This document shows, in pieces, positions 1-64,000 of a DNA stretch of 64,000 nt. The DNA is taken from sequence record PQ356294.1. The stretch is one strand, 5' to 3'. Positions within the stretch are counted from its first letter, which is position 1. Each line of letters starts with the position of its first letter. Source of the DNA: Escherichia phage Ec_YwIITB1. Under the pieces are notes generated by a model. That model was not told the origin of the DNA. It was given only the letters and a program-made list of their open reading frames with translations, and ran no database searches. The position numbers were made by a program, and so were the translations under genes.

Positions 1-1
1 C

Positions 2-1082
<1,081 letters not shown>

Positions 1083-1123
1083 TAAATATTATAAACTAAT
1101 TAAAGCCCAGATTAGGAGAAATC

Positions 1124-4261
<3,138 letters not shown>

Positions 4262-4292
4262 ATATATTAAAGCATATTAAAGAGGATTAAAA

Positions 4293-6272
4293 ATGACTTT
4301 ATTATCTCCGGGCATTGAGCTCAAAGAAACTACGGTTCAAAGCACCGTGGTTAATAACTCTACTGGTACAGCAGCTTTGGCCGGTAAATTCCAGTGGGGT
4401 CCTGCTTTTCAAATTAAACAGGTTACGAATGAAGTAGATTTAGTTAATACTTTTGGTCAACCTACAGCTGAAACTGCTGACTATTTTATGTCTGCAATGA
4501 ATTTCTTACAATATGGAAATGATTTGCGAGTCGTGCGTGCTGTCGATAGAGATACCGCTAAAAACTCATCTCCGATTGCCGGTAATATTGAATACACTAT
4601 TTCTACCCCAGGTAGTAACTACGCGGTTGGAGATAAAATCACGGTTAAGTATGTTTCAGAAGATGTTGAAACAGAATGTAAAGTTACCGAAGTAGATGCT
4701 GATGGAAAAATTAAGAAAATTAATATTCCTACTGCAAAAATTATCGCTAAAGCAAAAGAAGTAGGCGAATATCCAGAATTAGGTTCTAATTGGACCGCGG
4801 AAATTTCTTCGTCTTCCTCTGGTTTAGCTGCAGTAATAACTCTTGGAAAAATTATTACTGATTCTGGTATTTTATTAGCTGAAATTGAAAATGCCGAAGC
4901 TGCTATGACAGCGGTTGAATTTCAGGCAAGTCTCGAAAAATATGGAATTCCAGGAGTAGTAGCTCTTTATCCAGGTGAATTAGGCGATAAAATTGAAATT
5001 GAAATCGTATCTAAAGCTGACTACGCAAAAGGAGCTTCTGCATTACTCCCAATTTATCCGGGCGGTGGTACTCGTGCATCTACTGCTAAAGCAGTGTTTG
5101 GATATGGGCCGCAAACTGACTCACAGTACGCTATTATAGTTCGTCGTAATGATGCTATTGTTCAAAGCGTTGTTCTTTCAACTAAGCGTGGCGAAAAAGA
5201 TATTTACGATAGTAACATCTATATTGATGACTTTTTCGCAAAAGGCGGCTCAGAATATATTTTTGCAACTGCACAAAACTGGCCAGAAGGATTCTCTGGA
5301 ATTTTAACTCTGTCTGGTGGATTATCATCAAATGCTGAAGTGACAGCAGGAGATTTGATGGAAGCTTGGGACTTCTTTGCTGACCGTGAATCTGTTGACG
5401 TTCAGCTGTTTATTGCGGGTTCTTGCGCCGGCGAATCTTTAGAAACAGCATCTACTGTCCAAAAACACGTCGTTTCAATTGGTGATGCTCGCCAGGATTG
5501 CTTAGTATTGTGCTCACCACCACGTGAAACTGTAGTTGGAATTCCTGTAACTCGTGCAGTAGATAATTTAGTTAACTGGAGAACTGCAGCAGGTTCATAC
5601 ACTGATAATAACTTTAATATCAGTTCAACCTATGCAGCAATCGATGGCAACTACAAATATCAGTATGACAAATATAATGATGTAAATCGTTGGGTTCCAT
5701 TAGCTGCTGACATTGCTGGTTTATGCGCAAGAACTGATAACGTTTCTCATACTTGGATGTCTCCGGCTGGTTATAATCGTGGTCAAATTCTTAACGTTAT
5801 TAAACTTGCTATTGAAACTCGCCAGGCGCAGCGCGATCGTTTATATCAAGAAGCTATCAACCCGGTAACTGGTACAGGTGGCGATGGTTACGTATTGTAC
5901 GGTGATAAAACAGCTACTTCTGTTCCTTCTCCGTTTGATCGTATTAACGTTCGTCGTCTGTTTAATATGTTGAAAACGAATATCGGACGTAGTTCAAAAT
6001 ATCGTTTATTCGAATTAAACAACGCGTTTACTCGTTCATCGTTCCGCACAGAAACTGCCCAATACTTACAGGGAATTAAAGCTCTCGGTGGAATTTATGA
6101 ATATCGTGTAGTTTGCGATACAACAAATAATACTCCGTCAGTAATTGATAGAAATGAGTTTGTTGCAACATTCTACATTCAACCGGCTAGAAGCATTAAC
6201 TACATTACCTTAAACTTCGTAGCAACTGCTACTGGTGCAGATTTCGATGAGTTAACTGGTCTTGCAGGTTAA
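4293..6272 (+). CDS. 18: tail sheath protein gp18
   Basis: 659-aa ORF; T4 homolog. Confidence 0.95.
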   Translation: MTLLSPGIELKETTVQSTVVNNSTGTAALAGKFQWGPAFQIKQVTNEVDLVNTFGQPTAETADYFMSAMNFLQYGNDLRVVRAVDRDTAKNSSPIAGNIEYTISTPGSNYAVGDKITVKYVSEDVETECKVTEVDADGKIKKINIPTAKIIAKAKEVGEYPELGSNWTAEISSSSSGLAAVITLGKIITDSGILLAEIENAEAAMTAVEFQASLEKYGIPGVVALYPGELGDKIEIEIVSKADYAKGASALLPIYPGGGTRASTAKAVFGYGPQTDSQYAIIVRRNDAIVQSVVLSTKRGEKDIYDSNIYIDDFFAKGGSEYIFATAQNWPEGFSGILTLSGGLSSNAEVTAGDLMEAWDFFADRESVDVQLFIAGSCAGESLETASTVQKHVVSIGDARQDCLVLCSPPRETVVGIPVTRAVDNLVNWRTAAGSYTDNNFNISSTYAAIDGNYKYQYDKYNDVNRWVPLAADIAGLCARTDNVSHTWMSPAGYNRGQILNVIKLAIETRQAQRDRLYQEAINPVTGTGGDGYVLYGDKTATSVPSPFDRINVRRLFNMLKTNIGRSSKYRLFELNNAFTRSSFRTETAQYLQGIKALGGIYEYRVVCDTTNNTPSVIDRNEFVATFYIQPARSINYITLNFVATATGADFDELTGLAG

Positions 6273-6280
6273 TTGATTAT

Positions 6281-6294
6281 GGGGCTTCGGCCCC
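6281..6294 (+). other. GC hairpin with UUCG tetraloop directly after gene 18 stop
   Basis: GGGGCTTCGGCCCC. Confidence 0.4.
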
Positions 6295-6311
6295 TATTCT
6301 CGAGGAAACAA

Positions 6312-6929
6312 GTGATTATTTCTAAGTTTGTTAAAGTGAAAATTGTACCATCAAATTTTAAACATTATCAATCAAAGGGTTATAAATTAACACCTCTTGG
6401 AGCGGTTAAACATGGATTTAGGTATTATGAAATTGATGTTAAAGTTGAAGACATTAAAGGTAATACCGCGTATGTAAAATGCCGTTGCGATAAATGTGGA
6501 ATTGAATATAACCAACGCATTGGAAGAAACACTGATATTTGTCGTGATTGCCGTCATAAAGATAAAATGCGCAATAATTCATATGGTTCCGCGAATAAAG
6601 GAAAAACAGTAGAATGTATGCATGGCGTAAATCATCCAAGATGGAACCCAAATAAATCTGAAATGCGTGAATATATTTCATTGGTATATAAAGAAACTCG
6701 TAAGCATAAGAAAATTTGGTCAAAATGGCCAAATGCTGATAAAATAGGAGTGTGCGGTACAAAAGGTGCTTACCAACTTGATCATAAGGTATCTATCAAA
6801 TACGGTTTTGATAATTTAATTCCTGTTGAAATAATTGGCGGTATTAATAATTTAGAAATAATCACTTGGGAATCTAACCGAGAAAAATCAAAAAGAAATA
6901 GTGTAGATCTTTGGGATTTACTAGAATGA
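6312..6929 (+). CDS. HNH-family homing endonuclease (free-standing)
   Basis: ORF open from 6273 (TTG); likelier start GTG 6312 with GAGG 7 nt upstream; Cys cluster CRCDKCG...CRDCRH and H-N-H-like motif DHKVS...NLEIITWESNREKSKRN. Confidence 0.7.
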   Translation: MIISKFVKVKIVPSNFKHYQSKGYKLTPLGAVKHGFRYYEIDVKVEDIKGNTAYVKCRCDKCGIEYNQRIGRNTDICRDCRHKDKMRNNSYGSANKGKTVECMHGVNHPRWNPNKSEMREYISLVYKETRKHKKIWSKWPNADKIGVCGTKGAYQLDHKVSIKYGFDNLIPVEIIGGINNLEIITWESNREKSKRNSVDLWDLLE

Positions 6930-6936
6930 TTCTAAA

Positions 6937-6954
6937 GGCCTGTTTCGGCAGGCC
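6937..6954 (+). terminator. hairpin after HNH gene
   Basis: GGCCTG-TTTCGG-CAGGCC. Confidence 0.35.
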
Positions 6955-6955
6955 A

Positions 6956-6963
6956 TATAAATA
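6956..6963 (+). promoter_or_regulatory. T4-type late promoter motif
   Basis: TATAAATA. Confidence 0.45.
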
Positions 6964-7014
6964 CACTATATCCTTAATTCTTTAATTCTATATGCCCTAG
7001 GTTAAACATAGGGA

Positions 7015-7022
7015 TATAAATA
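7015..7022 (+). promoter_or_regulatory. late promoter for gene 19
   Basis: TATAAATA 15 nt before ATG 7037. Confidence 0.6.
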
Positions 7023-7036
7023 CTACAGAGGCTAAT

Positions 7037-7528
7037 ATGTTTGTAGATGATGTAACACGAGCGTTTGAATCTGGTGATTTTGCTCGACCTAACTTATTCC
7101 AAGTAGAAATTTCTTATCTTGGACAAAATTTTACGTTTCAATGTAAAGCCACTGCTTTACCAGCTGGTATTGTAGAAAAAATTCCAGTCGGTTTTATGAA
7201 CCGTAAAATTAACGTAGCAGGCGATCGTACATTCGATGACTGGACTGTTACAGTAATGAACGATGAGGCACATGATGCTCGCCAGAAGTTTGTTGATTGG
7301 CAAAGCATTGCTGCTGGGCAAGGGAACGAAATTACTGGTGGAAAACCAGCAGAGTATAAAAAGAGTGCTGTTGTTCGCCAATATGCTCGTGACGCTAAAA
7401 CTGTAACAAAAGAAGTTGAAATTAAAGGCCTGTGGCCTACTAACGTGGGTGAACTTCAATTAGATTGGGATTCAAACAATGAAATCCAAACCTTTGAAGT
7501 AACTCTCGCTCTCGATTATTGGGAATAA
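7037..7528 (+). CDS. 19: tail tube protein gp19
   Basis: 163-aa ORF; T4 homolog; late promoter upstream. Confidence 0.95.
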   Translation: MFVDDVTRAFESGDFARPNLFQVEISYLGQNFTFQCKATALPAGIVEKIPVGFMNRKINVAGDRTFDDWTVTVMNDEAHDARQKFVDWQSIAAGQGNEITGGKPAEYKKSAVVRQYARDAKTVTKEVEIKGLWPTNVGELQLDWDSNNEIQTFEVTLALDYWE

Positions 7529-7535
7529 AATGAAT

Positions 7536-7549
7536 GGGGAGAAATCCCC
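7536..7549 (+). terminator. hairpin after gene 19
   Basis: GGGGAGAAATCCCC. Confidence 0.4.
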
Positions 7550-7560
7550 ATCCTGCTTAA

Positions 7561-9185
<1,625 letters not shown>

Positions 9186-9186
<1 letters not shown>

Positions 9187-9425
9187 TGGAAGGTTTAATT
9201 GAAGCTATTAAATCAAACGACCTCGTAGCCGCTCGTAAATTATTTGCTGAAGCCATGGCTGCAAGAACGACTGATTTAATTAAAGAAGAAAAAATCGCTA
9301 TCGCTCGTAATTTCTTAATCGAAGGTGAAGAACCTGATGACGAGGATGATGACGAAGACGAAGATAGTGATGATAAAGACGACAAAAAAGACAAAGACTC
9401 TGACGAAGACGAGGATGATGAATAA
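9186..9425 (+). CDS. 67: prohead core protein gp67 (acidic C-terminus)
   Basis: 79-aa ORF, D/E-rich tail; T4 synteny. Confidence 0.85.
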
Positions 9426-9850
9426 TGCTTCTGATCCCTGAAACTCATGAATTGGTTCTCGAGAATGTCGAAGCACTTATTCCTGAAGCACAGGGTCGCT
9501 TTGACGAATTGTCTTCTGCTTTAAATAAAGACGATATAAATACAATTGTCGAGAATATGCTTGATGATGAAACTGATTTAGCGGTTGCATTAGCTTCTAT
9601 TAATGAAAATATGCCGTTAAATGAATTTATCGTTAAACATGTTTCTGCCCGTGGTGAAATTACTCGCACCAAAGATCGCAAAACCCGCGAACGTAATGCA
9701 TTTCAAACTACCGGGTTGTCTAAAGCAAAACGTAGACAAATTGCTCGTAAAGCTACCAAAACGAAGATTGCCAATCCAGCAGGTCAATCTCGTGCTCAGC
9801 GTAAGCGTAAAAAAGCTCTTAAACGCCGTAAAGCATTAGGATTAAGCTAA
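9425..9850 (+). CDS. 68: prohead core protein gp68
   Basis: 141-aa ORF; T4 synteny. Confidence 0.85.
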
Positions 9851-10488
9851 TGAATGAACCCCAATTACTAATTGAAACTTGGGGTCAACCTGGCGAAATT
9901 ATTGATGGCGTACCAATGCTTGAATCTCATGATGGAAAAGACTTAGGTTTAAAACCGGGTTTATACATCGAAGGAATATTCATGCAAGCGGAAGTCGTCA
10001 ATAGAAATAAACGTCTTTATCCAAAACGTATATTAGAAAAAGCGGTAAAAGACTATATTAATGAGCAAGTTTTAACTAAACAAGCTCTCGGAGAATTAAA
10101 TCATCCTCCACGCGCTAATGTTGACCCGATGCAAGCCGCTATCATTATAGAAGATATGTGGTGGAAAGGAAATGACGTATACGGACGAGCTCGTGTTATT
10201 GAAGGTGACCACGGTCCTGGAGATAAATTAGCAGCTAATATTCGTGCCGGATGGATTCCAGGAGTTTCTTCTCGTGGATTAGGTTCATTGACTGACACAA
10301 ATAAAGGTTATCGTATCGTAAACGAAGGATTCAAATTAACTGTAGGTGTTGATGCAGTATGGGGTCCAAGTGCTCCAGATGCATGGGTAACTCCTAAGGA
10401 AATTACCGAATCACAGACGGCGGAAGCCGATACAAGTGCCGATGACGCCTATATGGCTCTCGCAGAGGCCATGAAAAAAGCGTTATAA
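9850..10488 (+). CDS. 21: prohead core protease gp21
   Basis: 212-aa ORF; T4 homolog. Confidence 0.9.
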   Translation: MNEPQLLIETWGQPGEIIDGVPMLESHDGKDLGLKPGLYIEGIFMQAEVVNRNKRLYPKRILEKAVKDYINEQVLTKQALGELNHPPRANVDPMQAAIIIEDMWWKGNDVYGRARVIEGDHGPGDKLAANIRAGWIPGVSSRGLGSLTDTNKGYRIVNEGFKLTVGVDAVWGPSAPDAWVTPKEITESQTAEADTSADDAYMALAEAMKKAL

Positions 10489-10518
10489 ATATTATTATCT
10501 AAACAACAGGACTACAAA

Positions 10519-11328
10519 ATGCTTAAAGAACAACTGATTGCTGAAGCGCAAAAAATTGATGCTTCCGTTGCTCTTGATAGTATTTTCGAATCAGTTAATA
10601 TTTCTCCGGAAGCAAAAGAAACTTTCGGCACTGTATTCGAAGCTACCGTCAAGCAGCACGCCGTTAAATTAGCTGAATCTCATATCGCTAAAATTGCTGA
10701 AAAAGCAGAAGAAGAAGTAGAAAAAAATAAAGAAGAAGCCGAAGAAAAAGCTGAGAAGAAAATCGCTGAGCAAGCTTCTAAATTCATCGACCATCTTGCA
10801 AAAGAATGGCTCGCTGAAAATAAATTAGCAGTTGATAAAGGCATCAAAGCCGAACTATTTGAATCCATGCTTGGTGGATTAAAAGAGCTCTTTGTTGAAC
10901 ACAACGTTGTTGTTCCAGAAGAATCAGTTGATGTTGTAGCTGAAATGGAAGAAGAGCTGCAAGAACATAAAGAAGAATCAGCTCGTCTGTTCGAAGAACT
11001 CAATAAGCGTGACGCATATATCAATTATGTGCAGCGTGAAGTGGCATTGAGCGAAAGTACTAAAGATCTGACTGAGTCTCAAAAAGAAAAAGTCTCTGCT
11101 CTGGTCGAAGGTATGGATTATTCAGATGCATTCTCAAGTAAATTGAGTGCCATCGTAGAAATGGTGAAGAAGTCTAATAAAGATGAAAGCACTATTACTG
11201 AGGGTATAAATACTCCTGATACTGAAGCAGCCGGACTGAATTTCGTCACTGAAGCTGTAGAAGATAAAACTGCACCTGGTGCAGAAGATATTGTAAGTGT
11301 ATATGCGAAAGTCGCATCTCGTTTCTAA
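10519..11328 (+). CDS. 22: prohead scaffold protein gp22
   Basis: 269-aa ORF, Glu/Lys-rich coiled-coil; T4 homolog. Confidence 0.9.
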   Translation: MLKEQLIAEAQKIDASVALDSIFESVNISPEAKETFGTVFEATVKQHAVKLAESHIAKIAEKAEEEVEKNKEEAEEKAEKKIAEQASKFIDHLAKEWLAENKLAVDKGIKAELFESMLGGLKELFVEHNVVVPEESVDVVAEMEEELQEHKEESARLFEELNKRDAYINYVQREVALSESTKDLTESQKEKVSALVEGMDYSDAFSSKLSAIVEMVKKSNKDESTITEGINTPDTEAAGLNFVTEAVEDKTAPGAEDIVSVYAKVASRF

Positions 11329-11346
11329 TTTTAAAGGTTAACACAA

Positions 11347-12908
11347 ATGACTATCAAAACTAAAGCTGAACTTTTGAACAAATGGAAGCCATTACTGGAA
11401 GGTGAAGGTTTACCGGAAATTGCTAATAGCAAACAAGCGATTATCGCTAAAATCTTTGAAAACCAGGAAAAAGATTTCCAGACAGCTCCAGAGTACAAAG
11501 ACGAAAAAATCGCCCAGGCGTTCGGTTCTTTCTTAACAGAAGCTGAAATCGGTGGTGACCACGGTTACAACGCTACTAACATTGCTGCTGGTCAGACTTC
11601 TGGCGCAGTAACTCAGATTGGCCCAGCTGTTATGGGTATGGTACGTCGTGCTATTCCTAACCTGATTGCTTTCGATATTTGCGGTGTTCAGCCGATGAAT
11701 AGCCCGACTGGCCAGGTATTTGCACTGCGTGCAGTATATGGTAAAGACCCAATCGCTGCTGATGCTAAAGAAGCATTCCACCCAATGTATGGTCCAGATG
11801 CAATGTTCTCTGGTCAGGGTGCTGCTAAGAAATTCGCGCTAGCACACAAACTACTGTAAGTTGGAACCATTTACACCTATTTCTTCCAGGAAACTGGTAC
11901 TGTATATCTGCAAGCTACCTCTAGTTAAAGCAAATTGATACAAGTGCTTCTGACGCAGCTAAATTAGATGCTGAAATTAAGAAACAAATGGAAGCTGGCG
12001 TATTGGTAGAAATCGCTGAAGGTATGGCTACTTCTATCGCTGAACTTCAGGAAGGTTTCAACGGTTCTACCGATAACCCATGGAATGAAATGGGATTCCG
12101 TATCGATAAACAAGTTATCGAAGCTAAATCTCGTCAGCTGAAAGCTGCTTACTCTATCGAATTAGCACAAGACCTCCGCGCTGTTCACGGTATGGATGCT
12201 GATGCTGAACTGTCTGGTATTCTGGCTACCGAAATCATGCTGGAAATCAACCGTGAAGTTGTTGATTGGATTAACTACTCAGCTCAGGTTGGTAAATCTG
12301 GTATGACCCTGACTCCGGGTTCTAAAGCTGGTGTATTTGACTTCCAGGATCCGATTGATATTCGCGGTGCTCGCTGGGCAGGTGAATCCTTTAAAGCTCT
12401 GTTGTTCCAGATTGACAAAGAAGCAGTTGAAATTGCTCGTCAGACCGGTCGTGGTGAAGGTAACTTCATTATCGCTTCCCGTAACGTAGTTAACGTTCTG
12501 GCTTCAGTTGATACTGGCATTTCTTATGCTGCACAGGGTCTGGCTACCGGCTTTAACACTGATACTACCAAGTCAGTATTTGCTGGTGTTCTGGGTGGTA
12601 AATACCGTGTATACATCGACCAGTATGCTAAACAGGATTATTTCACTGTAGGTTATAAAGGTCCGAACGAAATGGATGCTGGTATTTACTACGCTCCATA
12701 TGTAGCTCTGACTCCGCTGCGTGGTTCCGATCCGAAGAACTTCCAACCGGTAATGGGATTCAAAACTCGTTACGGTATCGGTATCAACCCATTTGCAGAA
12801 TCCGCTGCTCAGGCTCCGGCTTCTCGCATCCAAAGCGGTATGCCTTCTATTCTTAATAGCCTTGGTAAAAACGCTTACTTCCGCCGTGTATATGTTAAAG
12901 GTATCTAA
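11347..12908 (+). CDS. 23: major capsid protein gp23; reading frame interrupted between ~11836 and ~11930
   Basis: 170-aa ORF 11347-11859 matches gp23 N-terminus, 306-aa ORF 11988-12908 matches C-terminus; in-frame stops at 11857 and 11926 with three frame changes between. Confidence 0.85.
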
Positions 12909-12923
12909 TCTTTGACGATTTAA

Positions 12924-12939
12924 GGGACCTTCGGGTCCC
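12924..12939 (+). terminator. hairpin after gene 23, followed by T-rich tract
   Basis: GGGACCTTCGGGTCCC. Confidence 0.5.
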
Positions 12940-12956
12940 TTTAGTTGTTTTTATGG

Positions 12957-12964
12957 TATAAATA
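12957..12964 (+). promoter_or_regulatory. late promoter for gene 24
   Basis: TATAAATA 28 nt before ATG 12992. Confidence 0.6.
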
Positions 12965-12991
12965 AATCATATAAACCAAAAGGAAAGCGCA

Positions 12992-14275
12992 ATGGCTAAA
13001 ATCAACGAACTTCTGCGCGAATCAACCACAACGAATAGCAACTCAATCGGTCGCCCAAATCTCGTTGCTTTGACTCGCGCTACCACTAAATTAATATATT
13101 CTGACATTGTAGCAACGCAAAGAACTAATCAACCTGTTGCTGCTTTTTATGGTATCAAATACCTTAACCCGGATAACGAATTTACATTTAAAACTGGTGC
13201 TACTTACGCCGGCGAAGCTGGGTATGTAGACCGAGAACAAATCACAGAATTAACAGAAGAGTCTAAATTAACTCTCAATAAAGGCGATTTATTCAAATAT
13301 AATAATATCGTTTATAAAGTATTAGAAAATACACCATTTGCTGATATTGAAGAAAGTGATTTAGAATTAGCTCTTCAGATTGCAATTGTTCTTTTAAAGG
13401 TTCGTCTATTTTCTGATGCTGCAGTAACAAGCAAATTTGAAAGCTCTGATAGTGAAATTGCGGATGCTAGATTCCAGATTAATAAATGGCAAACCGCAGT
13501 TAAATCTCGTAAACTTAAAACTGGCATCACAGTCGAATTAGCACAAGATTTAGAAGCAAACGGATTCGATGCTCCTAATTTCTTGGAAGATTTGCTTGCA
13601 ACTGAAATGGCGGATGAAATCAATAAAGATATTTTACAGTCTTTGATTACAGTGTCAAAACGCTATAAAGTTACAGGAATTACTGATACTGGATTCATTG
13701 ATTTGAGTTATGCATCTGCACCTGAAGCTGGTCGTTCATTATACCGAATGGTATGTGAAATGGTTTCGCATATCCAAAAAGAATCAACTTATACTGCAAC
13801 GTTCTGTGTTGCTTCAGCTCGTGCCGCTGCGATTCTTGCTGCATCAGGTTGGTTAAAACATAAACCGGAAGATGATAAATATCTTTCACAAAATGCCTAC
13901 GGGTTCTTAGCTAATGGTTTACCGCTTTATTGCGATACCAACAGTCCATTAGATTATGTAATCGTTGGCGTAGTAGAAAATATCGGTGAAAAAGAAATTG
14001 TTGGATCAATTTTCTATGCTCCGTATACAGAAGGTCTTGACTTAGATGACCCTGAACATGTAGGTGCATTTAAAGTTGTAGTTGATCCAGAAAGTTTGCA
14101 GCCATCTATCGGTTTATTAGTTAGATATGCTTTATCTGCAAATCCTTACACTGTAGCAAAAGATGAAAAAGAAGCAAGAGTAATTGATGGTGGAGATATG
14201 GATAAAATGGCGGGTCGTTCAGATTTGTCTGTTTTATTAGGTGTTAAGCTACCAAAAATTATCATTGATGAATAA
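12992..14275 (+). CDS. 24: capsid vertex protein gp24
   Basis: 427-aa ORF; T4 homolog; late promoter upstream. Confidence 0.95.
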   Translation: MAKINELLRESTTTNSNSIGRPNLVALTRATTKLIYSDIVATQRTNQPVAAFYGIKYLNPDNEFTFKTGATYAGEAGYVDREQITELTEESKLTLNKGDLFKYNNIVYKVLENTPFADIEESDLELALQIAIVLLKVRLFSDAAVTSKFESSDSEIADARFQINKWQTAVKSRKLKTGITVELAQDLEANGFDAPNFLEDLLATEMADEINKDILQSLITVSKRYKVTGITDTGFIDLSYASAPEAGRSLYRMVCEMVSHIQKESTYTATFCVASARAAAILAASGWLKHKPEDDKYLSQNAYGFLANGLPLYCDTNSPLDYVIVGVVENIGEKEIVGSIFYAPYTEGLDLDDPEHVGAFKVVVDPESLQPSIGLLVRYALSANPYTVAKDEKEARVIDGGDMDKMAGRSDLSVLLGVKLPKIIIDE

Positions 14276-14280
14276 AACAA

Positions 14281-14303
14281 AGGGACCGAAAGGTCCCTTT
14301 TTT
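14281..14303. terminator. bidirectional intrinsic terminator between convergent genes 24 and rnlB
   Basis: AGGGACCGAAAGGTCCCT flanked by A-run and T-run. Confidence 0.6.
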
Positions 14304-14305
14304 AT

Positions 14306-15310
14306 TTAACTTACCAATTCAATCCAAGCCGGACGAAGTACATCTTGTACCATTTTAACTAATTCCTTCTTAATCAAAGAAGGATTATCCGCTTGAGTTA
14401 GAGTAATACCTTCACGAGAAGTTTCTTCCAAAATATCTTGAACCGTTAGCCCCATCACCTTTCCAAAATCTTTTGGACCAATTTCACCAATTTTAGAAAT
14501 AACGTTATTTACTCGGTTCAGTGTAACGTAACAAGCTAAAATTCCAAGCAATTTATTATCAGCTTCTGACAGTTCAACTTTAGCTTTAATAGGCTTATCA
14601 GACTTTTTCTTTTCACTAAATTTAGAGTTCTTGCATTTGATAGCTACGCGATTGCCGTTATGCATCCAAGAAGGATAACAAGGTTTCAATACATATCCTT
14701 CAGCGGTAAATACTTCGCCTTTTACTTCAGCATTCCAAACGCATTTATTTGCATCAACTAATCCAGCATGGTCTACCGTAAAATTATAATCCTGGACGAC
14801 AGAATCTAAATCATTTGGCAATTTAATAAGTTCTTCAAATTTACCGCGACCTAAAAGTGGAGCCATTTTAAATTTAAATGTATTACAGAATGATTCCATC
14901 ATATAATCATCGACATAAGTCACATCACCACTTTCTGTAGTAACAATAATGTCAAATACATAAAAATCTTTATCGCCATAATCGACATTCTTCTGAATGC
15001 CAGGTCCAGCGAATTCGCCAAAAACTTGATAAGATACAACCGCTGAAGTTTCCATAATTTCTTGTACTGCTTTAATGGAATCAGAGTAATTCTTCAAAAT
15101 AATTTCATACCCAAAGAAATCTTCAGCAGGAAGAATAGGACCAGTACGTTTAGCGCAAGTTACTTTATCACGCTCAATAATCAATGAGAAATTTGTGCCG
15201 TGAATCTTTTCACGAGCTACCCACTCCCCACCAGTCAATCCCAAGCTATAAAGTTTTTCAATGAATTTAGAATTGTAATGATTTTCAAGACTGCTATACT
15301 TTTTAAACAT
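14306..15310 (-). CDS. rnlB: RNA ligase 2 (RnlB)
   Basis: 334-aa ORF; nucleotidyltransferase motif KIHGTN; T4 homolog. Confidence 0.9.
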
Positions 15311-15319
15311 AATTAATCC

Positions 15320-15598
15320 TCAAAATGTAATTTCTAACCAATCACCATCACGCTGATCACTATTGACTTTAAAGCTAAATCCTTCTTTTCTCAGCCAATC
15401 ACCAATTTCTTCAGTAATCAATTTATCACGAGCAGTACAATAATAACTAAAATATGTTTTACCTTGTTCAGCTGCTTTATTAGCAAGTTCCGAAAAATCT
15501 TTAATAAAACACTCTAACTTAAACTGTTTACTTTTAAGTGCTTTTTCACGTAATTGATTAGCAAAAGATTCATTTTCATAAAGATCATACTGTTCCAT
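15320..15598 (-). CDS. hypothetical protein (24.2-like position)
   Basis: 92-aa ORF in rnlB-hoc interval. Confidence 0.6.
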   Translation of the reverse strand: MEQYDLYENESFANQLREKALKSKQFKLECFIKDFSELANKAAEQGKTYFSYYCTARDKLITEEIGDWLRKEGFSFKVNSDQRDGDWLEITF

Positions 15599-15601
15599 TT
15601 T

Positions 15602-15799
15602 TCACCTTTTATTAATATGTCTTTTTCTATAGACAACTTTTTCTCGAGTTTCAAATTTATTCTTAGCAGTCATAGCTCGAGCCCATAATACAGCCACTTC
15701 TTTCGCCTGTAAGTTCAATTCACGAGCAATTTCAATGAATGACTTTCCAGACTCATGAAGAGTAAACACCACAACCTCAGTTCTCATAATCAATCTCAT
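15602..15799 (-). CDS. hypothetical protein (24.3-like position)
   Basis: 65-aa ORF. Confidence 0.55.
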   Translation of the reverse strand: MRLIMRTEVVVFTLHESGKSFIEIARELNLQAKEVAVLWARAMTAKNKFETREKVVYRKRHINKR

Positions 15800-15866
15800 G
15801 TTATCGAGTTGATGCCATTATATACATCATTTTCTGAGTATGTTTTGTGTGCTTTCAAAATGAAGA

Positions 15867-15884
15867 AAGGGGCCGAAGCCCCTT
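15867..15884 (-). terminator. hairpin downstream of hoc
   Basis: AAGGGGCCGAAGCCCCTT. Confidence 0.4.
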
Positions 15885-15894
15885 ATGATTATGA

Positions 15895-17324
15895 TTATGG
15901 ATAGGTATAGATGATACCAGTTTCTAAAGCAGTTTTATGAATGATGTATCCATTGCGTGATTCTTGAACATCAACTTCTGGATAGTCTTTCATCATCTTC
16001 TGAAGAGTGTAACGATGCAGGTAGTATTTACTGTCTGGATCTTCAGTTTTCCAATCTTTACCTTCTTCGGTCATTTTTTGGATTTCATCCATAACCCACC
16101 AGCCGCACCAGATATAAGCCGAAGTACGATGTGGAAGAGGATGAACATAAGGCAATTCACCTTCTGGTTCCGGAGCAACTTTATCAGTTACCTGAACTTG
16201 GCCTGTTGCTTTAACTGTTTTACTATCATAGTCGGTTGCTGTAACGACAGCAGTAACTTCAATAGTTTGACTTCCAATAGATGAGGTGTCAACGGTGTAT
16301 ACATTAGTTGACCCTTCTACAGGAGAAGAATCTTTCTTCCATGAATAAGTAATTTGAGCTGCTTCAGGTGCTCCGTGACATTAGCCGTAAATGTAGCCGA
16401 AGCATCTTGCTGAACGTTAATAGAAGGAGGAGTCAATGTAACCTGTGGATTCATTGTCTTCTTATTAACTGTCAATGATACTTCATTAGAAGTAACTTCC
16501 TTTGCATCATAATTTTCAGCCGTTACTTGGGCTACACACTTAACTGTTTTAGCTCCAACTGTGGTAGGAGTATAGTTAAATGTAGTAGTAGTTTCTCCAT
16601 CGACCAGAGAACCGTCAACATACCACTGATACGTAGCAGACGCTCCTGGTGGCTGTGAAGCCAAGGTAGCAGTAAATTGAACTGGGGTTCCAATAACTCC
16701 TGCTGGAGGATTAGCAGGAGTTACGGCTAACGTAGTTGTCTGTGTTTTCTTATTAACAGTCAGTGACACTTCATTAGAAGTAACTTCCTTTGCATCATAA
16801 TCTGTCGCGGTTACTTGAGCTACACACTTAATTGTTTTAACTCCGCTTGCGTCAGGAGTGTAATTGAATGTAGTGCCAGTTGCTTCGCCCACAGGAGAAC
16901 CGTCAACGTGCCATTGATACGTAGCGTTTGCACTTGGTGGCTGTGAAGCTAAGGCAGCGGTAAATTCAATTGGAGTTCCAATCACTCCAGCATCAGGGCT
17001 ACCAGGAGTTACAGCTAAAATAGTTGTTTGTGTCTTATTTTGAACCGTGATAGTTGTCGTAGTTTCTGCTGTTTCAGGTTCAGGTTCAGATTCAGATTCT
17101 GGAACTGTATTTGTTGCAACGACTTTAATAGTCTTTTGACCTGCAGGTCCTTTTAATACATAGCCAAAAGTTGCCGCTTCTCCATCTTGCGGAACATTAT
17201 CTACACTCCAAGCATAGGTAATAGTTCCATCTCCAGTTTCACCACTGGGTGTAGCAGTAAACTGCTTGGTTTCATCAATAACTCCTGTTGGGGTTTTAGG
17301 AGTTATATCAACTGTAAAAGTCAT
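15895..17324 (-). CDS. hoc: Hoc outer capsid protein with extra tandem Ig-like domain; frameshifted near 16371-16375
   Basis: 335-aa ORF 16317-17324 (starts MTFTVDITPKT) plus 86-aa ORF 15895-16155 matching the Hoc C-terminus (ends GIIYTYP); alternate frame between them reads the expected Hoc sequence. Confidence 0.85.
16464..17039 (-). repeat. tandem in-frame duplication (~288 bp unit) encoding two Ig-like domains within hoc
   Basis: Two consecutive ~96-aa blocks (ILAVTPGSPDAGVIGTPIEFTA... and TLAVTPANPPAGVIGTPVQFTA...) with matching DNA repeat; boundaries approximate. Confidence 0.7.
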
Positions 17325-17333
17325 AAGTTATCC

Positions 17334-18014
17334 TTATTTTAATGTTACGAAAGAAGAATTACGTGTTTCACGAATTAGAACTGATCCGTCGCGATTAATG
17401 TAATAAATTAAGCTAAATAAAGTTTGATGCGCAGACGCATGCTCAAAACTGGTTGGGCGAGATTTCCAATCTGGAGTTTCAGCAATCCATTGGTAAATCC
17501 ACCAAGGAACAGTGCAGAATCCTGGATTTTTTCCAATCAGCTGAAGATTCGGGCTAAAGTTTTCCGGAAGAGTAAATACAGACGGCTTTTCAGATTCAAT
17601 AATCTCAGCTACAGCCTGCTCGAATTTTTCTTCAACAAAAGGAGTATCTTCAATCAAAACATCGGTATTTTCAGGAATTTTATCCATTTCTACTACTTCA
17701 ATTTTAATGTCAGATTTAACCGGAGAATCAATCAGAAGTGCTGCCTCTGGATTGACTTCTTCATCGTCATATTTTAATCCGTCTGCGGCATCAGCAGCAT
17801 CAATTAAGTCTTTAATAGATAACCCATCAGTCTCTGGCATAGGTTCACTAGCGAGCTTCTGGAGGGCTTCTTCAATATCAACAACGATATTATCAAAAGA
17901 TTTATTCTTTTTGACTTTTATACCAAACTGTTCAGCATATTCAGCTAATTTAGCTTTAGCTTCTTTATTATCATCAAGAGCCTTCAGCTCTGCAATATAA
18001 TCTTTATCTATCAT
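17334..18014 (-). CDS. inh: Inh, inhibitor of prohead protease
   Basis: 226-aa ORF; T4 homolog. Confidence 0.85.
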   Translation of the reverse strand: MIDKDYIAELKALDDNKEAKAKLAEYAEQFGIKVKKNKSFDNIVVDIEEALQKLASEPMPETDGLSIKDLIDAADAADGLKYDDEEVNPEAALLIDSPVKSDIKIEVVEMDKIPENTDVLIEDTPFVEEKFEQAVAEIIESEKPSVFTLPENFSPNLQLIGKNPGFCTVPWWIYQWIAETPDWKSRPTSFEHASAHQTLFSLIYYINRDGSVLIRETRNSSFVTLK

Positions 18015-18027
18015 AATATTTCCTCAG

Positions 18028-18035
18028 TATAAATA
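18028..18035 (+). promoter_or_regulatory. late promoter for uvsW
   Basis: TATAAATA 30 nt before ATG 18065. Confidence 0.6.
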
Positions 18036-18064
18036 TAGATATATTTATTACATGGTATTTAGAC

Positions 18065-19576
18065 ATGACTGACATTAAAGTACATTTTTATGATTTTAGT
18101 CACGTGAGAATTGATTGTGAAGAAAGTACATTTCATGAACTCCGTGATTTCTTTAGCTTTGAAGCCGATGGGTATCGTTTTAATCCAAAGTACAGATATG
18201 GTAACTGGGATGGACGAATCCGTCTTTTAGATTATAATCGTCTTCTTCCATTCGGCTTAGTCGGGCAAATTAAAAAGTTCTGTGATAACTTTGGCTATAA
18301 AGCCTGGATTGACCCACAGATTAACGAAAAAGAAGAATTATCAAGAAAAGATTTTGATGAATGGCTTTCTAAATTAGAAATCTATTCAGGAAATAAAAGA
18401 ATTGAACCGCATTGGTATCAAAAAGATGCAGTGTTCGAAGGATTAGTTAATCGTCGTAGAATTCTTAATCTTCCAACATCCGCAGGTAAATCTTTAATTC
18501 AAGCTTTGCTTGCTCGATATTATTTGGAAAATTATGAAGGCAAAATTCTTATCATTGTTCCAACAACTGCTCTGACAACTCAGATGGCTGATGACTTTGT
18601 TGACTATCGTTTATTCAGTCATGCAATGATAAAGAAAATCGGCGGTGGAGCATCAAAAGATGATAAATATAAAAATGATGCACCAGTCGTTGTTGGTACA
18701 TGGCAAACTGTAGTAAAACAACCGAAAGAATGGTTCTCACAGTTTGGAATGATGATGAATGACGAATGCCATCTTGCTACAGGAAAAAGTATTTCATCTA
18801 TCATATCAGGTTTAAATAACTGTATGTTTAAATTTGGTTTATCTGGTTCATTGCGCGATGGCAAAGCCAATATCATGCAGTATGTTGGAATGTTTGGTGA
18901 AATATTTAAGCCAGTAACGACCTCTAAATTAATGGAAGATGGACAAGTAACTGAGTTAAAAATTAATAGTATTTTTCTTCGCTATCCCGATGAGTTCACT
19001 ACTAAATTAAAGGGAAAAACTTACCAAGAAGAAATAAAAATTATTACTGGACTCAGTAAAAGAAATAAATGGATCGCTAAATTAGCTATTAAGCTTGCAC
19101 AAAAAGATGAAAACGCTTTTGTCATGTTTAAACACGTATCACATGGTAAAGCTATTTTCGATTTAATTAAAAATGAATACGATAAAGTTTATTACGTATC
19201 AGGGGAAGTTGATACCGAAACCCGCAATGTAATGAAAACCTTAGCTGAAAACGGTAAAGGAATAATTATAGTAGCTAGTTATGGTGTATTTTCTACCGGT
19301 ATTTCAGTTAAAAATCTGCATCACGTTGTTTTAGCACACGGTGTTAAATCTAAAATTATTGTATTACAAACAATCGGTCGTGTATTACGTAAGCATGGTT
19401 CCAAAACAATCGCAACAGTCTGGGACCTCATAGATGATTGTGGTGTTAAACCAAAATCTGCTAATACGAAAAAGAAATACGTTCATTTGAACTATCTTTT
19501 AAAACACGGCATTGATCGTATTCAGCGCTACGCAGATGAAAAATTTAATTACGTAATGAAAACAGTTAATTTATAA
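18065..19576 (+). CDS. uvsW: UvsW helicase
   Basis: 503-aa ORF; T4 homolog; late promoter upstream. Confidence 0.95.
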   Translation: MTDIKVHFYDFSHVRIDCEESTFHELRDFFSFEADGYRFNPKYRYGNWDGRIRLLDYNRLLPFGLVGQIKKFCDNFGYKAWIDPQINEKEELSRKDFDEWLSKLEIYSGNKRIEPHWYQKDAVFEGLVNRRRILNLPTSAGKSLIQALLARYYLENYEGKILIIVPTTALTTQMADDFVDYRLFSHAMIKKIGGGASKDDKYKNDAPVVVGTWQTVVKQPKEWFSQFGMMMNDECHLATGKSISSIISGLNNCMFKFGLSGSLRDGKANIMQYVGMFGEIFKPVTTSKLMEDGQVTELKINSIFLRYPDEFTTKLKGKTYQEEIKIITGLSKRNKWIAKLAIKLAQKDENAFVMFKHVSHGKAIFDLIKNEYDKVYYVSGEVDTETRNVMKTLAENGKGIIIVASYGVFSTGISVKNLHHVVLAHGVKSKIIVLQTIGRVLRKHGSKTIATVWDLIDDCGVKPKSANTKKKYVHLNYLLKHGIDRIQRYADEKFNYVMKTVNL

Positions 19577-19588
19577 GGGCTTCGGCCC
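19577..19588 (+). terminator. hairpin between uvsW and uvsW.1
   Basis: GGGCTTCGGCCC. Confidence 0.4.
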
Positions 19589-19601
19589 TTTGGAGAAAAA
19601 G

Positions 19602-19832
19602 ATGTTACTAGAATTTAAACAATTTCTTTATGAAGCTTCTATTGATGAATTTATGGGTAAAATTGCCTCTTGTCAAACAATAGAAGGTTTAGAAGAACTT
19701 GAAGCTTATTACAAGAAAAGAGTTAAAGAAACTGAATTAAAAGATACTGATGACATCTCAGTCAGAGATGCTTTGGCAGGAAAAAGAGCTGAATTAGAAG
19801 ATTCAGACGATGAAGTAGAAGAAAGCTTTTAA
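19602..19832 (+). CDS. uvsW.1: UvsW.1
   Basis: ORF open from TTG 19590; ATG 19602 with GGAG upstream after hairpin. Confidence 0.8.
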   Translation: MLLEFKQFLYEASIDEFMGKIASCQTIEGLEELEAYYKKRVKETELKDTDDISVRDALAGKRAELEDSDDEVEESF

Positions 19833-19834
19833 AT

Positions 19835-19864
19835 TAAAAAAGGCCCAACCAAAAAGGAAGGGCC
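19835..19864 (-). terminator. hairpin followed by T-run on reverse strand, downstream of the uvsY operon
   Basis: GGCCC / GGGCC stem with 13-nt loop, TTTTTT on reverse strand. Confidence 0.4.
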
Positions 19865-19887
19865 AAAACTATAGACTAAAGGTCACA

Positions 19888-20055
19888 CTATAGCAAAAGT
19901 TGTGTTTCATTTAATTGTTCTTCCGAACTTTCTGAAACTGGTAGTTCTTTAATGTAATTATAACAAGGCCCAGGATGTACAGGACCTTTGTCTGTTTCAA
20001 CAACCAATGCAGAATCGATTGGAGTTTTACAGACAACACAAATCTTATCTGACAT
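19888..20055 (-). CDS. small Cys-containing protein (uvsY.-2 position)
   Basis: ORF open from GTG 20118; ATG 20055 with AAGGAGA upstream and late promoter 26 nt upstream. Confidence 0.65.
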   Translation of the reverse strand: MSDKICVVCKTPIDSALVVETDKGPVHPGPCYNYIKELPVSESSEEQLNETQLLL

Positions 20056-20080
20056 GATTGTCTCCTTTTGAATATAGTAA

Positions 20081-20088
20081 TATTTATA
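20081..20088 (-). promoter_or_regulatory. late promoter (reverse strand) upstream of uvsY.-2-like ORF
   Basis: TATAAATA on reverse strand 26 nt before ATG 20055. Confidence 0.5.
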
Positions 20089-20159
20089 AACCCATTTTAA
20101 TCCGCATTTCTTGCACACGGATTAAGCAAGCTTCCATCTCTGCTAAATTATATATCTAT

Positions 20160-20384
20160 TTATATAACTCTCATATGCATATCAATGCCCATATCTTTAG
20201 AATAAAAATATTCATCAAGATATCCGGCAAATTTTCCTTTAACATAAAGTACATCTTCACCACATGGATGGTCGGCCAGGATACGAATATCCTGACGCTT
20301 GAGATTATACTTTTTCATTAAGAATTGAATTTCCGTTTCGAATTCTTCTTCATAATTAAAAGCATCATCAATGCTATATCTCAT
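20160..20384 (-). CDS. hypothetical protein (uvsY.-1 position)
   Basis: 74-aa ORF overlapping uvsY stop. Confidence 0.7.
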   Translation of the reverse strand: MRYSIDDAFNYEEEFETEIQFLMKKYNLKRQDIRILADHPCGEDVLYVKGKFAGYLDEYFYSKDMGIDMHMRVI

Positions 20385-20797
20385 TATTTTCCAGCCTCAA
20401 ATGCTCGCATGTCTTGAATATGCTTAATAGCAAATCCGCGCGATTTAATAGCATCAAGAGCTCCGCTACAGAAATCCAATAAAATTCCCCAATACTGCAA
20501 TGAAGTATCAACTTTTAAAACATCCTTATCAGCTGATAGAACTGTCTTCATTTCTGATTTCTCATAGCGGTCCATACTAAATTCATCACCATCTCCTCGT
20601 CCCGAGTAGTAGTCTAATCTAGCTTTAAGAGCAACTTTTTTCTGTGCGTCAATTCTAAGCATTTCCTTTTTAATACTTGAATGCTTATTGAGCCATTTAC
20701 TATATAACATCACATTATTAGCTGCTTCATACTGTAATTTAGTCGAATCTATAAACACATCTTTCTTCAATTCTTCTTGAAGATCTTCTAATCTCAT
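20384..20797 (-). CDS. uvsY: UvsY recombination mediator
   Basis: 137-aa ORF; T4 homolog; MotA-type middle promoter upstream. Confidence 0.95.
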   Translation of the reverse strand: MRLEDLQEELKKDVFIDSTKLQYEAANNVMLYSKWLNKHSSIKKEMLRIDAQKKVALKARLDYYSGRGDGDEFSMDRYEKSEMKTVLSADKDVLKVDTSLQYWGILLDFCSGALDAIKSRGFAIKHIQDMRAFEAGK

Positions 20798-20837
20798 ATT
20801 GCTCTCTATTCAATTGTTATTGGATGGACTTAGATTC

Positions 20838-20866
20838 ATTATACCACGTTTATACGTGAAGCATTA
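20838..20866 (-). promoter_or_regulatory. MotA-dependent middle promoter of uvsY
   Basis: Reverse strand TAATGCTTCA, 12-nt spacer, GTATAAT. Confidence 0.55.
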
Positions 20867-21262
20867 TACTCTGTTACTGGAAGCCAGTTGTAGTTTTATC
20901 TGCTCAATATCATCAGGGTTATCGATGACTGAAAAGCGTATTTCTACTATCAGAGTATAATCATCATAAACCGGTATTACATTAACTGCTAATTTATCAA
21001 TACGTGGCTCGTAGTTTCTTACTGCGCTTTCAATGTTACGCTCAACAGTATCAGCAGTAAGAGGAGTCATATTCTCAAAAAGTTGATCAGATAAATCGCA
21101 TCCAAATTCTGGGTCAAATGGCCTTGACCCTTTCCTGGTTGTAATAATTCCTAAAAGGCTATTTTTAATTGACCTTAATCCAAGAGATCTTGAAACATCT
21201 TTGTCCCAATCCATTTTCATTTCTGGGTCAATGTCAGAATAAAGCTTATTAATATTTGCCAT
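20864..21262 (-). CDS. 25: baseplate wedge protein gp25
   Basis: 132-aa ORF; T4 homolog. Confidence 0.9.
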   Translation of the reverse strand: MANINKLYSDIDPEMKMDWDKDVSRSLGLRSIKNSLLGIITTRKGSRPFDPEFGCDLSDQLFENMTPLTADTVERNIESAVRNYEPRIDKLAVNVIPVYDDYTLIVEIRFSVIDNPDDIEQIKLQLASSNRV

Positions 21263-21888
21263 TACAATAGCTCAAAGAATTCTTTGAGTCCTCTTATTAC
21301 ATGAGCGTGAGTTTTTCCACACTCTGGACACTTAATTGGAACAGCCAAATAAACAGTAGGCTTTAAAAGCATATCTTTTATAGCTACAATATCTGACTCT
21401 GTGATGATAGAGTATAAATCTTCCAGTTCTTTTTCATTTAAATCTTCAACTGGAATGCTTTCACCGTTAGCATGAATCGTTTCTATGCATGATACTATCA
21501 TGTGGGCTATATTTTTATCATCAAAAATTTTAGGGTAATGGAACTTAATTTTAATGTCACCCAGTGTATACCAGAGGTCTTCTGGTGCATCTATTTGTGT
21601 ATGTAATAGATTTATATGGGTTGGTATTTCAGCTCCGCAGGTGCACTTCCAGGAATTTTCATGATTAACTTCTCCAAGAGAATGTGCCCATAAATGAATC
21701 AGCAGTAGTTCTGATTCTTGACGGTTTAAATCTTTTGCATTTGTGCATTCTTTGATTAGCTTTTTAACGATCTCTTCTACTGAACCGTTCTTTTTAGCAG
21801 TAATAAGTTCTAGATATTCTTTAAGAGTAAATGCGCGGCAGTTGATTATTTTAGAACCAACTCTCACGTCAAATTTGTATTCATACAT
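21262..21888 (-). CDS. 26: baseplate hub protein gp26
   Basis: 208-aa ORF; divergent from gene 51. Confidence 0.9.
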
Positions 21889-21909
21889 ATTTAGCTCCTT
21901 TATTTATCA

Positions 21910-21917
21910 TATTTATA
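21910..21917 (-). promoter_or_regulatory. late promoter for gene 26
   Basis: TATAAATA on reverse strand. Confidence 0.55.
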
Positions 21918-21921
21918 AATA
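21914..21921 (+). promoter_or_regulatory. late promoter for gene 51
   Basis: TATAAATA; overlaps the divergent gene 26 promoter. Confidence 0.55.
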
Positions 21922-21938
21922 GAATAAAAGGAGCATCT

Positions 21939-22688
21939 ATGGCAAACATTATTCGTTGTAAATTACCAGATGGTGTTCATCGTTTTAAACCATTTACGGT
22001 AGAAGATTATCGAGATTTTTTGTTAGTTCGAAACGATATAGAACATCGGTCACCACAAGAACAAAAAGAAATAATTGCTGATTTAATTGCTGATTATTTT
22101 GGAGACTATCCGAAGACTTGGCAACCATTTATATTTTTGCAGGTATTTGTAGGGTCAATAGGTAAAACTAAAGTACCGGTCACATTTGTATGTCCAAAAT
22201 GCAAAAAAGAAAAGACAGTTCCATTTGAAATATATCAAAAAGAATTAAAGGAACCTGTTTTTGATGTAGCTAATGTTAAAATTAAATTAAAGTTTCCTTC
22301 TGAGTTTTATGAAAATAAAGCAAAGATGATTACTGAAAATATTCATTCCGTTCAAGTAGATGAAATGTGGTATGATTGGAAGGAAATTAGCGAATCGAGT
22401 CAAATAGAACTTGTTGATGCCATCGAGATAGAAACATTAGAAAAAATTCTCGATGCAATGAATCCTATTAATTTAACGTTGCATATGTCATGTTGTAATA
22501 AGTATGTAAAAAAATACACTGATATAGTAGATGTGTTTAAGCTATTAGTTAATCCAGATGAGATATTTACTTTTTATCAAATCAATCACACGCTCGTAAA
22601 AAGTAATTATAGTTTAAATTCAATAATGAAAATGATTCCTGCTGAGCGCGGATTCGTATTAAAACTGATTGAGAAGGATAAACAATAA
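21939..22688 (+). CDS. 51: baseplate hub assembly protein gp51
   Basis: 249-aa ORF; T4 homolog. Confidence 0.9.
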
Positions 22689-23863
22689 TGAGTATGTTGC
22701 AACGCCCAGGATATCCAAATCTCAGCGTTAAATTATTTGATAGCTACGACGCTTGGAGTAATAATAGATTTGTTGAATTAGCTGCTACTATTACCACATT
22801 AACTATGCGGGATTCTCTTTATGGCCGAAATGAAGGAATGCTGCAGTTTTATGATTCTAAAAATATCCATACAAAAATGGATGGGAACGAAATAATTCAG
22901 ATTTCTGTGGCTAATGCAAACGATATTAATAATGTTAAAACAAGAATTTATGGATGTAAGCATTTTTCAGTGTCAGTAGATTCAAAGGGTGATAACATCA
23001 TTGCTATTGAATTGGGAACTATTCATTCTATAGAAAATCTTAAATTTGGCAGACCGTTTTTCTCTGATGCAGGTGAATCTATAAAGGAAATGCTTGGCGT
23101 CATTTATCAGGATCGCACGTTATTAACTCCAGCAATAAATGCTATAAATGCTTATGTTCCTGATATTCCATGGACTAGCACATTTGAAAACTATTTGTCG
23201 TATGTCAGGGAAGTTGCTCTAGCTGTAGGAAGTGACAAATTTGTATTTGTGTGGCAAGACATCATGGGAGTTAACATGATGGACTATGATATGATGATAA
23301 ATCAAGAACCGTATCCAATGATTGTCGGTGAGCCATCTTTAATAGGTCAATTCATCCAAGAATTAAAATATCCATTAGCATATGATTTCGTTTGGTTGAC
23401 TAAATCGAATCCTCATAAACGTGACCCAATGAAAAACGCTACTATCTATGCGCATTCATTTTTAGATTCTTCAATACCAATGATTACTACAGGAAAGGGC
23501 GAAAACTCTATTGTAGTGTCAAGGTCAGGTGCTTATTCTGAAATGACTTATAGGAATGGCTATGAAGAAGCTATTCGTCTTCAAACTATGGCGCAATATG
23601 ACGGCTATGCTAAATGTTCTACTGTCGGTAATTTTAACTTGACTCCTGGTGTTAAAATTATTTTTAATGATAGTAAAAACCAATTTAAAACAGAATTTTA
23701 CGTTGATGAAGTTATCCATGAATTATCCAATAATAATTCAGTAACTCATCTATATATGTTCACTAATGCAACGAAACTGGAAACAATAGACCCAGTTAAG
23801 GTTAAAAATGAATTTAAATCTGATACTACCACTGAAGAAAGTAGTTCTTCCAATAAGCAATAA
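22688..23863 (+). CDS. 27: baseplate hub protein gp27
   Basis: 391-aa ORF; T4 homolog. Confidence 0.9.
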
Positions 23864-24341
23864 AGAAGTTTCTATTCCTAAAATGGGTCTTAAACATTAT
23901 AACATTTTAAAAGATGTTAAAGGTCCTGATGAAAATTTAAAACTTCTTATTGATTCTATTTGTCCGAATTTATCACCAGCAGAAGTTGATTTTGTTTCTA
24001 TTCATTTATTGGAATTTAATGGAAAGATTAAATCTCGTAAAGAAATAGATGGTTATACTTATGACATTAATGATGTTTATGTGTGCCAAAGATTAGAATT
24101 TCAATACCAAGGAAATACATTTTATTTTAGACCTCCTGGAAAATTTGAACAATTTTTAACGGTGAGCGATATGTTATCCAAATGCTTGCTTAAGGTCAAT
24201 GATGAAGTTAAAGAAATTAATTTTCTTGAGATGCCAGCATTCGTTTTAAAATGGGCAAATGATATTTTTACAACTTTAGCAATTCCTGGCCCTAATGGTC
24301 CAATAACTGGAATTGGTAATATTATTGGATTATTTGAATGA
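23808..24341 (+). CDS. 28: baseplate hub distal protein gp28
   Basis: 177-aa ORF overlapping end of gene 27. Confidence 0.85.
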
Positions 24342-26110
24342 AAAAGCCACAAGAAATGCAAACGATGCGTAGAAAAGTTATTTCAGATAATAAACCAACA
24401 CAGGAAGCGGCTAAATCCGCTTCTAACACTTTATCTGGGCTTAATGACATTTCTACAAAATTGGATGATGCTCAAGCTGCTTCCGAATTAATAGCTCAAA
24501 CCGTTGAAGAAAAATCGAATGAAATAATTGGAGCAATTGACAATGTAGAAAACGCAGTGAGTGATACTACTGCTGGTTCTGAGTTAATTGCTGAAACTGT
24601 AGAAATTGGCAACAATATTAATAAAGAAATTGGTGAATCACTCGGAAGTAAATTAGATAAATTAACGAGTTTACTAGAACAAAAAATTCAAACAGCCGGA
24701 ATTCAACAAACAGGAACTAGTTTAGCTACGGTTGAAAGCGCTATTCCTGTTAAAGTCGTTGAGGATGATACAGCTGAATCTGTTGGTCCTTTATTACCAG
24801 CTCCTGAAGCGGTTAATAATGATCCTGATGCTGATTTTTTCCCTACCCCTCAACCAGTTGAACCTAAACAAGAATCGCCAGAAGAAAAACAGAAAAAAGA
24901 AGCATTTAACTTAAAATTATCTCAAGCTTTAGATAAATTAACAAAGACTGTTGATTTTGGATTTAAGAAATCTATTTCAATTAGTGATAAAATATCAAGC
25001 ATGTTATTTAAGTATACCGTTAGTGCTGCTATTGAAGCTGCTAAAATGACTGCAATGATATTGGCTGTTGTTGTTGGAATAGATCTGTTAATGGTTCACT
25101 TCAAATATTGGTCAGATAAATTTTCACAGGCATGGGATTTGTTTAGTACAAACTTTACCAAATTCTCAAGCGAAACCGGAACTTGGGGTCCTTTATTACA
25201 GAGCATCTTTGAATCTATTGATGAAATTAAAAAGTTCTGGGAAGCTGGAGACTGGGGCGGATTGACAGTAGCTATTGTCGAAGGACTTGGAAAGGTTCTT
25301 TTTAATTTAGGAGAGCTTATTCAACTTGGAATGGCTAAATTATCTGCGGCAATTCTTCGAGTTATTCCTGGTATGAAGGATACTGCTGATGAAGTAGAAG
25401 GAAGAGCGCTAGAAAATTTCCAAAATACTACAAATGCTTCTCTTAGCAAAGAAGACCAGGAAAAAGTTGCGAATTATCAATATAAAAGAATGAATGGAGA
25501 CCTTGGTCCGATAGCAGAAGGGCTAGACAAGATTGCGAACTGGAAAACTCGCGCATCTAACTGGATTCGTGGTGTTGATAATAAAGAAGCACTAACGACT
25601 GATGAAGAACGAGCAGAGGAAGAAGAAAAATTAAAACAACTTTCACCAGAAGAAAGAAAAAATGCTTTAATGAAAGCTAATGAAGCCCGGGCCGCGATGA
25701 TTCGTTTTGAAAAATATGCTGATTCAGCTGATATGAGTAAAGACTCAACGGTTAAATCAGTTGAAGCTGCCTATGAAGACCTTAAAAAACGGATGGATGA
25801 CCCGGATTTAAATAATTCACCGGCAGTTAAAAAAGAACTTGCTGCTAGATTTTCTAAAATTGATGCTACTTATCAAGAGCTCAAGAAAAATCAGCCTAAT
25901 GCCAAACCTCAAACTTCTGCTAAATCGCCAGAAGCAAAACAAGTCCAGGTAATAGAAAAGAACAAAGCACAGCAAGCTCCTGTTCAACAAGCATCTCCTT
26001 CAATCAATAATACTAATAATGTTATTAAGAAAAATACTGTCGTTCATAATATGACACCCGTAACGAGCACGACTGCTCCTGGTGTATTTGATGCGACTGG
26101 AGTTAATTAA
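24338..26110 (+). CDS. 29: tail tape measure / baseplate hub protein gp29
   Basis: 590-aa ORF; T4 homolog. Confidence 0.9.
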   Translation: MKKPQEMQTMRRKVISDNKPTQEAAKSASNTLSGLNDISTKLDDAQAASELIAQTVEEKSNEIIGAIDNVENAVSDTTAGSELIAETVEIGNNINKEIGESLGSKLDKLTSLLEQKIQTAGIQQTGTSLATVESAIPVKVVEDDTAESVGPLLPAPEAVNNDPDADFFPTPQPVEPKQESPEEKQKKEAFNLKLSQALDKLTKTVDFGFKKSISISDKISSMLFKYTVSAAIEAAKMTAMILAVVVGIDLLMVHFKYWSDKFSQAWDLFSTNFTKFSSETGTWGPLLQSIFESIDEIKKFWEAGDWGGLTVAIVEGLGKVLFNLGELIQLGMAKLSAAILRVIPGMKDTADEVEGRALENFQNTTNASLSKEDQEKVANYQYKRMNGDLGPIAEGLDKIANWKTRASNWIRGVDNKEALTTDEERAEEEEKLKQLSPEERKNALMKANEARAAMIRFEKYADSADMSKDSTVKSVEAAYEDLKKRMDDPDLNNSPAVKKELAARFSKIDATYQELKKNQPNAKPQTSAKSPEAKQVQVIEKNKAQQAPVQQASPSINNTNNVIKKNTVVHNMTPVTSTTAPGVFDATGVN

Positions 26111-26118
26111 GGAATAAT

Positions 26119-27213
26119 ATGGCAATTGTTAAAGAAATAACTGCTGATTTAATTAAAAAGTCCGGTGAGAAAATTTCAGCCGGACAGAGTACTAAATCAG
26201 AAGTAGCAACTAAAACATACACTGCCCAGTTTCCAACTGGGCGTGCTAGTGGTAATGACACTACAGGGGACTTCCAGGTAACAGATCTATATAAGAATGG
26301 ATTATTATTTACTGCATACAATATGTCATCTAGGGATTCTGGAAGTCTTAGATCGATGAGATCTAACTACTCTTCTTCATCTTCGAGTATTTTAAGTACA
26401 GCTAGAAACACTATTAGTAGTACAGTATCAAAACTATCAAATGGATTAATATCAAATAACAATTCAGGAACAATAAGTAAAGCTCCTGTCGCAAACATTC
26501 TTTTACCAAGATCTAAATCTGACGTTGATACGTCATCACATAGATTTAATGATGTTCAAGAAAGTCTTATCAGCAGAGGCGGAGGTACTGCTACTGGCGT
26601 GTTAAGTAATATTGCTTCAACTGCAGTATTTGGGGCACTGGAAAGTATAACACAAGGTATAATGGCTGATAATAATGAACAGATTTATACGACAGCCAGA
26701 AGTATGTATGGCGGTGCTGAGAATAGAACTAAAGTGTTTACTTGGGATTTGACGCCACGTTCAACAGAAGATTTGATGGCTATTATCAATATCTATCAAT
26801 ATTTTAACTATTTTTCTTACGGTGAAACTGGCAAATCTCAATATGCTGCTGAAATAAAGGGGTATTTAGATGATTGGTATCGTTCTACATTAATTGAACC
26901 TTTATCTCCGGAAGACGCAGCTAAAAATAAAACACTATTTGAGAAAATGACATCGAGCTTAACTAACGTTCTAGTAGTTTCAAACCCGACAATTTGGATG
27001 GTGAAAAACTTTGGTGCAACATCTAAGTTTGATGGAAAAACGGAAATATTTGGTCCATGCCAAATTCAAAGTATTAGATTTGATAAAACACCTAATGGTA
27101 ATTTTAACGGATTAGCTATTGCTCCAAACCTCCCTAGTACATTTACTCTTGAGATTACTATGAGAGAAATTATCACGTTAAACCGTGCTTCTTTATATGC
27201 GGGGACTTTTTAA
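26119..27213 (+). CDS. 48: baseplate tail tube cap gp48
   Basis: 364-aa ORF; T4 homolog. Confidence 0.9.
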   Translation: MAIVKEITADLIKKSGEKISAGQSTKSEVATKTYTAQFPTGRASGNDTTGDFQVTDLYKNGLLFTAYNMSSRDSGSLRSMRSNYSSSSSSILSTARNTISSTVSKLSNGLISNNNSGTISKAPVANILLPRSKSDVDTSSHRFNDVQESLISRGGGTATGVLSNIASTAVFGALESITQGIMADNNEQIYTTARSMYGGAENRTKVFTWDLTPRSTEDLMAIINIYQYFNYFSYGETGKSQYAAEIKGYLDDWYRSTLIEPLSPEDAAKNKTLFEKMTSSLTNVLVVSNPTIWMVKNFGATSKFDGKTEIFGPCQIQSIRFDKTPNGNFNGLAIAPNLPSTFTLEITMREIITLNRASLYAGTF

Positions 27214-28178
27214 TGTATTCTTTAGAGGAATTTAACAATCAAGCAATAAACGCAGATTTTCAACGTAATAATATGTTTAGCTGCGTTTTTGCGACAACTC
27301 CATCAACTAAAAGCTCTTCGTTGATAAGTTCAATTAGCAACTTTTCTTATAATAATTTGGGTCTAAATTCAGATTGGTTAGGATTGTCTCAAGGCGATAT
27401 TAATCAGGGAATTACCACGCTAATTACTGCTGGCACACAAAAACTGATAAGAAAATCAGGGGTTAGTAAATATCTTATTGGTGCCATGAGTCAACGTACA
27501 GTTCAAAGTTTATTGGGCTCATTTACAGTTGGTACATATTTAATTGACTTCTTTAATATGGCATATAATTCGTCTGGGTTGATGATATACTCTGTAAAAA
27601 TGCCAGAGAATAGATTATCCTATGAAACTGACTGGAACTATAATTCTCCTAATATTCGTATAACTGGGAGAGAATTAGACCCTTTGGTTATTTCATTTAG
27701 AATGGATTCAGAGTCGTGTAATTATCGTGCGATGCAAGACTGGGTTAATGCCGTTCAAGACCCAGTAACTGGACTGCGTGCTTTGCCGCAAGATGTCGAG
27801 GCAGATATTCAGGTTAATCTTCATGCTCGTAATGGATTACCTCATACTGCGGTGATGTTCACCGGATGTATTCCAGTGTCAGTGAGCGCTCCTGAGTTAT
27901 CATATGATGGAGATAACCAAATAACTACATTTGATGTTACTTTTGCATACAGAGTCATGCAGGCTGGGTCTGTTGATAGACAAGCTGCGCTTGAGTGGCT
28001 TGAATCTGCTGCTATAAATGGCATTCAAAGCGTTCTCGGAAATAGTGGAGGCGTCACTGGATTATCTAATTCGCTTTCACGACTTAGTAGATTAGGGGGA
28101 ACTGCTGGAAGCATTTCAAACATTAATACTATGACGGGAATTGTCAACTCGCAAAGTAAAATATTAGGAGCAATATAA
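27213..28178 (+). CDS. 54: baseplate tail tube initiator gp54
   Basis: 321-aa ORF; T4 homolog. Confidence 0.9.
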   Translation: MYSLEEFNNQAINADFQRNNMFSCVFATTPSTKSSSLISSISNFSYNNLGLNSDWLGLSQGDINQGITTLITAGTQKLIRKSGVSKYLIGAMSQRTVQSLLGSFTVGTYLIDFFNMAYNSSGLMIYSVKMPENRLSYETDWNYNSPNIRITGRELDPLVISFRMDSESCNYRAMQDWVNAVQDPVTGLRALPQDVEADIQVNLHARNGLPHTAVMFTGCIPVSVSAPELSYDGDNQITTFDVTFAYRVMQAGSVDRQAALEWLESAAINGIQSVLGNSGGVTGLSNSLSRLSRLGGTAGSISNINTMTGIVNSQSKILGAI

Positions 28179-28182
28179 CAAT

Positions 28183-28204
28183 GGGGACCGGTCCCCATAT
28201 TTTT
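28183..28204 (+). terminator. intrinsic terminator after gene 54
   Basis: GGGGACCGGTCCCC followed by T-run. Confidence 0.55.
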
Positions 28205-28493
28205 ATTTACGGAATGATATAAAAGCAGCAACTGAAGCGACTAAACTGTCTTCAATATAAACTTCAATTTTTACCGGAGCTTCTGACTCAAATTTACCTG
28301 TTACTACACCTTGAAAAATGCTTTCAGTCTGTTCTGGCTTTGAAAAATTTTCAGAAGGAAAAATTCCGAACTTTTTATCTGTTCCAAAAATTTTGATAAA
28401 TTCATCATAAACTGCTTCATTGAAAGCGTTATCAGCAGGAATAACGCCTTCAACTACAAGTTCTTGACCTAAAAAGCGTAAAGAAGATTTCAT
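28203..28493 (-). CDS. hypothetical early protein downstream of alt
   Basis: 96-aa ORF with GAGG RBS and sigma70-like promoter upstream. Confidence 0.65.
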   Translation of the reverse strand: MKSSLRFLGQELVVEGVIPADNAFNEAVYDEFIKIFGTDKKFGIFPSENFSKPEQTESIFQGVVTGKFESEAPVKIEVYIEDSLVASVAAFISFRK

Positions 28494-28501
28494 TTTGTGT
28501 T

Positions 28502-28554
28502 CCTCATGTTATGTCAGTAAGACTATTATAACACAGCACGAGGGACTTGTAAAC
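28502..28554 (-). promoter_or_regulatory. sigma70-like early promoter plus leader and RBS (cassette copy A)
   Basis: Reverse strand TTTACA, 17-nt spacer, TATAAT, then GAGG and ATG 28493; 50 of 53 nt identical to 44191-44243. Confidence 0.55.
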
Positions 28555-30611
28555 TACATCTTGAACTTTTTAGACATTCCGTTGATGTTAACCAAAGAAG
28601 CCAAGATTTGAGAAACTTCGTTTTCCTCTTCTTTTGATTCTTCTACAAGGAATTGATTAAACCCAGCCATTGGACGAACTTCACCAGTTTCCATTAGATG
28701 ATCGCCATCATATACCGATTCTTCTAATTGTTCAGAAGGAGGAACGATTGTGCCTTCAATTAGATACTTGTTATAAGCAGTTTCTTTCATCATGTACGTG
28801 CTCACTTTATTAATCTTCAGCAAAATTCCACGTGGTAGAATAACTTCAGCTTCTGATGGAAATCCTGATAAATGACCTGGAACGATAACTTTGATTCGCT
28901 CAGCCCCTTTAATTACCATACCTACGCTAGCTTCAGCATCTTCATTAGCATATGCAGAATGACTACCCATATGCATTAAATCTTCAGCATCAACAGAACC
29001 TTCTCCTTCACCAGAAAATACTGCGCCGGAATCATCTAGAGCCATATAGTTTTTACCATGCTCACCGAAGATATTTGGTTTAAGCGATGTTGATACGAAG
29101 TTCTTGAAATAGAACATTTTATTTTCAATATTATGGCGTAAAGTTTTAAAAGTAACTTCTTGTCCACGATAAAGCGTAATTCCCGGAGGAAGAACTGAAC
29201 CTTTGGCAAAGGCAGAATCCAGCGTCTCGATGTGTTTAATAGCTCGTTCCATATATTCTTCACGGGTAGAATCTGGTTTACCCAAGAGGAACGAGTTCAT
29301 TTCAACATATGAATCTGCACAATAATCTTCAATTACAACAGACTCAGCCTGAGTTAATCCTTTTGGAGTTACTTCAGTGCTTGCGTATTCATATGCCTGA
29401 GCAGCAGATTCATTAATCAATTTATAAATGCCATTCATGACAAATTGAATAATAGCTACCTTTTCGTCTGGCGTAGCTTTAGAACCTTTAACTAAATCAT
29501 TGATAATTTTCTTAATAACATCAAAGCTATTAGAAATATTAATGTCAGCGAGATCGCTCAAAATTTTATCGGTTTTATAATCAAAAAATTCTTTATTCTT
29601 TAAATATTCTTGAGAACCTTGATATGTTATATCGCTCTGCAGTCTGATAGACGGATCGCGTAAACGTGCATGGGCCAATGCAATATGATTTCGGAGGCTT
29701 TCTAGTTCATAATCGTTAGATTTAAAACGAGAAGCACTTCTCATACCACCGATAGCTCCTTTGCTGAAGTTGGAACCAATCTGAATAACGCCAGAGTTCA
29801 TTGGTCCTTCTGCTTTATATACCGGAACTTTAGATTCAAACTCTTGATATTTCTTGGCGGCGAAGCTATCGCCCTGAAGTGAAGCATCGACAGTAGAATA
29901 TTGAGCTTGCGCTGCCAATCGACGACTAATTTTAGTTTTCTGAATAACAGCTTGATCCGTGCGCTTATCATTTTCTAAAGCAATAGAAGCAGCAACAGCA
30001 ACAGCTTTAGGAACAGCATTACCTGTTTTAACATCTACATAAACATCACCAACCTTTGATTCAACTTTTGTGAATAACTCAGTTGAAATAGGAGGTACAC
30101 CTGGAATGTCTTCTAAATTGGCATTTTTACGGTAAACCATAATATATGCATACTTTTTATCATAATCCCAGATTTCCTTTAAAAGAACATATCGACCTGC
30201 TCCTTTAGTACGTACTAAACGGTCAGCAATAACTTGCATCTGACGAGCTGCGCCATTTGTTTTACTTTTTAGTACGCGGAATAGGCATGCATCAATTTTA
30301 TACTGTTTCATTGTTTGAAGAGCAGTATCAAAAACCGCATTAATGACACCAATTGGATTTCCACCCAAGTTTTTAAGTTTAACTAATGATAGTTTCTCAT
30401 TAACACCTATCATTACGATATGCATCATTTTATCGCCTGGCTTAACGTTTTTATTTGTATCACCGCCAGAGGTGTATGTACAAAATCTAAATCCAGGAAG
30501 CACACTTTCTTCGCCGGCTTGAATAGCAAAAATTTGAGGTATTTTATGCTTAGGATTTAAGTTAACAACCGGCGCCGAAGCGCCGTCAAATAATTCTGTA
30601 ATAAGTTCCAT
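28554..30611 (-). CDS. Alt-like ADP-ribosyltransferase, second paralog
   Basis: 685-aa ORF; N-terminal ~230 aa closely similar to the adjacent Alt; ART-like motifs YRGQ, FVSTSL, EAEVILPRG. Confidence 0.8.
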   Translation of the reverse strand: MELITELFDGASAPVVNLNPKHKIPQIFAIQAGEESVLPGFRFCTYTSGGDTNKNVKPGDKMMHIVMIGVNEKLSLVKLKNLGGNPIGVINAVFDTALQTMKQYKIDACLFRVLKSKTNGAARQMQVIADRLVRTKGAGRYVLLKEIWDYDKKYAYIMVYRKNANLEDIPGVPPISTELFTKVESKVGDVYVDVKTGNAVPKAVAVAASIALENDKRTDQAVIQKTKISRRLAAQAQYSTVDASLQGDSFAAKKYQEFESKVPVYKAEGPMNSGVIQIGSNFSKGAIGGMRSASRFKSNDYELESLRNHIALAHARLRDPSIRLQSDITYQGSQEYLKNKEFFDYKTDKILSDLADINISNSFDVIKKIINDLVKGSKATPDEKVAIIQFVMNGIYKLINESAAQAYEYASTEVTPKGLTQAESVVIEDYCADSYVEMNSFLLGKPDSTREEYMERAIKHIETLDSAFAKGSVLPPGITLYRGQEVTFKTLRHNIENKMFYFKNFVSTSLKPNIFGEHGKNYMALDDSGAVFSGEGEGSVDAEDLMHMGSHSAYANEDAEASVGMVIKGAERIKVIVPGHLSGFPSEAEVILPRGILLKINKVSTYMMKETAYNKYLIEGTIVPPSEQLEESVYDGDHLMETGEVRPMAGFNQFLVEESKEEENEVSQILASLVNINGMSKKFKM

Positions 30612-30614
30612 GAT

Positions 30615-32669
30615 TTATCCTTGAACGAACTTGTAAGGCATGTTTGTAATATCTATGCAAGACGCAATAATTCCAAGAGATGATTCTACTTTTTGTTTAA
30701 CATTTGATGAAACAAATGATGCAAAGTCAACTCTGTCTTCTATTTCAATATCATCTGTCATTGCAACTACTTCACCAGTTTCCATTAGACGATCACCGTC
30801 ATAAATTACTGATTCGGTGAGTTCTTCGGTAGTCATAACTTCAGCTTGAATAAGCTTGTTGTTAGTTTTAGCTGTTCCATCATTGTAAGATGCGTCGGTT
30901 ATTTTATTGACTTTGACCATCAATCCACGCGGCAAAATGACTTCCATTTCATTTGAAGGCGCTAAACTTCCACCTGGTAAAACAACGTTGACTTTATCAG
31001 CCCCAGTAATAACCCATCCAATTCCAACTAAATTATCGCTAGAATTAACAAGTCCTTCATCGTTTTTATCGATAGAAATGTTTAGACGCTTTTCGTCTGG
31101 TAAAACACCCACAGCTGAATCAGTCATCCAAGTACCAAAAATGTTTGGATATAATGATGTTGATACAAAATTTCTAAAATAAAAAACTCGATTTTTTACC
31201 AATGCTTCATATATTGAAGGAGCAGTCATGCTTTGAGCACGATAAACTGTAATGCCTTCTGGTATACGGTCACCATTTTCAAAGGCTGAATCTAAATTAT
31301 TTATCGCAGATTCAATTTCTTTTTCACTCATTACCTCATATCGTTCTGGATTATATAATCCCAAAAGAGCATTATTCATGTCTACATATCCTGAACCTAC
31401 GTATTCACGAATTCCGCGTTTTTGTGCCGGTGTGTATTTAGATGAATCTTTATTTTCGACTATAGAATGCAATGACCATCCAACGGTAAGAGCATATCCA
31501 CGTAATTCTCTTCGAATAATCTTTGTTTTTATTGCATTCCAAGAATTTTGCACTAACTCATTCGCAGCATCTTGATTTAAATGCGAATGCTTGTTAATAT
31601 TTCTTTCTAACCAAGCACCTTTATATTTTTCTAAAGTATCATCAACTATAGAAGCAATAGTTTCTAAAGTTTTTATTGAAGTAATAGATTCTTTTCGTAA
31701 TCTTTCTAAAGCTTTATTTTTTATTTCTGCATTAACATCAGATTCTTTATCTTCAGGAATTATAGAAGCTTCTCTGAATGCCATTCCAGCTGTAACACTA
31801 TTAAGAGCATTCTCTAATGCAAATCCTGAAGTAGAAATAACAGTTAATTCGTTAGCATCAGAAATTAAAGGCGCGTCAGCGGGTTTATTTAATTCTGCTG
31901 CTGAAGCCTCAAATTTTTGAAACATTGGTGTTTCAAATCTAGAAGATTCTAATGATTGACTTTGTGCAATTGCTCTACGGGAAATTTTAACTTTAACGAT
32001 TACAGCTTGGTCAGAACGTTTATCGTTTTCTTGCGCAATAGATGCAGCAATGGCCTCATTTTTAGTTACTTGAGCTCCGGTATCTTTATTGATATAAACA
32101 TCGCCGACTTTCGATTCAACTTTAGTAAAGAGCTCTGTACTAATTTCAGGAACTCCTGGAATGTCTTCTAATGATACATTTTTGCGATGTATAAGAATAT
32201 ATGCATACTTTTTATCGTAATCCCAGAGTTCCTTAAGAAGGACGTATCTGCCACCTGAACGACTACGGATAAGTCTATCAGCAATAAGTTGAATTTGACG
32301 AGCTTGACCAGCAGTTTTAGACTTAAGAATACGGAGCATGCAGGCATCAATTTTATACTGACGCATCGTTTGCATTGCAACAGTAAAAACTGAATTGATA
32401 TAATTAATTGGGCTTGGACCGAGACCTTTTAATTTAGCGATTGAACCTTTAGCAGTTAATGTAAAAGGAACAATATGCATCATTTTATCGCCCATCTTTA
32501 AATCGCGATTAGTATCACCTCCAGATGTGTAGGTACATAAACGAAAACCTGGTTGTTCAATTGCGTCATCAACATGAACTGAAAAAATTTGCGGTATTTT
32601 CTTCTTTGGATTTAAGTTTGTAATCGGAAGAGTAGTATCTTCGTCAAATAATTCTGTAATGAGTTCCAT
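30615..32669 (-). CDS. alt: Alt ADP-ribosyltransferase (virion-packaged)
   Basis: ORF open from 32672 (MMELITE); second ATG 32669 better spaced from GAGGA; motifs YRAQ, FVSTSL, EMEVILPRG; late promoter upstream. Confidence 0.85.
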   Translation of the reverse strand: MELITELFDEDTTLPITNLNPKKKIPQIFSVHVDDAIEQPGFRLCTYTSGGDTNRDLKMGDKMMHIVPFTLTAKGSIAKLKGLGPSPINYINSVFTVAMQTMRQYKIDACMLRILKSKTAGQARQIQLIADRLIRSRSGGRYVLLKELWDYDKKYAYILIHRKNVSLEDIPGVPEISTELFTKVESKVGDVYINKDTGAQVTKNEAIAASIAQENDKRSDQAVIVKVKISRRAIAQSQSLESSRFETPMFQKFEASAAELNKPADAPLISDANELTVISTSGFALENALNSVTAGMAFREASIIPEDKESDVNAEIKNKALERLRKESITSIKTLETIASIVDDTLEKYKGAWLERNINKHSHLNQDAANELVQNSWNAIKTKIIRRELRGYALTVGWSLHSIVENKDSSKYTPAQKRGIREYVGSGYVDMNNALLGLYNPERYEVMSEKEIESAINNLDSAFENGDRIPEGITVYRAQSMTAPSIYEALVKNRVFYFRNFVSTSLYPNIFGTWMTDSAVGVLPDEKRLNISIDKNDEGLVNSSDNLVGIGWVITGADKVNVVLPGGSLAPSNEMEVILPRGLMVKVNKITDASYNDGTAKTNNKLIQAEVMTTEELTESVIYDGDRLMETGEVVAMTDDIEIEDRVDFASFVSSNVKQKVESSLGIIASCIDITNMPYKFVQG

Positions 32670-32692
32670 CATATCCTCTCTAGTGTTTATTC

Positions 32693-32700
32693 TATTTATA
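32693..32700 (-). promoter_or_regulatory. late promoter for alt
   Basis: TATAAATA on reverse strand about 21 nt before the alt start. Confidence 0.55.
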
Positions 32701-32705
32701 AAATT

Positions 32706-32723
32706 AAAGGCCCGAAGGCCTTT
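32706..32723 (-). terminator. hairpin upstream of alt
   Basis: AAAGGCCCGAAGGCCTTT. Confidence 0.35.
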
Positions 32724-32910
32724 AATAATCTATTGGTAAGAGAGTACGATATATTTCAAACTTTGGACCTTTTTCATAGGTATCAAATGTTTCTGTGAAT
32801 TTATTATAAGCATATGCATCTATAAATTCAATCATAATTTGTGATACAGAAGTAGAAACATCTCCACCTTCTTTTTGAGCCACGACAATTGTTTCTAAAT
32901 AAGCTTTCAT
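32722..32910 (-). CDS. hypothetical protein
   Basis: 62-aa ORF overlapping ligase stop. Confidence 0.55.
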   Translation of the reverse strand: MKAYLETIVVAQKEGGDVSTSVSQIMIEFIDAYAYNKFTETFDTYEKGPKFEIYRTLLPIDY

Positions 32911-34370
32911 AGACCAGTTACCTCATGAAAATCACCAAATACATCCTCGAATGTATTAGCTTTAGTTTTATCTTCACGCAAACGAATCGCAATCGGAAGA
33001 AATAATTTAACGTAATCAGTGCGGCCATCAGATTTTAACCAACCATTGCATTCACACTCTAGAATTTTTCCAATATAATAATTTTGGTTTTCCATAATGC
33101 GAGTACGGTCAAGTTCATGTGATTTTACACCGGCTTTATCTTTTAAGCCTGAACCAGCATTTACTTTAATTTTTCCACACTCTGATTCAAGAATAAATCC
33201 ACCTGCTTTAGTAGGGTCTTTACGGTGAGGATAAATTCCTACAATTTTTAAATCAACATCAATTACTTCTTTAAATTTATAAAGATTTTTTGAACGAGCA
33301 TTTTCCCACAATCCATCGGTATTTTTGAGAATAATACCTTCAAGACCTTGGTCAATATATTTTTTATAAATTACCTTAGCTTCATCTAGATTATTTACTA
33401 CTTGGTTTTCAATTAAAATTACTTTATCATATCCTGATGTCATTTGTTCTAGTTTAGAAAAACGTACATCATATTTTAAACGAAATGCTGGAAGACCGTA
33501 TATTTCTACCAACGGGACATAATCCCAGACCTGAAACTTCATGCATTGAGCTTCTTTTTCTGAAATAGTTCCTTTTAAGGATTTATTGGCGATTCCATTA
33601 GAAGTAGTACGCGATTCCGCTACTTCGGAGAATTCTTTAGCTTTACTAATTTCAGGATAAGCATCAAAAAGAAAATCTAGGCCTTCTGGTTCCTTTTTAA
33701 CCTGCTCATGGTATACCAATTCACCGTCAATTAACACACCTTCTGGATGAATCTGGCGAGCTTCAGCAGTCATTTTGATTAACTCTTCCTTAAGAAGATC
33801 TAATCCTAGATATTCATTACCAGCTCGTGATAAAAGACGAACATCATCTAATTCATCACCTCTGACTTCAGCAAAACATCGAGCTCCATCTGCTTTTAAC
33901 TGCGCAAAAGCTGGAAACTTAATATTCTTACTAATGCCTTTTTCATCATAAGAACTTGCCAGCATTTGAGGTTGTTCGGGAATTAAACCTGGCCAAACTT
34001 TATTTGCAATAGATACCGAAGCACCACATTCAAGGTCTCGCATCATAACTCGACGCAAAACTTCAACATCATCCTTTTTACCGTCAGTAATATAACCTAC
34101 TAATTCCTCAATTGCTGCATTTCCAGTCAATTTCCGAGTAGCTAACGTGAATTCAATGAAGTCAAGCATATCGGTAATAGTCAGCATCCCAAAACTCTGG
34201 GTAGAAATACCAGGTTTAGGCCATTTCTTGATATAATACTGTAACCCACGAGAATAAGTCAGACGATATACTCTTTTAAGCAATTCATTATCTTTATTCT
34301 TTTCAAGAATTGCTTGCTTCTGCTTAGTTGATCCAATAGATGCTATTTCATTCAGAATTTTAAGAATCAT
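32907..34370 (-). CDS. 30: ATP-dependent DNA ligase gp30
   Basis: 487-aa ORF; adenylation motif LKADG. Confidence 0.95.
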   Translation of the reverse strand: MILKILNEIASIGSTKQKQAILEKNKDNELLKRVYRLTYSRGLQYYIKKWPKPGISTQSFGMLTITDMLDFIEFTLATRKLTGNAAIEELVGYITDGKKDDVEVLRRVMMRDLECGASVSIANKVWPGLIPEQPQMLASSYDEKGISKNIKFPAFAQLKADGARCFAEVRGDELDDVRLLSRAGNEYLGLDLLKEELIKMTAEARQIHPEGVLIDGELVYHEQVKKEPEGLDFLFDAYPEISKAKEFSEVAESRTTSNGIANKSLKGTISEKEAQCMKFQVWDYVPLVEIYGLPAFRLKYDVRFSKLEQMTSGYDKVILIENQVVNNLDEAKVIYKKYIDQGLEGIILKNTDGLWENARSKNLYKFKEVIDVDLKIVGIYPHRKDPTKAGGFILESECGKIKVNAGSGLKDKAGVKSHELDRTRIMENQNYYIGKILECECNGWLKSDGRTDYVKLFLPIAIRLREDKTKANTFEDVFGDFHEVTGL

Positions 34371-34636
34371 TGCTCATCCTTCAAGGTTTGGTTTACAGCT
34401 CTATTATAAATCAATTCATCATTAAGCTCAGTTAAAGACCTATGATATGTAGTTCTAACTTTATTTCCTTGCATCCAGTGCTTAATATAAATGAAACCTT
34501 GCTCTACACATTTTTTAAAAATTCGTTCGTCTTTTTGAGCTCTGAATTCTGGATTACATCTAAAGAATTGATTTACGTGACCGTAATCACGTGTAGTATT
34601 ACCTTCATTTTCATAAATAGTGTGAACGACAAACAT
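34367..34636 (-). CDS. hypothetical protein (30.1 position)
   Basis: 89-aa ORF, overlapping stop/start. Confidence 0.65.
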   Translation of the reverse strand: MFVVHTIYENEGNTTRDYGHVNQFFRCNPEFRAQKDERIFKKCVEQGFIYIKHWMQGNKVRTTYHRSLTELNDELIYNRAVNQTLKDEQ

Positions 34637-35475
34637 TAGAATGCTCCTTGGAAAATATTATCACCGCTAGTAGGTCTATTATACAAATACTCTATGCCAC
34701 CAGGTTTAATATAGTTCCATGTCTGAAACGGATGTGTCTGATATGGATGATATAGATGATTATAAGGATTAAATCCAGGCGTTCTCCAGGTAGTGTTCCA
34801 ACGAAAAGAATCGTTTTTAACCATCTTCTCAATTAAATCTTTTATAGCTTTTTCACTATCAAAACTTTCTTTATTTTCCTTCGGCGAAAAAAGCTTATTT
34901 TCTACATCATTCCATGTATAAACTCGCTGCGCAGTTTTTGGAATATTGTCACGCTCTCCTCGCGCCATCCAATAAACAGGAACATTTAATATTTCACTCG
35001 CATGATCGCAGTGGTGAGCGAGATCGTCAATATAACAAATTACGTTATATTTCTCTTTTGCCTTTTTAAACAACTCTTCTTTTGAAGAATCATGACCACA
35101 CATCATTACTTCTGAGAAGGCACCAGGAAAAAGAGCATTCAAATTAAATTGACGATTCAACAGAGCGTCAATAGAATCACCCAATGCTGTGACAGCTACA
35201 AAATTATAATCTTCTTTTAATTTGTTAATTACACACAGTGCATCTTTATATGGAGACAAGTAACGAATAAAATCTGATCGATTATATTTTTCAATTAACT
35301 TGACACCAAGTTCTTCATCGCATTTAAATAGTTTACCTGGAGAAATAAATTTCTCATCTTGGATCATTTTTAAAATATGTTCTAACGGAAGATTATATTT
35401 CTGAGCAAAATAAGGAAGACCTGATTGCCAGCTTAAACATACTCCATCAATATCAGTTAAAATAGTAGGCTTCAT
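34636..35475 (-). CDS. HAD-like phosphatase family protein (30.2 position)
   Basis: 279-aa ORF; N-terminal DIDGV motif. Confidence 0.65.
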   Translation of the reverse strand: MKPTILTDIDGVCLSWQSGLPYFAQKYNLPLEHILKMIQDEKFISPGKLFKCDEELGVKLIEKYNRSDFIRYLSPYKDALCVINKLKEDYNFVAVTALGDSIDALLNRQFNLNALFPGAFSEVMMCGHDSSKEELFKKAKEKYNVICYIDDLAHHCDHASEILNVPVYWMARGERDNIPKTAQRVYTWNDVENKLFSPKENKESFDSEKAIKDLIEKMVKNDSFRWNTTWRTPGFNPYNHLYHPYQTHPFQTWNYIKPGGIEYLYNRPTSGDNIFQGAF

Positions 35476-35930
35476 AGAGAGTCTCTTAATAGGTTTAACA
35501 CATCAATAAATTCAGCTTCGGTTAGTATTGTATCATCTTTTGTTAGACCACTAGCCATGCTGTGCTTCAAAACTTTTCCTTTCGAGGCTTGTAATGCATC
35601 ACGAAAGCCCCTGTTTTGGAACGCTGCTTCAAAATATGCATTTGTGTATAATTCTTTCCACGCTGGAGAGTATCTTGAAAACGGAACTCCAAGCCAGAAG
35701 AGGGTCCCACGGTCCTGAGCTCTAGCATAAGACCTTCCAGCTTGTTGGGCTGCAAGCCCGGATAACCCAAATATACGTCTTTGCTGTTCAACATTTTTCA
35801 CCTTACATCCTTGGAGGAATCCTTCGAGACCTCCAAATTGAATGTCATCCATAACGAAAGGCCATTGGGCGAAATTACTTAATGCACATGATGGCCATTT
35901 AAAATTGCTTCTAATCTCTAACTCAGACAT
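35472..35930 (-). CDS. NADAR / YbiA-like (DUF1768) protein (30.3 position)
   Basis: 152-aa ORF; SNFAQWP motif resembling the E. coli YbiA signature. Confidence 0.65.
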   Translation of the reverse strand: MSELEIRSNFKWPSCALSNFAQWPFVMDDIQFGGLEGFLQGCKVKNVEQQRRIFGLSGLAAQQAGRSYARAQDRGTLFWLGVPFSRYSPAWKELYTNAYFEAAFQNRGFRDALQASKGKVLKHSMASGLTKDDTILTEAEFIDVLNLLRDSL

Positions 35931-36138
35931 CTTTAATACTTATAATTTCAATATCAGCCCAATGACCGTAACTTGGTAAACGGTCTTCAATAGATAATCC
36001 GCCATCATATTTAAGCATTTTAATTGTCATAATATATGGCTCTAAATGGTCTTCAGTGAGCGGAGAGACATCAGTCACACGATAAGTAACTTCGACCATT
36101 TCCGTGCCCAGTAATTTCTTGATTAATTTCTTAAACAT
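35923..36138 (-). CDS. hypothetical protein
   Basis: 71-aa ORF. Confidence 0.55.
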   Translation of the reverse strand: MFKKLIKKLLGTEMVEVTYRVTDVSPLTEDHLEPYIMTIKMLKYDGGLSIEDRLPSYGHWADIEIISIKDV

Positions 36139-36142
36139 TTTA

Positions 36143-36430
36143 TTAGAACCTCATCTGAAAACCGTGCGATTTAACATTACCGCCGCCAATATCAGAAATG
36201 TTAATTTCACACGCAATTGAAGGGTCAATGTCAATTTCACGATTGAGTTTAGTGATAGCTAAAGTATCGCGGCCATTTACAGTACGGAACTCTAAAGGAC
36301 ATACTACATTAACGTAGTTTTTAATCGATTCGCTGGTAGGTTGCAAATGAGCAGGAAGGTCTTTAGGTGCCTTAGAGAAAACCACTTCACAGAAATTTTT
36401 GCGGGTGTCAAAATAAGTAGTCATAAACAT
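36143..36430 (-). CDS. hypothetical protein
   Basis: 95-aa ORF. Confidence 0.6.
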   Translation of the reverse strand: MFMTTYFDTRKNFCEVVFSKAPKDLPAHLQPTSESIKNYVNVVCPLEFRTVNGRDTLAITKLNREIDIDPSIACEINISDIGGGNVKSHGFQMRF

Positions 36431-36445
36431 AGTATTTTCCTCAGT

Positions 36446-36463
36446 GAGGGGCCGAAGCCCCTC
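36446..36463 (-). other. GC hairpin in intergenic leader
   Basis: GAGGGGCCGAAGCCCCTC. Confidence 0.35.
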
Positions 36464-36471
36464 ATTTTATT

Positions 36472-36837
36472 TTAAATATCAAATTCGTTAAGAACTACAT
36501 CAAAGATTGCTTCAAGATGCTCAGGTTTAGCTCTGTTACTCAGAATATGACGAATCCAAGTTTTAACCAGAAGCTTGCGATTAACGCCATTCCAGCAAGG
36601 ATGAGTCCCTAAATCGCGCTGACAAAAATCATCATCCAAAGCGATTTTGAAGTTGGAACCTTCCATTGTGATTGAAACCGTGATGCCATTTTCAAATCGC
36701 ATATAAACGTAGTTAGGAGTCATATACTGTTCAATTTCGCATACTGATCCATTTTGATGTTTCCAAAGGCAAATAGTATCAATAGAACCTGCAATACCAT
36801 TAGAAACATATTTACGTTCAAAGTTGATGTAGTTCAT
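36472..36837 (-). CDS. hypothetical protein
   Basis: 121-aa ORF with GGAG RBS. Confidence 0.6.
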   Translation of the reverse strand: MNYINFERKYVSNGIAGSIDTICLWKHQNGSVCEIEQYMTPNYVYMRFENGITVSITMEGSNFKIALDDDFCQRDLGTHPCWNGVNRKLLVKTWIRHILSNRAKPEHLEAIFDVVLNEFDI

Positions 36838-36863
36838 TTTTATTCTCCGAGATGTTTAATTGC

Positions 36864-36903
36864 GGTACAGGTATATAATATCATATCCTGTACCAAAGTA
36901 AAC
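36864..36903 (-). promoter_or_regulatory. early promoter embedded in an 8-bp-stem palindrome
   Basis: Stem GGTACAGG / CCTGTACC around a 15-nt AT loop; reverse strand GTTTAC, 17-nt spacer, TATTAT. Confidence 0.45.
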
Positions 36904-36905
36904 AA

Positions 36906-37238
36906 TTATTTTACTACTTTCCAATGCTTCATGTCAAGTTTACCAACTTTTTTCATCTTCTCAATTAAGCGTTCTGCGCGTTGGCGAGCTGTAACATAAT
37001 GCCATTCACCTAATTCATTTTGTTCAATTTTTCCAACGATTACTGTATTCAATTCATAAATCCAACCAGTAAAGAAATTATGAACTTGAATTGTAAAGGT
37101 GAAATCTGTCCCCATACCTTCTGTTGTTTCTACTTCAATGATATCACCTTCAACTGCCATTAAGAACCACATAGTTTCATCATATTTACCATTGAAGCAT
37201 TTAGTTTTAACTGCAGCGTTCAGATTAATCGTTTTCAT
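36906..37238 (-). CDS. hypothetical protein
   Basis: 110-aa ORF. Confidence 0.6.
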   Translation of the reverse strand: MKTINLNAAVKTKCFNGKYDETMWFLMAVEGDIIEVETTEGMGTDFTFTIQVHNFFTGWIYELNTVIVGKIEQNELGEWHYVTARQRAERLIEKMKKVGKLDMKHWKVVK

Positions 37239-37314
37239 TTTATTCTCCTTTGTTTGTGTAAGATAATACTATCACAAAGGAACCATACTGTAAACAACTT
37301 TGTGCAGTCTTTGG

Positions 37315-37344
37315 AAAATAAAAAAGGACTCCCGAAGGAGTCCT
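37315..37344 (-). terminator. intrinsic terminator (reverse strand) after ORF 37349-37567
   Basis: AGGACTCCCGAAGGAGTCCT followed by T-run on reverse strand. Confidence 0.5.
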
Positions 37345-37348
37345 CAAC

Positions 37349-37567
37349 TTATGCTTTCTGCTTACCAAAACGAGAAGCATCATCTCGAAGAACCGCACGT
37401 GCTCGGCGCATGATCTTCTCAACAGTTTGATTGATACGAGAGTTCGACCCACGCTTGTAACCAGCGCGTTTAGAATCACCAACTTTCTTTTCAACTGCTT
37501 TCTTTGCTTTAGCTTGTTTTGCCATTATAAATTCTCTTTTAAATGAAAATGCAGGACTTATTGACAT
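37349..37567 (-). CDS. small basic protein, hypothetical
   Basis: 72-aa Lys/Arg-rich ORF; possible internal start at MAKQAK. Confidence 0.55.
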   Translation of the reverse strand: MSISPAFSFKREFIMAKQAKAKKAVEKKVGDSKRAGYKRGSNSRINQTVEKIMRRARAVLRDDASRFGKQKA

Positions 37568-37878
37568 TGCCTGCTAAAGCCCTCAAGGGGGACATAGGTT
37601 TTTGAATATTTAACGACCAGGATAACCATAAACCCGTCAACATACCTTATAGCTCTTATCTGTTGCACACCGTTAGCTTAAAGGTTCCGGGTTCGATTTC
37701 TCGAGGATAAGATATATACTGATGGATATATAGGCCTTGAGGCGTACTCCCGATTAGCCATCACCTCGGGGTAGCATGCACTTGCCGCTATAAAATAACA
37801 TTCAAGAGGTACACCGTAAAACAAAGTTCGACGGCTCCTCGATTTTAGCTCACACTAAGGCAGTGAATCTCCAATAAA
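37568..37878. other. ORF-free, relatively GC-rich structured region; candidate non-coding RNA or regulatory element
   Basis: Stops in all six frames; 8-bp long-range complement CCTCAAGG (37581-37588) / CCTTGAGG (37735-37742); several local palindromes. Confidence 0.3.
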
Positions 37879-38127
37879 TTACTTCAGTGTTACCACAAAG
37901 TGACGAACTGCTTTTCGTGCAGCAGAAGCCAGTGGCTTAGCATATTTAAGTTCATCTTTTTCCTGAAGCTCAGCAGCTAATGCAGTTTGAGCAGGATTCA
38001 GATGTTTGAAATAACGCAGGATTTCAAGAGCTTCGGCTTCAACATCAATAGATGCGCCATAGTTTTCGTGACCATTATTCCATGCGTTTCGTTGCAGTTC
38101 AAGAGCGTGTTGTAATTGTTTAATCAT
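37879..38127 (-). CDS. rIII: rIII lysis inhibition accessory protein
   Basis: 82-aa ORF; T4 homolog. Confidence 0.9.
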   Translation of the reverse strand: MIKQLQHALELQRNAWNNGHENYGASIDVEAEALEILRYFKHLNPAQTALAAELQEKDELKYAKPLASAARKAVRHFVVTLK

Positions 38128-38253
38128 TTAAAAATTCTCGTTAGAGATTAAAACTCGGTAGTCACGTTCTTCTGAATTTCATCTTCTTTCGACAGATCTC
38201 TCAGTTGTAGACTACCACATAGAATTGAAACCCAATTCATATTATTATTTATA

Positions 38254-38589
38254 TCACTTATAAAGACATGGAATAGCTTTATAGTGACAGGTAACGAATT
38301 TTTGTTTAATTTCTTTTGGCTGCTTAAGACCCAGAGCTACAAAAGGATGCGGAACGTTTCGAATTTGACCAACTGGAAGAGAAGTCAAATCACCAACTTC
38401 ACAGAAACCTTCAGGAACATCAGGACCAACGGAGTGAACTACACACAGTTCAGGAACTTCACCTTGAACACGTTTACCGATAATAAGTCCTGATTCTGTA
38501 ACTTCTTCATCACCAGCCTGTGCAGGTTCAGAAACTAAAATAACATATTCACCGACAGCACGAATTGGTAGCTGTTGTACTTCAGACAT
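38254..38589 (-). CDS. 31: gp31 co-chaperonin (GroES-like)
   Basis: 111-aa ORF; T4 homolog; MotA-type promoter upstream. Confidence 0.9.
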
Positions 38590-38619
38590 CGTTTTTCCTT
38601 TTTGTTAACAGATGAATTA

Positions 38620-38647
38620 ATAATAACAAATAATTCTTAAAGCATTT
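38620..38647 (-). promoter_or_regulatory. MotA-dependent middle promoter of gene 31
   Basis: Reverse strand AAATGCTTTA, 12-nt spacer, TATTAT. Confidence 0.45.
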
Positions 38648-38954
38648 ATTTACCAATAAATTGAAGCAAATGCTCAACTTTCATACCATTAACGGAAATC
38701 AATTTGTCAATAGAAAAACCTCGCCATGCACCAAGCTCAACATCAAATACTGGAACCATATCAGTAGATTCTTTCCGAGTAGATTCAGTCAATTTACCGG
38801 TTTGCATGGTTGGCATAAAATCGGCATCACGAGTACCTTTCATAGTACGAATAGTACCATCAGACTTTTCAAAAACTATGTTTGAAACACCCATGGACAA
38901 TTTAGTTTTCAAAATTTCACGAATTGCTACTTTCTGTTCAGTTGTCAGTTTCAT
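38646..38954 (-). CDS. hypothetical protein (31.1 position)
   Basis: 102-aa ORF. Confidence 0.65.
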   Translation of the reverse strand: MKLTTEQKVAIREILKTKLSMGVSNIVFEKSDGTIRTMKGTRDADFMPTMQTGKLTESTRKESTDMVPVFDVELGAWRGFSIDKLISVNGMKVEHLLQFIGK

Positions 38955-39191
38955 TTATTTACCTATTACAGTTTTAATATGGGTTGTTCCACGTTCTTTA
39001 AGAGTGGAAAGCAATTTTTGGCATTTTTCTAAATCAGATTTCCAACTATACGGTCTATCAATACAAACCCATTCTGACTTATAATACTGCTTCCATTTAG
39101 AGAAAAAATACTTCTTATACTCTACAGCAAATGAAATATTCTCGTTAGAATAAGAACTAATTGCTGTGAGCTGTACCAAACGAAATTTCAT
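38955..39191 (-). CDS. hypothetical protein (31.2 position)
   Basis: 78-aa ORF. Confidence 0.6.
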   Translation of the reverse strand: MKFRLVQLTAISSYSNENISFAVEYKKYFFSKWKQYYKSEWVCIDRPYSWKSDLEKCQKLLSTLKERGTTHIKTVIGK

Positions 39192-39772
39192 TATTCACCA
39201 CAGAATTCGTTGATGTTTTCCCAGTTTAACTTATTCAAGTTTTTCTTAGGAACATTAAACACTTCAATACCCGCATTTCGCAGAATATCATCCCAGCCAG
39301 GTTTATTTTTATCGTATGTTTCACAATAAACCAGCTTTTTAATACCAGATTGAGCTATCGCTTTTGCACAATCTGGGCATGGAGAAAGTGTTACATACAT
39401 AGTAGCACCTTCAATTGAAGAACCATTTCGTGCAGCAAACAAAATTGCATTTAGTTCAGCATGAATTTCATTTTTAGACGACCATTCAGAGTGCGCGCTA
39501 CGGTGTTCTTTCGCCAAGACAAAACGATCAGTTGAACCAAATGATACGCATTCAGGCTTATGACCTTGAATGATAGTATGTTTAGGCTTATTCAACAACC
39601 AACCTTGCTCAGCAGCATAATCACAGCAATTCACACCACCTGCAGGTGAACCATTATATCCGGTAGAAATAATACGTCCATTCTTTTCAATTACTGCTCC
39701 TACCTTCCAGGAGCAACATTTTGATTCTTGCGATACTAAATATGCAATTTGAAGTACTGTACTCGCTTTCAT
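39191..39772 (-). CDS. cd: dCMP deaminase
   Basis: 193-aa ORF; zinc-binding HAE...PCPDC motifs. Confidence 0.9.
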   Translation of the reverse strand: MKASTVLQIAYLVSQESKCCSWKVGAVIEKNGRIISTGYNGSPAGGVNCCDYAAEQGWLLNKPKHTIIQGHKPECVSFGSTDRFVLAKEHRSAHSEWSSKNEIHAELNAILFAARNGSSIEGATMYVTLSPCPDCAKAIAQSGIKKLVYCETYDKNKPGWDDILRNAGIEVFNVPKKNLNKLNWENINEFCGE

Positions 39773-40107
39773 TTCATAATCACCAAATAAGCAGATTTAG
39801 CAGTTTCAACACGATAAATTTCGTGACGAAGTTTAGTTATACTTTTAATAACAGAACTAATTATATTCTGCCCATCTTTAAAGCGGTTTTTCTTATCAAT
39901 AAAAATTGCGCCAACCATCTTTTTGTGAAGCTCAACTGGATACTTCGTCACAATAATAGCATCATACACAGAAGGATGAATACTATTCACTAGAGTGTCA
40001 TTCATTAAAGTTATTCTAATAAACTGTGCCGTTTCAGAGTCAAGCGCTCTATGATCGCCAGTATCATTTTCAAGACAATTATCAATTATATCAGTTAAAT
40101 TCATCAT
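39769..40107 (-). CDS. hypothetical protein
   Basis: 112-aa ORF. Confidence 0.6.
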   Translation of the reverse strand: MMNLTDIIDNCLENDTGDHRALDSETAQFIRITLMNDTLVNSIHPSVYDAIIVTKYPVELHKKMVGAIFIDKKNRFKDGQNIISSVIKSITKLRHEIYRVETAKSAYLVIMK

Positions 40108-40340
40108 AGTACGCCATACACCCTTTGTGCTTCAACTAATCCATCAAAATCCAATTTGAGATGTGTTATTTGGTCACCATCACCTGGATTCACAATTACT
40201 AATACTGAACGAGGAGTTTCGGTAATAACGCGAACCGATGTTTCAGGAAATCGTTCAGAAACCTTATTTACCAATTCCTGGGCAAATAGTTTAACTTTTT
40301 CTTGGAATTCTTTAACAGTAATTGGTTTTTCGCTTAGCAT
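40104..40340 (-). CDS. hypothetical protein
   Basis: 78-aa ORF. Confidence 0.6.
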   Translation of the reverse strand: MLSEKPITVKEFQEKVKLFAQELVNKVSERFPETSVRVITETPRSVLVIVNPGDGDQITHLKLDFDGLVEAQRVYGVL

Positions 40341-40861
40341 GTTGATCCTAGCTCCTTACTTTCAACGTTTTTAACTAATTTGACAGAAACTAATTCAGCA
40401 TCTCGAGTAATCATTACCGGGCCTTCTTCATACTCTTCAAGATATTCTAGAGCTTTCTTTTTAGCTTCTTCCTTCGTATCAGTTTGAGCATAGATATAAA
40501 ACATGCAACCAGTAATACCTACTACTTTCCACTTAATTTCTTTATCAGTTTTAATTTCAAATTTACTGACAGAATCATCTTTTTGAACTTCTTCGAAAAA
40601 AGAATATTCTAACATATAAGCAATTGAAAATAACGGGCTAACTTTATAAGATTCGCCCATTACATCAACAGCTTTATACCAGCAGTCATCAATTTCGCGT
40701 TTAATGCTAATAACATTTTTCGCAGGATCTATTTTTACTTTAAATGAATTTTCCCCAATAAACTGGGCAATTCGTTTATTAGCCCCGCAAGTTTCATTAA
40801 AAATATCTTTATATCCAGCTTTAAAGCGATAAACCTTATCTTCTTCAAACCATTCGCTCAT
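40334..40861 (-). CDS. hypothetical protein
   Basis: 175-aa ORF. Confidence 0.65.
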   Translation of the reverse strand: MSEWFEEDKVYRFKAGYKDIFNETCGANKRIAQFIGENSFKVKIDPAKNVISIKREIDDCWYKAVDVMGESYKVSPLFSIAYMLEYSFFEEVQKDDSVSKFEIKTDKEIKWKVVGITGCMFYIYAQTDTKEEAKKKALEYLEEYEEGPVMITRDAELVSVKLVKNVESKELGSTC

Positions 40862-40923
40862 TTCAATTTCCTCATTTGTTTTGGTAGAGCTATAATATCA
40901 CAACTCTACCGTAAAGTAAACTA

Positions 40924-41199
40924 TTAAATTGCTTTGAATTCTGATGTCTGCGATTCAAAGCGAATATCACCTTTGATGACTAGCTCAGCATCAAGACCGA
41001 ATACGACAATGATATGCGCAGAACCTGGATACAGCGTAATGGAAATAGAATCCACTTGGTCTGGAAGCAAAGTATTCAATACATGAGTCACTTGAGCATG
41101 AATTCGAAGCTCAGCTGCGTTATCAAGCTTTTCAAACATATTATTAGCAATAATTTGGCTAAACACTACTTCTACGATTTTAGAATAAGTCGGAAACAT
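40924..41199 (-). CDS. hypothetical protein
   Basis: 91-aa ORF. Confidence 0.6.
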   Translation of the reverse strand: MFPTYSKIVEVVFSQIIANNMFEKLDNAAELRIHAQVTHVLNTLLPDQVDSISITLYPGSAHIIVVFGLDAELVIKGDIRFESQTSEFKAI

Positions 41200-41201
41200 A
41201 T

Positions 41202-41394
41202 TTACCTCACATAATTTTCTTCAAGCCAATCAATAACATCCAACGCATTATCAAAAGTTGAACCATCTACTTTGTCTTCTGTTTCATAATCAAGAACATC
41301 TAAGCCTACTCTTCCATCAACAATAGGCCATAAACAAAATAGATATTTCTTTTCTTTTTCAATTTTATCACAAAGTCGATAAATCTTTTCTATG

Positions 41395-41402
<8 letters not shown>
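41202..41402 (-). CDS. hypothetical protein
   Basis: 66-aa ORF. Confidence 0.55.
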
Positions 41403-42814
<1,412 letters not shown>

Positions 42815-42817
42815 TTA

Positions 42818-43048
42818 TTATTTCTCAACCAATGATTGAATATAATCATGTAAGTCTTTAGATGCTTTACCCCACTTGTTTTGATATTCATTTTTAAGAT
42901 TAGCACGTGATTGAGCTAATAAAACATCATTAGTTGGAGGTAAAGATTCTAATCGTTGAATCTGGCGTCCATAAATCATTGCAGCCATCTCGGATTCATA
43001 AATCAATCCTTTGAGATGTTCAAATTGATGCCATGAAATCATTTGCAT
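42818..43048 (-). CDS. hypothetical protein
   Basis: 76-aa ORF. Confidence 0.55.
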   Translation of the reverse strand: MQMISWHQFEHLKGLIYESEMAAMIYGRQIQRLESLPPTNDVLLAQSRANLKNEYQNKWGKASKDLHDYIQSLVEK

Positions 43049-43338
43049 TTATCCTCTTTTAACTCTTGGCGATAATAACATATCATAGTTTTCTGATCAT
43101 GTACATATCGTTTTACATCATTAAGCCAAATACGAAATTCCTGGGAATCTTCGAATGGCATACCGACCCAAGCTTTACCATCAATAACTTTAACTTGCCA
43201 AGATAGTTTAGCTTCATCGTATGACTTTATTTGTACAGGCCAATTAGGATGAACTGTTTCTTTCTTTACTTCTAGAGGCTTTGTCGAACAACCAACTAGA
43301 ATACCAATAGATAATATTACTGCTGATAGTTTAATCAT
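43039..43338 (-). CDS. o-spanin (outer membrane lipoprotein)
   Basis: 99-aa ORF; signal peptide with lipobox LVGC; adjacent to i-spanin. Confidence 0.75.
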   Translation of the reverse strand: MIKLSAVILSIGILVGCSTKPLEVKKETVHPNWPVQIKSYDEAKLSWQVKVIDGKAWVGMPFEDSQEFRIWLNDVKRYVHDQKTMICYYRQELKEDKCK

Positions 43339-43688
43339 TTAGAAAGGTCCTGGATGTCTTCTGCAAACTTGTTGAAGGAGTTGTTGATTTGTTTTTCAAC
43401 CAATCCTGGCTTATGAGCCACCACATCCGCCTTCTTTGCGTCTTTGCGCAGTTTTTCATTTTCACGCTCAATAGCAGCAATTGCCTCACGATTTTTATTA
43501 TTCATCGCATCAATATAATTATACTGAATTCGCAAATTATTTAATGCTAAAGCGTTTTCATTGGCCGTTTTTGTAATTTCTACAACAGACGTTTCTAATC
43601 TTTCAATTTTATTTTTTAAAATTAAAGAAGTTCCGCCCAATGCAATTACAATTAATAACAAACCTGTTGTCGTATTACTTAATTGCAT
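43335..43688 (-). CDS. i-spanin (inner membrane, coiled-coil)
   Basis: 117-aa ORF; N-terminal hydrophobic helix LLLIVIALGG followed by coiled-coil-like region. Confidence 0.75.
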   Translation of the reverse strand: MQLSNTTTGLLLIVIALGGTSLILKNKIERLETSVVEITKTANENALALNNLRIQYNYIDAMNNKNREAIAAIERENEKLRKDAKKADVVAHKPGLVEKQINNSFNKFAEDIQDLSK

Positions 43689-44182
43689 AAAGTTTTAATA
43701 ACCTCTATAATATCGTCTTGAGAAAGACCGTTAATTAAAATATGATGTTCAGCAGGAGATTTAGAAATTTTAAAGCATGCCTCAACATCTTCTGCCATAT
43801 CTGATGCGCTACGATTTGGATTACTAATTCCAAGACGATGTTTTCCCGTCAAAGGATTAACGATGATATAGCATTTACAGTTATTAATATGAACATTAGG
43901 TTGAGTCTGATTAATGAACACATCACAATCATATTTCGCAAGCTGATTTTCTAAAAAGACTTTCATCTCCTCAACCGCATCAGGAAGCATATCACGGGCT
44001 TGCTCAAGACGACGATTTCGATATTCTTTAATGGTCGTTTTCCGCTTGACTTGCTTAGCTAAATCTTTCTTAAGATCGGTGATATATCCAACTCGACGAT
44101 TTCCTTTAAATACAGAAATCCCATCTGTAGTATCACCGTATGCTTCAACGACCATCTCAGTAGTAATAAGCTGCAAATCCAT
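43679..44182 (-). CDS. alc: Alc transcription terminator (host transcription shutoff)
   Basis: 167-aa ORF; T4 homolog; early promoter upstream. Confidence 0.9.
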   Translation of the reverse strand: MDLQLITTEMVVEAYGDTTDGISVFKGNRRVGYITDLKKDLAKQVKRKTTIKEYRNRRLEQARDMLPDAVEEMKVFLENQLAKYDCDVFINQTQPNVHINNCKCYIIVNPLTGKHRLGISNPNRSASDMAEDVEACFKISKSPAEHHILINGLSQDDIIEVIKTLCN

Positions 44183-44190
44183 TATAAAGT

Positions 44191-44243
44191 CCTCATGTTA
44201 TGTCAGTAAGACTACTGTAACACAGCACGAGGGACTTGTAAAC
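44191..44243 (-). promoter_or_regulatory. sigma70-like early promoter plus leader and RBS for alc (cassette copy B)
   Basis: Reverse strand TTTACA, 17-nt spacer, TACAGT, GAGG, ATG 44182; near-identical to 28502-28554. Confidence 0.5.
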
Positions 44244-44246
44244 AGC

Positions 44247-45834
<1,588 letters not shown>

Positions 45835-45842
45835 AATAAAAT

Positions 45843-45856
45843 GGGCCTTGTGGCCC
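45843..45856 (-). other. GC hairpin between Shine-Dalgarno and start codon of denA
   Basis: GGGCCACAAGGCCC on reverse strand, between AAGGAG (45858-45863) and ATG 45834. Confidence 0.4.
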
Positions 45857-45861
45857 ACTCC

Positions 45862-47036
45862 TTAAAAATATTTTTTAAAACTCATCATAACTTTATCATC
45901 AACATCATTATCAATCTGTGCTACAAGATAAGATGACAGTTCTACTTCTTGCGGCGCGGATTGAACATTATCAGAATTAAGATATTCACGAATCCAAGGA
46001 TACGGGTGTTTAACCGGAGCATCGGTAATTGGGCATGGAAGACCACACTGTTTCATACGAGATACAGTTAAGTAATCAATAAAGTTCCACATGCTATTTG
46101 TATTTAATCCAGGAACATCGCCATCTTTAAATAAATGAACTGCCCAGTCTTTTTCTTGGCGGTTAACTTCCATGAAAATATCAACTGCTTCTTGTTCACA
46201 CTCTTGGGCGATTTTAACCCATTCATCACCATCAGTGCCAAGTTGAAGTTGACGAATAATATATTGGGTGCCTTTAAGGTGAAGCTGTTCATCACGTGCA
46301 ATGAACTTCATAATCTTGGCATTACCTTCCATGATTTCCATGTTTTTATGGAAGTTAAAGGTACATGCGAAAGATACGTAAAAACGAATAGCTTCCAGTG
46401 CGTTGATTACATGCAGACAAAGGTAAAGAGAACGCATTAGTTCACGTTTCCAATACATTTCATGCTCTATGGCATCTTTAATATCATCTTCGTCTGCGTT
46501 AATTTCTTTTTGGTACTCAATATCAGCTTTAGCATTCTGCCACGAGTTTTCTCAATAACATCATCATAGTAACGACCAATAGATTCAGCACGTTTCATGA
46601 TAGCTTTATCTAATACAATCTCATCAAATACTTTTGACGGATCAGTATAAAGATTCCGCATGATATGAGTGTATGAACGACTGTGAATAGTTTCGCTAAA
46701 AGTCCATGTAGCAACCCATGTATCAAGGCTTGGGTCTGAAATTAACGACATAAGTACAGCAGACGGTGCACGACCCTGAATGCTATCCAAAAGTGATTGA
46801 TACTTCAGGTTATTAGTAAAAATATCTTGCTGATACTGAGGAAGCTTGTTAAATTGTGCAGCATCCATCATCAAGTTTACTTCTTCAGGACGCCAGAAAA
46901 ATGACAACTGCTTTTCGGTTAAATCTTCAAAAACTTTATGGCGTTGAATATCATAACGCGCAATACCAAGACCTGAACCGAAGAACATAGGTTCTTTTAA
47001 AACATCAACTGGATTTGTATTAAAAACTGTGCTCAT
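45862..47036 (-). CDS. nrdB: ribonucleotide reductase small subunit NrdB, intron-less; frameshifted near 46539-46546
   Basis: 189-aa ORF 46467-47036 (N-terminus) and 198-aa ORF 45862-46458 (C-terminus) in different frames, 8 nt apart; alternate frame reads through the junction. Confidence 0.85.
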
Positions 47037-47087
47037 AAATTTTCCGCTTAGTTAATAGATAGTGACTCATCCGTGAGTCAAATTATA

Positions 47088-49352
47088 TCATAATTTACAG
47101 GATGAACAATCTTCAGCTTTTGGAGTTTCTATTTCATAATCATCAGTACCAGAACCGTCACGGGTATTATGATAATAGAAATTTTTTCCGCCAAAATACC
47201 AAAAATACAAAAGGTCATCAATCATTATTGACATTGGAACCTTTCCTTTTGGAAAAATCTGCGGGTCATAATATGTATTCGCTGAAGCTGATTGACACAC
47301 CCATTTCAGCATAATAGCTACTTGCGTAAGATAAGGTTTATTGCCTTTCTTAGCTAATTTCCATGTATAATCATAGAGGTCTATGTTGTGCTCAATATTG
47401 GGCACGACTTGATTAAAGGAGCCCTCTTTTGATTCTTTAACAGAGACTGGTCCACGTGGAGGCTCGATACCGTTTGTACTGTTAGAAACTTGGGAAGATG
47501 ACTCACATGGCATAAGTGCTGATAATGTGCTATTACGGATGCCAAAGAGCTTAAGGTCTTCCCGCAGCGACGACCAGTCACAAACGTATTTTGGAGCTGC
47601 GATTTGGTCAATCTTTTTATTGTACCAGTCGATAGGTAATTCGCCTCGAGACCAACGAGTGTCTGAATAATATTCGCAAGGTCCTTTTTCTTTGGCGAGC
47701 TTAATGGATGCTTTAATGAGTCCATACTGTAGTCTCTCAAATAGTTCATGTGTTAAATCGTTAGCATCTTCATAAGAAGCAAAATTACTTGCCAGCCAAG
47801 CTGCATAGTTAGTAACACCTACGCCAAGGTTTCGACGTTTTTTAGCTTTTTCTGCTTCAGGAACTGGATATCCTTGGTAATCCAAAAGATTATCAAGAGC
47901 ACGAACTTGGACTTCTGCCAATTCATTAATTTTATCTTGGTCTTGCCAATCGAAGTTATCTAACACAAATGCAGATAACGTACACAATCCAATTTCAGCA
48001 TCAGGACTATTCACATCATTTGTTGGAATAGCAATTTCACAACACAAGTTGCTCTGACGAATAGGTGCCTTTTCACGAATAAACGGAGTATAGTTATTCG
48101 TATTATCTATGAACTGTACATAAATCCTTGCTGTTCCTGAGCGTTCAGTCATGAGCAATTCAAACAGTTCACGGGCTTTAATACGCTTTTTACGAATATT
48201 AGGGTCTTTTTCTGCAGCTTCATATAATTCACGGAAACGGTCTTGGTCTTTAAAATAAGAATAGTAAAGTTCGCCACCCATTTCATGCGGACTGAACAAA
48301 GTAATGTAATCATTCTTTCCAAATCGTTCCATCATCAAATCATTCAGCTGGACGCCATAATCCATATGACGGATACGGTTTTCTTCTACACCTTTGTTAT
48401 TTTTCAAAACGAGAAGATTTTCAACTTCCAAATGCCAAATAGGATAATAAGCAGTAGCAGCGCCGCCACGAATTCCACCCTGTGAGCATGATTTAACAGC
48501 AGTTTGAAAATGTTTCCAAAAAGGAATAACACCAGTATGACGTACTTCACCTGTGCCAATCTTAGAACCTTCGGCACGAATCATACCAACGTTAATACCA
48601 ATTCCAGCGCGTTTGGAGATATACTCAACAATTGAAGCGGAAGCCTTATTGATAGACTTTAATGAATCACCTGCCTCAATAACAACGCATGAACTAAACT
48701 GCCGAGTTGGAGTACGGCAACCAGCCATAATAGGGGTTGGCAGTGAAATCTGTCGAGTAGATACTGCTTCATAAAAACGAATAACGTGTTTTAATCTATC
48801 AACAGGTTCATCTTGATGCAATGCCATTCCAATAGTCATAAATGCAAACTGTGGAGTTTCATAAATTTGACCAGTGGTTTTATCTTTAACTAGATATTTT
48901 TCTTTTAATTGCATCGCCCCGGAATAAGTAAATTCCATATCCCGTTCGTGCTTAATTTTTGATTCTAAAAATGTAATTTCTTCTGCTGAATATTTTGACA
49001 ACAATTCAGGGTCGTATTTACCTTCATTTACACAGTAAGAAATATGGTCAATAAATGAACGTGGTTCATACTGCCCGTAAACATGCTTACGAAGAGCGAA
49101 CATTAAGCAGCGTGCAGCTACATATTGATAATCAGGCTCTTCAACTGAAATAGAATTCGCAGCAGCCTTAATTACAATGGTTTGAATGTCATCAGTTGTC
49201 ATTCCATCACGGAGATATGATTTAATATTTTCATATAATTCATAAGGATCTACAGATGTTCCTTCAGCTGCCCAAGATAAAACTTTAATAATTTTTTGTG
49301 GGTCAAAGCTCTGAGAAACACCACTACTTTTGATAACATTAATTAATTGCAT
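47088..49352 (-). CDS. nrdA: ribonucleotide reductase large subunit NrdA
   Basis: 754-aa ORF; T4 homolog. Confidence 0.95.
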   Translation of the reverse strand: MQLINVIKSSGVSQSFDPQKIIKVLSWAAEGTSVDPYELYENIKSYLRDGMTTDDIQTIVIKAAANSISVEEPDYQYVAARCLMFALRKHVYGQYEPRSFIDHISYCVNEGKYDPELLSKYSAEEITFLESKIKHERDMEFTYSGAMQLKEKYLVKDKTTGQIYETPQFAFMTIGMALHQDEPVDRLKHVIRFYEAVSTRQISLPTPIMAGCRTPTRQFSSCVVIEAGDSLKSINKASASIVEYISKRAGIGINVGMIRAEGSKIGTGEVRHTGVIPFWKHFQTAVKSCSQGGIRGGAATAYYPIWHLEVENLLVLKNNKGVEENRIRHMDYGVQLNDLMMERFGKNDYITLFSPHEMGGELYYSYFKDQDRFRELYEAAEKDPNIRKKRIKARELFELLMTERSGTARIYVQFIDNTNNYTPFIREKAPIRQSNLCCEIAIPTNDVNSPDAEIGLCTLSAFVLDNFDWQDQDKINELAEVQVRALDNLLDYQGYPVPEAEKAKKRRNLGVGVTNYAAWLASNFASYEDANDLTHELFERLQYGLIKASIKLAKEKGPCEYYSDTRWSRGELPIDWYNKKIDQIAAPKYVCDWSSLREDLKLFGIRNSTLSALMPCESSSQVSNSTNGIEPPRGPVSVKESKEGSFNQVVPNIEHNIDLYDYTWKLAKKGNKPYLTQVAIMLKWVCQSASANTYYDPQIFPKGKVPMSIMIDDLLYFWYFGGKNFYYHNTRDGSGTDDYEIETPKAEDCSSCKL

Positions 49353-49669
49353 AAGTCCTCAACTTGAAAATCGTCTTTAAACAATCGGTTAACTATATGA
49401 GCTATTATATCACCATGACACGGCTTTGGTTTACATGTGCATCCTAGCCTCATTCCACGTAAAGGCTCTAAATGTGCTTTAGTTATTTCTCCGGATTTAA
49501 TTCGACGTATAAAATCTTTTTTGAATAATTCAATGGCAGCCTCCCGGCTGCCAGCATCTTTACCGACGTAATTTCCCCAAAATGTACCACGGTGAATATT
49601 AACATCAAAGTCGGATTTATATTTATTCACTACCTGACATAGACGGCCCGCGCGGTGATAATTCGTCAT
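49343..49669 (-). CDS. hypothetical protein with CxC...CH motif (nrdA.1 position)
   Basis: 108-aa ORF. Confidence 0.65.
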
Positions 49670-49898
49670 ATTGTTTTTCCGTTAAAACAGTAATATCATA
49701 ATAACAATCAGAAGAAGTTTTAACTGTAGAAATTTTATTATCAAAATACTCACGAGTCATTTTATGAGTATAATATTTTTTGCCATAAATGATAATAGGC
49801 TGATTTGGTCCTGGAACTTCTAACTCGCTTGGATTAGGAAGTGTAAAAAGAACTACACCAGAAGTATCCTTAAATCGTAAAATCATATATCCTCTCAA
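49623..49898 (-). CDS. hypothetical protein (nrdA.2 position)
   Basis: 91-aa ORF. Confidence 0.6.
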
Positions 49899-49909
49899 TT
49901 AAATTAAAA

Positions 49910-50769
49910 TTACACCGCCATCTTTCCTTTAATTGGCGGGTGAGATACATAGTTGTTAAGAACAAAATTATGCGGCTTTGCGAATTGACTCAACCAAAAT
50001 ACCTGCGATTCTGTGTCCCATTCATCAAATTCATCTGGAAATTTTAATTGTAATTCGCATAAATCCATAGGTTCACGACGCAAAATTTCTTTACATTGTT
50101 CTACGTGATTCATATAGATATGAGTATTACCACCAGAAAATATCAAATCTCCTGGAATAAGTTTACACATCTTAGCTACAATATGAACTAACGTAGCATA
50201 TGATGCAATATTAAATGGAAGACCGAGGAAAACATCTACCGAACGTTGATACCACTGCAAATCCAAATAGCCATTACGCACATTAAATTGATAGAACATA
50301 TGACAAGGTGGTAATGCCATTTGCTTGAGTTCAGCTGGATTCCATGCTGAAACAATTTGACGTCTATCATTTGGCAGTTTTTTAATACGATCAACAACTT
50401 CTATAATTTGGTCTACACCACCAAAATCGCGCCACTGTTTTCCATAAATTGGACCAAGTTCACCACTATGGTATCCTAAATCTTTTGCTTGATTTTCGTA
50501 ATTTTCATCCCAGACTGTTTTGCCTTGAATTAATGAATCATGTTGAATTAATCGCAAATCATTGACATTTGTGCTTCCCGATAAAAACCATATTAGCTCA
50601 GCAATGCAAGCTTTCCAGGCAAGCTTCTTAGTCGTTACTGCAGGAAAACCTTTAGTTAAATCCCAGCGTAATTTAGTACCGAACAAAGCAATTGTTCCTG
50701 TGCCTGTTCGGTCATCGGTTTCGTAACCATTTTCCAGGATATCTTTAATTAAAAATTGGTATTGTTTCA

Positions 50770-50770
<1 letters not shown>
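49910..50770 (-). CDS. td: thymidylate synthase Td, intron-less
   Basis: Continuous ORF; start MKQYQF at 50770 overlaps upstream stop (TAATG); ORF also open to ATG 50782. Confidence 0.9.
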
Positions 50771-51795
<1,025 letters not shown>

Positions 51796-51805
51796 GTTAT
51801 TTTCC

Positions 51806-52048
51806 TTAAACAGACTTTTTCACAATTTTCCAATCAGCTTTAAACTGATCAACATCAGAATGATAAATCCAGAATCCTGCGCTTTCTCCATCCTCATAAA
51901 GAGAGCATCCATCGCATTCATCTTCCCATCCCATATCACGCAAAAGATGTTCAGCTTTTTCAACAAGTTCAGAATCTTTACCGATGATATTAAAATACCA
52001 TTTACCTCTAACTTCTGAATCTTTAATACTCTGGCGTTGTAATCTCAT
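51806..52048 (-). CDS. hypothetical protein (frd.2 position)
   Basis: 80-aa ORF with AAGGAG RBS. Confidence 0.6.
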   Translation of the reverse strand: MRLQRQSIKDSEVRGKWYFNIIGKDSELVEKAEHLLRDMGWEDECDGCSLYEDGESAGFWIYHSDVDQFKADWKIVKKSV

Positions 52049-52102
52049 TTTATTCTCCTTAGTTGATAGGGTAATAGTATCACACTACTACCCTTCTGTA
52101 AA

Positions 52103-52488
52103 CTACTTTTTGAAAGTTTTTCGCAAAAGTTCAATGATTTCATCTACATTGTTTTCATCAACAATGCAGTGAATTTTTGTTACGCCAGAAACCTTGTCTT
52201 CGACTTCATCTTCTTCGGAAGTCGGTTCTTTATACTCACGAAAACAATGAAATTCGTCTTCGCAAATTTCTAAAAGTCTATCTTTGAGGTAAAAATGCTT
52301 TCCGTTAGCGCACAAATGATTTCGGTTACATAATCAAAGCCATCTAAATTTGATATTGATTTAACTTCAAACCAACCACCATTTTCTTGAATGATGCCGA
52401 CCATATTAGTATTTGATGAACTAATATCAATGAAAGATTTAATACGATGTATCAATAAGTCTTGGAACAAGTTCATACTTTTTGCCAA
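52103..52488 (-). CDS. hypothetical protein (frd.3 position), frameshifted near 52302-52314
   Basis: 72-aa and 70-aa ORFs overlapping in different frames; together one ~128-aa product. Confidence 0.55.
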
Positions 52489-52539
52489 TATACATTACGT
52501 TTTCCTCATTTTAACGGGGCTGTAATAGCCCTTTGATAA

Positions 52540-52788
52540 TTATTGTTCAATCAGTCCCATGTAAAATTCTGCGTCTTCAGAATCCATGCCATCACAATAT
52601 TCATTAGCCATAAAGCGGGTGAGATCTTCAAGAGGACCTTCAATAATGATTTGAATACTCCAAAACTTAGAATCTTGCACGCTTGTGATACTAAGTTCAG
52701 GATAACGATTACGAATAATTTCTTCGAAATATTCGTAATCAATAACATCAATATCAACTTTAGCCATATTGTTTTCCTCTTTAATCAT
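52540..52788 (-). CDS. hypothetical acidic protein
   Basis: 82-aa ORF. Confidence 0.6.
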
Positions 52789-52859
52789 CAGCAGTATTGC
52801 CGATAGTTGTATAGTACCATAGTTCTTGCGGCATGTAAACCACTTTGTGAAAAAAATTT

Positions 52860-52889
52860 TGAAATAAAAAGGGGACCTCTAGGGTCCCC
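52860..52889 (-). terminator. intrinsic terminator after gene 32
   Basis: GGGGACCCTAGAGGTCCCC followed by T-rich tract on reverse strand. Confidence 0.55.
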
Positions 52890-52911
52890 AATTAATTAGT
52901 AATATAATCTA

Positions 52912-53820
52912 TTAAAGGTCATTCAAAAGGTCATCCAGGTCCGTGTCATCAGCACTAGATGAACTGCCAGAGCTTGAGCTCATAAAATCATCTTCAGTTT
53001 TTGTATTGAAGTCGTCAACATTGAATGCATCCAAATCATCAGCAACTTTATCAGCTTTCTTAGCGGCAGTCGCTGCGGCACCACCCATAGCAGCAGTTCC
53101 CATAACTTGACTGAATTTAGTGCTCAGTTCTTCAAACGATTTGAATTTATCTTTAGAAGTCATTTCAGAAAGGTCAACCATTTGTTCAAACAGTTCTTTC
53201 TGGAAAGATTCATCATCAATGTTTGGAATCGCAGATTGATTCAGGAATTTAGATTCGTCGTAGTTACTAAAACCAGAAACTTGTTTAACTTTCAGTACAA
53301 AGTTAGCACCTTCCCACGGACAAGTTACATCAACCGGAGTTTCACCCATTTCAACATCAACTGCAATCATTGCATTGATTTTATCCCAGATTTTCTTGCC
53401 AAAACGGTATTTAAATACTTTACCTTCATTTTCTGGAGCAGCTGGGTCTTTTACTACAAGAATGTTAGCCCAGTAAGAAGTTTTACGTTTAACAAGACCG
53501 TACTCTTTATTGTCAGTATTGTACAAATCATTTTTACTGATATACTGACATACTGGACAAGAATCGTAATCACCGTGGGTAGATGAACAGTTTTCAATAT
53601 ACCATTTACCATTTTTCTTGAAACCGTGATTTACAAGAATTGCGAATGGTGCTTGTTCATCATTTTTAGACGGAAGAAAACGAATTACTGCTTGACCGTT
53701 ACCCGCGTTATCGAGTTTCAGTTTCCACTCGCCTTTATCTTCAGAAGAAAAACCACCTTTATTTCCAGCCAGTTTAGCCATTTGTGCAGCGAGTTCAGCA
53801 GTAGATTTACGTTTAAACAT
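52912..53820 (-). CDS. 32: single-stranded DNA-binding protein gp32
   Basis: 302-aa ORF; T4 homolog; pseudoknot operator in leader. Confidence 0.95.
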
Positions 53821-53887
53821 TTTTATTTCCTTTTTAATTTAATTAACAGTTGGTGCTATGACGATGTATGACCTCATAGCTGGTCAG
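53821..53887 (-). promoter_or_regulatory. gene 32 autoregulatory translational operator (pseudoknot plus A/U-rich leader)
   Basis: Reverse strand CTGACCAGCTATGAGGTCATACATCGTCATAGCAC (53853-53887), then TTAATTAAATTAAAAAGGAAATAAAAATG, matching the remembered T4 operator. Confidence 0.7.
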
Positions 53888-53903
53888 TGAGATAATTATA
53901 ATA

Positions 53904-53911
53904 TATTTATA
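53904..53911 (-). promoter_or_regulatory. late promoter upstream of gene 32
   Basis: TATAAATA on reverse strand. Confidence 0.45.
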
Positions 53912-53919
53912 ATAAGCAA

Positions 53920-54573
53920 TTAATACTTGCAAGATTTCACAGTTTCAATAAAAACACTTTTAGCTTTCTGTGAATCAATATTTAAAATTTTTCTATAAGC
54001 CTTTAACTTTATAGAATAATTATTCCAGACTAAATTATCAGTCTGTTCATCATGTTTATCGATTATATTTAAAAACGAATCAAGTAAGATAAACGTTTCA
54101 AACGAAATTATATTCGATTGAAGTAGTTTAAAAATATAACTTGATTGAACTTTTGGATTATACTCAAAGATTTCTTTAAAAGCAGAAACTTCAACTTTTT
54201 TACTAAAATAATAAATGTTGCGAATATCTTCTTCAAACTTAAATTTAATTTGCTTTAAGCGTCCGATATATTCACGATAAAACACAAGTGCATCAGCGTC
54301 AGAGATGTCACCAATCCAAGCATCTTGGTTAGCAACAAGATTGCTTATAAAGATTAAAGCAAGTTCCTTTAATTTATATTTTTCTGATAACTTCTGGAAA
54401 AAATACTTATCCCTTCGCTTTTGATAAGCGGCATCAGACACCCGCATGCACCAATTATACTTAATTACATCATACTTTCCATTCATATGTTGTTTTATCA
54501 TTAAGTATAATTTATAAACTGATTTACCATCAATGTATCTTTCACCACCAGCAGGCATGCGGAGTTTAATCAT
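53920..54573 (-). CDS. 59: helicase loader gp59
   Basis: 217-aa ORF; T4 homolog. Confidence 0.9.
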   Translation of the reverse strand: MIKLRMPAGGERYIDGKSVYKLYLMIKQHMNGKYDVIKYNWCMRVSDAAYQKRRDKYFFQKLSEKYKLKELALIFISNLVANQDAWIGDISDADALVFYREYIGRLKQIKFKFEEDIRNIYYFSKKVEVSAFKEIFEYNPKVQSSYIFKLLQSNIISFETFILLDSFLNIIDKHDEQTDNLVWNNYSIKLKAYRKILNIDSQKAKSVFIETVKSCKY

Positions 54574-54917
54574 AGTAGAAAATCTAATGTATTAGTTTTT
54601 TCACAACGAACAACAGAAGGACGTAAAAGATTTTCGTCAATAGCTTCTGACTGAATTTTTTCAATTATACCCGAAGGAATAAATTTAGCAAATTGAGTTT
54701 CAGGAATAGAATTTTCTTCTAAGAATGCTGTTGTAGCTTCAAGATAACTCATTCCAAACTCTTCTACCATTTTTTCAATAATAAATCCATTTTCTTGACG
54801 ATCAAGAAGCTTTGCAATTTCATCTTTTTCTTTCTTAATTGAAAGTTCTTTTTCTGAAAGACCGGTCTCATCGACCGGACGAATATCATTTAGAGAAAAC
54901 TGCATCATAAAGTTCAA
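54570..54917 (-). CDS. 33: late transcription co-activator gp33
   Basis: 115-aa ORF; start may be an internal ATG a few codons in. Confidence 0.8.
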   Translation of the reverse strand: MNFMMQFSLNDIRPVDETGLSEKELSIKKEKDEIAKLLDRQENGFIIEKMVEEFGMSYLEATTAFLEENSIPETQFAKFIPSGIIEKIQSEAIDENLLRPSVVRCEKTNTLDFLL

Positions 54918-55155
54918 CTACCTCTTCAGTTTCAGCTTCAAACACATCACGGTTATCTTTATGATACAAAGCTAACAGACGATTAAACATCTTGCCATCA
55001 ACACCAAGTTCATCTTTGGCACGAATTCGAATATCTTTAATCAATTCATTATAACCAGAAATTTTCAGTTTATGATCAGATGCTTCTTTAATAAATTTAG
55101 CCAAGTCTTCGCCATGGATAGCTTCATCAAATTCAACCATTTCTTTTTTAGCCAT
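54886..55155 (-). CDS. dsbA: DsbA double-stranded DNA-binding protein
   Basis: 89-aa ORF; T4 homolog. Confidence 0.8.
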   Translation of the reverse strand: MAKKEMVEFDEAIHGEDLAKFIKEASDHKLKISGYNELIKDIRIRAKDELGVDGKMFNRLLALYHKDNRDVFEAETEEVVELYDAVFSK

Positions 55156-55163
55156 TATTCACC

Positions 55164-56081
55164 TCAAAATTCATTAATGCTATTAGTTAATTTAGAAAGA
55201 CCCGCTTTTACAAAATATGAATAAATTTTGCCACGCGGTGGTAATTTATATGAATTATAGTAATTCACAATGTTTGAAGCAATATTATCAGGAATATAAT
55301 CAAAATCAATTAGAACTAAATTTTCTTTATATCGATTATATTCAGATTCGGTAAGAAGCACCTTAGCTTGCTCGCGGTCATTAGCAATAGCTTCAACAAT
55401 AGAGGTTTTCATTGAAGGAGTTCGTTCACCTTCAACTCTGGTAAACCAAAAGTCAGATCGTACTTTAACTGAAGCAACGTTATCCTTTTTGTCGCCTTTA
55501 AGGATTTTAGTCATACAGTCAATTTCAGCAGAACCGCTTTTAATTTTAACCCATTTCTTGTGCATCGGTGACCATTGCTTAACATTTGGGTATTTGTGAA
55601 GTTGAGTAAAGTCACCATCCGACGAAATGATTAAAATCTTGTGTCCTTCTAAAGAGAACTTTTTAACAAGAACAGCGATATGATCATCTGCTTCATACTT
55701 ATCAATATCCATAACGATGTATGGCATATAAGCTTTCAATTCATCTATAACTTTATGACTGGATTCAAAATAACCTTCCCAGTCCCAAGTAGATTCTTCT
55801 CGTGCTTTTCCGCGGTTTTTCTTATAATAATAAGCGAAATCACGACGCCAGTATCCAGATTTCGCGTTATCAATACACAATACAATTTTAGTGTATCCAA
55901 GAGTTTTTGCTTTTTTAACATTGAACTTAATTGAGTTCAATATCAAATGACGAACCATTGATAAATTAATTTTTTCTTTATCTGGGAAGTTTACCAGAGC
56001 AGTTGAAAGCGCAATCTGACTAAAGTCAATTAAGCAAATTCCTTCTTTGTAATCTTCATCCAGCATCATTTCTAAATCCAT
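55164..56081 (-). CDS. rnh: RNase H (5'-3' exonuclease)
   Basis: ORF open from TTG 56096; ATG 56081 gives 305 aa starting MDLEMML as in T4. Confidence 0.9.
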   Translation of the reverse strand: MDLEMMLDEDYKEGICLIDFSQIALSTALVNFPDKEKINLSMVRHLILNSIKFNVKKAKTLGYTKIVLCIDNAKSGYWRRDFAYYYKKNRGKAREESTWDWEGYFESSHKVIDELKAYMPYIVMDIDKYEADDHIAVLVKKFSLEGHKILIISSDGDFTQLHKYPNVKQWSPMHKKWVKIKSGSAEIDCMTKILKGDKKDNVASVKVRSDFWFTRVEGERTPSMKTSIVEAIANDREQAKVLLTESEYNRYKENLVLIDFDYIPDNIASNIVNYYNSYKLPPRGKIYSYFVKAGLSKLTNSINEF

Positions 56082-56143
56082 ATGAACCTCGTTCAATTAG
56101 TGAGATTTCTATTATATACTATCTAAATCTTAAAGTAAACAAG

Positions 56144-56151
56144 TATAAATA
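56144..56151 (+). promoter_or_regulatory. late promoter for gene 34
   Basis: TATAAATA 35 nt before ATG 56186. Confidence 0.6.
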
Positions 56152-56185
56152 CTTATTATTGAAAACACAATAGGAGCCCGGGAGA

Positions 56186-59100
56186 ATGGCCGAGATTAAA
56201 AGAAAGTTCAGAGCAGAAGATGGTCTGGACGCAGGTGGCGATAAAATAATCAACGTAGCTTTAGCTGATCGTACCGTAGGAACTGACGGTGTTAACGTTG
56301 ATTACTTAATTCAAGAAAACACAGTTCAACAATACGATCCAACTCGTGGATATTTAAAAGATTTTGTAATCATTTATAATAATCGTTTTTGGGCAGCAAC
56401 GGATAATATTCCAAAACCAGCGGGAAGTTTTAATAGAATTCGTTGGAAAGCATTACGTACTGATGCAAACTGGACAACTGTTTCGTCAGGACCTTATCAA
56501 TTAAAGTCAGGTGAATCAATTTCAGTTAATACTGCAGCAGGAAATGATATCACATTTACTTTGCCAACTTCTCCAATTGATGGAGATACTATCGTTCTTC
56601 AAGATATTGGTGGAAAACCTGGAGTTAACCAAGTTTTAATTGTAGCTCCAGTGCAAAGTATTGTAAACTTTAGAGGCGAACAAGTACGTTCAGTACTAAT
56701 GACTCATCCAAAGTCACAGATAGTTTTCATTTTTAATAATCGTTTGTGGCAAATGTATGTTGCTGATTATAGCAGAGAAGCTGTAGTTGTGACTCCAGCA
56801 AGTTTCTATCAAGCGCAATCAAACGATTTTATCGTGCGTAGATTTACTTCCGCAGCGCCGATTAATATTAAACTTCCGAGATTTGCTAATCATGGCGATA
56901 TTATTAATTTCGTTGATTTAGATAAATTAAATCCACTTTATCATACAATTGTCACGACATATGATGAAACAACTTCAGTACAAGAAGTTGGAACTCATTC
57001 CATTGAAGGCCGTACATCGATTGACGGTTTCTTGATGTTTGATGATAGTGAAAAATTATGGAGATTGTTTGACGGGGATAGTAAAGCACGTTTACGCATT
57101 ATAACGACTAATTCAAACATTCGTCCAAATGAAGAAGTTATGGTATTTGGTGCGAATAACGGAACAACTCAAACGATTGAGCTTCAGCTTCCAACTAATA
57201 TTTCTGTTGGTGATACTGTTAAAATTTCCATGAATTACATGAGAAAAGGACAAACAGTTAAAATCAAAGCTGCCGGTGAAGATAAAATTGCTTCTTCAGT
57301 TCAATTGCTGCAATTCCCAAAACGCTCAGAATATCCACCTGAAGCTGAATGGGTGACTGTTCAAGAATTAGTTTTTAACGGTGAAACTAATTATGTTCCA
57401 GTTTTACAGCTTGCTTATATTGAAGATTCTGACGGAAAATACTGGGTTGTACAGCAAAACGTTCCAACTGTTGAAAGAGTCGATTCTTTAAATAATTCTA
57501 CTAGAGCAAGATTAGGCGTAATTGCTTTAGCTACACAAGCCCAAGCTAACGTTGATTTAGAAAATTCTCCACAAAAAGAATTAGCAATTACTCCAGAAAC
57601 ATTAGCTAACCGTACTGCTACAGAAACTCGTAGAGGTATCGCAAGAATAGCAACTACTGCTCAAGTAAATCAGAACACTACATTCTCTTTTGCTGATGAC
57701 CTTATCATCACTCCTAAAAAGCTGAATGAAAGAACTGCTACAGAAACTCGCAGAGGTGTCGCTGAAATTGCTACGCAGCAGGAAACTAATACAGGTACTG
57801 ATGATACTACAATCATCACTCCTAAAAAGCTTCAAGCTCGTCAAGGTTCTGAAACATTATCGGGTATTGTAACTTTTGTATCTACCGCAGGAGCTACTCC
57901 AGCCTCTAGTCGTGAATTAAATGGTACAAATGTTTATAATAAAAATACTAATAATTTAGTTGTTTCGCCTAAAGCACTGGATCAGTATAAAGCTACTCCA
58001 ACGCAACAAGGTGCAGTAATTTTAGCAGTTGAAAGTGAAGTAATTGCTGGACAAAGCCAAGAAGGATGGGCAAATGCGGTTGTAACACCAGAAACGTTAC
58101 ATAAAAAGACATCAACTGATGGAAGAATTGGTTTAATTGAAATTGCTACGCAAAGCGAAGTTAATACAGGAACTGATTATACTCGCGCAGTCACTCCTAA
58201 AACTTTAAATGACCGTAGAGCAACTGAAAGTTTAAGTGGTATATCTGAAATTGCTACACAAGTTGAATTCGACGCAGGCGTCGACGATACTCGTATCTCT
58301 ACACCATTAAAAATTAAAACTAGATTTAATAGTACTGATCGTACTTCTGTTGTTGCTCTATCTGGATTAGTTGAATCAGGAACTCTCTGGGACCATTATA
58401 CCCTTAATATTCTTGAAGCAAATGAGACACAACGTGGTACACTTCGTGTAGCTACACAAGTTGAAGCTGCTGCAGGAAAATTAGATAATGTTTTAATAAC
58501 TCCTAAAAAGCTTTTAGGTACTAAATCTACCGAATCGCAAGAAGGTGTTATTAAAGTTGCAACTCAGTCTGAAACCGTGACTGGAACGTCAGCAAATACT
58601 GCTGTATCTCCAAAAAATTTAAAATGGATTGTGCAGAGTGAACCTACTTGGGCAGCCACTCCAGCCATAAGAGGATTTGTTAAAACTTCATCCGGTTCAA
58701 TTACATTCGTTGGTAATGATACAGCTGGTTCTACGCAGGACTTAGAGCTATACGAGAAAAATAGTTATGCAGTATCACCATATGAATTAAACCGTGTATT
58801 AGCAAATTATTTGCCGTTAAAAGCAAAAGCTGCTGACGCAAATTTATTAGATGGTCTAGATTCATCTCAGTTCATTCGTAGGGATATTGCCCAGACAGTT
58901 AATGGTTCACTAACCTTAACCAAACAAACGAACCTGAGTGCCCCTCTTGTATCATCTAGTACTGCTACGTTTGGTGGATCAGTTTCAGCAAATAGTACAC
59001 TAACTATTTCTAATACTGGAACGGCAACTCAATTAATTTTTGAGAAAGGACCTCAAACTGGAACAAACCCGACTCAAACAATGACTGTAAAAGTGTGGGG

Positions 59101-60055
59101 AAATCAATTTAGCGGAGAGTCAGACACAACACGTTCTACTGTATTTGAAGTTAGTGATGAAACTTCTAGTCATTTTTATTCTCAGCGTAATAAAGCTGGT
59201 AATATAACATTTAATATCAACGGTACAGTAACACCGATAAATGTGAATGCTTCAGGAACATTGAATGCGAATGGCGTTGCAACATTTGGTAATTCAGTCA
59301 CTGCAACTGGTGAAATTATTTCTCGAAGCGCAAATGCTTTCCGTGCTATTAATGGAAATTACGGTTTCATTATTCGTAATGACGGGTCAGTAACGAATTT
59401 TATGCTTACTGCATCAGGCAATCAAACTGGTGGATTTAATGGATTGCGTCCATTGTCCATTAATAATCAATCTGGGCAGGTCACAATTGGTGAAAGCTTG
59501 ATCATTGCTAAAGGTGCTACTATAAATTCAGGGGGTTTAACTGTTAACTCGAGAATTCGTTCTCAAGGTGTTAAAACATCTGATTTATATACCCGTGCGC
59601 CGACATCTGATACTGTAGGATTCTGGTCAATCGATATTAATGATTCAGCCACTTATAACCAGTTCCCGGGTTATTTTAAAATGGTTGAAAAAACTAATGA
59701 AGTTACTGGACTTCCATACTTAGAACGTGGCGAAGAAGTTAAATCTCCTGGTACATTGACTCAGTTTGGTAACACACTTGATTCACTTTACCAAGATTGG
59801 ATTACTTATCCAACGACTCCAGAAGCACGTACCACTCGCTGGACACGTACATGGCAAAAAACTAAAAACTCTTGGTCAAGTTTTGTTCAGGTATTTGATG
59901 GAGGTAACCCTCCTCAACCTTCGGATATAGGAGCAATTCCATCTGATAATGGAATAATAGGTAATCTTACTATTCGTGATTTCTTACGAATTGGTAATGT
60001 TCGCATTATTCCTGACCCAGTGAATAAAACTGTTAAATTTGAATGGGTTGAATAA
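56186..60055 (+). CDS. 34: long tail fibre proximal subunit gp34
   Basis: 1289-aa ORF; T4 homolog; late promoter upstream. Confidence 0.95.
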   Translation: MAEIKRKFRAEDGLDAGGDKIINVALADRTVGTDGVNVDYLIQENTVQQYDPTRGYLKDFVIIYNNRFWAATDNIPKPAGSFNRIRWKALRTDANWTTVSSGPYQLKSGESISVNTAAGNDITFTLPTSPIDGDTIVLQDIGGKPGVNQVLIVAPVQSIVNFRGEQVRSVLMTHPKSQIVFIFNNRLWQMYVADYSREAVVVTPASFYQAQSNDFIVRRFTSAAPINIKLPRFANHGDIINFVDLDKLNPLYHTIVTTYDETTSVQEVGTHSIEGRTSIDGFLMFDDSEKLWRLFDGDSKARLRIITTNSNIRPNEEVMVFGANNGTTQTIELQLPTNISVGDTVKISMNYMRKGQTVKIKAAGEDKIASSVQLLQFPKRSEYPPEAEWVTVQELVFNGETNYVPVLQLAYIEDSDGKYWVVQQNVPTVERVDSLNNSTRARLGVIALATQAQANVDLENSPQKELAITPETLANRTATETRRGIARIATTAQVNQNTTFSFADDLIITPKKLNERTATETRRGVAEIATQQETNTGTDDTTIITPKKLQARQGSETLSGIVTFVSTAGATPASSRELNGTNVYNKNTNNLVVSPKALDQYKATPTQQGAVILAVESEVIAGQSQEGWANAVVTPETLHKKTSTDGRIGLIEIATQSEVNTGTDYTRAVTPKTLNDRRATESLSGISEIATQVEFDAGVDDTRISTPLKIKTRFNSTDRTSVVALSGLVESGTLWDHYTLNILEANETQRGTLRVATQVEAAAGKLDNVLITPKKLLGTKSTESQEGVIKVATQSETVTGTSANTAVSPKNLKWIVQSEPTWAATPAIRGFVKTSSGSITFVGNDTAGSTQDLELYEKNSYAVSPYELNRVLANYLPLKAKAADANLLDGLDSSQFIRRDIAQTVNGSLTLTKQTNLSAPLVSSSTATFGGSVSANSTLTISNTGTATQLIFEKGPQTGTNPTQTMTVKVWGNQFSGESDTTRSTVFEVSDETSSHFYSQRNKAGNITFNINGTVTPINVNASGTLNANGVATFGNSVTATGEIISRSANAFRAINGNYGFIIRNDGSVTNFMLTASGNQTGGFNGLRPLSINNQSGQVTIGESLIIAKGATINSGGLTVNSRIRSQGVKTSDLYTRAPTSDTVGFWSIDINDSATYNQFPGYFKMVEKTNEVTGLPYLERGEEVKSPGTLTQFGNTLDSLYQDWITYPTTPEARTTRWTRTWQKTKNSWSSFVQVFDGGNPPQPSDIGAIPSDNGIIGNLTIRDFLRIGNVRIIPDPVNKTVKFEWVE

Positions 60056-60063
60056 GAGGTATT

Positions 60064-61179
60064 ATGGAAAAATTTATGGCAGAGTTTGGACAAGGATATG
60101 TCCAAACGCCATTTTTATCGGAAAGCAATTCAGTAAGATATAAAATAAGCATAGCGGGCTCTTGCCCGCTTTCTACTGCAGGGCCATATGTTAAATTTCA
60201 GGATAATCCCGTTGGAAATCAAACATTTAGTGCAGGTCTTCATTTAAGAGTTTTTAACCCTTCTACCGGAGCATTAGTTGATAGTAAGTCATATGCTTTT
60301 TCTGCTTCAAACAATACAACATCTGCCGCTTTTGTCAGTTTTATGAATTCTTTGACGAATAACAGACTTGTTGCTATATTAACTAACGGAAAGGTTAATT
60401 TTCCTCCTGAAGTGGTATCTTGGTTAAGGGGCGCAGGAACTTCAGTTTTTCCATCAGATTCAGTATTGTCAAGATTCGACGTATCATATGCTGCTTTTTA
60501 CACTTCTTCTAAAAGAGCTATTGCATTAGAGCATGTTAAACTGAGCAACAGAAAAAGCACAGATGACTATCAAACTATTTTAGATGTGGTGTTTGATAGT
60601 TTAGAAGACGTCGGAGCTACGGGATTTCCTAAAAGAACATACGAAAGTGTCGAGCAATTTATGTCAGCGGTTGGTGGAACTAACAACGAAATTGCGCGAC
60701 TGCCAACTTCAGCTGCTATAAGTAAATTATCTGACTATAATTTAATCCCTGGTGATGTTCTTTATCTTAAAGCACAGTTATATGCTGATGCTGATTTACT
60801 TGATCTTGGAACTACAAATATATCTATCCGTTTTTATAATGCATCAAATGGATATATTTCTTCGACACAGGCTGAGTTTACCGGGCAAGCTGGGTCTTGG
60901 GAATTAAAGGAAGATTATGTAGTTGTTCCTGAAAACGCTGTCGGATTTACTATATATGCGCAGAGAACTGCTCAAGCTGGTCAAGGCGGAATGAGGAATT
61001 TAAGCTTTTCTGAAGTGTCAAGAAATGGAGGTATTTCGAAACCCGCCGAATTTGGCGTCAACGGCATTCGCGTTAATTATATCTGTGAATCGGCTTCACC
61101 TCCAGATATAATGGTACTTCCTACGCAAGCCTCTTCTAAAACTGGCAAAGTGTTTGGGCAAGAATTTAGAGAAGTATAA
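60064..61179 (+). CDS. 35: long tail fibre hinge protein gp35
   Basis: 371-aa ORF; T4 homolog. Confidence 0.9.
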   Translation: MEKFMAEFGQGYVQTPFLSESNSVRYKISIAGSCPLSTAGPYVKFQDNPVGNQTFSAGLHLRVFNPSTGALVDSKSYAFSASNNTTSAAFVSFMNSLTNNRLVAILTNGKVNFPPEVVSWLRGAGTSVFPSDSVLSRFDVSYAAFYTSSKRAIALEHVKLSNRKSTDDYQTILDVVFDSLEDVGATGFPKRTYESVEQFMSAVGGTNNEIARLPTSAAISKLSDYNLIPGDVLYLKAQLYADADLLDLGTTNISIRFYNASNGYISSTQAEFTGQAGSWELKEDYVVVPENAVGFTIYAQRTAQAGQGGMRNLSFSEVSRNGGISKPAEFGVNGIRVNYICESASPPDIMVLPTQASSKTGKVFGQEFREV

Positions 61180-61184
61180 ACTGA

Positions 61185-61207
61185 GGGAGCCTTCGGGTTC
61201 CCTTTTT
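61185..61207 (+). terminator. intrinsic terminator after gene 35
   Basis: GGGAGCCTTCGGGTTCCC followed by TTTTT. Confidence 0.55.
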
Positions 61208-61210
61208 CTT

Positions 61211-61218
61211 TATAAATA
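61211..61218 (+). promoter_or_regulatory. late promoter for gene 36
   Basis: TATAAATA 24 nt before ATG 61242. Confidence 0.6.
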
Positions 61219-61241
61219 ATATTAAAATAAAGGGGCATATA

Positions 61242-61913
61242 ATGGCTGATTTAAAAGTAGGTTCAACTGTGGGTGGATCTGTCATTTGGCATCAAGGAAA
61301 TTTTCCATTGAATTCAGCCGGTGACGATGTACTCTACAAATCATTTAAAATATATTCAGAATATAATAAACCGCAGGCAGTTGATAACGATTTCGTTTCT
61401 AAAGCTAATGGCGGTACGTATTTAAATAAAGTAATTTTTAATAAAGGAATGACTGTTCCCGGTGCAGGGTCAGCTGTAAACAATACAAACCAGTGCGGTA
61501 TTTATCCAGGTAATGGCGATGCAGCTACTTTTGCTACAGCAAATATTGATATTGTTTCATGGTATGGTATTGGTTTTAAATCATCACAGGGTTCAGCAGG
61601 TAGAACTGTAGTAATTAACACGCGAAATGGAGATATTAGCTCAAAGGGTGTAATTGAAGCATCACAAATACGCGCAACTTCATTATCTCCAGTAAATAAT
61701 TATGACCTTACACGGAAAGATTATGTCGATGGAGCAATAAATATTGTTACAGCAAACGCAAACTCTAGAGTTTTGCGTAAAGGTGACACCATGACAGGTA
61801 ACTTAACAGCACCAAACTTTTTCTCGCAGAATCCTGCGTCTCAACCCTCACACGTTCCGCGATTTGACCAAATCGTGATTAAGGATTCTGTTCAAGATTT
61901 CGGCTATTATTAA
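61242..61913 (+). CDS. 36: long tail fibre distal connector gp36
   Basis: 223-aa ORF; late promoter and terminator upstream. Confidence 0.9.
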   Translation: MADLKVGSTVGGSVIWHQGNFPLNSAGDDVLYKSFKIYSEYNKPQAVDNDFVSKANGGTYLNKVIFNKGMTVPGAGSAVNNTNQCGIYPGNGDAATFATANIDIVSWYGIGFKSSQGSAGRTVVINTRNGDISSKGVIEASQIRATSLSPVNNYDLTRKDYVDGAINIVTANANSRVLRKGDTMTGNLTAPNFFSQNPASQPSHVPRFDQIVIKDSVQDFGYY

Positions 61914-61921
61914 GAGGACTT

Positions 61922-64000
61922 ATGGCTACTTTAAAACAAATACAATTTAAAAGAAGCAAAATTGCAGGTCAGCACGTCCTGCTGCTTCAGTATTAGCCGA
62001 AGGTGAATTGGGTATTAATTTAAAAGACCGTGTACTTTTTACTAAAGATGACCAAGGAAATATTATTGATCTGGGTTTTGCTAAAGGCGGTAGCATTGAC
62101 GGGAATGTTATTCATATAGGAAACTATAATCAAACTGGTGATTATACTTTAAATGGCACCTTCACTCAGACAGGTAATTTTAATTTAATCGGTATTGCTC
62201 GAGTAACTCGCGATATTATTGCCGCCGGGCAGATTATGACCGAAGGCGGAGAACTTATTACAAAAAGTTCAGGTACATCACATGTTCGTTTTTTCGATAG
62301 CAATAGCCGCGAACGCGGAATCATTTATTCACCGGCTAATGATGGATTAACTACACAAGTACTTAATATCAGGGTTCAAGACTACGCCGCTGGTAGCGAA
62401 AGCACCTATGCATTTTCAGGCAATGGCTTATTTACTTCACCTGAAGTATCAGCATGGAAATCTATGTCAACTCCTCAGATTTTGACCAACAAAGTCATTA
62501 CTAATAATAAATCTACAGGTGATTATGACATTTATTCGATGGCAGATAATGTTCCACTGTCTGAAAGCACTACTGCTATTAATCATCTCCGTGTCATGCG
62601 TAATGCAGTCGGTTCTGGCATTTTCCATGAAGTTAAAGATAATGATGGAATAACTTGGTACAGCGGAGATGGGCTAGACGCTTATCTTTGGTCATTTACA
62701 TGGAGCGGCGGAATTAAATCGAGTCACTCAATTTCTATCGGTTTAACACCTGGCAATAAAGATTATTCAATACTAGGACCATCTAGTATTGCTTTAGGGG
62801 ATAATGATACTGGATTTAAATGGCACCAGGATGGATATTATTTCAGCGTCAATAATGGAACGAAAACATTTTTATTTAGTCCTAGCGAAACAACTAGCCT
62901 AAGAAAATTTGTAGCTGGATATTCTACTAACGGAACCGATTTAACTACTCCTCCTACTGAAAACTATGCTCTCGCTACTGTTGTTACATATCATGATAAT
63001 AACGCGTTTGGAGATGGTCAGACTCTTTTGGGATATTATCAAGGCGGTAATTATCATCATTATTTCCGCGGTAAGGGTACTACAAACATTAATACTCACG
63101 GCGGTTTGTTAGTTACTCCAGGTAATATTGATGTTATTGGCGGTTCTGTTAATATAGATGGTAGAAATAATTCTTCTACACTAATGTTTAGAGGTAACAC
63201 AACTGGTAGTAGTTCAGTTGATAATATGACAATTTCCGTATGGGGTAACACGTTTACTAATCCTAGTGTAGGTAATCGTAAAAATGTCATGGAAATTTCT
63301 GACGCAACTAGTTGGATGAGCTATATTCAAAGACTTACTACCGGTGAAGTAGAAATGAACGTTAACGGTTCATTTGAATCATCTGGTGTTACTGCTGGAA
63401 ATAGAGGAGTTCACACAACAGGTGAAATTTCATCTGGGGCCGTGAATGCGCTTCGCATTTGGAACGCAGATTATGGTGCCATTTTCCGTCGTTCAGAAAA
63501 CAGTCTTCATATTATTCCAACTGCCTATGGTGAAGGCAAAAATGGCGATATCGGTCCACTTCGTCCGTTTAGTATGTCTTTAGATACAGGTAAGGTTGTT
63601 ATTCCTGACCTAGATTTGAGTCATACAACTTTTGCTGAAAATGGTTTTATTAAATTCGGTGGGCATGGTGCTGGTGCCGGTGGTTATGATATTCAATACG
63701 TCCAAGCAGCTCCTGTTTTCCAAGAAATTGATGATGACGCGGTAAGTAAATATTATCCTATTGTTAAGCAGAAATTCTTACAAGGAAAAGCTGTTTGGTC
63801 TTTAGGCACTGAAATTAATTCCGGGACTTTTGTTTTACATCATTTAAAAGAAGATGGTTCACAAGGCCATACATCAAGATTTAATGCTGACGGTACAGTT
63901 AATTTCCCTGATAATGTTCAGGTTGGCGGTGGTGAAGCTACTATTGCTCGAAATGGTAATATCTGGTCTGATATTTGGAAATCGTTTACTTCAGCAGGAG
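61922..64000 (+). CDS. 37: long tail fibre distal subunit gp37, N-terminal ~690 codons (3' end outside window); frameshifted near 61967-61980
   Basis: ATG 61922 reads MATLKQIQFKRSKIAG then stops at 61994; frame -1 continues ARPAASVLAEGELGINLKD... open to window end. Confidence 0.85.

Follow-up and report, generated by a model that had tools for sequence, protein, structure and literature searches.

Frame breaks in gene 23 of a Tequatrovirus sequence most likely reflect the merging of divergent alleles during assembly or consensus building

Gene 23, encoding the major capsid protein gp23, is broken in the window, that is, in the complete 64-kb stretch of DNA from Escherichia phage Ec_YwIITB1 that was analysed here. 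The disruption most likely arose through an error of assembly or consensus building and is not a real biological feature. Specifically, as judged from sequence comparisons, the gp23 breaks would, with a probability of roughly 0.8, represent a consensus or assembly artefact in which divergent alleles were merged, rather than a property of the phage. Several observations lead to this reading, namely, the interleaving of alleles, the gains and losses of bases at points where one allele gives way to another, the restriction of the breaks to polymorphic patches, the involvement of five unrelated genes and the lack of decay, all of which argue for allele mixing accompanied by mishandled alignment. 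The true phage would, as such, carry an ordinary single gene 23 of 1566 nt that encodes a capsid protein of 521 residues.

Structure of gene 23 in the window

The window corresponds to a Tequatrovirus segment comprising gene 14, head genes, hoc, uvsW, baseplate hub genes, alt, the DNA ligase gene, the nrd/td/frd cluster, gene 32 and tail-fibre genes 34-36. The closest phage-collection records are 96-98% identical to this segment, with the best record showing 97.6% identity over the first 25 kb and 96.1% identity over positions 37000-61999. Gene 23, found on the + strand at 11347-12908, is flanked by the scaffold gene 22 and the vertex gene 24, with both homology and this position assigning it to the gp23 family. 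In 21 of the 22 distinct full-length relatives aligned, gene 23 is 1566 nt long, the remaining one being of 1569 nt, while the top-ranked phage-collection records also align over 1566 nt, as compared to the 1562 nt of the window copy. The 1566-nt version served as the reference representing the relatives, and all register offsets were counted against that length.

Rather than a single uninterrupted frame of ~521 codons, gene 23 of the window is divided into an ORF of 170 aa and another of 306 aa, which lie in different frames, with the frame shifting three times within 11838-11929. The initial annotation considered these ORFs, at 11347-11859 and 11988-12908, to encode the two ends of gp23. This was borne out by their translations and by matches to the Pfam Gp23 family (PF07068), involving profile positions 1-62 in the case of the N-terminal ORF (E = 8e-19) and profile positions 109-375 in the case of the C-terminal ORF (E = 2e-97). 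Likewise present were the two in-frame TAA stops that had been reported, at 11857-11859 and 11926-11928, as were the three protein-like readings described between the ORFs, namely, ASTQTTV in the +2 frame at ~11838-11858, VGTIYTYFFQETGTVYLQATSS in the start frame at 11860-11925 and LKQIDTSASDAAKLDAEIKKQMEAG in the +2 frame from 11925. As the pieces show exact matches of 17, 10, 36, 13 and 50 nt to known gp23 alleles, these readings are real and not the product of chance.

The earlier proposal that each frame change is consistent with a 1-nt length difference did not, however, hold. Nucleotide-level alignment with gene 23 of relatives revealed the frame breaks but not as three 1-nt changes, instead uncovering four changes of register, corresponding to a loss of 10 nt followed by gains of 4, 1 and 1 nt, for a net change of -4 nt. 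Thus, while the order in which the initial annotation had ranked the options, i.e., sequence error, then a defective genome and finally recoding, is retained here, the anatomy it offered was oversimplified, given the four register jumps at allele switches in two hypervariable patches. Nor had it described the damage to other genes in the window, since hoc, nrdB, frd and frd.2 are broken as well.

Considered piece by piece, the N-terminal ORF (11347-11859, + strand; 170 codons and a TAA stop) reads as normal gp23 to about codon 164, after which it reads ALAHKLL and then stops while crossing the scrambled first hypervariable patch (HV1). When compared to residues 1-195 of ZCEC15 gp23 by tblastn, the N-terminal frame showed 94% identity, and the N-terminal piece matched solved T4 gp23 structures over residues 1-164. 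Within HV1, positions 11838-11854 (+ strand; gct agc aca caa act ac, coding for ASTQT) comprise a T4-type fragment whose register is displaced by 10 nt relative to the upstream gene. This fragment matches one known allele (L012) exactly over 17 nt at offset +10. In T4-type alleles, it is preceded by 10 nt that are absent from the window, with the gap being placed at 11838. At the following T4-type/PYps32T-type junction (11855-11859, + strand), 4 surplus nt move the register from +10 to +6 and create the TAA stop at 11857-11859. The junction holds the valine codons of both alleles, reading gta, then a, then gtt.

Between the two patches lies a conserved block (11858-11918, + strand), where the start frame is regained. 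This block encodes VGTIYTYFFQETGTVYLQAT and is fully intact, containing stretches of 10 and 36 nt that match allele L001 exactly at offset +6. The second hypervariable patch (HV2), at 11919-11928 on the + strand (c tct a gtt aaa g), is again scrambled. Comparison with alleles L001 and L011 revealed two allele families to be interleaved here, together with two single surplus bases, creating the TAA stop at 11926-11928 in a stretch where the +2 frame is itself closed by a TAG at 11922-11924. The C-terminal part of the gene (11929-12908, + strand) is intact in the +2 frame up to the normal stop, with the 306-aa ORF at 11988-12908 simply being what is obtained when an ATG is sought mechanically. 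This part is 98.8% identical to residues 197-521 of ZCEC15 gp23 in one frame (tblastn). The sequence is, therefore, that of the same gene in the same place as gene 23 of T4 and other tequatroviruses (PF07068; structures 5VF3, 6UZC and 7VS5), being open and 94-99% identical to the relatives outside the breaks. Yet, whereas gene 23 of the Tequatrovirus relatives is uninterrupted over 1566 nt, the window copy of 1562 nt contains four register jumps and two in-frame stops, all in the two hypervariable patches.

Allele types and register jumps in the hypervariable patches

The allele types were defined using a set of 25 distinct alleles of the variable segment, taken from database records and from contigs encoding identical neighbour proteins, and a register map was drawn by tiling the window with the longest exact matches to these known alleles. 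The variable segment is 182 nt long in 24 of the 25 alleles and 176 nt long in the other, as compared to 178 nt in the window. The register offset was 0 up to position 11837, +10 at 11838-11854, +6 at 11858-11918, +5 at 11923-11928 and +4 from 11929 to the end of the gene. Each jump sits at a switch among T4-type, PYps32T-type and ZCEC15-type alleles, all within 100 nt. The region containing HV2 reads gct ac/c tct/a gtt aa/a/g caa att gat ac/a agt gct/tct gac, interleaving PYps32T-type and ZCEC15-type allele pieces, while the tat codon that follows the first patch is ZCEC15-type. In its variable region, gp23 of the window is pieced together on a fine scale from at least three known allele families.

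When diversity was considered along gene 23 of the 22 distinct full-length relatives, the top 5% of columns formed exactly two runs, corresponding to alignment columns 496-536 and 580-617. Every indel in gp23 of the window lies inside one of these runs or directly at its border, with local diversity at these sites ranking between the 95th and 98th percentiles. Across the window as a whole, the indels fall between the 88th and 98th percentiles.

Among the close Tequatrovirus relatives (L001-L031), nearly all gp23 variation is found in two short patches of fixed length, at gene positions ~490-535 and ~575-615 (window positions 11837-11882 and 11922-11962), where at least three allele families recombine as in-register modules. 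According to the published structure of the T4 head, the insertion domain of gp23 protrudes from the capsid surface (PMC9546572). It is in this domain that the two variable patches would probably lie. That gp23 variation is concentrated in two short patches exchanged as in-register modules is a side result that may interest capsid biologists.

Natural gp23 mosaics were seen, for example, in relatives L026, L030 and L031, each combining the first patch of one family with the second patch of another, in register. Like these, the window joins sequence of several allele families. Unlike the natural mosaics, which switch once, in the conserved 45-nt block, the window changes allele family every 5-20 nt within the patches, with register being lost.

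Broken genes elsewhere in the window

The intactness of other genes in the window was addressed by tblastn, using 88 annotated proteins of two close relatives as queries. Whereas 83 of the 88 genes were intact, five were frame-broken, namely, gp23, hoc, nrdB, frd and frd.2. All five breaks fall in locally polymorphic stretches, those in gp23, hoc, nrdB and frd.2 coinciding with a switch of allele type. No further decay was seen in any of the broken genes.

In hoc (15898-17324, - strand), encoding the decorative outer capsid protein, the break at ~16362-16379 reflects 1 missing nt at ~16375, at a switch between two allele types, with the last 159 codons remaining fully open in the shifted frame. 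If repaired, hoc would comprise ~475 codons and belong to a 472-aa length class, Hoc in the relatives varying from 311 to 664 aa. In nrdB (45862-47036, - strand), encoding the small subunit of ribonucleotide reductase, a clean 4-nt deletion at ~46543 (break at ~46533-46550) leaves ORFs of 189 and 198 aa, with the sequence upstream of the break resembling one allele family and that downstream resembling another. The dihydrofolate reductase gene frd (50973-51550, - strand) also presents a clean 4-nt deletion, at ~51224 (break at ~51217-51232), relative to its nearest allele (L048) and in a locally variable stretch; here, the loss lies inside one allele type, with no obvious allele switch. In terms of local diversity, the nrdB and frd deletions rank between the 88th and 92nd percentiles.

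The fifth gene, frd.2 (52103-52495, - strand), is a chimera of two allele families, with junctions at 52436-52459 and 52297-52320. The first 48 nt are of one family, which is replaced by the other after an out-of-register junction of 13 nt, before the first family returns, now with 2 extra nt. The 13-nt junction contains the same codons in tandem, in the versions of both alleles. This structure was found in no phage-collection record, and an exact scan of IMG/VR, where control scans detected hardly any Tequatrovirus, offered no match to the junction. Out-of-register junctions at allele switches, as expected of an allele chimera, were thus seen at several polymorphic loci, namely, in gp23, hoc, nrdB and frd.2.

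That hoc, nrdB, frd and frd.2 are broken in the same window as gp23 points to a genome-wide assembly or consensus problem, rather than to one specific to the capsid gene. Where T4-like phages have strongly divergent alleles, bases of more than one allele would have been merged into one consensus, the sites affected being the two hypervariable, probably surface-exposed patches of gp23 and the polymorphic stretches of hoc, nrdB, frd and frd.2. With divergent alleles being aligned with staggered gaps, columns kept from both would add bases and columns that were dropped would remove them, yielding an out-of-register, fine-scale patchwork. As for the pipeline step that produced the breaks, the source may have been a mixed phage stock or sample, reference- or homology-guided polishing or chimeric amplification.

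Two observations count against such an artefact. The first is that 83 of the 88 genes are clean and that the window is otherwise a normal, 96-98% identical relative of known phages, such that the error process would have to be highly local. The second is the clean 4-nt loss in frd, within one allele type.

Random platform noise, involving miscalls at homopolymers or at modified bases in DNA containing glucosylated hydroxymethylcytosine, would call for no allele mixing. The DNA of T-even phages is indeed heavily modified, and single-base indels are present, with one base being lost in hoc and one base being gained twice in HV2. At the same time, homopolymer noise was rejected for gp23, as the longest run in 11827-11945 is 3 nt, while indels of 10, 4, 4, 4 and 13 nt are not typical of random noise. 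Moreover, all errors are confined to hypervariable patches, and when the first 16.7 kb of the window, the stretch around gene 23, were compared to the nearest relative, the only coding indel outside gp23 was that in hoc. Noise of this sort is accordingly considered very unlikely as the cause of the breaks.

A different possibility is that the sequence is accurate and that it belongs to a non-viable, dead-end recombinant, generated in vivo or by PCR template switching between co-infecting T4-like phages, with imprecise microhomology joins in divergent patches having broken the genes. Such a recombinant would have been captured from a mixed population or metagenome, where it was perhaps complemented by a helper phage. 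Breaks at allele switches, as seen in gp23, hoc, nrdB and frd.2, are also expected from template switching, and T4 genetics has established four of the five broken genes, i.e., hoc, nrdB, frd and frd.2, as non-essential. In this scenario, the lack of decay would mean that the recombination events were very recent. Gene 23 is, however, essential in T4-like phages, and a genome with four imprecise events in 100 nt and four other broken genes would need to dominate the sample. In addition, natural recombinants between the same gp23 patches (L026 and L031) stay in register, and no second example was found in any collection searched. A real recombinant is, as such, regarded as unlikely, although less so than noise, with the merging of alleles in the consensus remaining the preferred reading.

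Gene 23 is the marker by which T4-like phages are routinely studied, with the variable region being included in the segment that widely used g23 primers amplify. Once deposited in a database, a scrambled gene 23 allele can lead phylogeny, annotation and gene calling astray. Frame breaks that are limited to hypervariable patches, that occur at allele switches and in several genes and that are not accompanied by decay serve as a warning sign, suggesting a mixed stock or a problem with consensus or polishing. The sequence of the window is, therefore, due for re-examination before being used.

Recoding and the search for independent copies

Were the sequence correct and the phage viable, the capsid would have to be built either from full-length gp23 generated by programmed recoding, with three non-canonical frame changes in 100 nt (-1 near 11838, +1 near 11858 and -1 or +2 at 11923-11928), or from a gp23 made of two polypeptides (residues 1-170 and the 306-aa C-terminal ORF) and lacking part of the surface insertion domain. 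It is true that each sub-segment still codes for gp23-like sequence in some frame and that T4 gene 60 relies on translational bypassing. Still, no X XXY YYZ heptamer was found when 11826-11860 and 11919-11930 were read directly. At the last shift, where the frames overlap by about one codon, between the TAG at 11922-11924 and the TAA at 11926-11928, no re-pairing is possible. Nor was a stable RNA structure predicted, the minimum free energy of -32.6 kcal/mol comparing with a mean of -34.0 for shuffled sequences (z = +0.36). With neither a slippery heptamer nor a stable downstream structure, a programmed -1 frameshift site was rejected. The window contains no tRNA genes and hence no suppressor tRNA, and no Rfam element, introns included, was matched.

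Gene 60-type bypassing was likewise dismissed, as there is no coding gap downstream of the first TAA, where the conserved gp23 block VGTIYTYFFQETGTVYLQA is encoded in frame. The window resembles bypassing in T4 gene 60, as well as the -1 frameshifting of dnaX and of the G/GT tail chaperone, in that interrupted frames of a phage gene would still give one protein. Unlike in these systems, matched take-off and landing codons are lacking, as are a slippery heptamer, a stimulatory structure and conservation of the interruption among the relatives. As to the two-piece version, a split protein would drop the conserved block GTIYTxFFQxTGTVYLQA, yet this block is kept perfectly intact, and neither a GGAG-type ribosome-binding site nor a late promoter was found upstream of 11988.

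The relatives, moreover, have no need of recoding, since a single gp23 ORF of 521 or 522 aa was found in every relative fetched. The same was true of all 20 contigs in which the encoded gp22 or gp24 is identical to that of the window, these contigs having come from isolates, metagenomes and read-archive assemblies. The window allele was absent from all 1068 phage records in which gene 23 was matched, with the best identity being 86% over a 161-nt segment, such that programmed recoding was also rejected on the grounds that the interruption is not conserved. Literature searches yielded no description of a viable T4-like phage in which gene 23 is frameshifted. Recoding would, in sum, need three unprecedented events for which signals are lacking, while any mechanism specific to the capsid gene would leave the four other broken genes unexplained. 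The existence of a viable phage that makes its capsid in either manner is thus extremely improbable, in both forms considered, and an error of assembly or consensus is still favoured.

Other sources of interruption were considered as well. Contingency loci, in which homopolymer tracts of at least 6 nt give rise to reversible frameshifts, have been described in T2 and T4 (bioRxiv 10.1101/2025.10.21.683753). These also involve frameshifts in T-even genes, but gp23 of the window contains no repeat tract, its indels being of 10, 4, 1 and 1 nt; with a longest homopolymer of 3 nt in 11827-11945, a contingency locus was rejected. The insertion of an intron, an intein or a homing endonuclease gene was rejected too, since the homologues exceed the gene by 4 nt in length and no Rfam intron was matched.

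Searches for independent copies of the window sequence returned no match in complete E. coli genomes, and no exact protein copies of the N-terminal gp23 fragment, gp34 or gp29 were on record. The HV1 and HV2 junctions, with variable gaps being allowed, were found in none of IMG/VR, JGI metagenomes or GTDB genomes. These negative scans carry little weight, however, because IMG/VR is almost devoid of Tequatrovirus, as reflected in control scans, where a 29-mer of a known allele gave 0 matches and a conserved 36-mer matched 2 contigs only.

Comparison with the relatives also revealed differences in gene content. In some relatives (L024-L026), genes 23 and 24 are separated by a gene for a GIY-YIG (Seg-like) homing endonuclease that is absent at the corresponding position of the window (12909-12991). 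In ZCEC15, a homing endonuclease gene is annotated between inh and uvsW (compare 29774-30391 of L011) and is absent at 18015-18064 of the window, while two other relatives (L016 and L018) contain a SegE-like ORF just downstream of inh that the window lacks. Finally, the window contains two tandem alt-like (ADP-ribosyltransferase) paralogues of 685 aa each, at 28554-30611 and 30615-32672 on the - strand, the second of which includes an in-frame stretch at ~30970-31215 that is strongly divergent from ZCEC15.

Follow-up and report, generated by a model that had tools for sequence, protein, structure and literature searches.

Do the frame disruptions scattered over otherwise conserved genes of a T4-like phage belong to the living phage, to its sequencing reads or to the way in which its sequence was put together? 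This question is raised by the 64,000-nt stretch of PQ356294.1 (Escherichia phage Ec_YwIITB1) that was analysed here as a whole (the window), a Tequatrovirus (T4-like) segment that runs from gene 13 to gene 37 and shows 96-97.6% identity to known phages. A sequence-only reading of the window had reported six frame-disrupted genes, too many to be expected, and had ascribed them to 1-nt indels, often in short homopolymers or dinucleotide repeats, left by homopolymer-prone sequencing chemistry or an unpolished assembly.

We searched the window by tblastn with the proteins of Shigella phage pSs-1, T4, ZCEC15 and UGKSEcP1 and found frame changes in genes 23, hoc, nrdB, frd, frd.2 and 37, all of them within a few bases of the positions reported before and with the protein match resuming in another frame past each break, as the sequence-only reading had described. 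The other ~75 genes each gave a single full-length match in a single frame. The lesions amount to a net -4 in gene 23, -1 in hoc, -4 plus a substitution in nrdB, -4 in frd, +13 and -7 in frd.2 and +2 in gene 37. Private indels were counted by a net-length scan against five comparison genomes, as a stricter test, which demanded private deletions in one and the same alignment column, found zero because the aligners differ in where they put gaps. Length differences other than multiples of three that set the window apart from all five comparison genomes were present at 10 places, as compared to 1-2 places each in pSs-1, ZCEC15, UGKSEcP1 and sb3, which were scanned equivalently as controls, indicating that the frame breaks indeed outnumber chance expectation. 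For private length changes of any length the counts were 14 in the window and 2-4 in the controls.

Gene 23 (11347-12908, plus strand), encoding the major capsid protein, was delimited by tblastn with pSs-1 and T4 gp23. As written it consists of a 170-aa ORF (11347-11859) and a 306-aa ORF (11988-12908), so that gp23 ends after 170 of 521 residues; residues 1-194 of the pSs-1 and T4 proteins match frame 1 and residues 166-521 frame 3. Comparison with relatives and an exact-block map placed the damage in a patch at 11836-11927 (plus strand), where the frame path runs 1 to 3 to 1 to 3 with switches at about 11838, 11859 and 11924, in agreement with the three sites reported earlier, and where two in-frame stops occur (TAA at 11857-11859, TAG at 11922-11924). 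The patch is net -4 (201 nt in the window, 205 nt in all listed relatives), which resolves into -6/+2 relative to one type of allele and -10/+4/+2 relative to a second. Positions 11838-11851 are the exact T4/pSs-1/sb3 allele at offset +10; the PYps32T/UGKSEcP1 allele is matched at offset +6 over 11858-11918 and at offset +4 from 11928 onward. On either side the identity to relatives is 98-100%, and none of the matches listed exceeds 89% identity across the lesion region, in which the changes CAC to TAT (His to Tyr) and ACT to ACC occur in no known allele.

The hoc gene (15895-17324, minus strand; head outer capsid protein) is split at about 16372 according to tblastn, residues 410-568 of UGKSEcP1 Hoc being 100% identical in frame -2 and the upstream part lying in frame -3. 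Alignment of the alleles located the lesion, 1 nt short, to 16372-16377 (minus strand), at the junction of GGTGC and TCCGT, the window reading GC-TCCGT and the natural alleles GC-ATCCGT or GC-TCCAGT. The region measures 102 nt in all 15 best matches listed of 622 records and 101 nt in the window, and the G at about 16377 is present in no known allele. Gene 37, encoding the distal subunit of the long tail fibre, was identified by tblastn at 61922-64000 (plus strand) and continues past the window end; as written, gp37 terminates 24 codons after the start at 61922. Here the allele alignment revealed two additional nucleotides (TC) at 61969-61971 (plus strand): the window reads GG-TCAGCA-CG and the alleles GG-AGCA-CG or GG-TCAA-CG, with exact agreement to the sb3/UGKSEcP1 allele through 61971 and, from that position onward, to the pSs-1 allele in a register shifted by 2 nt. 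The region spans 109 nt in all 8 best matches listed of 771 records and 111 nt in the window, and the nearest relative switches at the lesion.

In nrdB (45862-47036, minus strand; ribonucleotide reductase small subunit), which as written forms ORFs of 189 and 198 aa, tblastn matched residues 1-165 in frame -3 (99.4% identity to UGKSEcP1) and residues 167-392 in frame -2 (99.6% identity to pSs-1), with the frame changing at 46542/46543. The allele alignment shows a loss of 4 nt together with one substitution at 46542-46544 (minus strand), with CCA-CG-AG in the window and CCA-ATATCT-AG and CCA-TTCACG-GG in the alleles. The nearest relative switches exactly at this lesion, from pSs-1 on one side (100 nt, zero mismatches) to UGKSEcP1 on the other. 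The frd gene (50973-51550, minus strand, by tblastn; dihydrofolate reductase) is split into overlapping ORFs of 122 and 100 aa. Its lesion (51223-51246, minus strand) was defined by comparison with the otherwise near-identical UGKSEcP1/RB3 allele, relative to which CAGA (plus strand) is absent between 51223 and 51224, and a private base at 51246, 22 nt from the 4-nt loss, equals the aligned base of the divergent pSs-1-type allele. This is a plain 4-nt loss within an otherwise UGKSEcP1-like stretch, across which the nearest relative remains the same; a hybrid of alleles explains the frd lesion only partly. The substitution creates a GTCGAC site, and the loss and the nearby substitution both lie in copies of one 8-mer, CCAGAAAT, 31 nt apart.

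The sixth disrupted gene had been taken for an frd.3-like ORF. The frame break near 52311 stands, yet the ORF (52103-52495, minus strand) is the frd.2 homologue by its match to Pfam FRD2 (E = 7e-21), and an intact frd.3 homologue is present at 52543-52767. Three-frame translation and the exact-block map show that frd.2 is a chimera of pSs-1-like, T4-like and again pSs-1-like sequence, with the middle ~140 nt out of frame. At the first joint (52447-52450, minus strand; exact-block map), which had escaped the sequence-only reading, a 5' end identical to pSs-1 meets the T4-like block with a 4-nt overlap; the offset of the window is 0 relative to pSs-1 for 52 nt and then -13 relative to T4, so that 13 nt of homologous sequence are kept from both alleles (+13). 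At the second joint (52310-52312, minus strand) the T4-like block passes into the pSs-1-like 3' part with a 3-nt overlap and a loss of 7 nt (-7), changing the frame at about 52311. Here, too, the nearest relative switches.

Three further private indels, at 14298 (+1), 28190/28191 (-4) and 52866 (-1), are all located in intergenic terminators. In the terminator hairpin between genes 54 and alt.-3 (28184-28197) comparison with relatives, whose loops read GAAA, TTTC or TTTT, revealed that the entire 4-nt loop is absent and GGGGACC directly adjoins GGTCCCC. The other two are changes in run length, the T-run after the gene 24 terminator (14298-14303) being T6 here and T5 in all five relatives, and the A-run by the terminator downstream of gene 32 (52866-52870) being A5 here and A6 in relatives.

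We audited all 1,156 homopolymer runs of at least 4 nt in the window (392 of them of at least 5 nt) against the five relatives and found two privately altered ones, namely these intergenic runs. None of the frame-breaking lesions falls in a run of at least four identical bases, and most are multi-base, contrary to the 1-nt homopolymer indels proposed before. The 341 private substitutions of the window are 80% synonymous and fall on third codon positions in 271 of 338 cases; those of the control genomes are 70-82% synonymous, and with this agreement there is no background of random error. The remainder of the window is thus clean, and with 1,154 of 1,156 runs unaffected, multi-base lesions and mostly synonymous substitutions the proposed cause is not upheld: we rejected homopolymer errors on the audit, and general sequencing noise on the spectrum of private substitutions. 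Read-level errors of 454, Ion Torrent or nanopore data, perhaps worsened by glucosyl-hydroxymethylcytosine, in an unpolished assembly are accordingly an improbable source of the lesions. The modified DNA of T-even phages is known to give some sequencing platforms trouble, there are indeed two private 1-nt changes within homopolymer runs (14298, 52866), and the shared 8-mer context of the frd loss and substitution could hint at a context-specific base-calling error. Such errors, however, do not account for lesions of -4, -4, -4, +2, +13 and -7 outside runs of four or more, nor for private substitutions that carry the signature of selection instead of noise; they also have no reason to favour sites that are polymorphic in other phages or to insert bases equal to another natural allele.

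The position and make-up of the lesions point elsewhere. We defined a site as polymorphic where the other five phages differ by at least 3 changes per 8 nt and counted a lesion if it was at most 3 nt away. Ten of the 11 lesions lie at such sites, which cover 12.4% of the region (P = 8e-9), and so do 8 of 9 independent loci (P = 4e-7), an enrichment that by itself fits artefacts and real recombination scars equally, because natural indels favour hypervariable regions too. In gene 37, hoc, nrdB, the terminator loop, both joints of frd.2 and the gene 23 patch the flanks match different alleles out of register, or a half-converted state is seen. Among the matches listed (roughly 500-1,000 relatives matched) no other phage record shares a lesion. 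The exact gp23 and nrdB lesion sequences gave no match in IMG/VR, JGI metagenome contigs or GTDB genome contigs, and 16-mers of the gene 37, nrdB and frd lesions occur at 38 loci in IMG/VR, none of them T4-like. Neither the truncated gp23 nor the gp36 protein is on record. The disrupted genes do not resemble natural pseudogenes, as the lesions are private and their flanks retain 97-100% protein identity to intact orthologues. A single minimal repair restores full-length ORFs in hoc (one A inserted, opening the whole gene), nrdB (TTCA inserted, 392 aa) and frd (CAGA inserted, 193 aa), and the removal of 2 nt opens gene 37 to the window end.

On the strength of these sequence comparisons we consider it likely that the frame breaks are construction scars, produced by an alignment-based consensus across two natural alleles, and neither a feature of the living phage nor homopolymer read errors. 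Genes 23 and 37 encode essential structural proteins in T4. Since gp23 ends at residue 170 of 521 and gp37 at residue 24, the sequence as written cannot be that of a viable phage, and the earlier advice to distrust the affected genes before correction is sound, the truncations of gp23 and gp37 being best read as artefacts like the other lesions. As to the step at which the scars would have arisen, either the reads of two co-present T4-like phages may have been collapsed into one sequence, or the reads of one phage may have been laid on a draft or reference of another, pSs-1-like, phage. In both cases an aligner could render a dense multi-base allele block as a compensating pair of gaps, or out of register, and the consensus could then retain one half of the change, both halves or neither, which would leave a -1, +2 or -4 lesion or a block of one allele set into the other in a shifted register. 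Where alignment to a divergent reference is poor, spurious variants can be called, as has been documented (PMC3907024). Joints of this kind would not come from De Bruijn-graph assemblers, so that the explanation calls for a step based on alignment, overlap or polishing. A single pSs-1-like reference fits gene 37, nrdB, hoc, the terminator loop and the frd base at 51246, but does not cleanly fit the gene 23 patch and the frd.2 joints, and we thus do not commit to one pipeline. Moreover, a few lesion bases in gp23 and hoc match no known allele, suggesting that the true alleles may be novel and weakening a clean two-parent reconstruction.

The same hybrid make-up, including the switches of the nearest relative at nrdB, frd.2 and gene 37, would be expected of real recombination scars, formed in a mixed T-even infection by crossovers or heteroduplex repair between compensating changes, or by out-of-register joins at 3-4-nt microhomologies, and sequenced correctly, whether as the consensus of a population or as defective genomes that a co-infecting helper complemented. 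T-even phages recombine at very high rates, and as T4 can do without hoc, nrdB, frd and frd.2 under laboratory conditions, real lesions could persist in these four genes. We nevertheless regard recombination scars as unlikely. The essential genes 23 and 37 are present in one copy each in the window, homologous recombination keeps the register because the flanks are aligned, and some nine junctions falling by chance into intervals of a few bases in one genome are hardly to be expected; furthermore, hundreds of sequenced relatives (matches listed) and the contig collections searched lack every one of the lesions. That they represent a snapshot of recombination between diverged T-even phages before selection is very doubtful, but if true, half-converted compensated changes and microhomology joints would break genes such as 23 and 37, and dense compensated polymorphisms would constitute hybrid incompatibilities at the nucleotide level, restricting gene flow among T4-like lineages.

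Recoding by frameshifting or bypassing, damage by introns or homing endonucleases (nrdB, td), and engineering or mutagenesis are, taken together, extremely improbable, although T4 offers precedents with the translational bypass in gene 60 and with the introns and homing endonucleases that act on nrdB and td. Recoding would not be conserved, as the frames are uninterrupted at the lesion positions in all best-matching relatives listed, and in gene 23 the ribosome would have to shift three times within 90 nt and get past two stops; reading the lesion sequences by eye, we saw no evident slippery motif of the X XXY YYZ type. The nrdB lesion does adjoin a hypervariable block ~100-200 nt 5' of the T4 intron position, but it lies ~195 nt from that position, neither an intron nor an endonuclease gene is inserted, and both nrdB and td align collinearly with relatives that lack introns; damage by the nrdB intron or I-TevIII/MobE was therefore rejected. 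Engineering, CRISPR escape and acridine- or topoisomerase-type 4-nt deletions were considered because gp23, nrdB, frd and the terminator loop all show a net -4 and a GTCGAC site results from the frd substitution; we dropped them, as essential genes are affected and as mutagenesis or nuclease repair would not yield inserted or retained bases equal to alternative natural alleles.

If the lesions are consensus scars, as we favour, homopolymer polishing would not mend them; the issue would be a second phage or a foreign reference or draft, calling for strain-aware de novo reassembly. An annotation of the sequence in its present form would list genes 23, hoc, nrdB, frd, frd.2 and 37 as pseudogenes or split ORFs, with misleading consequences for phylogenies, pan-genome counts and any comparison of capsids or of tail fibres (host range). 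The tests used here, i.e. the private-substitution spectrum, the homopolymer audit, lesion enrichment at sites polymorphic among relatives and exact-block maps, can separate consensus scars from read noise without reads and could be used on other phage records.

Among known systems, the bypass of T4 gene 60 and programmed frameshifting likewise involve an interrupted frame in a T4-type gene, but the lesions described here are private and unconserved, have no evident slippery motif and in gene 23 combine several shifts with stops. Homopolymer indel errors of 454, Ion Torrent and nanopore reads also produce spurious frameshifts in conserved genes (PMC3907024); they are, however, ±1 nt, scattered and commonest in long runs, whereas the frame-breaking lesions here are multi-base and outside runs, with 1,154 of 1,156 runs intact. 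Artefacts of reference bias or of partially applied complex variants share the restriction to dense multi-base allele differences, the half-changes or reference-like bases (gene 37, hoc, nrdB, terminator loop, frd 51246), the accurate remainder of the genome and the uniqueness of the lesions to the record. They differ in that a simple skipped indel would be smaller and less chimeric than the frd.2 joints (+13, -7) or the gene 23 patch, and in that a few bases here match no known allele. Strain chimeras from co-assembly (haplotype collapse in mixed lysates or metagenomes) show the same switch of the nearest relative as nrdB, frd.2 and gene 37, and the same abutting of pSs-1-identical blocks with blocks closest to UGKSEcP1 or T4. 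Graph-based chimeras, however, switch within shared k-mers and keep the register, whereas the joints in the window have overlaps of 1-4 nt and are out of register, which argues for an alignment- or overlap-based consensus step.

The ORF map and similarity searches identify the window as a segment of a Tequatrovirus (T4-like) genome in which genes 13/14, 23, 24, hoc, uvsW, the baseplate genes, alt, 30, cd, pseT, 63, nrdB, nrdA, td, frd, 32 and 34-37 follow each other in this order. The nearest record is Escherichia phage vB_Eco_ZCEC15 for the first 25 kb (97.6%) and Shigella phage pSs-1 for the last 25 kb (96.1%); the window's own sequence is absent from the phage collection searched. The translation products of all annotated pSs-1 genes were aligned with the window by tblastn. 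About 75 genes matched once, over their full length and in one frame, mostly with 95-100% identity, and frame changes were detected in six, i.e. gene 23 (at 11838, 11859 and 11924), hoc (~16372), nrdB (46542/46543), frd (51223/51224), a small ORF (~52311) and gene 37 (61969-61970). These positions agree with those proposed in the sequence-only reading, including all three sites in gene 23, and the breaks in the same six genes were recovered with T4, ZCEC15 and UGKSEcP1 proteins. The small ORF, taken for frd.3-like in that reading, is the homologue of frd.2 (Pfam FRD2, E = 7e-21), and the frd.3 homologue is intact. As written, the sequence is predicted to encode only 170 of the 521 residues of gp23 and 24 residues of gp37.

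When the pSs-1 protein set was compared with T4, sb3, ZCEC15 and UGKSEcP1 in the same way, hardly any breaks were seen apart from the known introns and the remnant of alt in T4. A net-length scan against all five panel genomes (pSs-1, T4, sb3, ZCEC15 and UGKSEcP1) gave 10 length differences that are not a multiple of 3 for the window vs 1-2 for each of the four close controls (the panel except T4), and 14 private length changes of any size vs 2-4 in the controls. The confirmed breaks and the control counts together demonstrate that the observation is real and that six broken genes exceed the background, as had been supposed.

The lesions are, however, not the single-base homopolymer slips as which they had been described, most of them being multi-base. 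In gene 23 the affected stretch comprises 201 nt instead of the 205 nt found in every listed relative (net -4), and the frame order changes from 1 to 3, back to 1 and again to 3 within 90 nt; a 14-nt piece identical to T4, pSs-1 and sb3 (11838-11851) is embedded in flanks of the PYps32T/UGKSEcP1 type, with offsets of +10, +6 and +4. nrdB lacks 4 nt and carries one substitution, in frd the loss of 4 nt is accompanied by a substitution at a distance of 22 nt, hoc lacks 1 nt (GGTGC|TCCGT) and gene 37 has 2 extra nt. The private base at 51246 in frd is the base that the divergent pSs-1-type allele has in the aligned position. frd.2 has two joints: the 52 nt at its 5' end are those of pSs-1, next comes a T4-like block of ~140 nt shifted by +13, and then a pSs-1-like 3' part shifted by -7, the joints being overlaps of 4 nt and 3 nt. 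Minimal repairs restored full-length hoc, an nrdB product of 392 aa, an frd product of 193 aa and a gene 37 frame open to the window end, indicating one scar apiece in these four genes. Three further private indels lie in intergenic terminators, namely one extra T at 14298, the loss of a whole 4-nt hairpin loop at 28190/28191 and a missing A at 52866.

Within the gene 23 lesion patch, at 11878-11883, the window has a private double change from CAC to TAT (His to Tyr) in the otherwise invariant YTHFFQ motif. It is carried by none of the listed relatives (best identity over this stretch 95%, ~690 records matched) and is either a novel allele or a piece of the artefact. The hairpins at 14283-14297 and 28184-28197 have conserved stems, but related phages differ in the orientation of the 4-nt loop: some have GAAA and others its reverse complement TTTC, and the second loop of ZCEC15 is TTTT. 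The difference has the appearance of a natural loop-inversion polymorphism. The window itself carries a GAAA loop in its first hairpin and has lost the loop of the second.

To locate the lesions relative to natural variation we used pSs-1 as neutral coordinate system and defined a site as complex if at least one of the remaining four panel genomes had three or more changes per 8 nt relative to pSs-1. With a 3-nt margin such sites make up 12.4% of the region. They contain 10 of the 11 lesions (P = 8e-9), or 8 of 9 loci if gene 23 is counted once (P = 4e-7). At several complex sites the window is intermediate between two natural alleles: GG-TCAGCA-CG between GG-AGCA-CG and GG-TCAA-CG in gene 37, GC-TCCGT between GC-ATCCGT and GC-TCCAGT in hoc, CCA-CG-AG between CCA-ATATCT-AG and CCA-TTCACG-GG in nrdB, and no loop at all at 28190/28191, where the alleles have GAAA or TTTC. 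The gene 23 and hoc lesions also contain a few bases that are not found in any known allele. The nearest relative switches exactly at the nrdB, frd.2 and gene 37 lesions; in nrdB, 100 nt without a mismatch to pSs-1 (40 to UGKSEcP1) give way to sequence that is most similar to UGKSEcP1. The nrdB region 46445-46545 is a hypervariable block of ~100 nt in which ~40 of 100 positions distinguish UGKSEcP1, ZCEC15 and T4 from the pSs-1 type. It lies 100-200 nt 5' of the T4 group I intron position (~46345 in the window) and may be a co-conversion tract from intron or endonuclease homing.

The lesions were found in none of the listed relatives, and the best hits listed in every search had intact length (records matched: gp23 ~700, hoc 622, nrdB 1,012, frd 558, frd.2 476, gp37 771). 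The exact gene 23 and nrdB patterns did not occur in IMG/VR, JGI metagenome contigs or GTDB genome contigs, the IMG/VR matches of 16-mers from the gene 37, nrdB and frd lesions were all to unrelated contigs and due to chance, and neither the truncated gp23 nor the gp36 protein is on record.

Apart from the lesions the window is not generally error-prone. Its 341 private substitutions relative to the panel fall mainly on third codon positions (271 of the 338 in ORFs) and are 80% synonymous, compared with 80% for pSs-1, 82% for sb3 and 70-75% for ZCEC15 and UGKSEcP1 in the same test; random errors would lack such a signature of selection. Among 1,156 comparable homopolymer runs of at least 4 nt (392 of at least 5 nt), two showed a private length change, both intergenic. 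Given the homopolymer audit and the substitution spectrum, neither homopolymer-prone chemistry nor a noisy, unpolished assembly can be the main cause, which leaves from the sequence-only reading the attribution to an artefact. Read-level chemistry errors in general are highly improbable: both frd changes fall in copies of one 8-mer, which speaks for them, but this origin is contradicted by the homopolymer audit and the sizes of the lesions, by the clean substitution spectrum and by the bases that match natural alleles.

As two essential genes are broken and the lesions are private and unselected, whereas the other differences are under selection, the sequence as written does not represent a viable phage, and we infer that the lesions are probably an artefact and not a biological feature. 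Real recombination scars from a mixed infection would have a similar appearance and could survive in the dispensable hoc, nrdB, frd and frd.2, but they cannot explain the propagation of a genome in which genes 23 and 37 are disrupted, and they would need about nine chance junctions within intervals of a few bases, so that we regard this origin as unlikely. Programmed recoding, intron or endonuclease damage and engineering are not supported, since the frames are intact in relatives, gene 23 would require three shifts past two stops, inserted DNA is absent, and the nrdB lesion and the position of the T4 intron are ~195 nt apart. The dense polymorphisms, the allele pieces that were kept, duplicated or dropped, and the out-of-register overlaps of 1-4 nt point to an artefactual consensus formed by alignment across two alleles. 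Two T4-like phages in the sample might have been merged into a single sequence, or reads might have been placed on a draft or reference of another, pSs-1-like phage, and both scenarios fit; in either case compensating gap pairs would reach the consensus only in part. Spurious variant calls are known to arise from poor alignment with a divergent reference (PMC3907024). A de Bruijn-graph chimera is an unlikely route because it would switch inside shared k-mers and keep the register. Homopolymer polishing will consequently not repair this sequence; the suspect is a second haplotype or a foreign reference.

Several further length differences occur in the window. Relative to pSs-1, 44 nt (37823) and 21 nt (38228) are deleted in the intergenic/small-ORF region around rIII and gene 31, and 1-nt insertions are present at 37603 and 37618, where no pSs-1 gene is annotated. 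In gene 67, two in-frame 9-nt deletions relative to pSs-1 (9350-9425) affect the C-terminal acidic repeat of gp67, which comprises 79 aa vs 85 aa in pSs-1; this short form is natural, as the prohead core gene annotated there in ZCEC15 and in UGKSEcP1 is 240 nt long, like that of the window. T-runs in genes 24.2/24.3 vary among relatives at 15542 and 15607. At 15542 a run of four T in pSs-1 and sb3 truncates 24.2 to 33 aa, and the window has five T, as in phage T4, and an intact 24.2 ORF of 92 aa. At 15607 the window is one T short of pSs-1, phage T4 and sb3. Its match to the pSs-1 24.3 protein spans 55 residues, and those of ZCEC15 and UGKSEcP1 cover exactly these residues. The annotation of sb3 (PQ666541.1; L010) splits nrdB, the second alt and gene 34 into two or three ORFs each (L010 45955-47133, L010 30641-32695 and L011 6279-10148). 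This record may have problems of its own; its nrdB nonetheless aligns in a single frame by tblastn.

In comparison with T4, the free-standing homing endonuclease genes segD (23/24), segE (before uvsW), mobE (nrdB/nrdA) and segG (by 32) are absent across the window (1-64000), I-TevI and I-TevIII are likewise missing, and nrdB and td are intron-free. A 218-aa ORF without Pfam match lies between genes 18 and 19 (6273-6929, plus strand) and is found in pSs-1, sb3 and ZCEC15, with nothing above 60% identity in T4 and UGKSEcP1. Finally, the window has tandem full-length genes for Alt-like ADP-ribosyltransferases on the minus strand (28554-30611 and 30615-32672), the products of which comprise 685 aa each and are ~41% identical to each other, where T4 has a single alt and the short remnants alt.-1 and alt.-2.

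Follow-up and report, generated by a model that had tools for sequence, protein, structure and literature searches.

A hoc gene of the common long form in a close relative of phage T4, most likely interrupted by a sequence or assembly error

The 64,000-nucleotide stretch of DNA analysed here (hereafter, the window) carries, with a probability that we put at roughly 0.8, the hoc gene of a Tequatrovirus closely related to T4 in its common long form, interrupted by a frame break for which an error of sequencing or assembly is the likeliest cause. The gene had been named hoc in the initial annotation, and alignment, profile match and synteny all supported this assignment. At the DNA level, the window gene aligned collinearly from end to end with the hoc genes of Killian, sb4, and T4, the exceptions being a 288-nt unit that is missing from T4, a 12-nt insertion in a linker, and a 1-nt deletion. 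A profile derived from homologs of the corrected protein together with the protein itself matched the solved Hoc chain of T4 (5vf3_Z, 376 aa) with an E value of 8.8e-257. Comparison of the open reading frames (ORFs) of the window with the annotations of T4 and Ec_MI-02 gave the gene order inh-hoc-24.3-24.2-rnlB, which is the order of T4, and the gene was found where hoc belongs, between inh and 24.3/rnlB and next to uvsW and gene 24. The initial annotation had also predicted an allele of ~476 aa. This length was recovered once a single G was restored at 16373-16374, bringing hoc to 1431 nt and its product to 476 aa, but it does not apply to the gene as written, in which the ORF covers 16317-17324, encodes 335 aa, and ends at a TAG codon at 16317-16319.

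After correction of the frame, the encoded protein displayed a five-domain architecture (Table 1). The string of Ig-like domains that characterizes the N-terminal part of Hoc was recovered by Pfam, by a structural model of the homolog P0009, and by Foldseek. In the corrected protein, Pfam placed Ig_3 and I-set matches at residues 293-378, a PKD match at residues 200-267, within unit B (E = 6.9e-8), and partial BiPBP_C and Ig_2 matches to unit A at residues 132-181. The conserved capsid-binding residues YVHP, R, WW, and ESRNG, as named in passages of PMC10385173, could all be read in the C-terminal domain (ELPYVHPLPHRTSAYIWCGWWVMDE...VQESRNGY at 15895-16179).

Table 1. Features of hoc and of the other frame-broken genes in the window
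Feature	Position	Strand	Basis or detail
Whole hoc gene	15895-17324	-	ATG at 17324, TAA at 15895-15897; 1430 nt as written
Ig-like domain 1 and linker to domain 2	17031-17324	-	Codons 1-98; translation
Hexanucleotide repeat GAATCT/GAACCT (coding strand) in the domain 1-2 linker	17073-17099	-	Tandem Repeats Finder, period 6, 4.5 copies
Tandem unit A, alpha-type domain-2 cassette	16743-17030	-	Codons 99-194
Tandem unit B, gamma-type domain-2 cassette	16455-16742	-	Codons 195-290
Ig-like domain 3, with the frameshift inside	16180-16454	-	Pfam; alignment with T4, Killian, and sb4
1-nt deletion, GGG to GG	16373-16374	-	Alignment; three-frame translation
C-terminal capsid-binding domain, VAPEPEGELPYVHPLPHR...ESRNGY...TYP	15895-16179	-	Intact, but in a different frame from the start codon as written
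gp23, essential major capsid gene	11335-12905	+	N-terminal part in frame 1 (11335-11856), C-terminal part in frame 3 (11925-12905)
nrdB	46543		Clean 4-nt deletion relative to Ec_MI-02
frd	51185-51260		Scrambled patch with several indels relative to Ec_MI-02
Hypothetical gene	52313-52353		Short patch with several indels relative to Ec_MI-02

The hoc gene of the window carries one Ig-like domain more than that of T4, yet the two-unit allele is an ordinary one. The initial annotation had implied an unusual allele, a view that did not hold, since intact two-unit Hoc proteins of 472 aa are annotated in many Tequatrovirus genomes. Both Killian and sb4, for example, carry an intact hoc coding sequence (CDS) of 1419 nt that encodes 472 aa and includes both units. 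Altogether, 653 phage records matched the hoc region, and units were counted in 60 of them, evenly spaced down the ranking, from how far the match extended in each record and into how many pieces it was divided; BLAST coverage was unfit for these counts, as the two halves of the query falling on a single subject unit were joined and reported as 100% coverage. Two units, seen as a single piece of ~1437-1453 nt, were present in 22 of the 60 sampled records (~37%), including wV7, PP01, and Yersinia phage PST, and T2, RB3, RB59, and RB68 were found in the same sample with a one-unit Hoc. The two-unit span was also observed in HP3, ime09, pSs-1, and Sf21 among the best-ranked records. At the protein level, the best 120 matches comprised at least 30 clusters of 468-472 aa, with ~440 member sequences, and at least eight clusters of 568-570 aa, which correspond to three units, alongside the 376-aa class, such that the length of Hoc rises in steps of 96 aa. 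Differences in domain number are themselves already published, and two-unit Hoc is already publicly annotated. Passages of PMC10385173 describe Hoc homologs with 1 to 10 Ig-like domains, with 10 in Serratia phage Muldoon and 1 in PG7, and a three-domain Hoc from PhiPNJ-9 that does not have domain 3 appears in a passage of PMC11853027. A literature search for an explicit account of the 472-aa Tequatrovirus Hoc returned none that was relevant, and the searched passages of PMC10385173 and PMC11853027 did not discuss a series of one-, two-, and three-cassette Tequatrovirus proteins.

Unlike these intact genes, the window copy has a broken reading frame. On the coding strand, the site reads ACGGAGCACC in the window, ACTGGAGCACC in sb4, and ACGGGTGCTCC in T4, and the best eight phage matches to 16300-16450 each span 152 nt, versus 151 nt in the window. 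As a result of the deletion, the Hoc sequence is lost after ...ATFTANVT and is followed by 15 unrelated residues and a stop codon. The remainder of Hoc (GAPEAAQITYSWKKD...ELPYVHPLPHR...ESRNGY...TYP) stays open in another frame up to the TAA codon at 15895-15897, and the open frame at 15898-16380 shares 96% identity with residues 219-376 of the Ec_MI-02 protein. The initial annotation suggested that the number of domains could change capsid display, and it gave too little weight to the frame break. In the gene as written, the Ig domains share no continuous frame with the capsid-binding domain and the two are not joined, so any statement about display holds only if the deletion is a sequence error.

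Sequence or assembly error is, in our assessment, considerably more probable for this deletion than a real mutation. To examine the reading frames of the whole window, 84 annotated CDSs of Ec_MI-02 were compared with its stop-to-stop frames and with a list of non-triplet indels. Besides hoc, four of the 84 reference CDSs were frame-broken, namely, gp23, nrdB, frd, and one hypothetical gene. The break in gp23 splits an N-terminal stretch of 163 codons from a C-terminal stretch of 324 codons, with three frame changes within 11838-11931. These changes fall in a divergent patch of ~95 nt, with only 90% identity to the closest among 1070 phage records and a net shortfall of 4 nt, and the best matches in the phage collection did not contain this patch. 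Such breaks in gp23 are incompatible with a viable phage; the window must therefore contain indel errors, which makes it likelier that the deletion in hoc is one of them. Weighing against an error, the deletion site is a run of only three G and is not a classic site of long-homopolymer error. A T7 to T6 change in a run at 49523, relative to Ec_MI-02, was listed with the frame-breaking indels and patches. Given that frame-breaking indels extend to the major capsid gene of the window, reads would be needed before this copy could support any biological conclusion on Hoc display.

An alternative that we consider unlikely is that the frameshift is real and that the phage is a natural hoc-null mutant. 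Its product would be a soluble fragment of 335 aa, made of domain 1, both cassettes, half of domain 3, and the 15 out-of-frame residues, which would be unable to attach to the capsid and would leave virions bare of Hoc. Loss of the gene can be tolerated, as hoc is non-essential in the laboratory and a spontaneous T4 nonsense mutant, HAP1, is viable (PMC10580926), and the Hoc of BYEP02 (P0086) is likewise frameshifted in its C-terminal domain. In both HAP1 and BYEP02, as in the window, the hoc frame breaks off short of a complete capsid-binding domain, but the HAP1 mutant is experimentally confirmed, whereas the window break is unverified and lies among other evident indel errors. That hoc is annotated in two to three pieces in at least 5 of the 60 sampled records also favours a real mutation, as does the fact that the deletion is private to the window, being found in none of the best matches among the phage records. 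The presence of frame breaks in gp23, nrdB, frd, and one further gene of the same window argues against it, and the downstream frame, at 96% identity and with no stop codon, bears no trace of decay. Moreover, the exact 335-aa truncated product was not on record in a large public assembly collection. Whether real or erroneous in each case, an interrupted hoc is not rare in public records; genes in two or three pieces were noted in T2 (LC348380), ACG-C40 (NC_019399), SfPhi01 (LC465543), IME537 (MT179807), and PM105 (MZ234041).

It is far less probable still that the site serves programmed ribosomal frameshifting or acts as a contingency locus prone to slippage, by which Hoc display would be turned on and off. 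A recent preprint describes homopolymer contingency loci in T2 and T4 (bioRxiv 10.1101/2025.10.21.683753), and being able to switch Hoc reversibly would make biological sense; the only occurrence of 'Hoc' in the preprint, however, was within an author name (Hochhauser) in its references. However, the site (...GTC ACG GAG CAC..., GTCACGGAGCACC) offers only a GG(G) run, short of the homopolymer of at least 6 nt used as a criterion in that study (bioRxiv 10.1101/2025.10.21.683753), and holds no X XXY YYZ heptamer. A programmed shift would also have few codons in which to occur, as the downstream frame has a TAA codon just upstream of the site, and the sequence is in frame in all close relatives.

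The long form of the gene is due to two tandem units. Tandem Repeats Finder detected one array at 16455-17036, with a period of 288, 2.0 copies, 80% matches, and a score of 766, and the tandem repeat is far beyond chance. Two paralogous blocks of ~96 aa encoded by a tandem repeat of ~288 bp had been proposed in the initial annotation at 16464-17039; repeat finding and translation confirmed the blocks and the array, whereas the coordinates proved to be shifted by 9 nt from those of the in-register copies, which cover 16455-17030 and are 80% identical in DNA sequence. Translated from the minus strand, the blocks read QTTILAVTPGSPDAGVIGTPIEF...SNEVSLTVNKKT and QTTTLAVTPANPPAGVIGTPVQF...SNEVSLTVNKKT. 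Units A and B are each 96 aa long, share 77% amino acid identity, begin with QTT(I/T)LAVTP, and end with SNEVSLTVNKKT. The conserved ends of the cassettes are QTTTLAVTP on the 5′ side and VTSNEVSLTVNKKT on the 3′ side, and a run of 34 identical nucleotides lies near the 3′ end of both units.

The two units differ at 58 of 288 positions, with a dS of 0.55, a dN of 0.15, and a dN/dS of 0.28. This dN/dS value indicates that both units are under purifying selection, and the dS between them implies that the duplication long predates the divergence of these phages and did not occur recently in the phage of the window. Comparisons with the orthologous units of Killian and sb4 gave dN/dS values of 0.13-0.44. 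Unit A, which is the unit missing from both T4 and Ec_MI-02, is 97.6% identical in DNA sequence to the first unit of sb4 and 93% identical to that of Killian (dN/dS 0.31-0.44). Unit B is 95.5% identical in DNA sequence to the sole domain-2 unit of Ec_MI-02, to which it is orthologous, and 82% identical to domain 2 of T4. As the initial annotation had stated, the T4 protein has 376 aa and a single such unit: its gene (NC_000866, 110187-111317) measures 1131 nt and aligns to the window with a clean gap of 288 nt, and T4 does not already hold both blocks. That one domain-2 unit was simply written twice during assembly is barely conceivable, even though tandem repeats can mis-assemble and the window contains other sequence errors, because units that differ at 58 of 288 positions with a dS of 0.55 do not come from one template and because each has its own ortholog (93-98%), in the same order, in the intact ORFs of the independently sequenced Killian and sb4, which excludes an artefact of this kind, including repeat collapse, as far as sequence comparison allows.

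To place the two units among those of other phages, the domain-2 region of 120 Hoc proteins, of T4 Hoc, and of the corrected window protein was cut into 96-aa units and typed. Average-linkage clustering of these 96-aa blocks, taken from cluster representatives at 90% identity, resolved the 122 sequences into three main cassette types, alpha, beta (the T4 type), and gamma, although recombination inside cassettes could blur these types. Single-cassette architectures were the most frequent for alpha (43 sequences) and beta (32 sequences), with gamma found by itself in 4 sequences. Two-cassette architectures comprised alpha-beta (25 sequences), alpha-gamma (5 sequences), and beta-gamma (1 sequence), and three cassettes were arranged as alpha-beta-gamma (6 sequences) or alpha-beta-beta (2 sequences). 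Alpha preceded beta, and beta preceded gamma, without exception in the 122 sequences. The window protein is alpha-gamma, as are P0009, P0011, P0013, and P0086. Ec_MI-02, the closest genome overall (96.9% identity over 24 kb), nevertheless encodes a gamma-only Hoc of 376 aa, and the alpha-gamma array of the window thus shows that nearly identical backbones can hold different sets of cassettes.

These observations lead us to propose, tentatively and with slightly less than even confidence, that the domain-2 slot is an ordered array of three anciently diverged cassette types, the members of which would have been gained and lost repeatedly to yield at least eight architectures and would tune both the length of the fibre and its ligand repertoire. 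Whole cassettes may be gained or lost in frame by unequal homologous recombination, for which the nearly identical cassette ends, with their 34-nt identical run, would provide a plausible substrate. No description of an ordered cassette array was found in the literature searched, and the ordered three-cassette pattern is a population-level description of modest interest. The idea that T4 domain 2 arose by deletion from units A and B was also considered and rejected. The N-terminal part of the T4 domain is B-like and its C-terminal part A-like, which is the opposite of what a simple crossover between A and B would leave, and typing assigns T4 to the third type, beta.

A second source of length variation lies in the linker between domains 1 and 2. 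The hexanucleotide repeat of the window exceeds that of Killian, sb4, and T4 by 12 nt and encodes the linker TVPESESEPEPETAETTT. Among 121 Hoc sequences, the 18-aa ESESEPEPE linker was found in the window alone, the other linkers being 14, 16, or 17 aa long, and linker length in Hoc appears to vary by repeat slippage. Another short repeat was noted at the end of the gene, where a TTATGA hexamer is present in 2.8 copies at 15883-15899, directly 3′ of the hoc stop codon. Read on the coding strand, it corresponds to TAA TCA TAA TCA TAA and is 7 nt longer than in Ec_MI-02.

The structural nature of the extra unit was evaluated with an AlphaFold2 model of P0009, an alpha-gamma homolog that is 92% identical to the corrected window protein, computed from an alignment of 40 sequences. 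The model (mean pLDDT of 85) comprised four all-beta domains with a beta-sandwich fold at residues 4-91, 99-187, 194-283, and 290-376. Averaged in blocks of 10 residues, pLDDT ranged from 81 to 96 over residues 1-380 and was mostly at least 90, with domain 1 (4-91) at ~90, whereas the C-terminal domain contained helices and was of low confidence (pLDDT 41-66). The best matches of the model in the PDB, as found by Foldseek, were four-Ig-domain fragments of Dscam1, Sidekick-2, and ICAM-5. According to this model, the extra unit amounts to one more complete Ig-like domain.

Capsid display on T4 relies chiefly on Hoc as its scaffold, and the protein has also been proposed to hold T4-like phages in mucus. 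By analogy with work on T4 and RB49, including passages of PMC10385173, the C-terminal domain would dock at the centre of each hexamer of gp23, the major capsid protein, and the Ig string would project outward as a monomeric fibre. A fourth Ig domain may then make this fibre one module longer and, if the analogy extends that far, could add a variable surface for weak binding to mucin glycans or to cell surfaces. Natural alleles with one, two, or three modules are useful when comparing the adhesion, immunogenicity, and display capacity of therapeutic Tequatroviruses.

Compared with T4 Hoc (NP_049793, 376 aa, 5vf3_Z), the window gene is the same gene at the same genomic position. The two proteins have in common domain 1, one domain-2 unit, domain 3, and the capsid-binding domain, with high sequence identity outside the extra unit. 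They differ in that T4 has a single beta cassette, whereas the window has an alpha and a gamma cassette that are 78% and 81% identical, respectively, to T4 domain 2 at the amino acid level, and the window gene further differs by a linker that is 4 aa longer and by the 1-nt deletion. The closest counterparts in architecture are the 472-aa Hoc proteins of Killian (WEU67952), the Shigella phage sb4 (XOD32479), sb1, pSs-1, HP3, wV7, PP01, and Sf21 (P0009-P0037), which have the same five domains and share 87-92% identity with the corrected protein of the window. The genes of this class are intact, in contrast to the broken gene of the window, and none carries the 18-aa ESESEPEPE linker. Two-cassette alleles are mostly alpha-beta (25 clusters), and the alpha-gamma arrangement of the window is less frequent (5 clusters).

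The three-cassette Hoc proteins of 568-570 aa, encoded by Escherichia phages UGKSEcP1 and UGKSEcP2 (P0001-P0008), draw on the same cassette family in the same order as the window, with an alpha-beta-gamma array. Unit B of the window is 96% identical to the third cassette of these proteins, and the first cassette of P0001 shares 93% identity with unit A. The three-cassette proteins differ by the beta cassette placed between alpha and gamma, which the window does not have. Muldoon, PG7, and PhiPNJ-9, as presented in passages of PMC10385173 and PMC11853027, follow the same principle of a conserved capsid-binding domain combined with a variable number of Ig-like modules, but their Hoc proteins are distant homologs or are missing a different domain.

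Two further observations were made elsewhere in the window. A 218-aa ORF at 6273-6929 on the plus strand, located between gp18 (tail sheath) and gp19 (tail tube), contains an HNH-like motif (...QLDHKVSIKYGF...ITWESNREK) and is not found at the gp18-gp19 position in Ec_MI-02; it looks like the insertion of a free-standing homing endonuclease. Two adjacent alt-like ADP-ribosyltransferase genes encoding ~685 aa each occupy 28557-32729 on the minus strand. They form a tandem pair of paralogs with ~69% DNA identity over 700 nt, and the same pair is present in Ec_MI-02.

Follow-up and report, generated by a model that had tools for sequence, protein, structure and literature searches.

The DNA analysed here, called the window below, is a stretch of 64,000 nucleotides of the T4-like (Tequatrovirus) genome of Escherichia phage Ec_YwIITB1 (PQ356294.1), in which hoc lies on the minus strand within the gene order rnlB (14306-15310), two small ORFs, hoc, inh (17334-18014) and uvsW (18065-19576). 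This order is identical in seven other phage contigs, and hoc occupies the conserved position of Hoc genes, between inh and the 24.x/rnlB genes and opposite uvsW. As written, hoc (16317-17324, minus strand) starts at an ATG at 17324 and its reading frame, hereafter frame 0, runs to a TAG at 16319-16317, encoding 335 amino acids that comprise N-terminal Ig-like domains and an 18-residue out-of-frame tail and that end, in the ORF list, in ...FTANVTEHLKQLKLLIHGRKILLL. The tail (16317-16373, minus strand) reads EHLKQLKLLIHGRKILLL followed by the stop in frame 0 and GAPEAAQITYSWKKDSSPV in the -1 frame, which confirms what the first-pass annotation had reported, namely that the ORF ends at 16317 with an unrelated tail. 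The -1 frame opens immediately behind a TAA near 16381, and from 16371 onwards it provides about 158-159 codons, from GAPEAAQITYSWKKDSSPVEGS... to ...GIIYTYP, closed by a TAA at 15897-15895 (15895-16371, minus strand). The peptide encoded from 16371 in this frame begins with APEAAQITYSWKKDSSPVEGS..., and GAPEAAQITYSWK with what follows it would belong to Hoc if the frame is restored. The gene as written hence does not form a single uninterrupted frame leading from the Ig-like string to the capsid-binding domain, frame 0 stopping at 16317. On its 3′ side, direct reading also reveals a terminator-like hairpin (15857-15882, minus strand; GGGGC-TTCG-GCCCC, then a T-rich run), and phage G29 has an annotated terminator at the corresponding position.

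Both parts of the gene are recognizable as Hoc. The 335-aa ORF matches phrog_1149, 'Hoc-like head decoration' (E 5e-76), gives the Pfam matches PKD (E 3.5e-7) and BiPBP_C (E 4.5e-8) expected of the N-terminal Ig-like string, and is 83% identical to residues 1-328 of the Hoc protein of phage U115. The part in the -1 frame, a highly conserved capsid-binding domain as judged by profile, identity and codon differences, shares 96.9% identity with U115 Hoc 315-473 over 159 residues (E about 1e-101) and matches positions 994-1150 of the 1150 of phrog_1149, i.e., its last 157 positions (E 1e-70), as well as phrog_21694; these matches bear out the earlier claim that the -1 frame carries Hoc on to its C-terminus at 15895. 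Since the matches of the two pieces follow one another along the Hoc profile and the second piece is so nearly identical to its U115 counterpart, a frame break in hoc is supported far beyond chance. [quoted passage not shown]

After repair, the gene is a typical Hoc gene and falls into the class with four Ig domains (472-476 aa). Its nearest proteins are 88-92% identical, the identity to full-length Hoc proteins of 472 aa from E. coli and Shigella phages being 88-91%, and this size class is common among the Tequatroviruses of these hosts, beside classes of 283, 376 and 568 aa. Canonical lengths (376-379, 468-472 or 567-570 aa) are found in 118 of the 120 best Hoc clusters of a collection of 5.8 billion proteins; disrupted hoc genes are rare, about 1-2%, and some such cases may themselves be errors. 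The 65-aa protein encoded next to hoc is common to eight long phage contigs and one short contig, and in the seven of these contigs in which hoc is in view the gene is uninterrupted and encodes 283, 376 or 472 aa. Two further features lie in the Ig-like part of the window gene. There is an internal repeat (16456-16760 versus 16743-17048), whose identity to the adjacent domain in relatives is 77-80%, and a 12-nt in-frame expansion of a hexamer repeat at 17079-17090, which yields an ESESEPEPE linker, is absent from the relatives aligned. The stretch 16456-17048 holds an extra tandem Ig-like domain, with copies that are about 78-80% identical at the DNA level. Exact look-up of the truncated Hoc protein showed that it is not on record, and the same look-up with Inh likewise gave no match; no exact DNA match to the deleted 30-mer or to the ESESEPEPE insert was found in IMG/VR, and a gapped pattern for either hoc allele was absent from IMG/VR, from JGI metagenomes and from GTDB genomes.

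The break was located with a DNA alignment of the window hoc and five Tequatrovirus relatives (Killian, sb4, U115, G29 and LF73P3), in which the only single-base indel of the window gene is a 1-nt gap at coding-strand ACGGA-GCACC. Pairwise alignments with sb1 and U115 place this gap at 16374-16375, within a break site (16371-16375, minus strand; coding ACG GA/G CA, the slash marking the gap) at which every relative examined has one more base. Plus-strand positions 16371-16375 read C T C C G, and the coding-strand GG thus lies at 16374-16373. The allele as written is ACGGAGCA and the base-restored version is ACGGGAGCA. When the repaired version of the site (99 nt) was searched against 50,697 phage records, the base was missing in none of the 499 matching records, the best of which was 97% identical. 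With the gap in the five-relative alignment, this result shows that the first-pass annotation had placed the missing base correctly, at plus-strand 16371-16375.

Regarding the identity of the missing base, relatives carry ACG GGA, ACT GGA, ACG GGT, ACT GAT or ACG GAT at the site, that is, a codon for Gly (GGA or GGT) or for Asp (GAT), for example within ACT GGA GCA CCT, ACG GGT GCT CCA or ACT/ACG GAT GCT CCA. The window bases downstream of the gap, GCA CCT GAA GCA, match the haplotype of the Gly/GGA type, and the three differences from the nearest haplotype of this type (GTC/GTT, ACG/ACT and GCT/GCA) are all synonymous and in the third position. Loss of a G is favoured over loss of a T because the downstream bases are of the Gly type and the three nearby differences are synonymous, and the most economical reading would be that a G was lost from a GGG run, the ancestor having been ACG GGA GCA. 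The initial proposal of a G lost from GGG hence stands as regards the single missing base and gains from the Gly haplotype, its identity as a G being favoured rather than fixed since loss of the T of a GAT codon is formally possible from the sequence. Insertion of either G or T at the gap gives a gene of 1431 nt that encodes a 476-aa Hoc and has no internal stop. With its three bases, the GGG run is a weak homopolymer and a weak hotspot for slippage or miscalling.

Past the break, 159 codons follow with no stop and no decay, and they differ from the three relatives compared by 3-6 amino-acid changes against 9-21 changes that are synonymous only. So few amino-acid differences beside so many synonymous ones imply that selection acted on the downstream frame until essentially the present. 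An established and decaying pseudogene was thus rejected, the gene showing no further disabling mutation, a signature of purifying selection and a lesion that is found in 0 of 499 relatives. If the missing base is real, the allele would have to be very recent, a genuine hoc-null arisen by replication slippage in GGG with loss of one G. Such an event is plausible in kind, the deletion lying within a short mononucleotide run, Hoc being non-essential in the laboratory and bearing its capsid-binding domain at the C-terminus (PMC10385173), and the spontaneous mutant HAP1 being viable without Hoc on its capsid (PMC10580926); hoc is also broken, at other sites, in G29 and BYEP02. We nevertheless hold a genuine null to be unlikely, given a downstream part without decay or relaxed selection, an allele that occurs in no other sequence searched and a hoc gene of canonical length in about 98% of the clusters listed.

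Were the null allele real, its soluble product of 335 aa would be made up of three whole Ig-like domains, some 30 residues of the fourth domain and the 18-residue nonsense tail. This product would be devoid of the capsid-binding domain, so that no Hoc would be expected on the gp23 hexamers, as suggested by the location of this domain (PMC10385173) and by the precedent of HAP1. That a natural Tequatrovirus isolate has just lost its capsid-attached Hoc and releases a free 335-aa Ig-like fragment at lysis appears to us quite doubtful. If true, it would parallel in nature what HAP1 shows in the laboratory and might affect mucus adherence and immunogenicity, and it would be relevant to phage-mucus adherence and to the immunogenicity of phage therapy, while still being a simple loss-of-function allele for which HAP1 is the precedent.

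The two frames could also be joined at the ribosome, the missing base being real and compensated by a -1 slip before the TAG at 16319-16317, for instance on AGA AAG at about 16334. One A_AAG site (about 16334) does lie inside the 60-nt interval in which the frame could be restored, but this 60-nt overlap contains no X XXY YYZ heptamer, and the RNA fold is unremarkable (MFE -31.2 kcal/mol, z = -1.36; an equal or better fold is reached by 15 of 200 shuffled sequences). Moreover, the two-frame arrangement exists in no relative, all of them being single-frame, and the replaced residues would fall in, and damage, a strand of the last Ig-like domain. We consider such a slip, which would yield an amount of full-length Hoc carrying up to 14 replaced residues, extremely improbable. 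Programmed -1 frameshifting of hoc was rejected, the gene offering no heptamer, no notable structure and no conservation.

The window was scanned for other frame breaks by comparing U115 stop-to-stop segments of at least 70 codons with it by tblastn. U115, which is cleanly annotated, was used as reference and sb1, the closest relative, was dropped, being itself full of split genes. Three genes besides hoc change frame with respect to U115, namely gene 23, nrdB and frd, and the scan of the window found no other real gene with a frame change or a nonsense codon. A frame switch at 61868-62109 turned out to be only the gp36/gp37 junction, and the in-frame stops seen in many tblastn matches fall in off-frame or antisense segments or upstream of starts, outside genes. 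In the homologue of U115_249 (window 52050-52600), a divergent protein with 72-75% identity, an apparent frame change is seen near 52300-52315; judging by the sequence, this gene may be broken by a real lesion or may simply reflect natural variation.

Gene 23, coding for the major capsid protein (11347-12908, plus strand), is broken into two ORFs, one of 170 aa (11347-11859) and one of 306 aa (11988-12908), which match positions 2-127 and 152-443 of the 444 of phrog_138. A patch at 11837-11930 passes from frame 0 to frame 2, back to frame 0 and again to frame 2, i.e., three changes in about 100 nt with two in-frame stops, and along this path it reads GAAKKFA in frame 0, ASTQTTV in frame 2, VGTIYTYFFQETGTVYLQAT in frame 0 and KQIDTSASDAAKLD... 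in frame 2. The patch is 4 nt shorter than in all the relatives compared (T-01, PYps32T, U115 and sb1). Translational bypassing or an intron was rejected, as the 'gap' between the ORFs consists of homologous coding sequence read in other frames, and the window falls short of its relatives in length instead of exceeding them. The frame-break scan of the window revealed no second gp23 gene, and T4-like phages are not known to carry one. The gene nrdB (45862-47036, minus strand) is present as ORFs of 189 and 198 aa, with a 4-nt deletion at about 46542 (coding CGT[TATT]GG, the missing bases in brackets), and restoring the 4 nt gives a 392-aa ORF. Likewise, the dihydrofolate reductase gene frd (50973-51550, minus strand) is present as ORFs of 122 and 100 aa, with a clean 4-nt deletion at about 51226 (coding AATT[TCTG]GTTC), the rest being almost identical to phage EPIMAM01.

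Losses of 4 nt are over-represented, with four in the window (nrdB, frd, a hairpin and a divergent patch near 52297) against one in U115. The hairpin concerned, a GC-rich one at about 28180-28200, has a loop that lacks 4 nt (28189) relative to U115, which turns GGGGACCTTTCGGTCCCC into GGGGACCGGTCCCC, a loopless palindrome. No motif common to the 4-nt deletions (TCTG; TATT/TTAT; CTTT/TTTC) was found by eye. Other differences from U115 were seen along the way. The window has no gene between nrdA and nrdB (47036-47088), where U115 has a putative homing endonuclease (14791-15522 of the U115 piece compared). It also lacks 44 nt (about 37823) and 21 nt (about 38228) relative to U115 in a region of small early genes, absences that may be natural variation. 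Conversely, U115 lacks a 218-aa ORF that the window has at 6273-6929, between the genes for tail sheath and tail tube; in sb1 this position is taken by a hypothetical CDS. The window ORF matches phrog_5104, of unknown function (E 2e-89), and a Pfam search with it gave no match; its C-terminus looks HNH endonuclease-like by eye, and it may be a free-standing mobile gene.

The state of gene 23 has a direct bearing on hoc. Deletion of gp23 is lethal (PMC10580926). Since gene 23 is unreadable in the window and loss of gp23 is lethal, the sequence demonstrably contains errors, and no viable phage could have precisely this sequence. At least four genes are broken in 64 kb (hoc, gene 23, nrdB and frd), and among them only gp23 strictly proves an error because nrdB and frd, like hoc, are non-essential in the laboratory. 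A break in gene 23 that is incompatible with viability, together with broken nrdB and frd in the same sequence, is what is expected of an artefact, and the hoc break is the less trustworthy because of an unreadable gene 23 and two more broken genes in the window. The same findings weigh against a genuine null, whereas the -1 type of the hoc lesion, which differs from the -4 lesions elsewhere, speaks for it. In numbers, about 6 frame-breaking events per 64 kb would give about 0.13 events expected in a gene of 1.43 kb, to be compared with a frequency of hoc genes of odd length of about 1-2%. Altogether, the hoc frame break is most probably a sequencing or assembly artefact and not a property of the phage.

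Under this artefact explanation, a single base would have been dropped in basecalling, consensus building or assembly, presumably by the same error process as at the other breaks in the window; most probably it was a G of the ACG GGA stretch. Candidate processes would be homopolymer undercalling, poor basecalling of glucosyl-hydroxymethylcytosine and consensus building over mixed haplotypes; the heavily modified cytosines of T-even-type DNA are documented to degrade nanopore basecalling (PMC12838424). Against an artefact, it may be argued that a -1 event in a short G run is unlike the -4 events of nrdB and frd and the scrambled gp23 patch, so that the cause need not be common to all, and that on most platforms three consecutive G do not make a strong hotspot for miscalls. 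The first-pass annotation had considered a real null allele and a homopolymer miscall as both plausible. Both are possible, and it is the breaks in gp23, nrdB and frd that tip the balance towards error; the label 'homopolymer miscall' as such is not established, the run being only three bases long and the other breaks of the window being of a non-homopolymer type. The latter suggests that the error process may be more general, such as a poor consensus, basecalling of modified bases or mixed haplotypes.

One specific version of the artefact explanation holds that the window is a chimeric consensus of at least two co-occurring Tequatrovirus haplotypes, from a mixed lysate or a metagenome, which were spliced out of register. 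The gp23 patch would fit this description, as it joins an sb1-type stretch (GCTAGCACACAAACTACTGTA) and a U115/T-01-type stretch (AAGTTGGAAC.ATTTACACC) out of register; the former also resembles T4. At hoc, the bases ACGGA followed by GCACCT could similarly be written as an Asp-type ACGGAT joined to a Gly-type GGAGCACCT at the common GGA, but an overlap of 3 nt is too short to serve as an argument, and the three differences beside the site, being synonymous throughout, are what a single natural haplotype would show. The deletions in frd and nrdB, moreover, sit in stretches that otherwise match one haplotype almost perfectly. We regard a chimeric origin as rather unlikely. Whichever process was at work, gene calls and 'pseudogene' inferences made from this genome are not to be trusted until it has been re-polished or re-sequenced, and the hoc break is no new biological feature.

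Finally, the window hoc may be set beside known systems. The gene resembles the Hoc of T4 and other Tequatroviruses (PHROG 1149) by its genomic position, its Ig/PKD-like domains and its C-terminal capsid-binding domain; T4 Hoc has 376 aa and three Ig domains, whereas the Hoc of the window belongs to the four-Ig class and is split by the missing base. The nearest functional precedent is T4 HAP1 (T4 delta-Hoc), which carries a spontaneous hoc nonsense mutation (C496T, an ochre codon at 44% of the protein) and is viable with no Hoc on its capsid (PMC10580926). As in HAP1, termination in the window occurs upstream of the capsid-binding domain, and a viable phage with a Hoc-less capsid would be expected if the break were real. 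HAP1, however, is a verified substitution in a laboratory strain, whereas the window has a putative 1-nt deletion at 67% of the protein, beside an unreadable gene 23. A search of the literature for natural hoc frameshift alleles found none and returned only laboratory mutants. Among deposited genomes, vB_EcoM_G29 (MK327940) has hoc in two pieces owing to a 55-nt insertion, and in BYEP02 the Hoc frame is lost within the C-terminal domain, after HRTSAYI. Like the window, both have a split or truncated hoc in an otherwise ordinary Tequatrovirus genome, but neither has the deletion at 16374. More generally, frame-broken genes are common in deposited Tequatrovirus genomes, which also speaks for an error in the window. 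Over a stretch of 22.6 kb the window is 95-97% identical to many phages of E. coli, Shigella and Yersinia and 96.9% identical to its closest overall relative, Shigella phage sb1 (PQ666539), in which the terminase gene is split into three pieces and those for sheath, gp23, gp27, gp48 and rnlA into two each; compared with sb1, breaks are fewer in the window (four or five in 64 kb) and lie at different positions.

Follow-up and report, generated by a model that had tools for sequence, protein, structure and literature searches.

Why should two unrelated early genes of a T4-type phage, alc and alt.-3, be preceded by almost the same promoter and leader? The question arises from the window, a stretch of 64,000 nucleotides of Escherichia phage Ec_YwIITB1 (PQ356294.1) that belongs to Tequatrovirus (best match HY01, 97.9%). 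An earlier note had pointed out a promoter-leader repeat at the two loci in the same orientation, and both copies were found there, on the minus strand. The note had put the repeat at about 53 bp with three mismatches; each copy is in fact 54 nt long, with one extra base at the low-coordinate end, and the copies differ at two positions, both within the -10 hexamer (TATAAT in copy A, upstream of alt.-3, and TACAGT in copy B, upstream of alc). On the minus strand the cassette reads GTTTACAAGTCCCTCGTGCTGTGTTA[T/C]A[A/G]TAGTCTTACTGACATAACATGAGGA. Searching the whole window with the 54-mer and up to three mismatches returned exactly these two sites, with none expected in 100 shuffles, and the repeat finder gave the same pair as family D7 (96% identity). 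The search for further copies that the note had suggested added none, as no third site in the window lies within 14 mismatches of the 54-mer. Elsewhere the window holds a tandem duplication (16455-17030, a 288-nt unit with 80% identity, family D1), presumably repeated domains in a structural gene.

The repeat occupies the entire intergenic region at both loci. Copy A starts on the final base of the TAG that ends the upstream ORF, copy B begins 3 nt past the TAA of rnlA, and both end 8 nt short of the ATG. In the promoter scan copy A scored 11 of 12 hexamer matches and copy B 9 of 12, with a 17-nt spacer in both and TG before both -10 hexamers; the -35 TTTACA, the spacer, the two -10 hexamers and GAGG with an ATG 8 nt later had all been described correctly. 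The view that the similarity amounts to the generic early-promoter consensus was rejected, the other GTTTAC promoters of the window matching in the hexamers only. A sigma-70-type early promoter with its leader, present at two loci, is supported. By blastn 499 phage records contain the cassette, at 997 places in all or about two per genome, upstream of alt.-3 and alc, T4 (about 123040-123093 and 136283-136336) and T2 included; the pair is a fixed feature of the genus and no peculiarity of this phage. Scans of IMG/VR and metagenomes added only about 20 loci, all close variants. The features of the two loci and the related elements of other genera are collected in the table.

Table. Features of the two cassette loci in the window and related elements in other phages
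Feature	Position	Strand	Basis
Cassette copy A, 54 nt, from the stop codon of the second Alt paralog to alt.-3	28501..28554	-	Sequence search and repeat finding
Copy A -35 hexamer TTTACA, preceded by G (GTTTACA)	28548..28553	-	Promoter scan
Copy A -10 hexamer TATAAT, preceded by TGT (extended -10)	28525..28530	-	Promoter scan
Copy A predicted transcription start (A), 7 nt past the -10, first base of the 3' arm	28518	-	Promoter geometry
Copy A predicted hairpin, 5' arm (spacer and -10), present only in RNA begun upstream	28524..28546	-	Folding
Copy A predicted hairpin, 3' arm: leader and SD GAGG (28502-28505); ATG 28491-28493	28499..28519	-	Folding
alt.-3, 96 aa, Pfam DUF5498, predicted to be driven by copy A	28203..28493	-	ORF and Pfam
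Bidirectional terminator-like hairpin closing the alt.-3 unit against gene 54	28181..28198	both	Terminator scan
Second Alt-like ADP-ribosyltransferase paralog, intact; read-through RNA would enter copy A	28554..30611	-	ORF and Pfam
Late-promoter motif TATAAATA upstream of alt, just past a terminator hairpin	32693..32700	-	Motif search
Cassette copy B, 54 nt, from the stop codon of rnlA (gene 63) to alc	44190..44243	-	Sequence search and repeat finding
Copy B -35 hexamer TTTACA	44237..44242	-	Promoter scan
Copy B -10 hexamer TACAGT (T4: TATAGT)	44214..44219	-	Promoter scan
Copy B predicted transcription start	44207	-	Inferred
Copy B predicted hairpin, 5' arm	44213..44237	-	Folding
Copy B predicted hairpin, 3' arm: leader and SD GAGG (44191-44194); ATG 44180-44182	44187..44208	-	Folding
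alc, 167 aa, Pfam ALC, host transcription inhibitor, predicted to be driven by copy B	43679..44182	-	ORF and Pfam
rnlA (gene 63); read-through RNA would enter copy B	44247..45371	-	ORF and Pfam
Gelderlandvirus alc: 5' arm in spacer TCTCCGTTT(T)G; 3' arm with SD CAAACGGAGA			
Dhakavirus alc: 5' arm in spacer TCTCCTCAT; 3' arm with SD ATGAGGAGA			
Karamvirus alc: 5' arm in spacer TCTCCATTTGG; 3' arm with SD CCAAATGGAGA			
Klebsiella phage TNG87 alc: 5' arm in spacer TCCTCATCAG; 3' arm with SD CTGATGAGGA			
Winklervirus alc: 5' arm in spacer TCCTCATTTCGT; 3' arm with SD ACGAAATGAGGA			
Kanagawavirus alc: 5' arm in spacer TCCCCATTTT; 3' arm with SD AAAATGGGGA			
Mini hairpins inside the -35/-10 spacer (coordinates of fetched regions)	L017:240-265; L019:242-265; L018:241-266; L040 upstream of CDS 727-1017; L039 upstream of CDS 6360-6698		

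A property absent from the earlier note is that the cassette itself is an inverted repeat: the spacer between its -35 and -10 is the complement of the leader plus Shine-Dalgarno sequence (SD). Counted from the G of GTTTACA, positions 9-31 (spacer and -10) pair with positions 36-56 (leader, with the SD GAGG at 50-53), leaving positions 32-35 as the apical loop and the -10 at the top of the 5' arm. The predicted +1, position 37, lies 7 nt after the -10 on the first base of the 3' arm, just past the loop. The 64-nt region from the -35 to the ATG folds at -17.1 kcal/mol in copy A (z -3.4) and at -21.4 kcal/mol in copy B (z -4.0) of the window; for the commonest Tequatrovirus variant the values are -23.0 and -24.4 kcal/mol with 20-22 pairs, and the T2 copies reach z -4.3 and -5.1. 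A T-to-C change at cassette position 19 (28536 and 44225; about -18), carried by both window copies, breaks one pair of the stem. The 34-nt leader alone, as it would be made by the cassette's own promoter, is unstructured. The pairing of the spacer with the SD region in the hairpin would account for the conservation of spacer and leader.

Neither cassette matches an Rfam family, and reading the Tequatrovirus leader directly gave no GGAG, that is, no RegB site. At 37310-37393 (minus strand) the window does give a weak Rfam hit, to the Rhizobiales sRNA Atu_C8, whose 31 bits (E 0.006) fall short of the gathering score. As a strong terminator hairpin occupies 37324-37345, within this span, the hit is probably a chance match to that hairpin. 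Within CAUGAGGA (28488-28505 and 44180-44196, minus strand) an AUG opens a mini-ORF of five codons in copy A and four in copy B, whose stop overlaps the main start codon in A and overlaps or directly abuts it in B; having no SD of its own, it is probably due to chance.

We then compared the accessibility of the ribosome-binding site in read-through RNA, begun upstream, with that in the RNA of the cassette's own promoter. The probability that the SD is unpaired was 0.001 (A) and 0.009 (B) in the former versus 0.12 (A) and 0.55 (B) in the latter. Opening the ribosome-binding site (-14 to +3) required 13-17 kcal/mol in read-through RNA versus 2-4 kcal/mol in own-promoter RNA for the copies of our phage, T4 and T2. 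For six other early promoters of the window the two kinds of RNA differed by 0-1.5 kcal/mol. By computation, then, the SD would be paired in RNA begun upstream.

Hairpins that bracket the -10, with unrelated stem sequences, also occur at four further minus-strand promoters of the window (G of GTTTAC at 52103, 40921, 37295 and 36903; z -3.2, -5.4, -2.3 and -4.8, respectively). Only the one at 37295, belonging to gene 30.8 (ORF 36906-37238), masks its own SD (7.6 versus 0.5 kcal/mol), which makes it the exception among the other early promoters compared.

The region upstream of alc was next fetched from eight further genera. In six of them (see table) the segment directly after the -35 is complementary to the SD region of the same promoter, each time with a different sequence. 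In Gualtarvirus the SD is masked by an arm just past the -10 (GACCTCA/TGAGGTC). A Mosigvirus-like phage has an alc promoter without a mask, the sole one among the eight, so the mask is not indispensable. RNAalifold on a MAFFT alignment of eight alc promoters gave a weak consensus with the arms out of register, and it was replaced by a test of cognate against non-cognate duplexes: cognate arms pair at -13 to -19.6 kcal/mol against a non-cognate mean of -7.9, and one of 20000 permutations reaches the cognate mean. In the masked genera, opening of the ribosome-binding site would require 9-19 kcal/mol in read-through RNA versus 0.8-3.6 kcal/mol in own-promoter RNA. This covariation between orthologous elements is the strongest argument that the pairing itself is under selection.

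Two observations from the fetched regions concern gene structure. In Gaprivervirus EAWsc9 a PRC-domain gene stands between the early promoter and alc, leaving alc without its own promoter; here a gene has been inserted directly behind a promoter cassette. In three genomes the annotated start lies inside or upstream of the early promoter (STP4a_189, CDS 6360-6698; NHEP36 alc, 238-801; Rgz1 alc, 162-707; coordinates of the fetched regions); the true start appears to be the ATG 8 nt past the SD, for example ATGAAATCT in STP4-a, the starts apparently being mis-called because the promoter was taken as coding sequence.

The genes on either side of the cassettes differ in their timing. In time-resolved omics of T4 (PMC9697503, supplements) alc and alt.-3 are early in RNA and protein, rnlA is early in RNA and late in protein, alt is middle in RNA and late in protein, and alt.-1 and alt.-2 are middle in RNA. 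By these T4 classes expression switches back to early at each cassette, behind a gene that is expressed later, and the co-regulation of the two downstream genes that the earlier note had deduced fits the published data. According to the literature alt.-3 is non-essential and of unknown function. A likely source of RNA reaching it from upstream is the late promoter TATAAATA in front of alt. Between the two, the window carries two full-length Alt-like ADP-ribosyltransferase genes in tandem (28554-30611 and 30615-32672; repeat families D2, D11, D14 and D16); of the second paralog T4 retains only the remnants alt.-1 and alt.-2. Upstream of rnlA (45400-45432, minus strand) a MotA-box-like TGCTTC stands 20 nt before TACTAT and may be a middle promoter; Hinton's table of mapped T4 middle promoters has none for rnlA, and the motif is a prediction.

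Our best explanation, which we hold to be somewhat more probable than not, is an early promoter built inside an inverted repeat, the hairpin masking the SD in read-through RNA and the own-promoter RNA being translated. Polymerase arriving from upstream, through rnlA for copy B and from the late promoter through the Alt genes for copy A, would transcribe both arms; a hairpin of about 20-22 bp would then form in the RNA and bury the SD, so that this RNA would serve for the translation of neither alc nor alt.-3. Transcripts of the cassette's own promoter would begin with the first base of the 3' arm, lack the 5' arm, be unable to form the hairpin and be translated. Translation of both genes would in this way be tied to their own immediate-early promoters. 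The repeat, the promoter motifs, the thermodynamics, the cross-genus covariation and the phage distribution were observed or computed directly; thermodynamics, covariation and precedent point to the translational effect. A point against the masking is that the 5' arm begins 7-10 nt past the upstream stop codon, so that a ribosome terminating there might unwind part of the helix.

How far does variation within Tequatrovirus bear on this? About 30 loci yielded 12 distinct copy A and 9 distinct copy B sequences, in which the leader hardly varies and the differences fall in the 5' arm, the -10 and the loop. In a set of six genomes copy A differs by 7.2% and copy B by 3.0%, as against 8.4-9.4% for third codon positions in the genes that follow. 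Substitutions in the stem keep the pair in about seven cases and break it in three or four, with about 59% expected by chance, which is no significant pair-preserving bias; there is too little variation within the genus for a covariation test.

One alternative is a plain duplicated strong promoter, whose inverted repeat is incidental or a DNA-level operator or cruciform and whose near-identity reflects recent copying only. The missing bias just described agrees with it, as do the divergence of copy A at close to the synonymous rate (7.2% versus 8.4%) and the folding of the antisense strand, which is nearly as stable (-15.8 and -18.4 kcal/mol). Given that fold, only the differing arm sequences of the genera exclude a DNA-level role: eight genera keep the complementarity between spacer and own SD with different sequences, which rules out both a shared protein operator and chance. 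The spacer bases in question are, moreover, no part of the generic early consensus. We regard this alternative as improbable. Less so, though still unlikely, is that the stem-loop chiefly stops or slows transcription from upstream, as proposed for the PeSLs of RB49 and phi1, with SD pairing secondary. The T4 temporal class shifts sharply at both cassettes, other early promoters of the window have -10 hairpins that do not touch the SD, and an RB49 stem-loop lowers downstream lacZ expression as much as a strong terminator (PMC2839356). The cassette, however, does not have the G+C-rich stem with U-run of an intrinsic terminator: no U-run follows the 3' arm (tails AACACAAAAUG and CUUUAUAAUG), and the terminator scan of the window omits it. 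None of the eight further genera has a U-run after the stem, the tail often being A-rich, and what co-varies is specifically the pairing that involves the SD region, something a terminator could do without.

The stem might also serve as a processing site, cut by host RNase III or another nuclease to separate the upstream message and to free or destroy the downstream ribosome site. With 20-22 bp and few irregularities the commonest Tequatrovirus stem has a length that suits RNase III, but the stems of other genera, with 9-13 contiguous pairs and large loops, are short for this enzyme, and no Rfam family covers the region; we consider such processing very improbable. Slightly lower still do we place translational coupling, where the SD stays closed unless the ribosome finishing rnlA or the Alt paralog melts the base of the hairpin. 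An upstream stop codon does lie 0-4 nt before the -35 in all genera examined, and the first bases of the 5' arm pair with the SD. The 5' arm, however, starts 7-10 nt past the stop codon, which in terms of ribosome footprints is at or beyond the reach of a terminating ribosome, a helix of 10-22 bp would re-form fast, and in T4 the upstream and downstream proteins fall in different temporal classes.

With SD masking in read-through RNA as the preferred reading, the second copy remains to be accounted for. The earlier note had regarded the cassette as a substrate for modular recombination, and this holds for one ancient copying event only: each locus has the same flanks in all of the approximately 20 genomes and contigs read, so the comparison of flanking genes that it had called for gave no indel breakpoints at either locus, and conserved flanks with about two copies per genome speak against current breakpoints. 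Even the Alt paralog that precedes copy A, variable as it is, has its 3' end preserved as far as the cassette. Crossing-over between the direct repeats would delete 13-16 kb, including the ligase gene 30 and gene 31.

Exchange of short patches between the copies is possible today, and rare variants common to both copies of one genome occur (C19 in the window, TAATC in T2). Ongoing A-B gene conversion is nevertheless not supported, as the mean number of A-B differences is hardly lower within (3.0) than between (3.5) the six genomes, and LF73P3 has C19 in copy A only. C19 in both window copies reflects either a short conversion or a parallel mutation; neither window copy with its flanks was matched exactly in any database phage.

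The alt.-3 promoters of other genera bear on the origin of the pair. Spacer-SD complementarity is absent from those of Gaprivervirus, Mosigvirus, Dhakavirus and Gelderlandvirus (-1.9 to -4.6 kcal/mol), versus -12 to -16.6 kcal/mol at alt.-3 in Tequatrovirus. Sequence identity says nothing of the direction of copying, the cassette being identical at 34-41 of about 57 positions to alc and alt.-3 promoters of other genera alike, and the direction was read from the architecture: the masking cassette is probably ancestral at alc, and the alt.-3 copy a Tequatrovirus-specific duplicate dating from the ancestor of the genus. Short-patch conversion probably brought it there in place of an early promoter of a different type, with GTTTACA and CATGAGGA as anchors; we infer that the junctions fall within these two elements, which both promoters already shared. 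The copy A variant GTTCCTTATG of T2 and bov10K1 pairs better with the alt.-3-specific flank AAC, as would be expected from adjustment after the copying.

The alt.-3 promoters of the same four genera, and the alc promoter of Mosigvirus, contain a mini hairpin inside the -35/-10 spacer. Its stems co-vary (GCAC/GTGC, CCACA/TGTGG, CATCC/GGATG, ACACC/GGTGT), and its loop is SD-like, (A)AGGA(AG).

To the full picture we give even chances: that alc is gated by a switch depending on where the transcript starts, kept in at least eight genera by co-varying sequences, and that this portable 54-nt switch was copied onto the unrelated alt.-3, where the arm was then adjusted to the new flank. On this view T4-type phages would restrict synthesis of Alc, and of Alt.-3, strictly to RNA from the first minutes, and modules of promoter plus translational gate would move between loci as single units. 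Alc is the T4 factor that shuts off host transcription, and the reviews examined give no account of what limits its dose and timing. A gate built into the promoter would explain the conserved spacer and leader, as well as one cassette common to two unrelated early genes behind later-expressed genes. It would add an early-promoter version with reversed logic to the masking hairpins of the T4 lysozyme type and, on the direction of copying suggested above, offer a concrete example of a regulatory cassette copied between loci.

Among known systems, the cassette fits the published PeSL class, in which a stop codon, an AT-rich tract, sigma-70 boxes, a stem-loop, an SD and an ATG follow one another (PMC2839356, Arbiol et al. 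2010; PMC4122927, Comeau et al. 2014). The PeSL stem-loop mostly lies between the boxes or overlaps the -10, and the T4/PST consensus is TTTACW N17 TAYWAT (PMC2839356, PMC4122927). Like these elements the cassette is repeated in the genome and has a stop-codon boundary, sigma-70 boxes about 17 nt apart, a stem-loop that overlaps the -10 (z -3.4 and -4.0) and an SD with ATG, and its alt.-3 copy implies past movement as a unit. As to the AT-rich tract, only copy B shows a clear one, with GAAAAATTATAAAAAATTTAT upstream; the 30 nt upstream of copy A are about 68% A+T, near the assumed genome average. Unlike PeSLs it is not found at breakpoints of indels or replacements in hyperplastic regions (499 records, about 20 flanks read), its copies lie 13-16 kb apart around essential genes, and its stem-loop, without a terminator tail, reaches and buries the SD. 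A role in masking the SD is not part of the PeSL description, and older T4 literature may already mention an alc hairpin.

The closer parallel in function would be T4 e, soc, 49 and I-TevI (also mobE and segB), in which RNA that can be translated comes from a promoter located within the 5' arm (review PMC3014915); alc is not among the masking-hairpin cases of that review, all of which have late promoters. In the T4 cases long transcripts sequester the SD or AUG, and a promoter in the region of the 5' arm gives RNA without that arm, as is predicted for the cassette. The arrangement is conserved in relatives in both; at alc the structure is kept despite sequence change across eight genera (1 in 20000 permutations). 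In the T4 cases, however, the promoters are late (TATAAATA) and the gene kept silent in early read-through RNA is a late or selfish one, whereas the cassette has an immediate-early sigma-70 promoter, with no TATAAATA in or beside either copy, and the logic would be reversed, an early gene being silenced in later or longer RNA; its 5' arm, moreover, lies in the -35/-10 spacer. With the canonical T4 early promoters (UP, -35, TGn and -10; Hinton 2010, PMC2988021) the cassette shares GTTTACA, the 17-nt spacer, TGn, a near-consensus -10 and early downstream genes. The other early promoters of the window share only the hexamers, whereas the spacer and leader of the cassette are near-identical at two loci and complementary to each other.

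Follow-up and report, generated by a model that had tools for sequence, protein, structure and literature searches.

Why does Escherichia phage Ec_YwIITB1 (PQ356294.1) carry two neighbouring alt-type genes, and does the second do anything that the first does not? The question arises from the 64,000-nucleotide stretch of its DNA analysed here (the window), in which two genes for Alt-type ADP-ribosyltransferases (ARTs) follow each other on the minus strand. Among such proteins, T4 Alt is the only one with a documented enzyme function (PMC9958956; PMC5512222). In the T4 annotation, two small genes, alt.-1 and alt.-2 (NP_049810, NP_049809), are said to have arisen when the beginning of alt was duplicated long ago.

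The upstream gene, alt (30615..32669, minus strand), encodes 684 amino acids. The longest ORF at this position (30615-32672) would encode 685 amino acids beginning MMELITELFD, and the start was set at the second ATG following the T4 annotation. The alt stop codon is followed after a gap of 3 nt by the start codon (ATG) of a second gene downstream, here called copy 2 ("alt2"; 28554..30611, minus strand), which encodes 685 amino acids in an ORF beginning MELITELFDGAS. A sequence-only reading of this DNA had described two adjacent Alt-type ORFs with similar N-termini and a diverged centre, the upstream one, placed there too at 30615-32669, resembling T4 Alt, and pairwise alignment bears this out. 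The two proteins are 42% identical over their full length (BLASTP, E = 1e-158), exceeding chance by far. They share 68% identity in N-terminal residues 1-238, 12% in the central region (~240-415), 36% in the ART region and 44% in the C-terminal tail, with 10-21% in the insert that follows the Ser-Thr-Ser motif. Alt is 94% identical to T4 Alt (NP_049811), whereas copy 2 is 41% identical to it end to end (E = 5e-162); alt is an ortholog of the T4 gene, and copy 2 is a distinct paralog. Furthermore, alt itself is a mosaic of T4-type and T2-type alleles, whose identity to each other is 99-100% across the N-terminal domain and 11-35% in the centre. Both proteins pass the gathering threshold (23.4 bits) of PF03496 (ADPrib_exo_Tox), alt with 122.1 and copy 2 with 74.8 bits, and both match phrog_802, copy 2 across residues 1-685 (E = 3e-254). 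In precomputed annotation the domain pair PF26846 and PF03496 is present on all copy 2 orthologs.

Alt and copy 2 are built on one five-part plan, consisting of an ITE propeptide, an N-terminal domain of ~230 residues, a helical centre, the ART domain and an acidic C-terminal propeptide; the helical central domain is the part that differs between the paralogs. In copy 2, codons 1-6 (MELITE; 30594..30611, minus strand, as are all parts of the gene) form a predicted N-terminal propeptide that is the same as in T4 Alt. Residues 7-238 (29898..30593) make up the basic alpha/beta N-terminal domain common with Alt, presumably a capsid-core or delivery module. The all-helical, paralog-specific central domain (residues 239-415; 29367..29897) is a candidate substrate-recognition module. 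It is followed by the ADP-ribosyltransferase domain (residues 416-631; 28719..29366) and, after L-E-E631, by a predicted acidic C-terminal propeptide (residues 632-685 and the stop codon; 28554..28718), a tail with a calculated pI of 4.6.

The motifs YRAQ/YRGQ, FVSTSL and EMEVILPRG/EAEVILPRG quoted in the earlier reading are all present, and no catalytic residue is missing from either copy. These are R477, S503-T-S505 and E574-x-E576 in alt, and R482 (29166-29168), S507-T-S509 (29085-29093) and E587-A-E589 (28845-28853) in copy 2. The Arg, Ser-Thr-Ser and Glu-x-Glu residues are invariant in an alignment of 19 sequences and also across six genera. In T4 Alt, the mutation E577A abolishes ADP-ribosylation activity (PMC11404850). 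An AlphaFold2 model of copy 2, made from a shallow alignment of 19 sequences, has an overall pLDDT of 74.8. The central domain is helical in the model (pLDDT ~80-92), the ART region mostly has values of 57-91, and residues 629-685 fall below 50 and are predicted to be disordered. A Foldseek search with this model retrieved Vis, Certhrax, C3bot, CDTa, iota Ia and VIP2 (E = 6e-8 to 1e-5), and the best 50 matches in the PDB are all C3/VIP2-type transferases. Target TM-scores against the toxin ARTs reach 0.63 at sequence identities of 12-21%, and the model suggests a C3/VIP2-like fold for the ART domain of copy 2.

T4 Alt is cleaved by the prohead protease gp21 at ITE-6 and LTE-619, giving a protein of 68.2 kDa (PMC5694885). 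The predicted mature form of alt in the window, residues 7-619, has a calculated mass of 68.2 kDa, the value also published for T4 Alt. Copy 2 carries I4-T5-E6 and L629-E630-E631, as motifs, at positions aligned with the T4 Alt sites. ITE-6 is kept in all homologs compared, and a motif [L/I]xE near residue 620-630 is kept in 11/11 full-length homologs. No virion proteome reporting copy 2 and no biochemical study of it were found in the literature searched. Judged by its sequence, copy 2 is most likely a second capsid-packaged and injected arginine ADP-ribosyltransferase with targets of its own. The sequence-only reading had suggested such a role, and purifying selection on copy 2, its two cleavage motifs, its place behind the late promoter of alt and its private central domain all agree with it.

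Whether T4 also possesses both copies had been left open by the sequence-only reading. T4 retains only the alt.-1/alt.-2 remnant, and its DNA is 95-97% identical to that of copy 2 over the first ~350 nt, the last ~20 nt and the flanks. The PHROG families of alt.-1/alt.-2 score 138/131 bits against copy 2 versus 78/70 bits against copy 1 (alt). Copy 2 contains the 9-bp direct repeat CTAAAAAGT, which occurs exactly twice in the region. The upstream repeat, in codons 114-116 (30264..30272, minus strand), marks the left end of the T4 deletion, and the downstream repeat, in codons 680-682 (28565..28573, minus strand), marks the right end. Comparison of the junctions showed that the T4 remnant corresponds to a 1,699-bp out-of-frame deletion between the repeats, by which codons ~116-681 are gone, and a 1-nt indel in T4 splits the remainder into two short ORFs. 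The identical junction is found in 91/486 Tequatrovirus records (~19%). This indicates that T4 and about one fifth of the genus lost copy 2 through a single microhomology-mediated deletion, and that alt.-1/alt.-2 are the remnant of a full-length paralog rather than a partial duplication.

The phage collection holds ~490 Tequatrovirus records, of which about 400, T2 included, carry an ortholog of copy 2 with at least 95% amino-acid identity, and copy 2 and alt are often both annotated as "Alt-like". No interruption of the 685-codon frame is seen in this phage or in T2, phiD1, HP3, Sfk20 and teqdroes. Among six phages, dN/dS of copy 2 is 0.03-0.11 at dS 0.08-0.23, and purifying selection is tighter on copy 2 than on copy 1. 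The low dN/dS, the invariant catalytic residues, the fold and the conserved cleavage motifs together make copy 2 look functional. About 19% of the Tequatrovirus isolates, including T4, live without it, so growth on the usual laboratory hosts does not require copy 2. The paralog pair as such is already known, being annotated in hundreds of genomes and commented on in a 2026 paper, and its novelty was overrated in the earlier reading.

The same gene order, alt.1 - ART - ART - alt.-3 - gene 54, is found in the Dhakavirus genomes (dhabil/JS10). The ART domain of copy 2 is 55% identical and its central region 41-42% identical to those of the downstream paralog in Dhakavirus. In a tree of the ART domain and tail, the copy 2 proteins, including this Dhakavirus gene, cluster with 100% bootstrap support and the copy 1 proteins with 94%. 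In the tree of the N-terminal domain, copy 2 instead clusters with the lineage of the co-resident copy 1 (98% and 100% bootstrap). The effector halves are in other words grouped by paralog, and the N-terminal domains by genome. By these comparisons the downstream gene of Dhakavirus is the ortholog of copy 2, and the two Alt lineages have been distinct since before Tequatrovirus and Dhakavirus split. In these trees the N-terminal and effector modules have separate evolutionary histories.

A T4-type late promoter had been proposed for the upstream gene, and the exact motif TATAAATA is indeed present 23 nt 5' of the alt ATG (32693..32700, minus strand). It is the sole late promoter ahead of both alt genes, an arrangement that matches T4. 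The 64-kb window holds 19 late-promoter motifs, where 8.2 are expected. The 490 nt that precede copy 2, the 3' end of alt included, hold no late-promoter-like motif with up to one mismatch, and copy 2 has its own AAGGA ribosome-binding site. This fits co-transcription of alt and copy 2 as a late bicistronic operon from one promoter. A terminator-like hairpin, AAAGGCC-TTCG-GGCCTTT (32706..32723, minus strand), directly follows the alt.1 stop codon and sets alt.1 apart from the alt operon; the T4 copy is identical. It was seen by reading the sequence and was not flagged by the consensus terminator scan. Between the copy 2 stop codon and alt.-3 lies a sigma-70/T4-early-type promoter, TTTACA-17-TG-TATAAT (28525..28553, minus strand), which matches 11/12 consensus positions, has an extended -10 TG and ranks first among the promoter-like sites of the region. 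The gene alt.-3 itself (28203..28493, minus strand) encodes 96 amino acids with a DUF5498 domain (PF17602, E = 1e-64) and has a dN/dS < 0.07. In T4, mutants with a C-terminal extension of alt.-3 evade the CmdTAC defence (PMC11618068). A bidirectional terminator hairpin, found on both strands by the terminator scan (28181..28198), separates alt.-3 on the minus strand from gene 54 on the plus strand.

In our view the best explanation, which we consider probable, is that alt and an intact copy 2 form a late operon encoding two packaged and injected ARTs, of which copy 2 has its own targets. Both proteins would be late products of the one TATAAATA promoter and, by homology to T4 Alt, would enter the prohead core by means of the common N-terminal module and the propeptides. 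There, gp21 would trim Alt to ~68 kDa and copy 2, given its motifs, to ~69 kDa, and both would leave the capsid together with the DNA and enter the next host. Each would use NAD+ and mono-ADP-ribosylate arginine, as the catalytic site and fold suggest. Alt would modify the RNA polymerase alpha subunit and other proteins, as in T4, and copy 2 a different set of proteins chosen by its central domain and active-site loops. Some overlap of its targets with those of Alt, e.g. RNA polymerase alpha, may exist.

Could copy 2 simply be more Alt, packaged likewise and modifying what Alt modifies (Arg265 of RNA polymerase alpha and the other Alt substrates) as a matter of dose or backup? The architecture, the arginine-type E-x-E motif, the operon and the propeptide motifs are the same in both, and the viability of T4 and 91 related records without copy 2 is what a redundant gene predicts. 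We nevertheless regard redundancy as unlikely. The central domain is only 12% and the insert after Ser-Thr-Ser 10-21% identical, the lineages have been separate since before the split of the two genera (bootstrap 100% and 94%), and copy 2 is the more constrained of the two (dN/dS 0.03-0.11); simple dosage does not predict copies that are long kept and strongly diverged. Decay, in which copy 2 would be a duplicate without a function of its own on its way to the pseudogene state seen in T4, is still harder to believe, and we give it very little credence. Loss of the gene in ~19% of the records agrees with it, and so does the T4 annotation, which takes alt.-1/alt.-2 for what is left of an old partial duplication. 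However, none of the complete loci examined has a broken 685-codon ORF, about 396 records are at least 95% identical in protein, dN/dS is low (0.03-0.11), and the catalytic residues are invariant, with an ortholog kept in another genus (Dhakavirus). In addition, the T4 remnant comes from the full-length gene by deletion, not the other way round. Copy 2 as a gene remnant of the alt.-1/alt.-2 kind was rejected on the unbroken ORF and the same dN/dS.

Copy 2 could also be an active ART that is not delivered with the virion, and acts late in the producing cell or serves as a structural part of the prohead core. The sole evident promoter is late, so the product would appear late in the producer anyway, and Alt has also been described as a head core protein (PMC11404850). 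Yet the features that in Alt are tied to core entry and gp21 processing, namely the propeptide and domain at the N-terminus and the cleavage motif near the C-terminus, are all present in copy 2, whereas the non-packaged ModA and ModB are short and consist of the ART domain only (PMC5512222). We find this possibility rather improbable, a little more so than redundancy. Returning to packaged copies with separate targets, a wider proposal can be made, which we offer tentatively as somewhat short of probable. Copy 2 would be a second capsid-delivered arginine ART, retained since before the split of the genera, with host targets unlike those of Alt, perhaps a component of defence or translation, and would have been missed in 60 years of T4 work only through the 1.7-kb deletion in T4. 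More generally, the Alt proteins would then be a modular system in which a genome-matched capsid-delivery domain carries effector halves that can be exchanged, and no fewer than three types of effector would circulate in the genus.

Compared with known systems, copy 2 resembles T4 Alt in its length, ITE-6, N-terminal domain, catalytic motifs, [L/I]xE, a YDGDxLMETGE segment, its locus and its late operon. It differs from T4 Alt in the central 180 residues (12% identity) and in the insert after S-T-S, which are unrelated in sequence, and its effector half belongs to a separate lineage common only to the downstream paralog of Dhakavirus. The alt.-1/alt.-2 genes of T4 are the same gene, deleted and split there and whole here. 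The Dhakavirus pair is alike in order, but the N-terminal domains of copy 2 and of its Dhakavirus ortholog each resemble copy 1 of their own genome instead. T4 ModA and ModB are short, early, non-packaged proteins with the ART domain only, encoded elsewhere in the genome and lacking the Alt N-terminal domain and propeptides; copy 2, in contrast, has the full Alt architecture. ModA, ModB and Alt belong to one R-S-E (Alt/VIP2) clade of arginine-specific mono-ADP-ribosyltransferases for host takeover (PMC5512222). Paralogous duplications beside alt were already listed by Nolan et al. 2006 (PMC1524935). Other tandem paralogs in T4-related phages are 44RR ORF187c/188c and RB49 ORF183c, which corresponds to the short transferase of JSE; the extra gene of Krischvirus encodes 274 amino acids with the ART domain alone, unlike the full-length copy 2. 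With C3bot, Vis, Certhrax, CDTa, iota Ia and VIP2, copy 2 has in common the R / S-T-S / E-x-E signature and a superimposable ART model, although these toxins are secreted by bacteria, have eukaryotic proteins as their targets and carry no phage-capsid delivery module. The T-even internal proteins follow a similar logic, joining a conserved N-terminal targeting element, which gp21 cuts off, to varied injected effectors that differ from one T-even phage to another (PMC3012670; PMC9026906). These proteins, of 8-20 kDa with a 10-residue targeting peptide, are not of the Alt enzyme family, whereas the Alt proteins have a common domain of 230 residues and a second, C-terminal propeptide. The combination of a delivery domain with an exchangeable effector may also be likened to polymorphic toxins, as an analogy of design that implies no homology.

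The window belongs to a T4-like phage of the genus Tequatrovirus. Its 4.9-kb stretch around the gene pair shares 97.5% identity with Shigella phage KNP5 and has matches in 511 phage records. The gene order at the locus is as in T4. Genes 29, 48 and 54 are plus-strand genes, and the minus strand carries alt.-3 (28203-28493; DUF5498, 96 aa), the 685-codon copy 2 (28554-30611), copy 1 as a second long ORF (30615-32669 or 32672), alt.1 (32722-32910; 62 aa) between the ligase gene and alt, and gene 30, encoding DNA ligase, beside alt.1. For copy 1, the ORF tool picks an ATG one codon upstream of the start annotated in T4; the ATGATG at the alt start is also found in T4, and the ribosome-binding site suits the second ATG better. 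The small alt.1 gene, whose product hits Pfam PF24647 'Phage blade protein' (E = 5e-29), has a 4-nt overlap with the ligase stop; behind it, immediately ahead of the late promoter of alt, lies a hairpin.

The sequence-only reading had described the two ORFs as adjacent Alt-type paralogs, and the comparisons agree. Copies 1 and 2 are 42% identical end to end (E = 1e-158), both pass the Pfam threshold for PF03496, the ADP-ribosyltransferase exoenzyme family, both are taken in by the PHROG family of Alt-like transferases (phrog_802), and all motifs quoted in that reading are present in the pair. No NCBIfam model matched either copy. The likeness of the upstream copy to T4 Alt was borne out at 94% amino-acid identity, which makes copy 1 the T4 Alt ortholog. 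Between copy 2 and T4 Alt, identity is only 41%.

Whether T4 carries both genes had been left open; T4 lacks a second full-length gene. Only two short ORFs, alt.-1 and alt.-2, lie between its alt and alt.-3, and they are annotated as an old duplicate of the beginning of alt. A DNA comparison showed that this T4 segment is 95–97% identical to the start, the extreme end and the flanks of copy 2, and that 1,699 bp between the aligned start and end are absent. The endpoints of the deletion are two copies of the 9-bp sequence CTAAAAAGT, at 30264-30272 (codons 114-116 of copy 2) and 28565-28573 (codons 680-682), one of which is kept in T4. The deletion is out of frame, and an additional 1-nt indel divides the leftover frame into alt.-1 and alt.-2. 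Furthermore, the PHROG families built on alt.-1 and alt.-2 are matched far better by copy 2 than by copy 1. The DNA alignment, the CTAAAAAGT endpoints and the PHROG matches thus identify alt.-1/alt.-2 as the deletion remnant of a once full-length paralog, which corrects the database note describing them as a partial duplication.

T4 serves as the model of how phages take over their host by ADP-ribosylation, and the three transferases Alt, ModA and ModB are usually taken as its full set. A translated search with copy 2 found 402 phage records with at least 80% identity, T2 included, 396 of them with at least 95%. A probe for the T4 deletion junction was covered in full by 91 of 486 records, comprising T4 strains, RB55, RB59 and many natural isolates. 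From these counts, intact copy 2 is the majority state, and about four fifths of T4's genus, T2 included, have a fourth, strongly conserved Alt-type enzyme that is deleted in T4. The loss looks like a single event that later spread. An uncultured phage, known from a 14,051-bp metagenomic contig, carries both Alt-type copies (proteins P0009 and P0017), with a copy 2 variant 74–75% identical to that of the window and a diverged copy 1 (63% in the ADP-ribosyltransferase (ART) domain); diversity in the copy 2 lineage thus exceeds what the collected isolates show.

The gene pair is already known as an object and a sequence feature, being widely annotated and noted in print. Many records annotate "Alt-like RNA polymerase ADP-ribosyltransferase" twice, and Nolan et al. 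2006 listed paralogous duplications beside alt, with a full-length example in phage 44RR (PMC1524935). Literature searches for virion proteomes or biochemical work covering the second paralog returned annotation-level remarks only (PMC1524935; PMC13600099). The value of the pair is consequently that of a functional lead rather than a discovery.

Copy 2 is under strong purifying selection. In pairwise comparisons of six phages, its dN/dS was 0.03–0.11 at a synonymous divergence of 0.08–0.23, and none of the six frames was disrupted. Decay into a pseudogene is countered by these ratios and by the conservation of the gene, and is essentially excluded. Shigella phage sb4 was left out of the selection analysis; its alt, copy 2, ligase gene and gene 48 are each broken into several short CDSs, a pattern that suggests errors in sequencing or assembly, not biology. 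The E-x-E motif is typical of arginine-specific enzymes in this ART class. Loss of catalytic residues from one copy, which the earlier reading had allowed for, was not seen: Arg482, Ser507, Ser509, Glu587 and Glu589 (copy 2 numbering) do not vary among 19 aligned, diverse members of the family, and the catalytic residues are also invariant across Tequatrovirus, Dhakavirus, Mosigvirus, Gelderlandvirus, Jiaodavirus, Krischvirus and Lazarusvirus. In T4 Alt, a mutant named E577A by its authors abolished ADP-ribosylation (PMC11404850), and this residue would be the second Glu of E-x-E if the authors number from the upstream ATG.

The AlphaFold2 model of copy 2 (mean pLDDT 74.8) has four parts: an alpha/beta N-terminal part, an all-helical central part, a mixed ART part and a disordered tail from residue 629. 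The 50 best Foldseek matches of the model in the PDB are all transferases of the C3-like, Vis, Certhrax, CDTa, iota and VIP2 type. A sequence search against all PDB chains gave nothing at E <= 0.01, so that copy 2 has no close relative of solved structure.

The late promoter proposed for the upstream copy was found as the motif TATAAATA at 32693-32700, just after the hairpin behind alt.1, and is the only one upstream of the pair. Copy 2 starts 3 nt past the alt stop codon with its own AAGGA ribosome-binding site, and no late-like motif with at most one mismatch occurs within the last 490 nt of alt, which argues against a separate late promoter for copy 2. Given the single late motif, the 3-nt gap and the lack of an internal motif, alt and copy 2 look like one late operon. 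Behind copy 2 and before alt.-3 lies a near-consensus early-type promoter with an extended -10 (TTTACA-17-TG-TATAAT; 28553-28525). The block ends between the convergent genes 54 and alt.-3 with the hairpin ATGGGGAC CGGT CCCCAT (28181-28198), which has a perfect 7-bp stem with T-rich runs on both sides and is likely a bidirectional terminator. The alt.-3 gene is itself nearly invariant between phages (dN/dS < 0.07), and T4 mutants in which alt.-3 is extended at the C-terminus evade CmdTAC defence (PMC11618068).

The prohead core of T4 contains about 40 copies of Alt, which is injected with the DNA (PMC9958956). Mass spectrometry has shown Alt to be cleaved by the prohead protease gp21 at ITE-6 and LTE-619, giving a mature protein of 68.2 kDa (PMC5694885; PMC9026906), and copy 1 cut at the equivalent sites has a calculated mass of 68.2 kDa. 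The N-terminal peptide of copy 2, MELITE, is identical to that of Alt. At the aligned C-terminal cleavage position copy 2 has L629-E630-E631, and [L/I]-x-E is found there in all 11 full-length homologs compared. Mature copy 2 is predicted to comprise residues 7-631 (69.1 kDa), and the acidic tail of 54 residues that cleavage would take off corresponds to the stretch modelled as disordered. In both copies the common N-terminal domain is basic (pI 9.5–9.7). These features of the sequence argue that copy 2 may take Alt's route into the capsid, and a protein that is not injected, with an intracellular or structural role instead, seems quite improbable. That copy 2 is simply redundant with Alt we also consider unlikely; its private central domain and active-site loops may steer it to targets differing from those of Alt. 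We therefore favour, as the probable explanation, that copy 2 is a second arginine ADP-ribosyltransferase of this kind, which would be made late, packaged in the capsid, processed by gp21 and injected, with targets other than Alt's. If so, the first step of a T-even infection is richer than T4 alone suggests. Copy 2 would be easy to study, and the lead is concrete and experimentally cheap.

Dhakavirus phage dhabil has the same layout, with alt.1, two long transferase genes, alt.-3 and gene 54. In a tree of the ART domain and tail, copy 2 grouped with the downstream Dhakavirus gene (55% identity, 100% bootstrap) and copy 1 with the upstream one (63–83% identity, 94% bootstrap), and the single Alt genes of Mosigvirus and Gelderlandvirus fell with copy 1. 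This grouping by paralog indicates that the two effector types predate the split of these genera. In the tree of the N-terminal domain, copy 2 of Tequatrovirus fell with the copy 1 lineage of its own genomes (98% bootstrap), and both Dhakavirus genes clustered with Mosigvirus (100% bootstrap). Two histories would account for this: homogenisation of the N-terminal halves within genomes, or a swap of effector halves between genomes. Recent gene conversion as the source of the N-terminal likeness is ruled out by a dS of 1.25 between the N-terminal halves of copies 1 and 2 and a longest identical run of 21 nt, and the homogenisation or module exchange must thus be ancient.

Copy 1 occurs in Tequatrovirus as two alleles, a T4-type of 682–684 aa (the window, T4 and HP3) and a T2-type of 697 aa (T2, L002 904-2997, and the compared phage loci L004, L006 and L007). 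They are 99–100% identical over residues 1-238 and 11–35% identical in the centre (dN about 0.2), so that knowledge of T4 Alt targets may not carry over to T2-type Alt, which is nearest to the upstream Dhakavirus paralog (83% in the ART domain). Copy 1 of the window is a mosaic, mainly of the T4-type allele, that differs at residues ~445-510 and ~625-684; its ERYEVMSEKEIESAINNLDSAFENGDRIPEGITVYRAQSMT stretch and C-terminal tail match the T2-type allele, which points to recombination between alt alleles. In Escherichia phage JEP6 (1501-3983 of its locus) a T2-type alt allele (2,094 bp) occurs next to the T4-type remnant of the deleted copy 2, which shows that recombination has reshuffled the deletion allele and the alt alleles.

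The differing histories and alleles of the N-terminal and effector parts suggest for Alt a design in which the delivery half stays constant and the effector half attached to it varies. Another outcome of alt duplication is found downstream of alt in Krischvirus JSE (4853-5677 of its locus), where a 274-aa transferase with YRGQ, FVSTS and ECEV consists of the ART domain only and, unlike Alt, has neither the N-terminal domain nor the tail. The logic of constant and variable halves in Alt is like that of the internal proteins of T-even phages, which bear a capsid-targeting peptide (PMC3012670).

Follow-up and report, generated by a model that had tools for sequence, protein, structure and literature searches.

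Within the DNA analyzed here, a stretch of 64,000 nucleotides from Escherichia phage Ec_YwIITB1 (PQ356294.1; hereafter the window), there is a small gene whose product carries a SNFAQWP motif, and genes for Alt-type ADP-ribosyltransferases are found in the same region. The question raised by this locus is whether the small protein belongs to the NADAR family, and whether it serves the phage's own ADP-ribosyltransferases or acts against a defense of the host. An earlier reading of the letters alone (the sequence-only reading) had pointed to a 152-aa open reading frame with this motif. The frame is present. It starts with ATG, has 152 codons, and lies on the minus strand, which the sequence-only reading had not given.

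35472..35930, minus strand: gene 30.3 (adfN), encoding a 152-aa protein of the NADAR superfamily (phage gp30.3 clade), as judged from the ORF, PF08010, identity to T4, fold, and hhalign
35859..35879, minus strand: SNFAQWP motif (residues 18-24), with S18, N19, and F20 invariant; aligns with SNFAAWP of YbiA

The protein can be aligned with T4 gp30.3 without gaps and at equal length, and 147 of the 152 residues are identical (97%). The five substitutions, written with the window residue first and the T4 residue last, are K11R, D29G, F104I, R107K, and M125I. The window is from a T4-like phage (Tequatrovirus); over the 1.5 kb around 30.3 it matches hundreds of genomes of this genus at 96-99% identity, and the genes follow each other as in T4: ligase, 30.1, 30.2, 30.3, 30.4. 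Judged by its sequence and by its place between 30.2 and 30.4, the gene is the ortholog of T4 gene 30.3, which is now also called adfN. The family is widespread, with 30.3 identified by tblastn in 1510 phage records. Only five phage records have a protein at least 99% identical to that of the window.

A second frame is nested within 30.3.

35567..35794, minus strand: nested ORF 30.3' (75 aa, +1 frame within 30.3), annotated in T4

In the window, T4, MLF4, Bp7, and ABTNLsp5 (the last two are Dhakavirus), this frame has no stop for 76 codons, and the Met start is kept. The genomes compared are too close in kinship for the open frame to prove that 30.3' is a coding gene.

The sequence-only reading had assigned the protein to the NADAR family on the strength of the motif. 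This assignment does not appear when the protein is searched by itself. In Pfam, the window gp30.3 belongs to PF08010 (Phage_30_3; E 4.9e-68), and PF08719 (NADAR) is absent from the scan of the window protein at its curated threshold and even at E ≤ 10. The NCBIfam search with the window protein returned no match, a single-sequence phmmer search of the PDB sequences returned a chance match only (E 0.86), and in PHROGs the protein falls in an unnamed family (PHROG 652). Since the NADAR link is not visible in single-sequence searches, profiles and structure were needed. An alignment of 64 family members, with identities of 34-86%, was explored. Residues that are invariant in all 64 include S18, N19, F20, E36, G37, F38, Q40, K43, and H123. 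Scanned member by member, 26 of the 64 relatives match PF08719 (best E 1.5e-7), and reciprocally, several genuine YbiA-like proteins bear precomputed PF08010 matches. The family profile, searched against the PDB sequences, identified E. coli YbiA (2b3w) at E 0.0011 with the SNF motif and the Glu/Lys pair aligned. A comparison by hhalign of the 30.3 family with a 40-member YbiA alignment gave a probability of 97.5% (E 7.4e-12) over 142 columns. Both the family profile and hhalign place SNFAQWP against S30-N31-F32-A33-A34-W35-P36 of YbiA. The pattern E..[FY].Q..K is also present, and S18, N19, F20, E36, Q40, and K43 correspond to S30, N31, F32, E48, Q52, and K55 of YbiA. On these alignments, the likeness of SNFAQWP to YbiA/NADAR is not a matter of chance.

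The PHROG 652 profile has 296 positions and gp30.3 covers only 126-272 of them. A protein of Tenacibaculum phage pT24 (292 aa, BFVD A0A1B4XWL9) contains a gp30.3-like domain in approximately half of its length. From the length of the profile and from the pT24 protein, it follows that longer and possibly fused forms of the gp30.3 NADAR clade exist.

Structure prediction, which had been suggested as a check on the family, agrees with the profiles. From the alignment, AlphaFold2 gave a confident model (pLDDT 93.2, pTM 0.88), with strands at residues 3-6, 25-27, 30-32, 76-79, 82-85, and 120-123 and helices at 35-41, 47-54, 58-66, 89-105, 107-115, and 138-151. When it was compared with the PDB by Foldseek, the top three matches were 2b3w, 8bau, and 8bat, each with a probability of 1.00, and all others had E > 3. 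These three are the solved NADAR structures, YbiA, a Phytophthora NADAR, and a DarG1-type NADAR of Geobacter (G. lovleyi), respectively. Of the three, E. coli YbiA ranks first (E 1.1e-5, TMq 0.67). In a search of BFVD, NADAR-named proteins are frequent from rank 6 on, and ahead of them are a few gp30.3-like proteins without a name or function. The hhalign result, the 26 PF08719 matches among relatives, the model, and the PDB matches support the identification of gp30.3 as a NADAR-superfamily protein, even though its own sequence has no direct match to PF08719.

The residues on which NADAR activity would depend can be located in the window as follows.

35823..35825, minus strand: codon for E36, the catalytic glutamate, invariant in 64/64; E48 in YbiA
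35802..35804, minus strand: codon for K43, a conserved lysine, invariant in 64/64; K55 in YbiA
35562..35564, minus strand: codon for H123 in the last beta-strand, invariant in 64/64; ends model strand 120-123
35475..35519, minus strand: C-terminal helix, residues 138-152 (138-151 in the model), intact
35844..35846, minus strand: residue D29, Asp in place of a near-invariant Gly

In T4 AdfN, the mutants E36A and K43A are impaired, with a partial loss of function (PMC11825919). At the residue concerned in the last strand, YbiA has Glu, the DarT1-linked BC4488 family has Asp, and phage gp30.3 proteins have His (PMC11125620, PMC11543638). H123 follows this rule for the phage clade. In the hhalign alignment it stands opposite YbiA H126, one residue off E125, and the register can be taken only to within one residue. 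A phage NADAR group bearing His was already described in the bioinformatic study of de Souza and Aravind, as related by PMC11543638.

The function of T4 30.3 has been the subject of papers in Nat Commun 2025 and Toxins 2024 and of a 2025 transposon-screen preprint (PMC11825919, PMC11125620, bioRxiv 10.1101/2025.11.20.689424). The resistance of T2 and T4 to DarTG1 was mapped to 30.3 with recombinant phages and the gene was renamed adfN, for anti-DarT factor NADAR (Johannesman et al., 2025; PMC11825919). Without adfN, T4 becomes sensitive to DarTG1, and truncation at the C-terminus weakens AdfN (PMC11825919). Purified T4 AdfN takes ADP-ribose off DarT1-modified DNA (PMC11825919). Resistance in infection was demonstrated for T4 and T2 by deletion, chimeras, and transposon screening (PMC11825919; bioRxiv 10.1101/2025.11.20.689424). 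In the HIDEN-SEQ transposon screen of the preprint, adfN insertions disappeared only on DarTG1 hosts, and they were costless on K-12 without DarTG1. In an independent in vitro study, T4 gp30.3 acted on guanosine-ADPr but not on thymidine-ADPr, and the NADARs tested so far act on guanine-ADP-ribose (PMC11125620).

It is very probable that 30.3 in the window is an adfN ortholog encoding a small, stand-alone N-glycosidase of NADAR fold that clears ADP-ribose from phage DNA and counters DarTG1. When a DarTG1 host is infected, DarT1 would ADP-ribosylate guanine in the phage DNA and block replication. AdfN would then hydrolyze the guanine-ADP-ribose bond, and the cleared DNA could continue to be replicated. 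AdfN would be, in effect, an orphan copy of the host DarG1 antitoxin. The orthology, the NADAR fold, the retained E36, K43, and H123, the intact C-terminal helix, and the tight packing from 30.9 to 30 were computed here; the window allele, with its five differences from T4 including G29D, would be expected to be active like T4 AdfN. The sequence-only reading had proposed counter-defense through reversal of DNA ADP-ribosylation, and this matches the published DNA ADP-ribosylglycohydrolase activity of the 97%-identical T4 ortholog against DarT1.

It had also been suggested that expression of the gene might rescue phage or cells from DarT-type toxins. For phage this holds, in T4 and in T-even infection. 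For cells it does not, as the T4 protein gives no rescue of uninfected cells from DarT1 (PMC11125620; PMC11825919). Non-T-even phages are rescued weakly by T4 AdfN and its full effect is seen only in T-even infection (PMC11825919). Because of the failure in uninfected cells and the weak effect in non-T-even phages, a T-even cofactor has been postulated (PMC11825919). These T4 results mean that the picture of AdfN as an enzyme only is incomplete.

The fold of YbiA leads to another reading, in which gp30.3 is a metabolic N-glycosidase of the YbiA type that cleaves intermediates of the riboflavin pathway or degrades soluble immune signals derived from ADP-ribose, and does not repair DNA. YbiA is a housekeeping N-glycosidase of riboflavin intermediates. 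E. coli YbiA (PF08719 NADAR/DUF1768; 2b3w) is the best PDB match to the fold; at an identity of ~16-20%, it has the SNFA-WP motif and the Glu/Lys pair in common with gp30.3. Several family members are named 'YbiA (DUF1768 family)' in IMG, and phage NADARs have been argued to target mainly soluble ADPr derivatives (PMC9503650). However, the ND-YWG-G-G-G-N block of YbiA is replaced in gp30.3 by a shorter loop. The invariant C-terminal block (E125, T127, D130, Y132, W133, G136, G137, etc.) is absent, with a 7-residue gap there in the hhalign alignment, and in the phage clade, as its defining feature, His replaces the family acid. In the published phylogeny, the T4 clade is nearest to DarT1-linked antitoxins and not to YbiA (PMC11825919). 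The removal of ADP-ribose from DNA and the DarTG1-specific phenotype have both been shown directly for T4. A metabolic role of the YbiA type appears highly improbable.

A different concern is that the adfN allele of the window could be inactive or weakened, through G29D or the other differences from T4, in the manner of the RB69 frameshift. RB69 owes its sensitivity to DarTG1 to a frameshift, by which its gp30.3 loses the last 15 residues (PMC11825919). No such frameshift is present in the window, where residues 126-152 are the T4 sequence, the gene runs to its full length with the C-terminal helix, and no catalytic or invariant residue has been lost. Position 29 is the one that draws attention. 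It is Gly in 58 of the 64 family members, in T4, MLF4, Bp7, and ABTNLsp5, and at the aligned position of the YbiA family, and Asp in the window protein. Nevertheless, the alignment of 64 contains five sequences with Asp here, the window protein counted among them, and for this reason the change is probably tolerated. In the high-confidence model, the site is the hairpin turn that joins strands 25-27 and 30-32. In addition, one further phage record has a gp30.3 at 99.3% identity to that of the window. A weakened allele is considered very unlikely.

The neighborhood of 30.3 is that of T4. The neighboring ORFs are in the T4 order, 30 (DNA ligase), 30.1, 30.2, 30.4, 30.6, 30.7, 30.8, rIII, and 31, and the two that adjoin 30.3 are the following.

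34636..35475, minus strand: gene 30.2 (279 aa), downstream neighbor, 96% identical to T4 30.2; phrog_420
35923..36138, minus strand: gene 30.4 (71 aa), upstream neighbor, 49% identical to T4 30.4

The ATG of 30.2 overlaps the stop of 30.3 by 4 nt, ATGA (CTATGAAG), and 30.2 is translationally coupled to 30.3. At the other end, the last 8 nt of 30.4 overlap the start of 30.3 (ATGTCTGA). From the 8-nt and 4-nt overlaps, it can be seen that 30.3 is tightly packed in a co-directional cluster. The product of 30.2 has no Pfam or NCBIfam match. Its N-terminus, ILTDIDGVCLSW, resembles HAD-phosphatase motif I by eye, and an ortholog of 30.2 is labeled 'putative phosphatase' in one phage record.

Just upstream of 30.3 there is a mosaic patch (35923..36143, minus strand) in which 30.4, at 49% identity, has 71 aa compared with 68 aa in T4 and 30.5 is absent. 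The flanks of the patch (30.2, 30.3, and 30.6) are 96-97% identical to T4. Two hairpins with T-runs, both strong and GC-rich, are found inside the 30.x cluster. One, scored on the plus strand, is AGTGAGGGGC-CGAA-GCCCCTCATT (36443..36466), between 30.7 and 30.6. The other, GAGGACTCC-TTCG-GGAGTCCTT (37324..37345), was scored on the minus strand and was placed within a 72-aa ORF (37349..37567) taken as the counterpart of T4 30.9.

Generic signal scans of 32500..39500 were uninformative, with 25 sigma-70 promoter sites against 24.4 expected and four terminators against 3.9 expected. The hairpin between alt.1 and alt described below is not among these four. A regular-expression search for middle promoters with a MotA box found none between 30.3 and rIII, and the timing of 30.3 was therefore taken from T4 omics data.

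Gene 30.2 adjoins 30.3 in T4, Bp7, MLF4, and Acinetobacter phage Apostate, and it is nearby in KP15. There is no 30.2 beside 30.3 in the RB49-like phage Aragogtheria, Aeromonas phage SW69-9, a KVP40-like Vibrio phage, and Ochrobactrum phage ORM_20. The possibility that 30.2 is an obligate partner of 30.3 was rejected as a general rule by these distant neighborhoods.

The neighbors of 30.3 are 30.2 and 30.4 and not a DarT gene, and the Pfam scans of ten proteins between 28554 and 37238 gave no match to DarT families. The gene is an orphan antitoxin homolog and not a toxin-antitoxin module. Compared with DarG1 (the BC4488 family, the G. lovleyi protein 8bat, and the E. coli C7 NADAR), gp30.3 has the same fold, with a Foldseek probability of 1.00. 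According to the literature on the T4 ortholog, it also shares the de-ADP-ribosylation of guanine, and DarG1 is the closest relative of the gp30.3 clade in published trees. Unlike DarG1, the window gp30.3 has no adjacent DarT gene and no N-terminal extension and has His for Asp in the last strand, and T4 AdfN cannot stand in for DarG1 in uninfected cells. AdfN(Bas32) and AdfN(Bas60), from T5-like and Vequintavirinae phages, are also phage NADARs, and their chemistry against DarTG1 is the same. Unlike gp30.3, they belong to other NADAR clades, were independently acquired, and work without the T-even context. T4 AdfN is the closest comparison, sharing the 97% identity over 152 residues, the neighbors 30.2 and 30.4, E36, K43, H123, and the C-terminal helix, and differing in the five substitutions, in the divergent 30.4, and in the lack of 30.5 in the window.

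The sequence-only reading had placed the gene in an early operon, in the same early region as the Alt ADP-ribosyltransferases, and had linked them by function. The Alt genes are indeed there.

30615..32672, minus strand: alt, ortholog of the T4 Alt ADP-ribosyltransferase (PF03496, E 2.3e-35; 88% identical to T4); context only, outside the 30.3 unit
28554..30611, minus strand: second full-length Alt paralog (PF03496, E 7.2e-21); context only
32693..32724, minus strand: hairpin and T4 late-promoter box between alt.1 and alt, read from the sequence and found by pattern search

The tandem genes each encode 685 aa and are 42% identical to each other; T4 has one alt and the remnants alt.-1 and alt.-2. 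Among the matches listed, many T4-like records have two matching places for Alt. As the nearest ADP-ribosyltransferase genes to 30.3, 2.8 kb downstream on the same strand, they could suggest that 30.3 is a housekeeping partner that reverses or limits ADP-ribosylation by Alt, ModA, or ModB. Both genes are also widespread in Straboviridae, with Alt in 1222 phage records by tblastn and 30.3 in the 1510 given above. However, directly after the alt.1 stop codon there is a GC-rich hairpin, TAAAGGCC-TTCG-GGCCTTTA (32705..32724), and after it the late-promoter box TATAAATA (32693..32700), 21 nt upstream of the alt ATG. As read from the letters, the hairpin and TATAAATA set alt apart from the early unit of ligase, 30.x, and alt.1. 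The T4 time course agrees, since alt is RNA-middle/protein-late and 30.3 is RNA-early/protein-late (PMC9697503, supplementary file 4). Genes 30, 30.1, 30.2, and alt.1 of T4 are RNA-early/protein-middle (PMC9697503, supplementary file 4). The early transcription of 30.3 stands, as seen in T4, and a placement of alt in one operon with 30.3 is not supported.

The chemistry is also different. Alt is annotated with peptidyl-arginine ADP-ribosylation in the T4 omics table (PMC9697503), whereas the NADARs tested so far, T4 gp30.3 among them, use guanine-ADP-ribose as a substrate but not thymidine-ADP-ribose. In distant members the neighborhood dissolves. In KP15 and Acinetobacter phage Apostate, 30.3 is linked to ligase and 30.2, and in the RB49-like phage it is linked to ligase alone. 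Neither alt nor ligase is within 4 kb of the 30.3 homolog in the Aeromonas, KVP40-like Vibrio, and Ochrobactrum phages, and 30.3 is present in about 290 more records than Alt. The co-occurrence of the two genes was rejected as functional evidence, both being common in Straboviridae. In T4, adfN is dispensable unless the host has DarTG1, as the costless insertions on K-12 in the preprint indicate. Given the late promoter of alt, the timing, the chemistry, and the distant neighborhoods, the proximity of Alt and 30.3 reflects shared T4 synteny and is no evidence of a functional pair. The proposed link to the phage's own Alt enzymes is not supported, and there is hardly any likelihood that 30.3 is a partner of Alt, ModA, or ModB.

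Two additions to the anti-DarTG1 role of adfN can be imagined. AdfN could have a second role on products of the phage's own ADP-ribosyltransferases, for example off-target ADP-ribosylation of guanine or nucleic acid by one of the two Alt paralogs, or the T-even factor could be encoded in the 30.x cluster, for example by 30.2. T4 keeps adfN with one Alt only, which argues against the first. The second is opposed by the RB49-like phages, which keep 30.3 without 30.2, and by the DarTG1 transposon screen, which names adfN only in the available part of the preprint (bioRxiv 10.1101/2025.11.20.689424). Very little probability is given to this pair of additions.

The 30.3 family had been classed with NADAR earlier by comparative genomics, and papers of 2024-2025 reported its biochemical activity and its role against DarTG1. 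The family call and the counter-defense role are already known, and there is nothing new at this gene. The finding has value for annotation, as most phage records among the matches listed name the gene 'hypothetical protein' and neither Pfam nor NCBIfam gives it a NADAR name. Where a T-even phage has an intact 30.3 that retains E36, K43, H123, and the C-terminal helix, resistance to DarTG1 is predicted, and this prediction would be useful in the choice of therapeutic phages and in the interpretation of host range.
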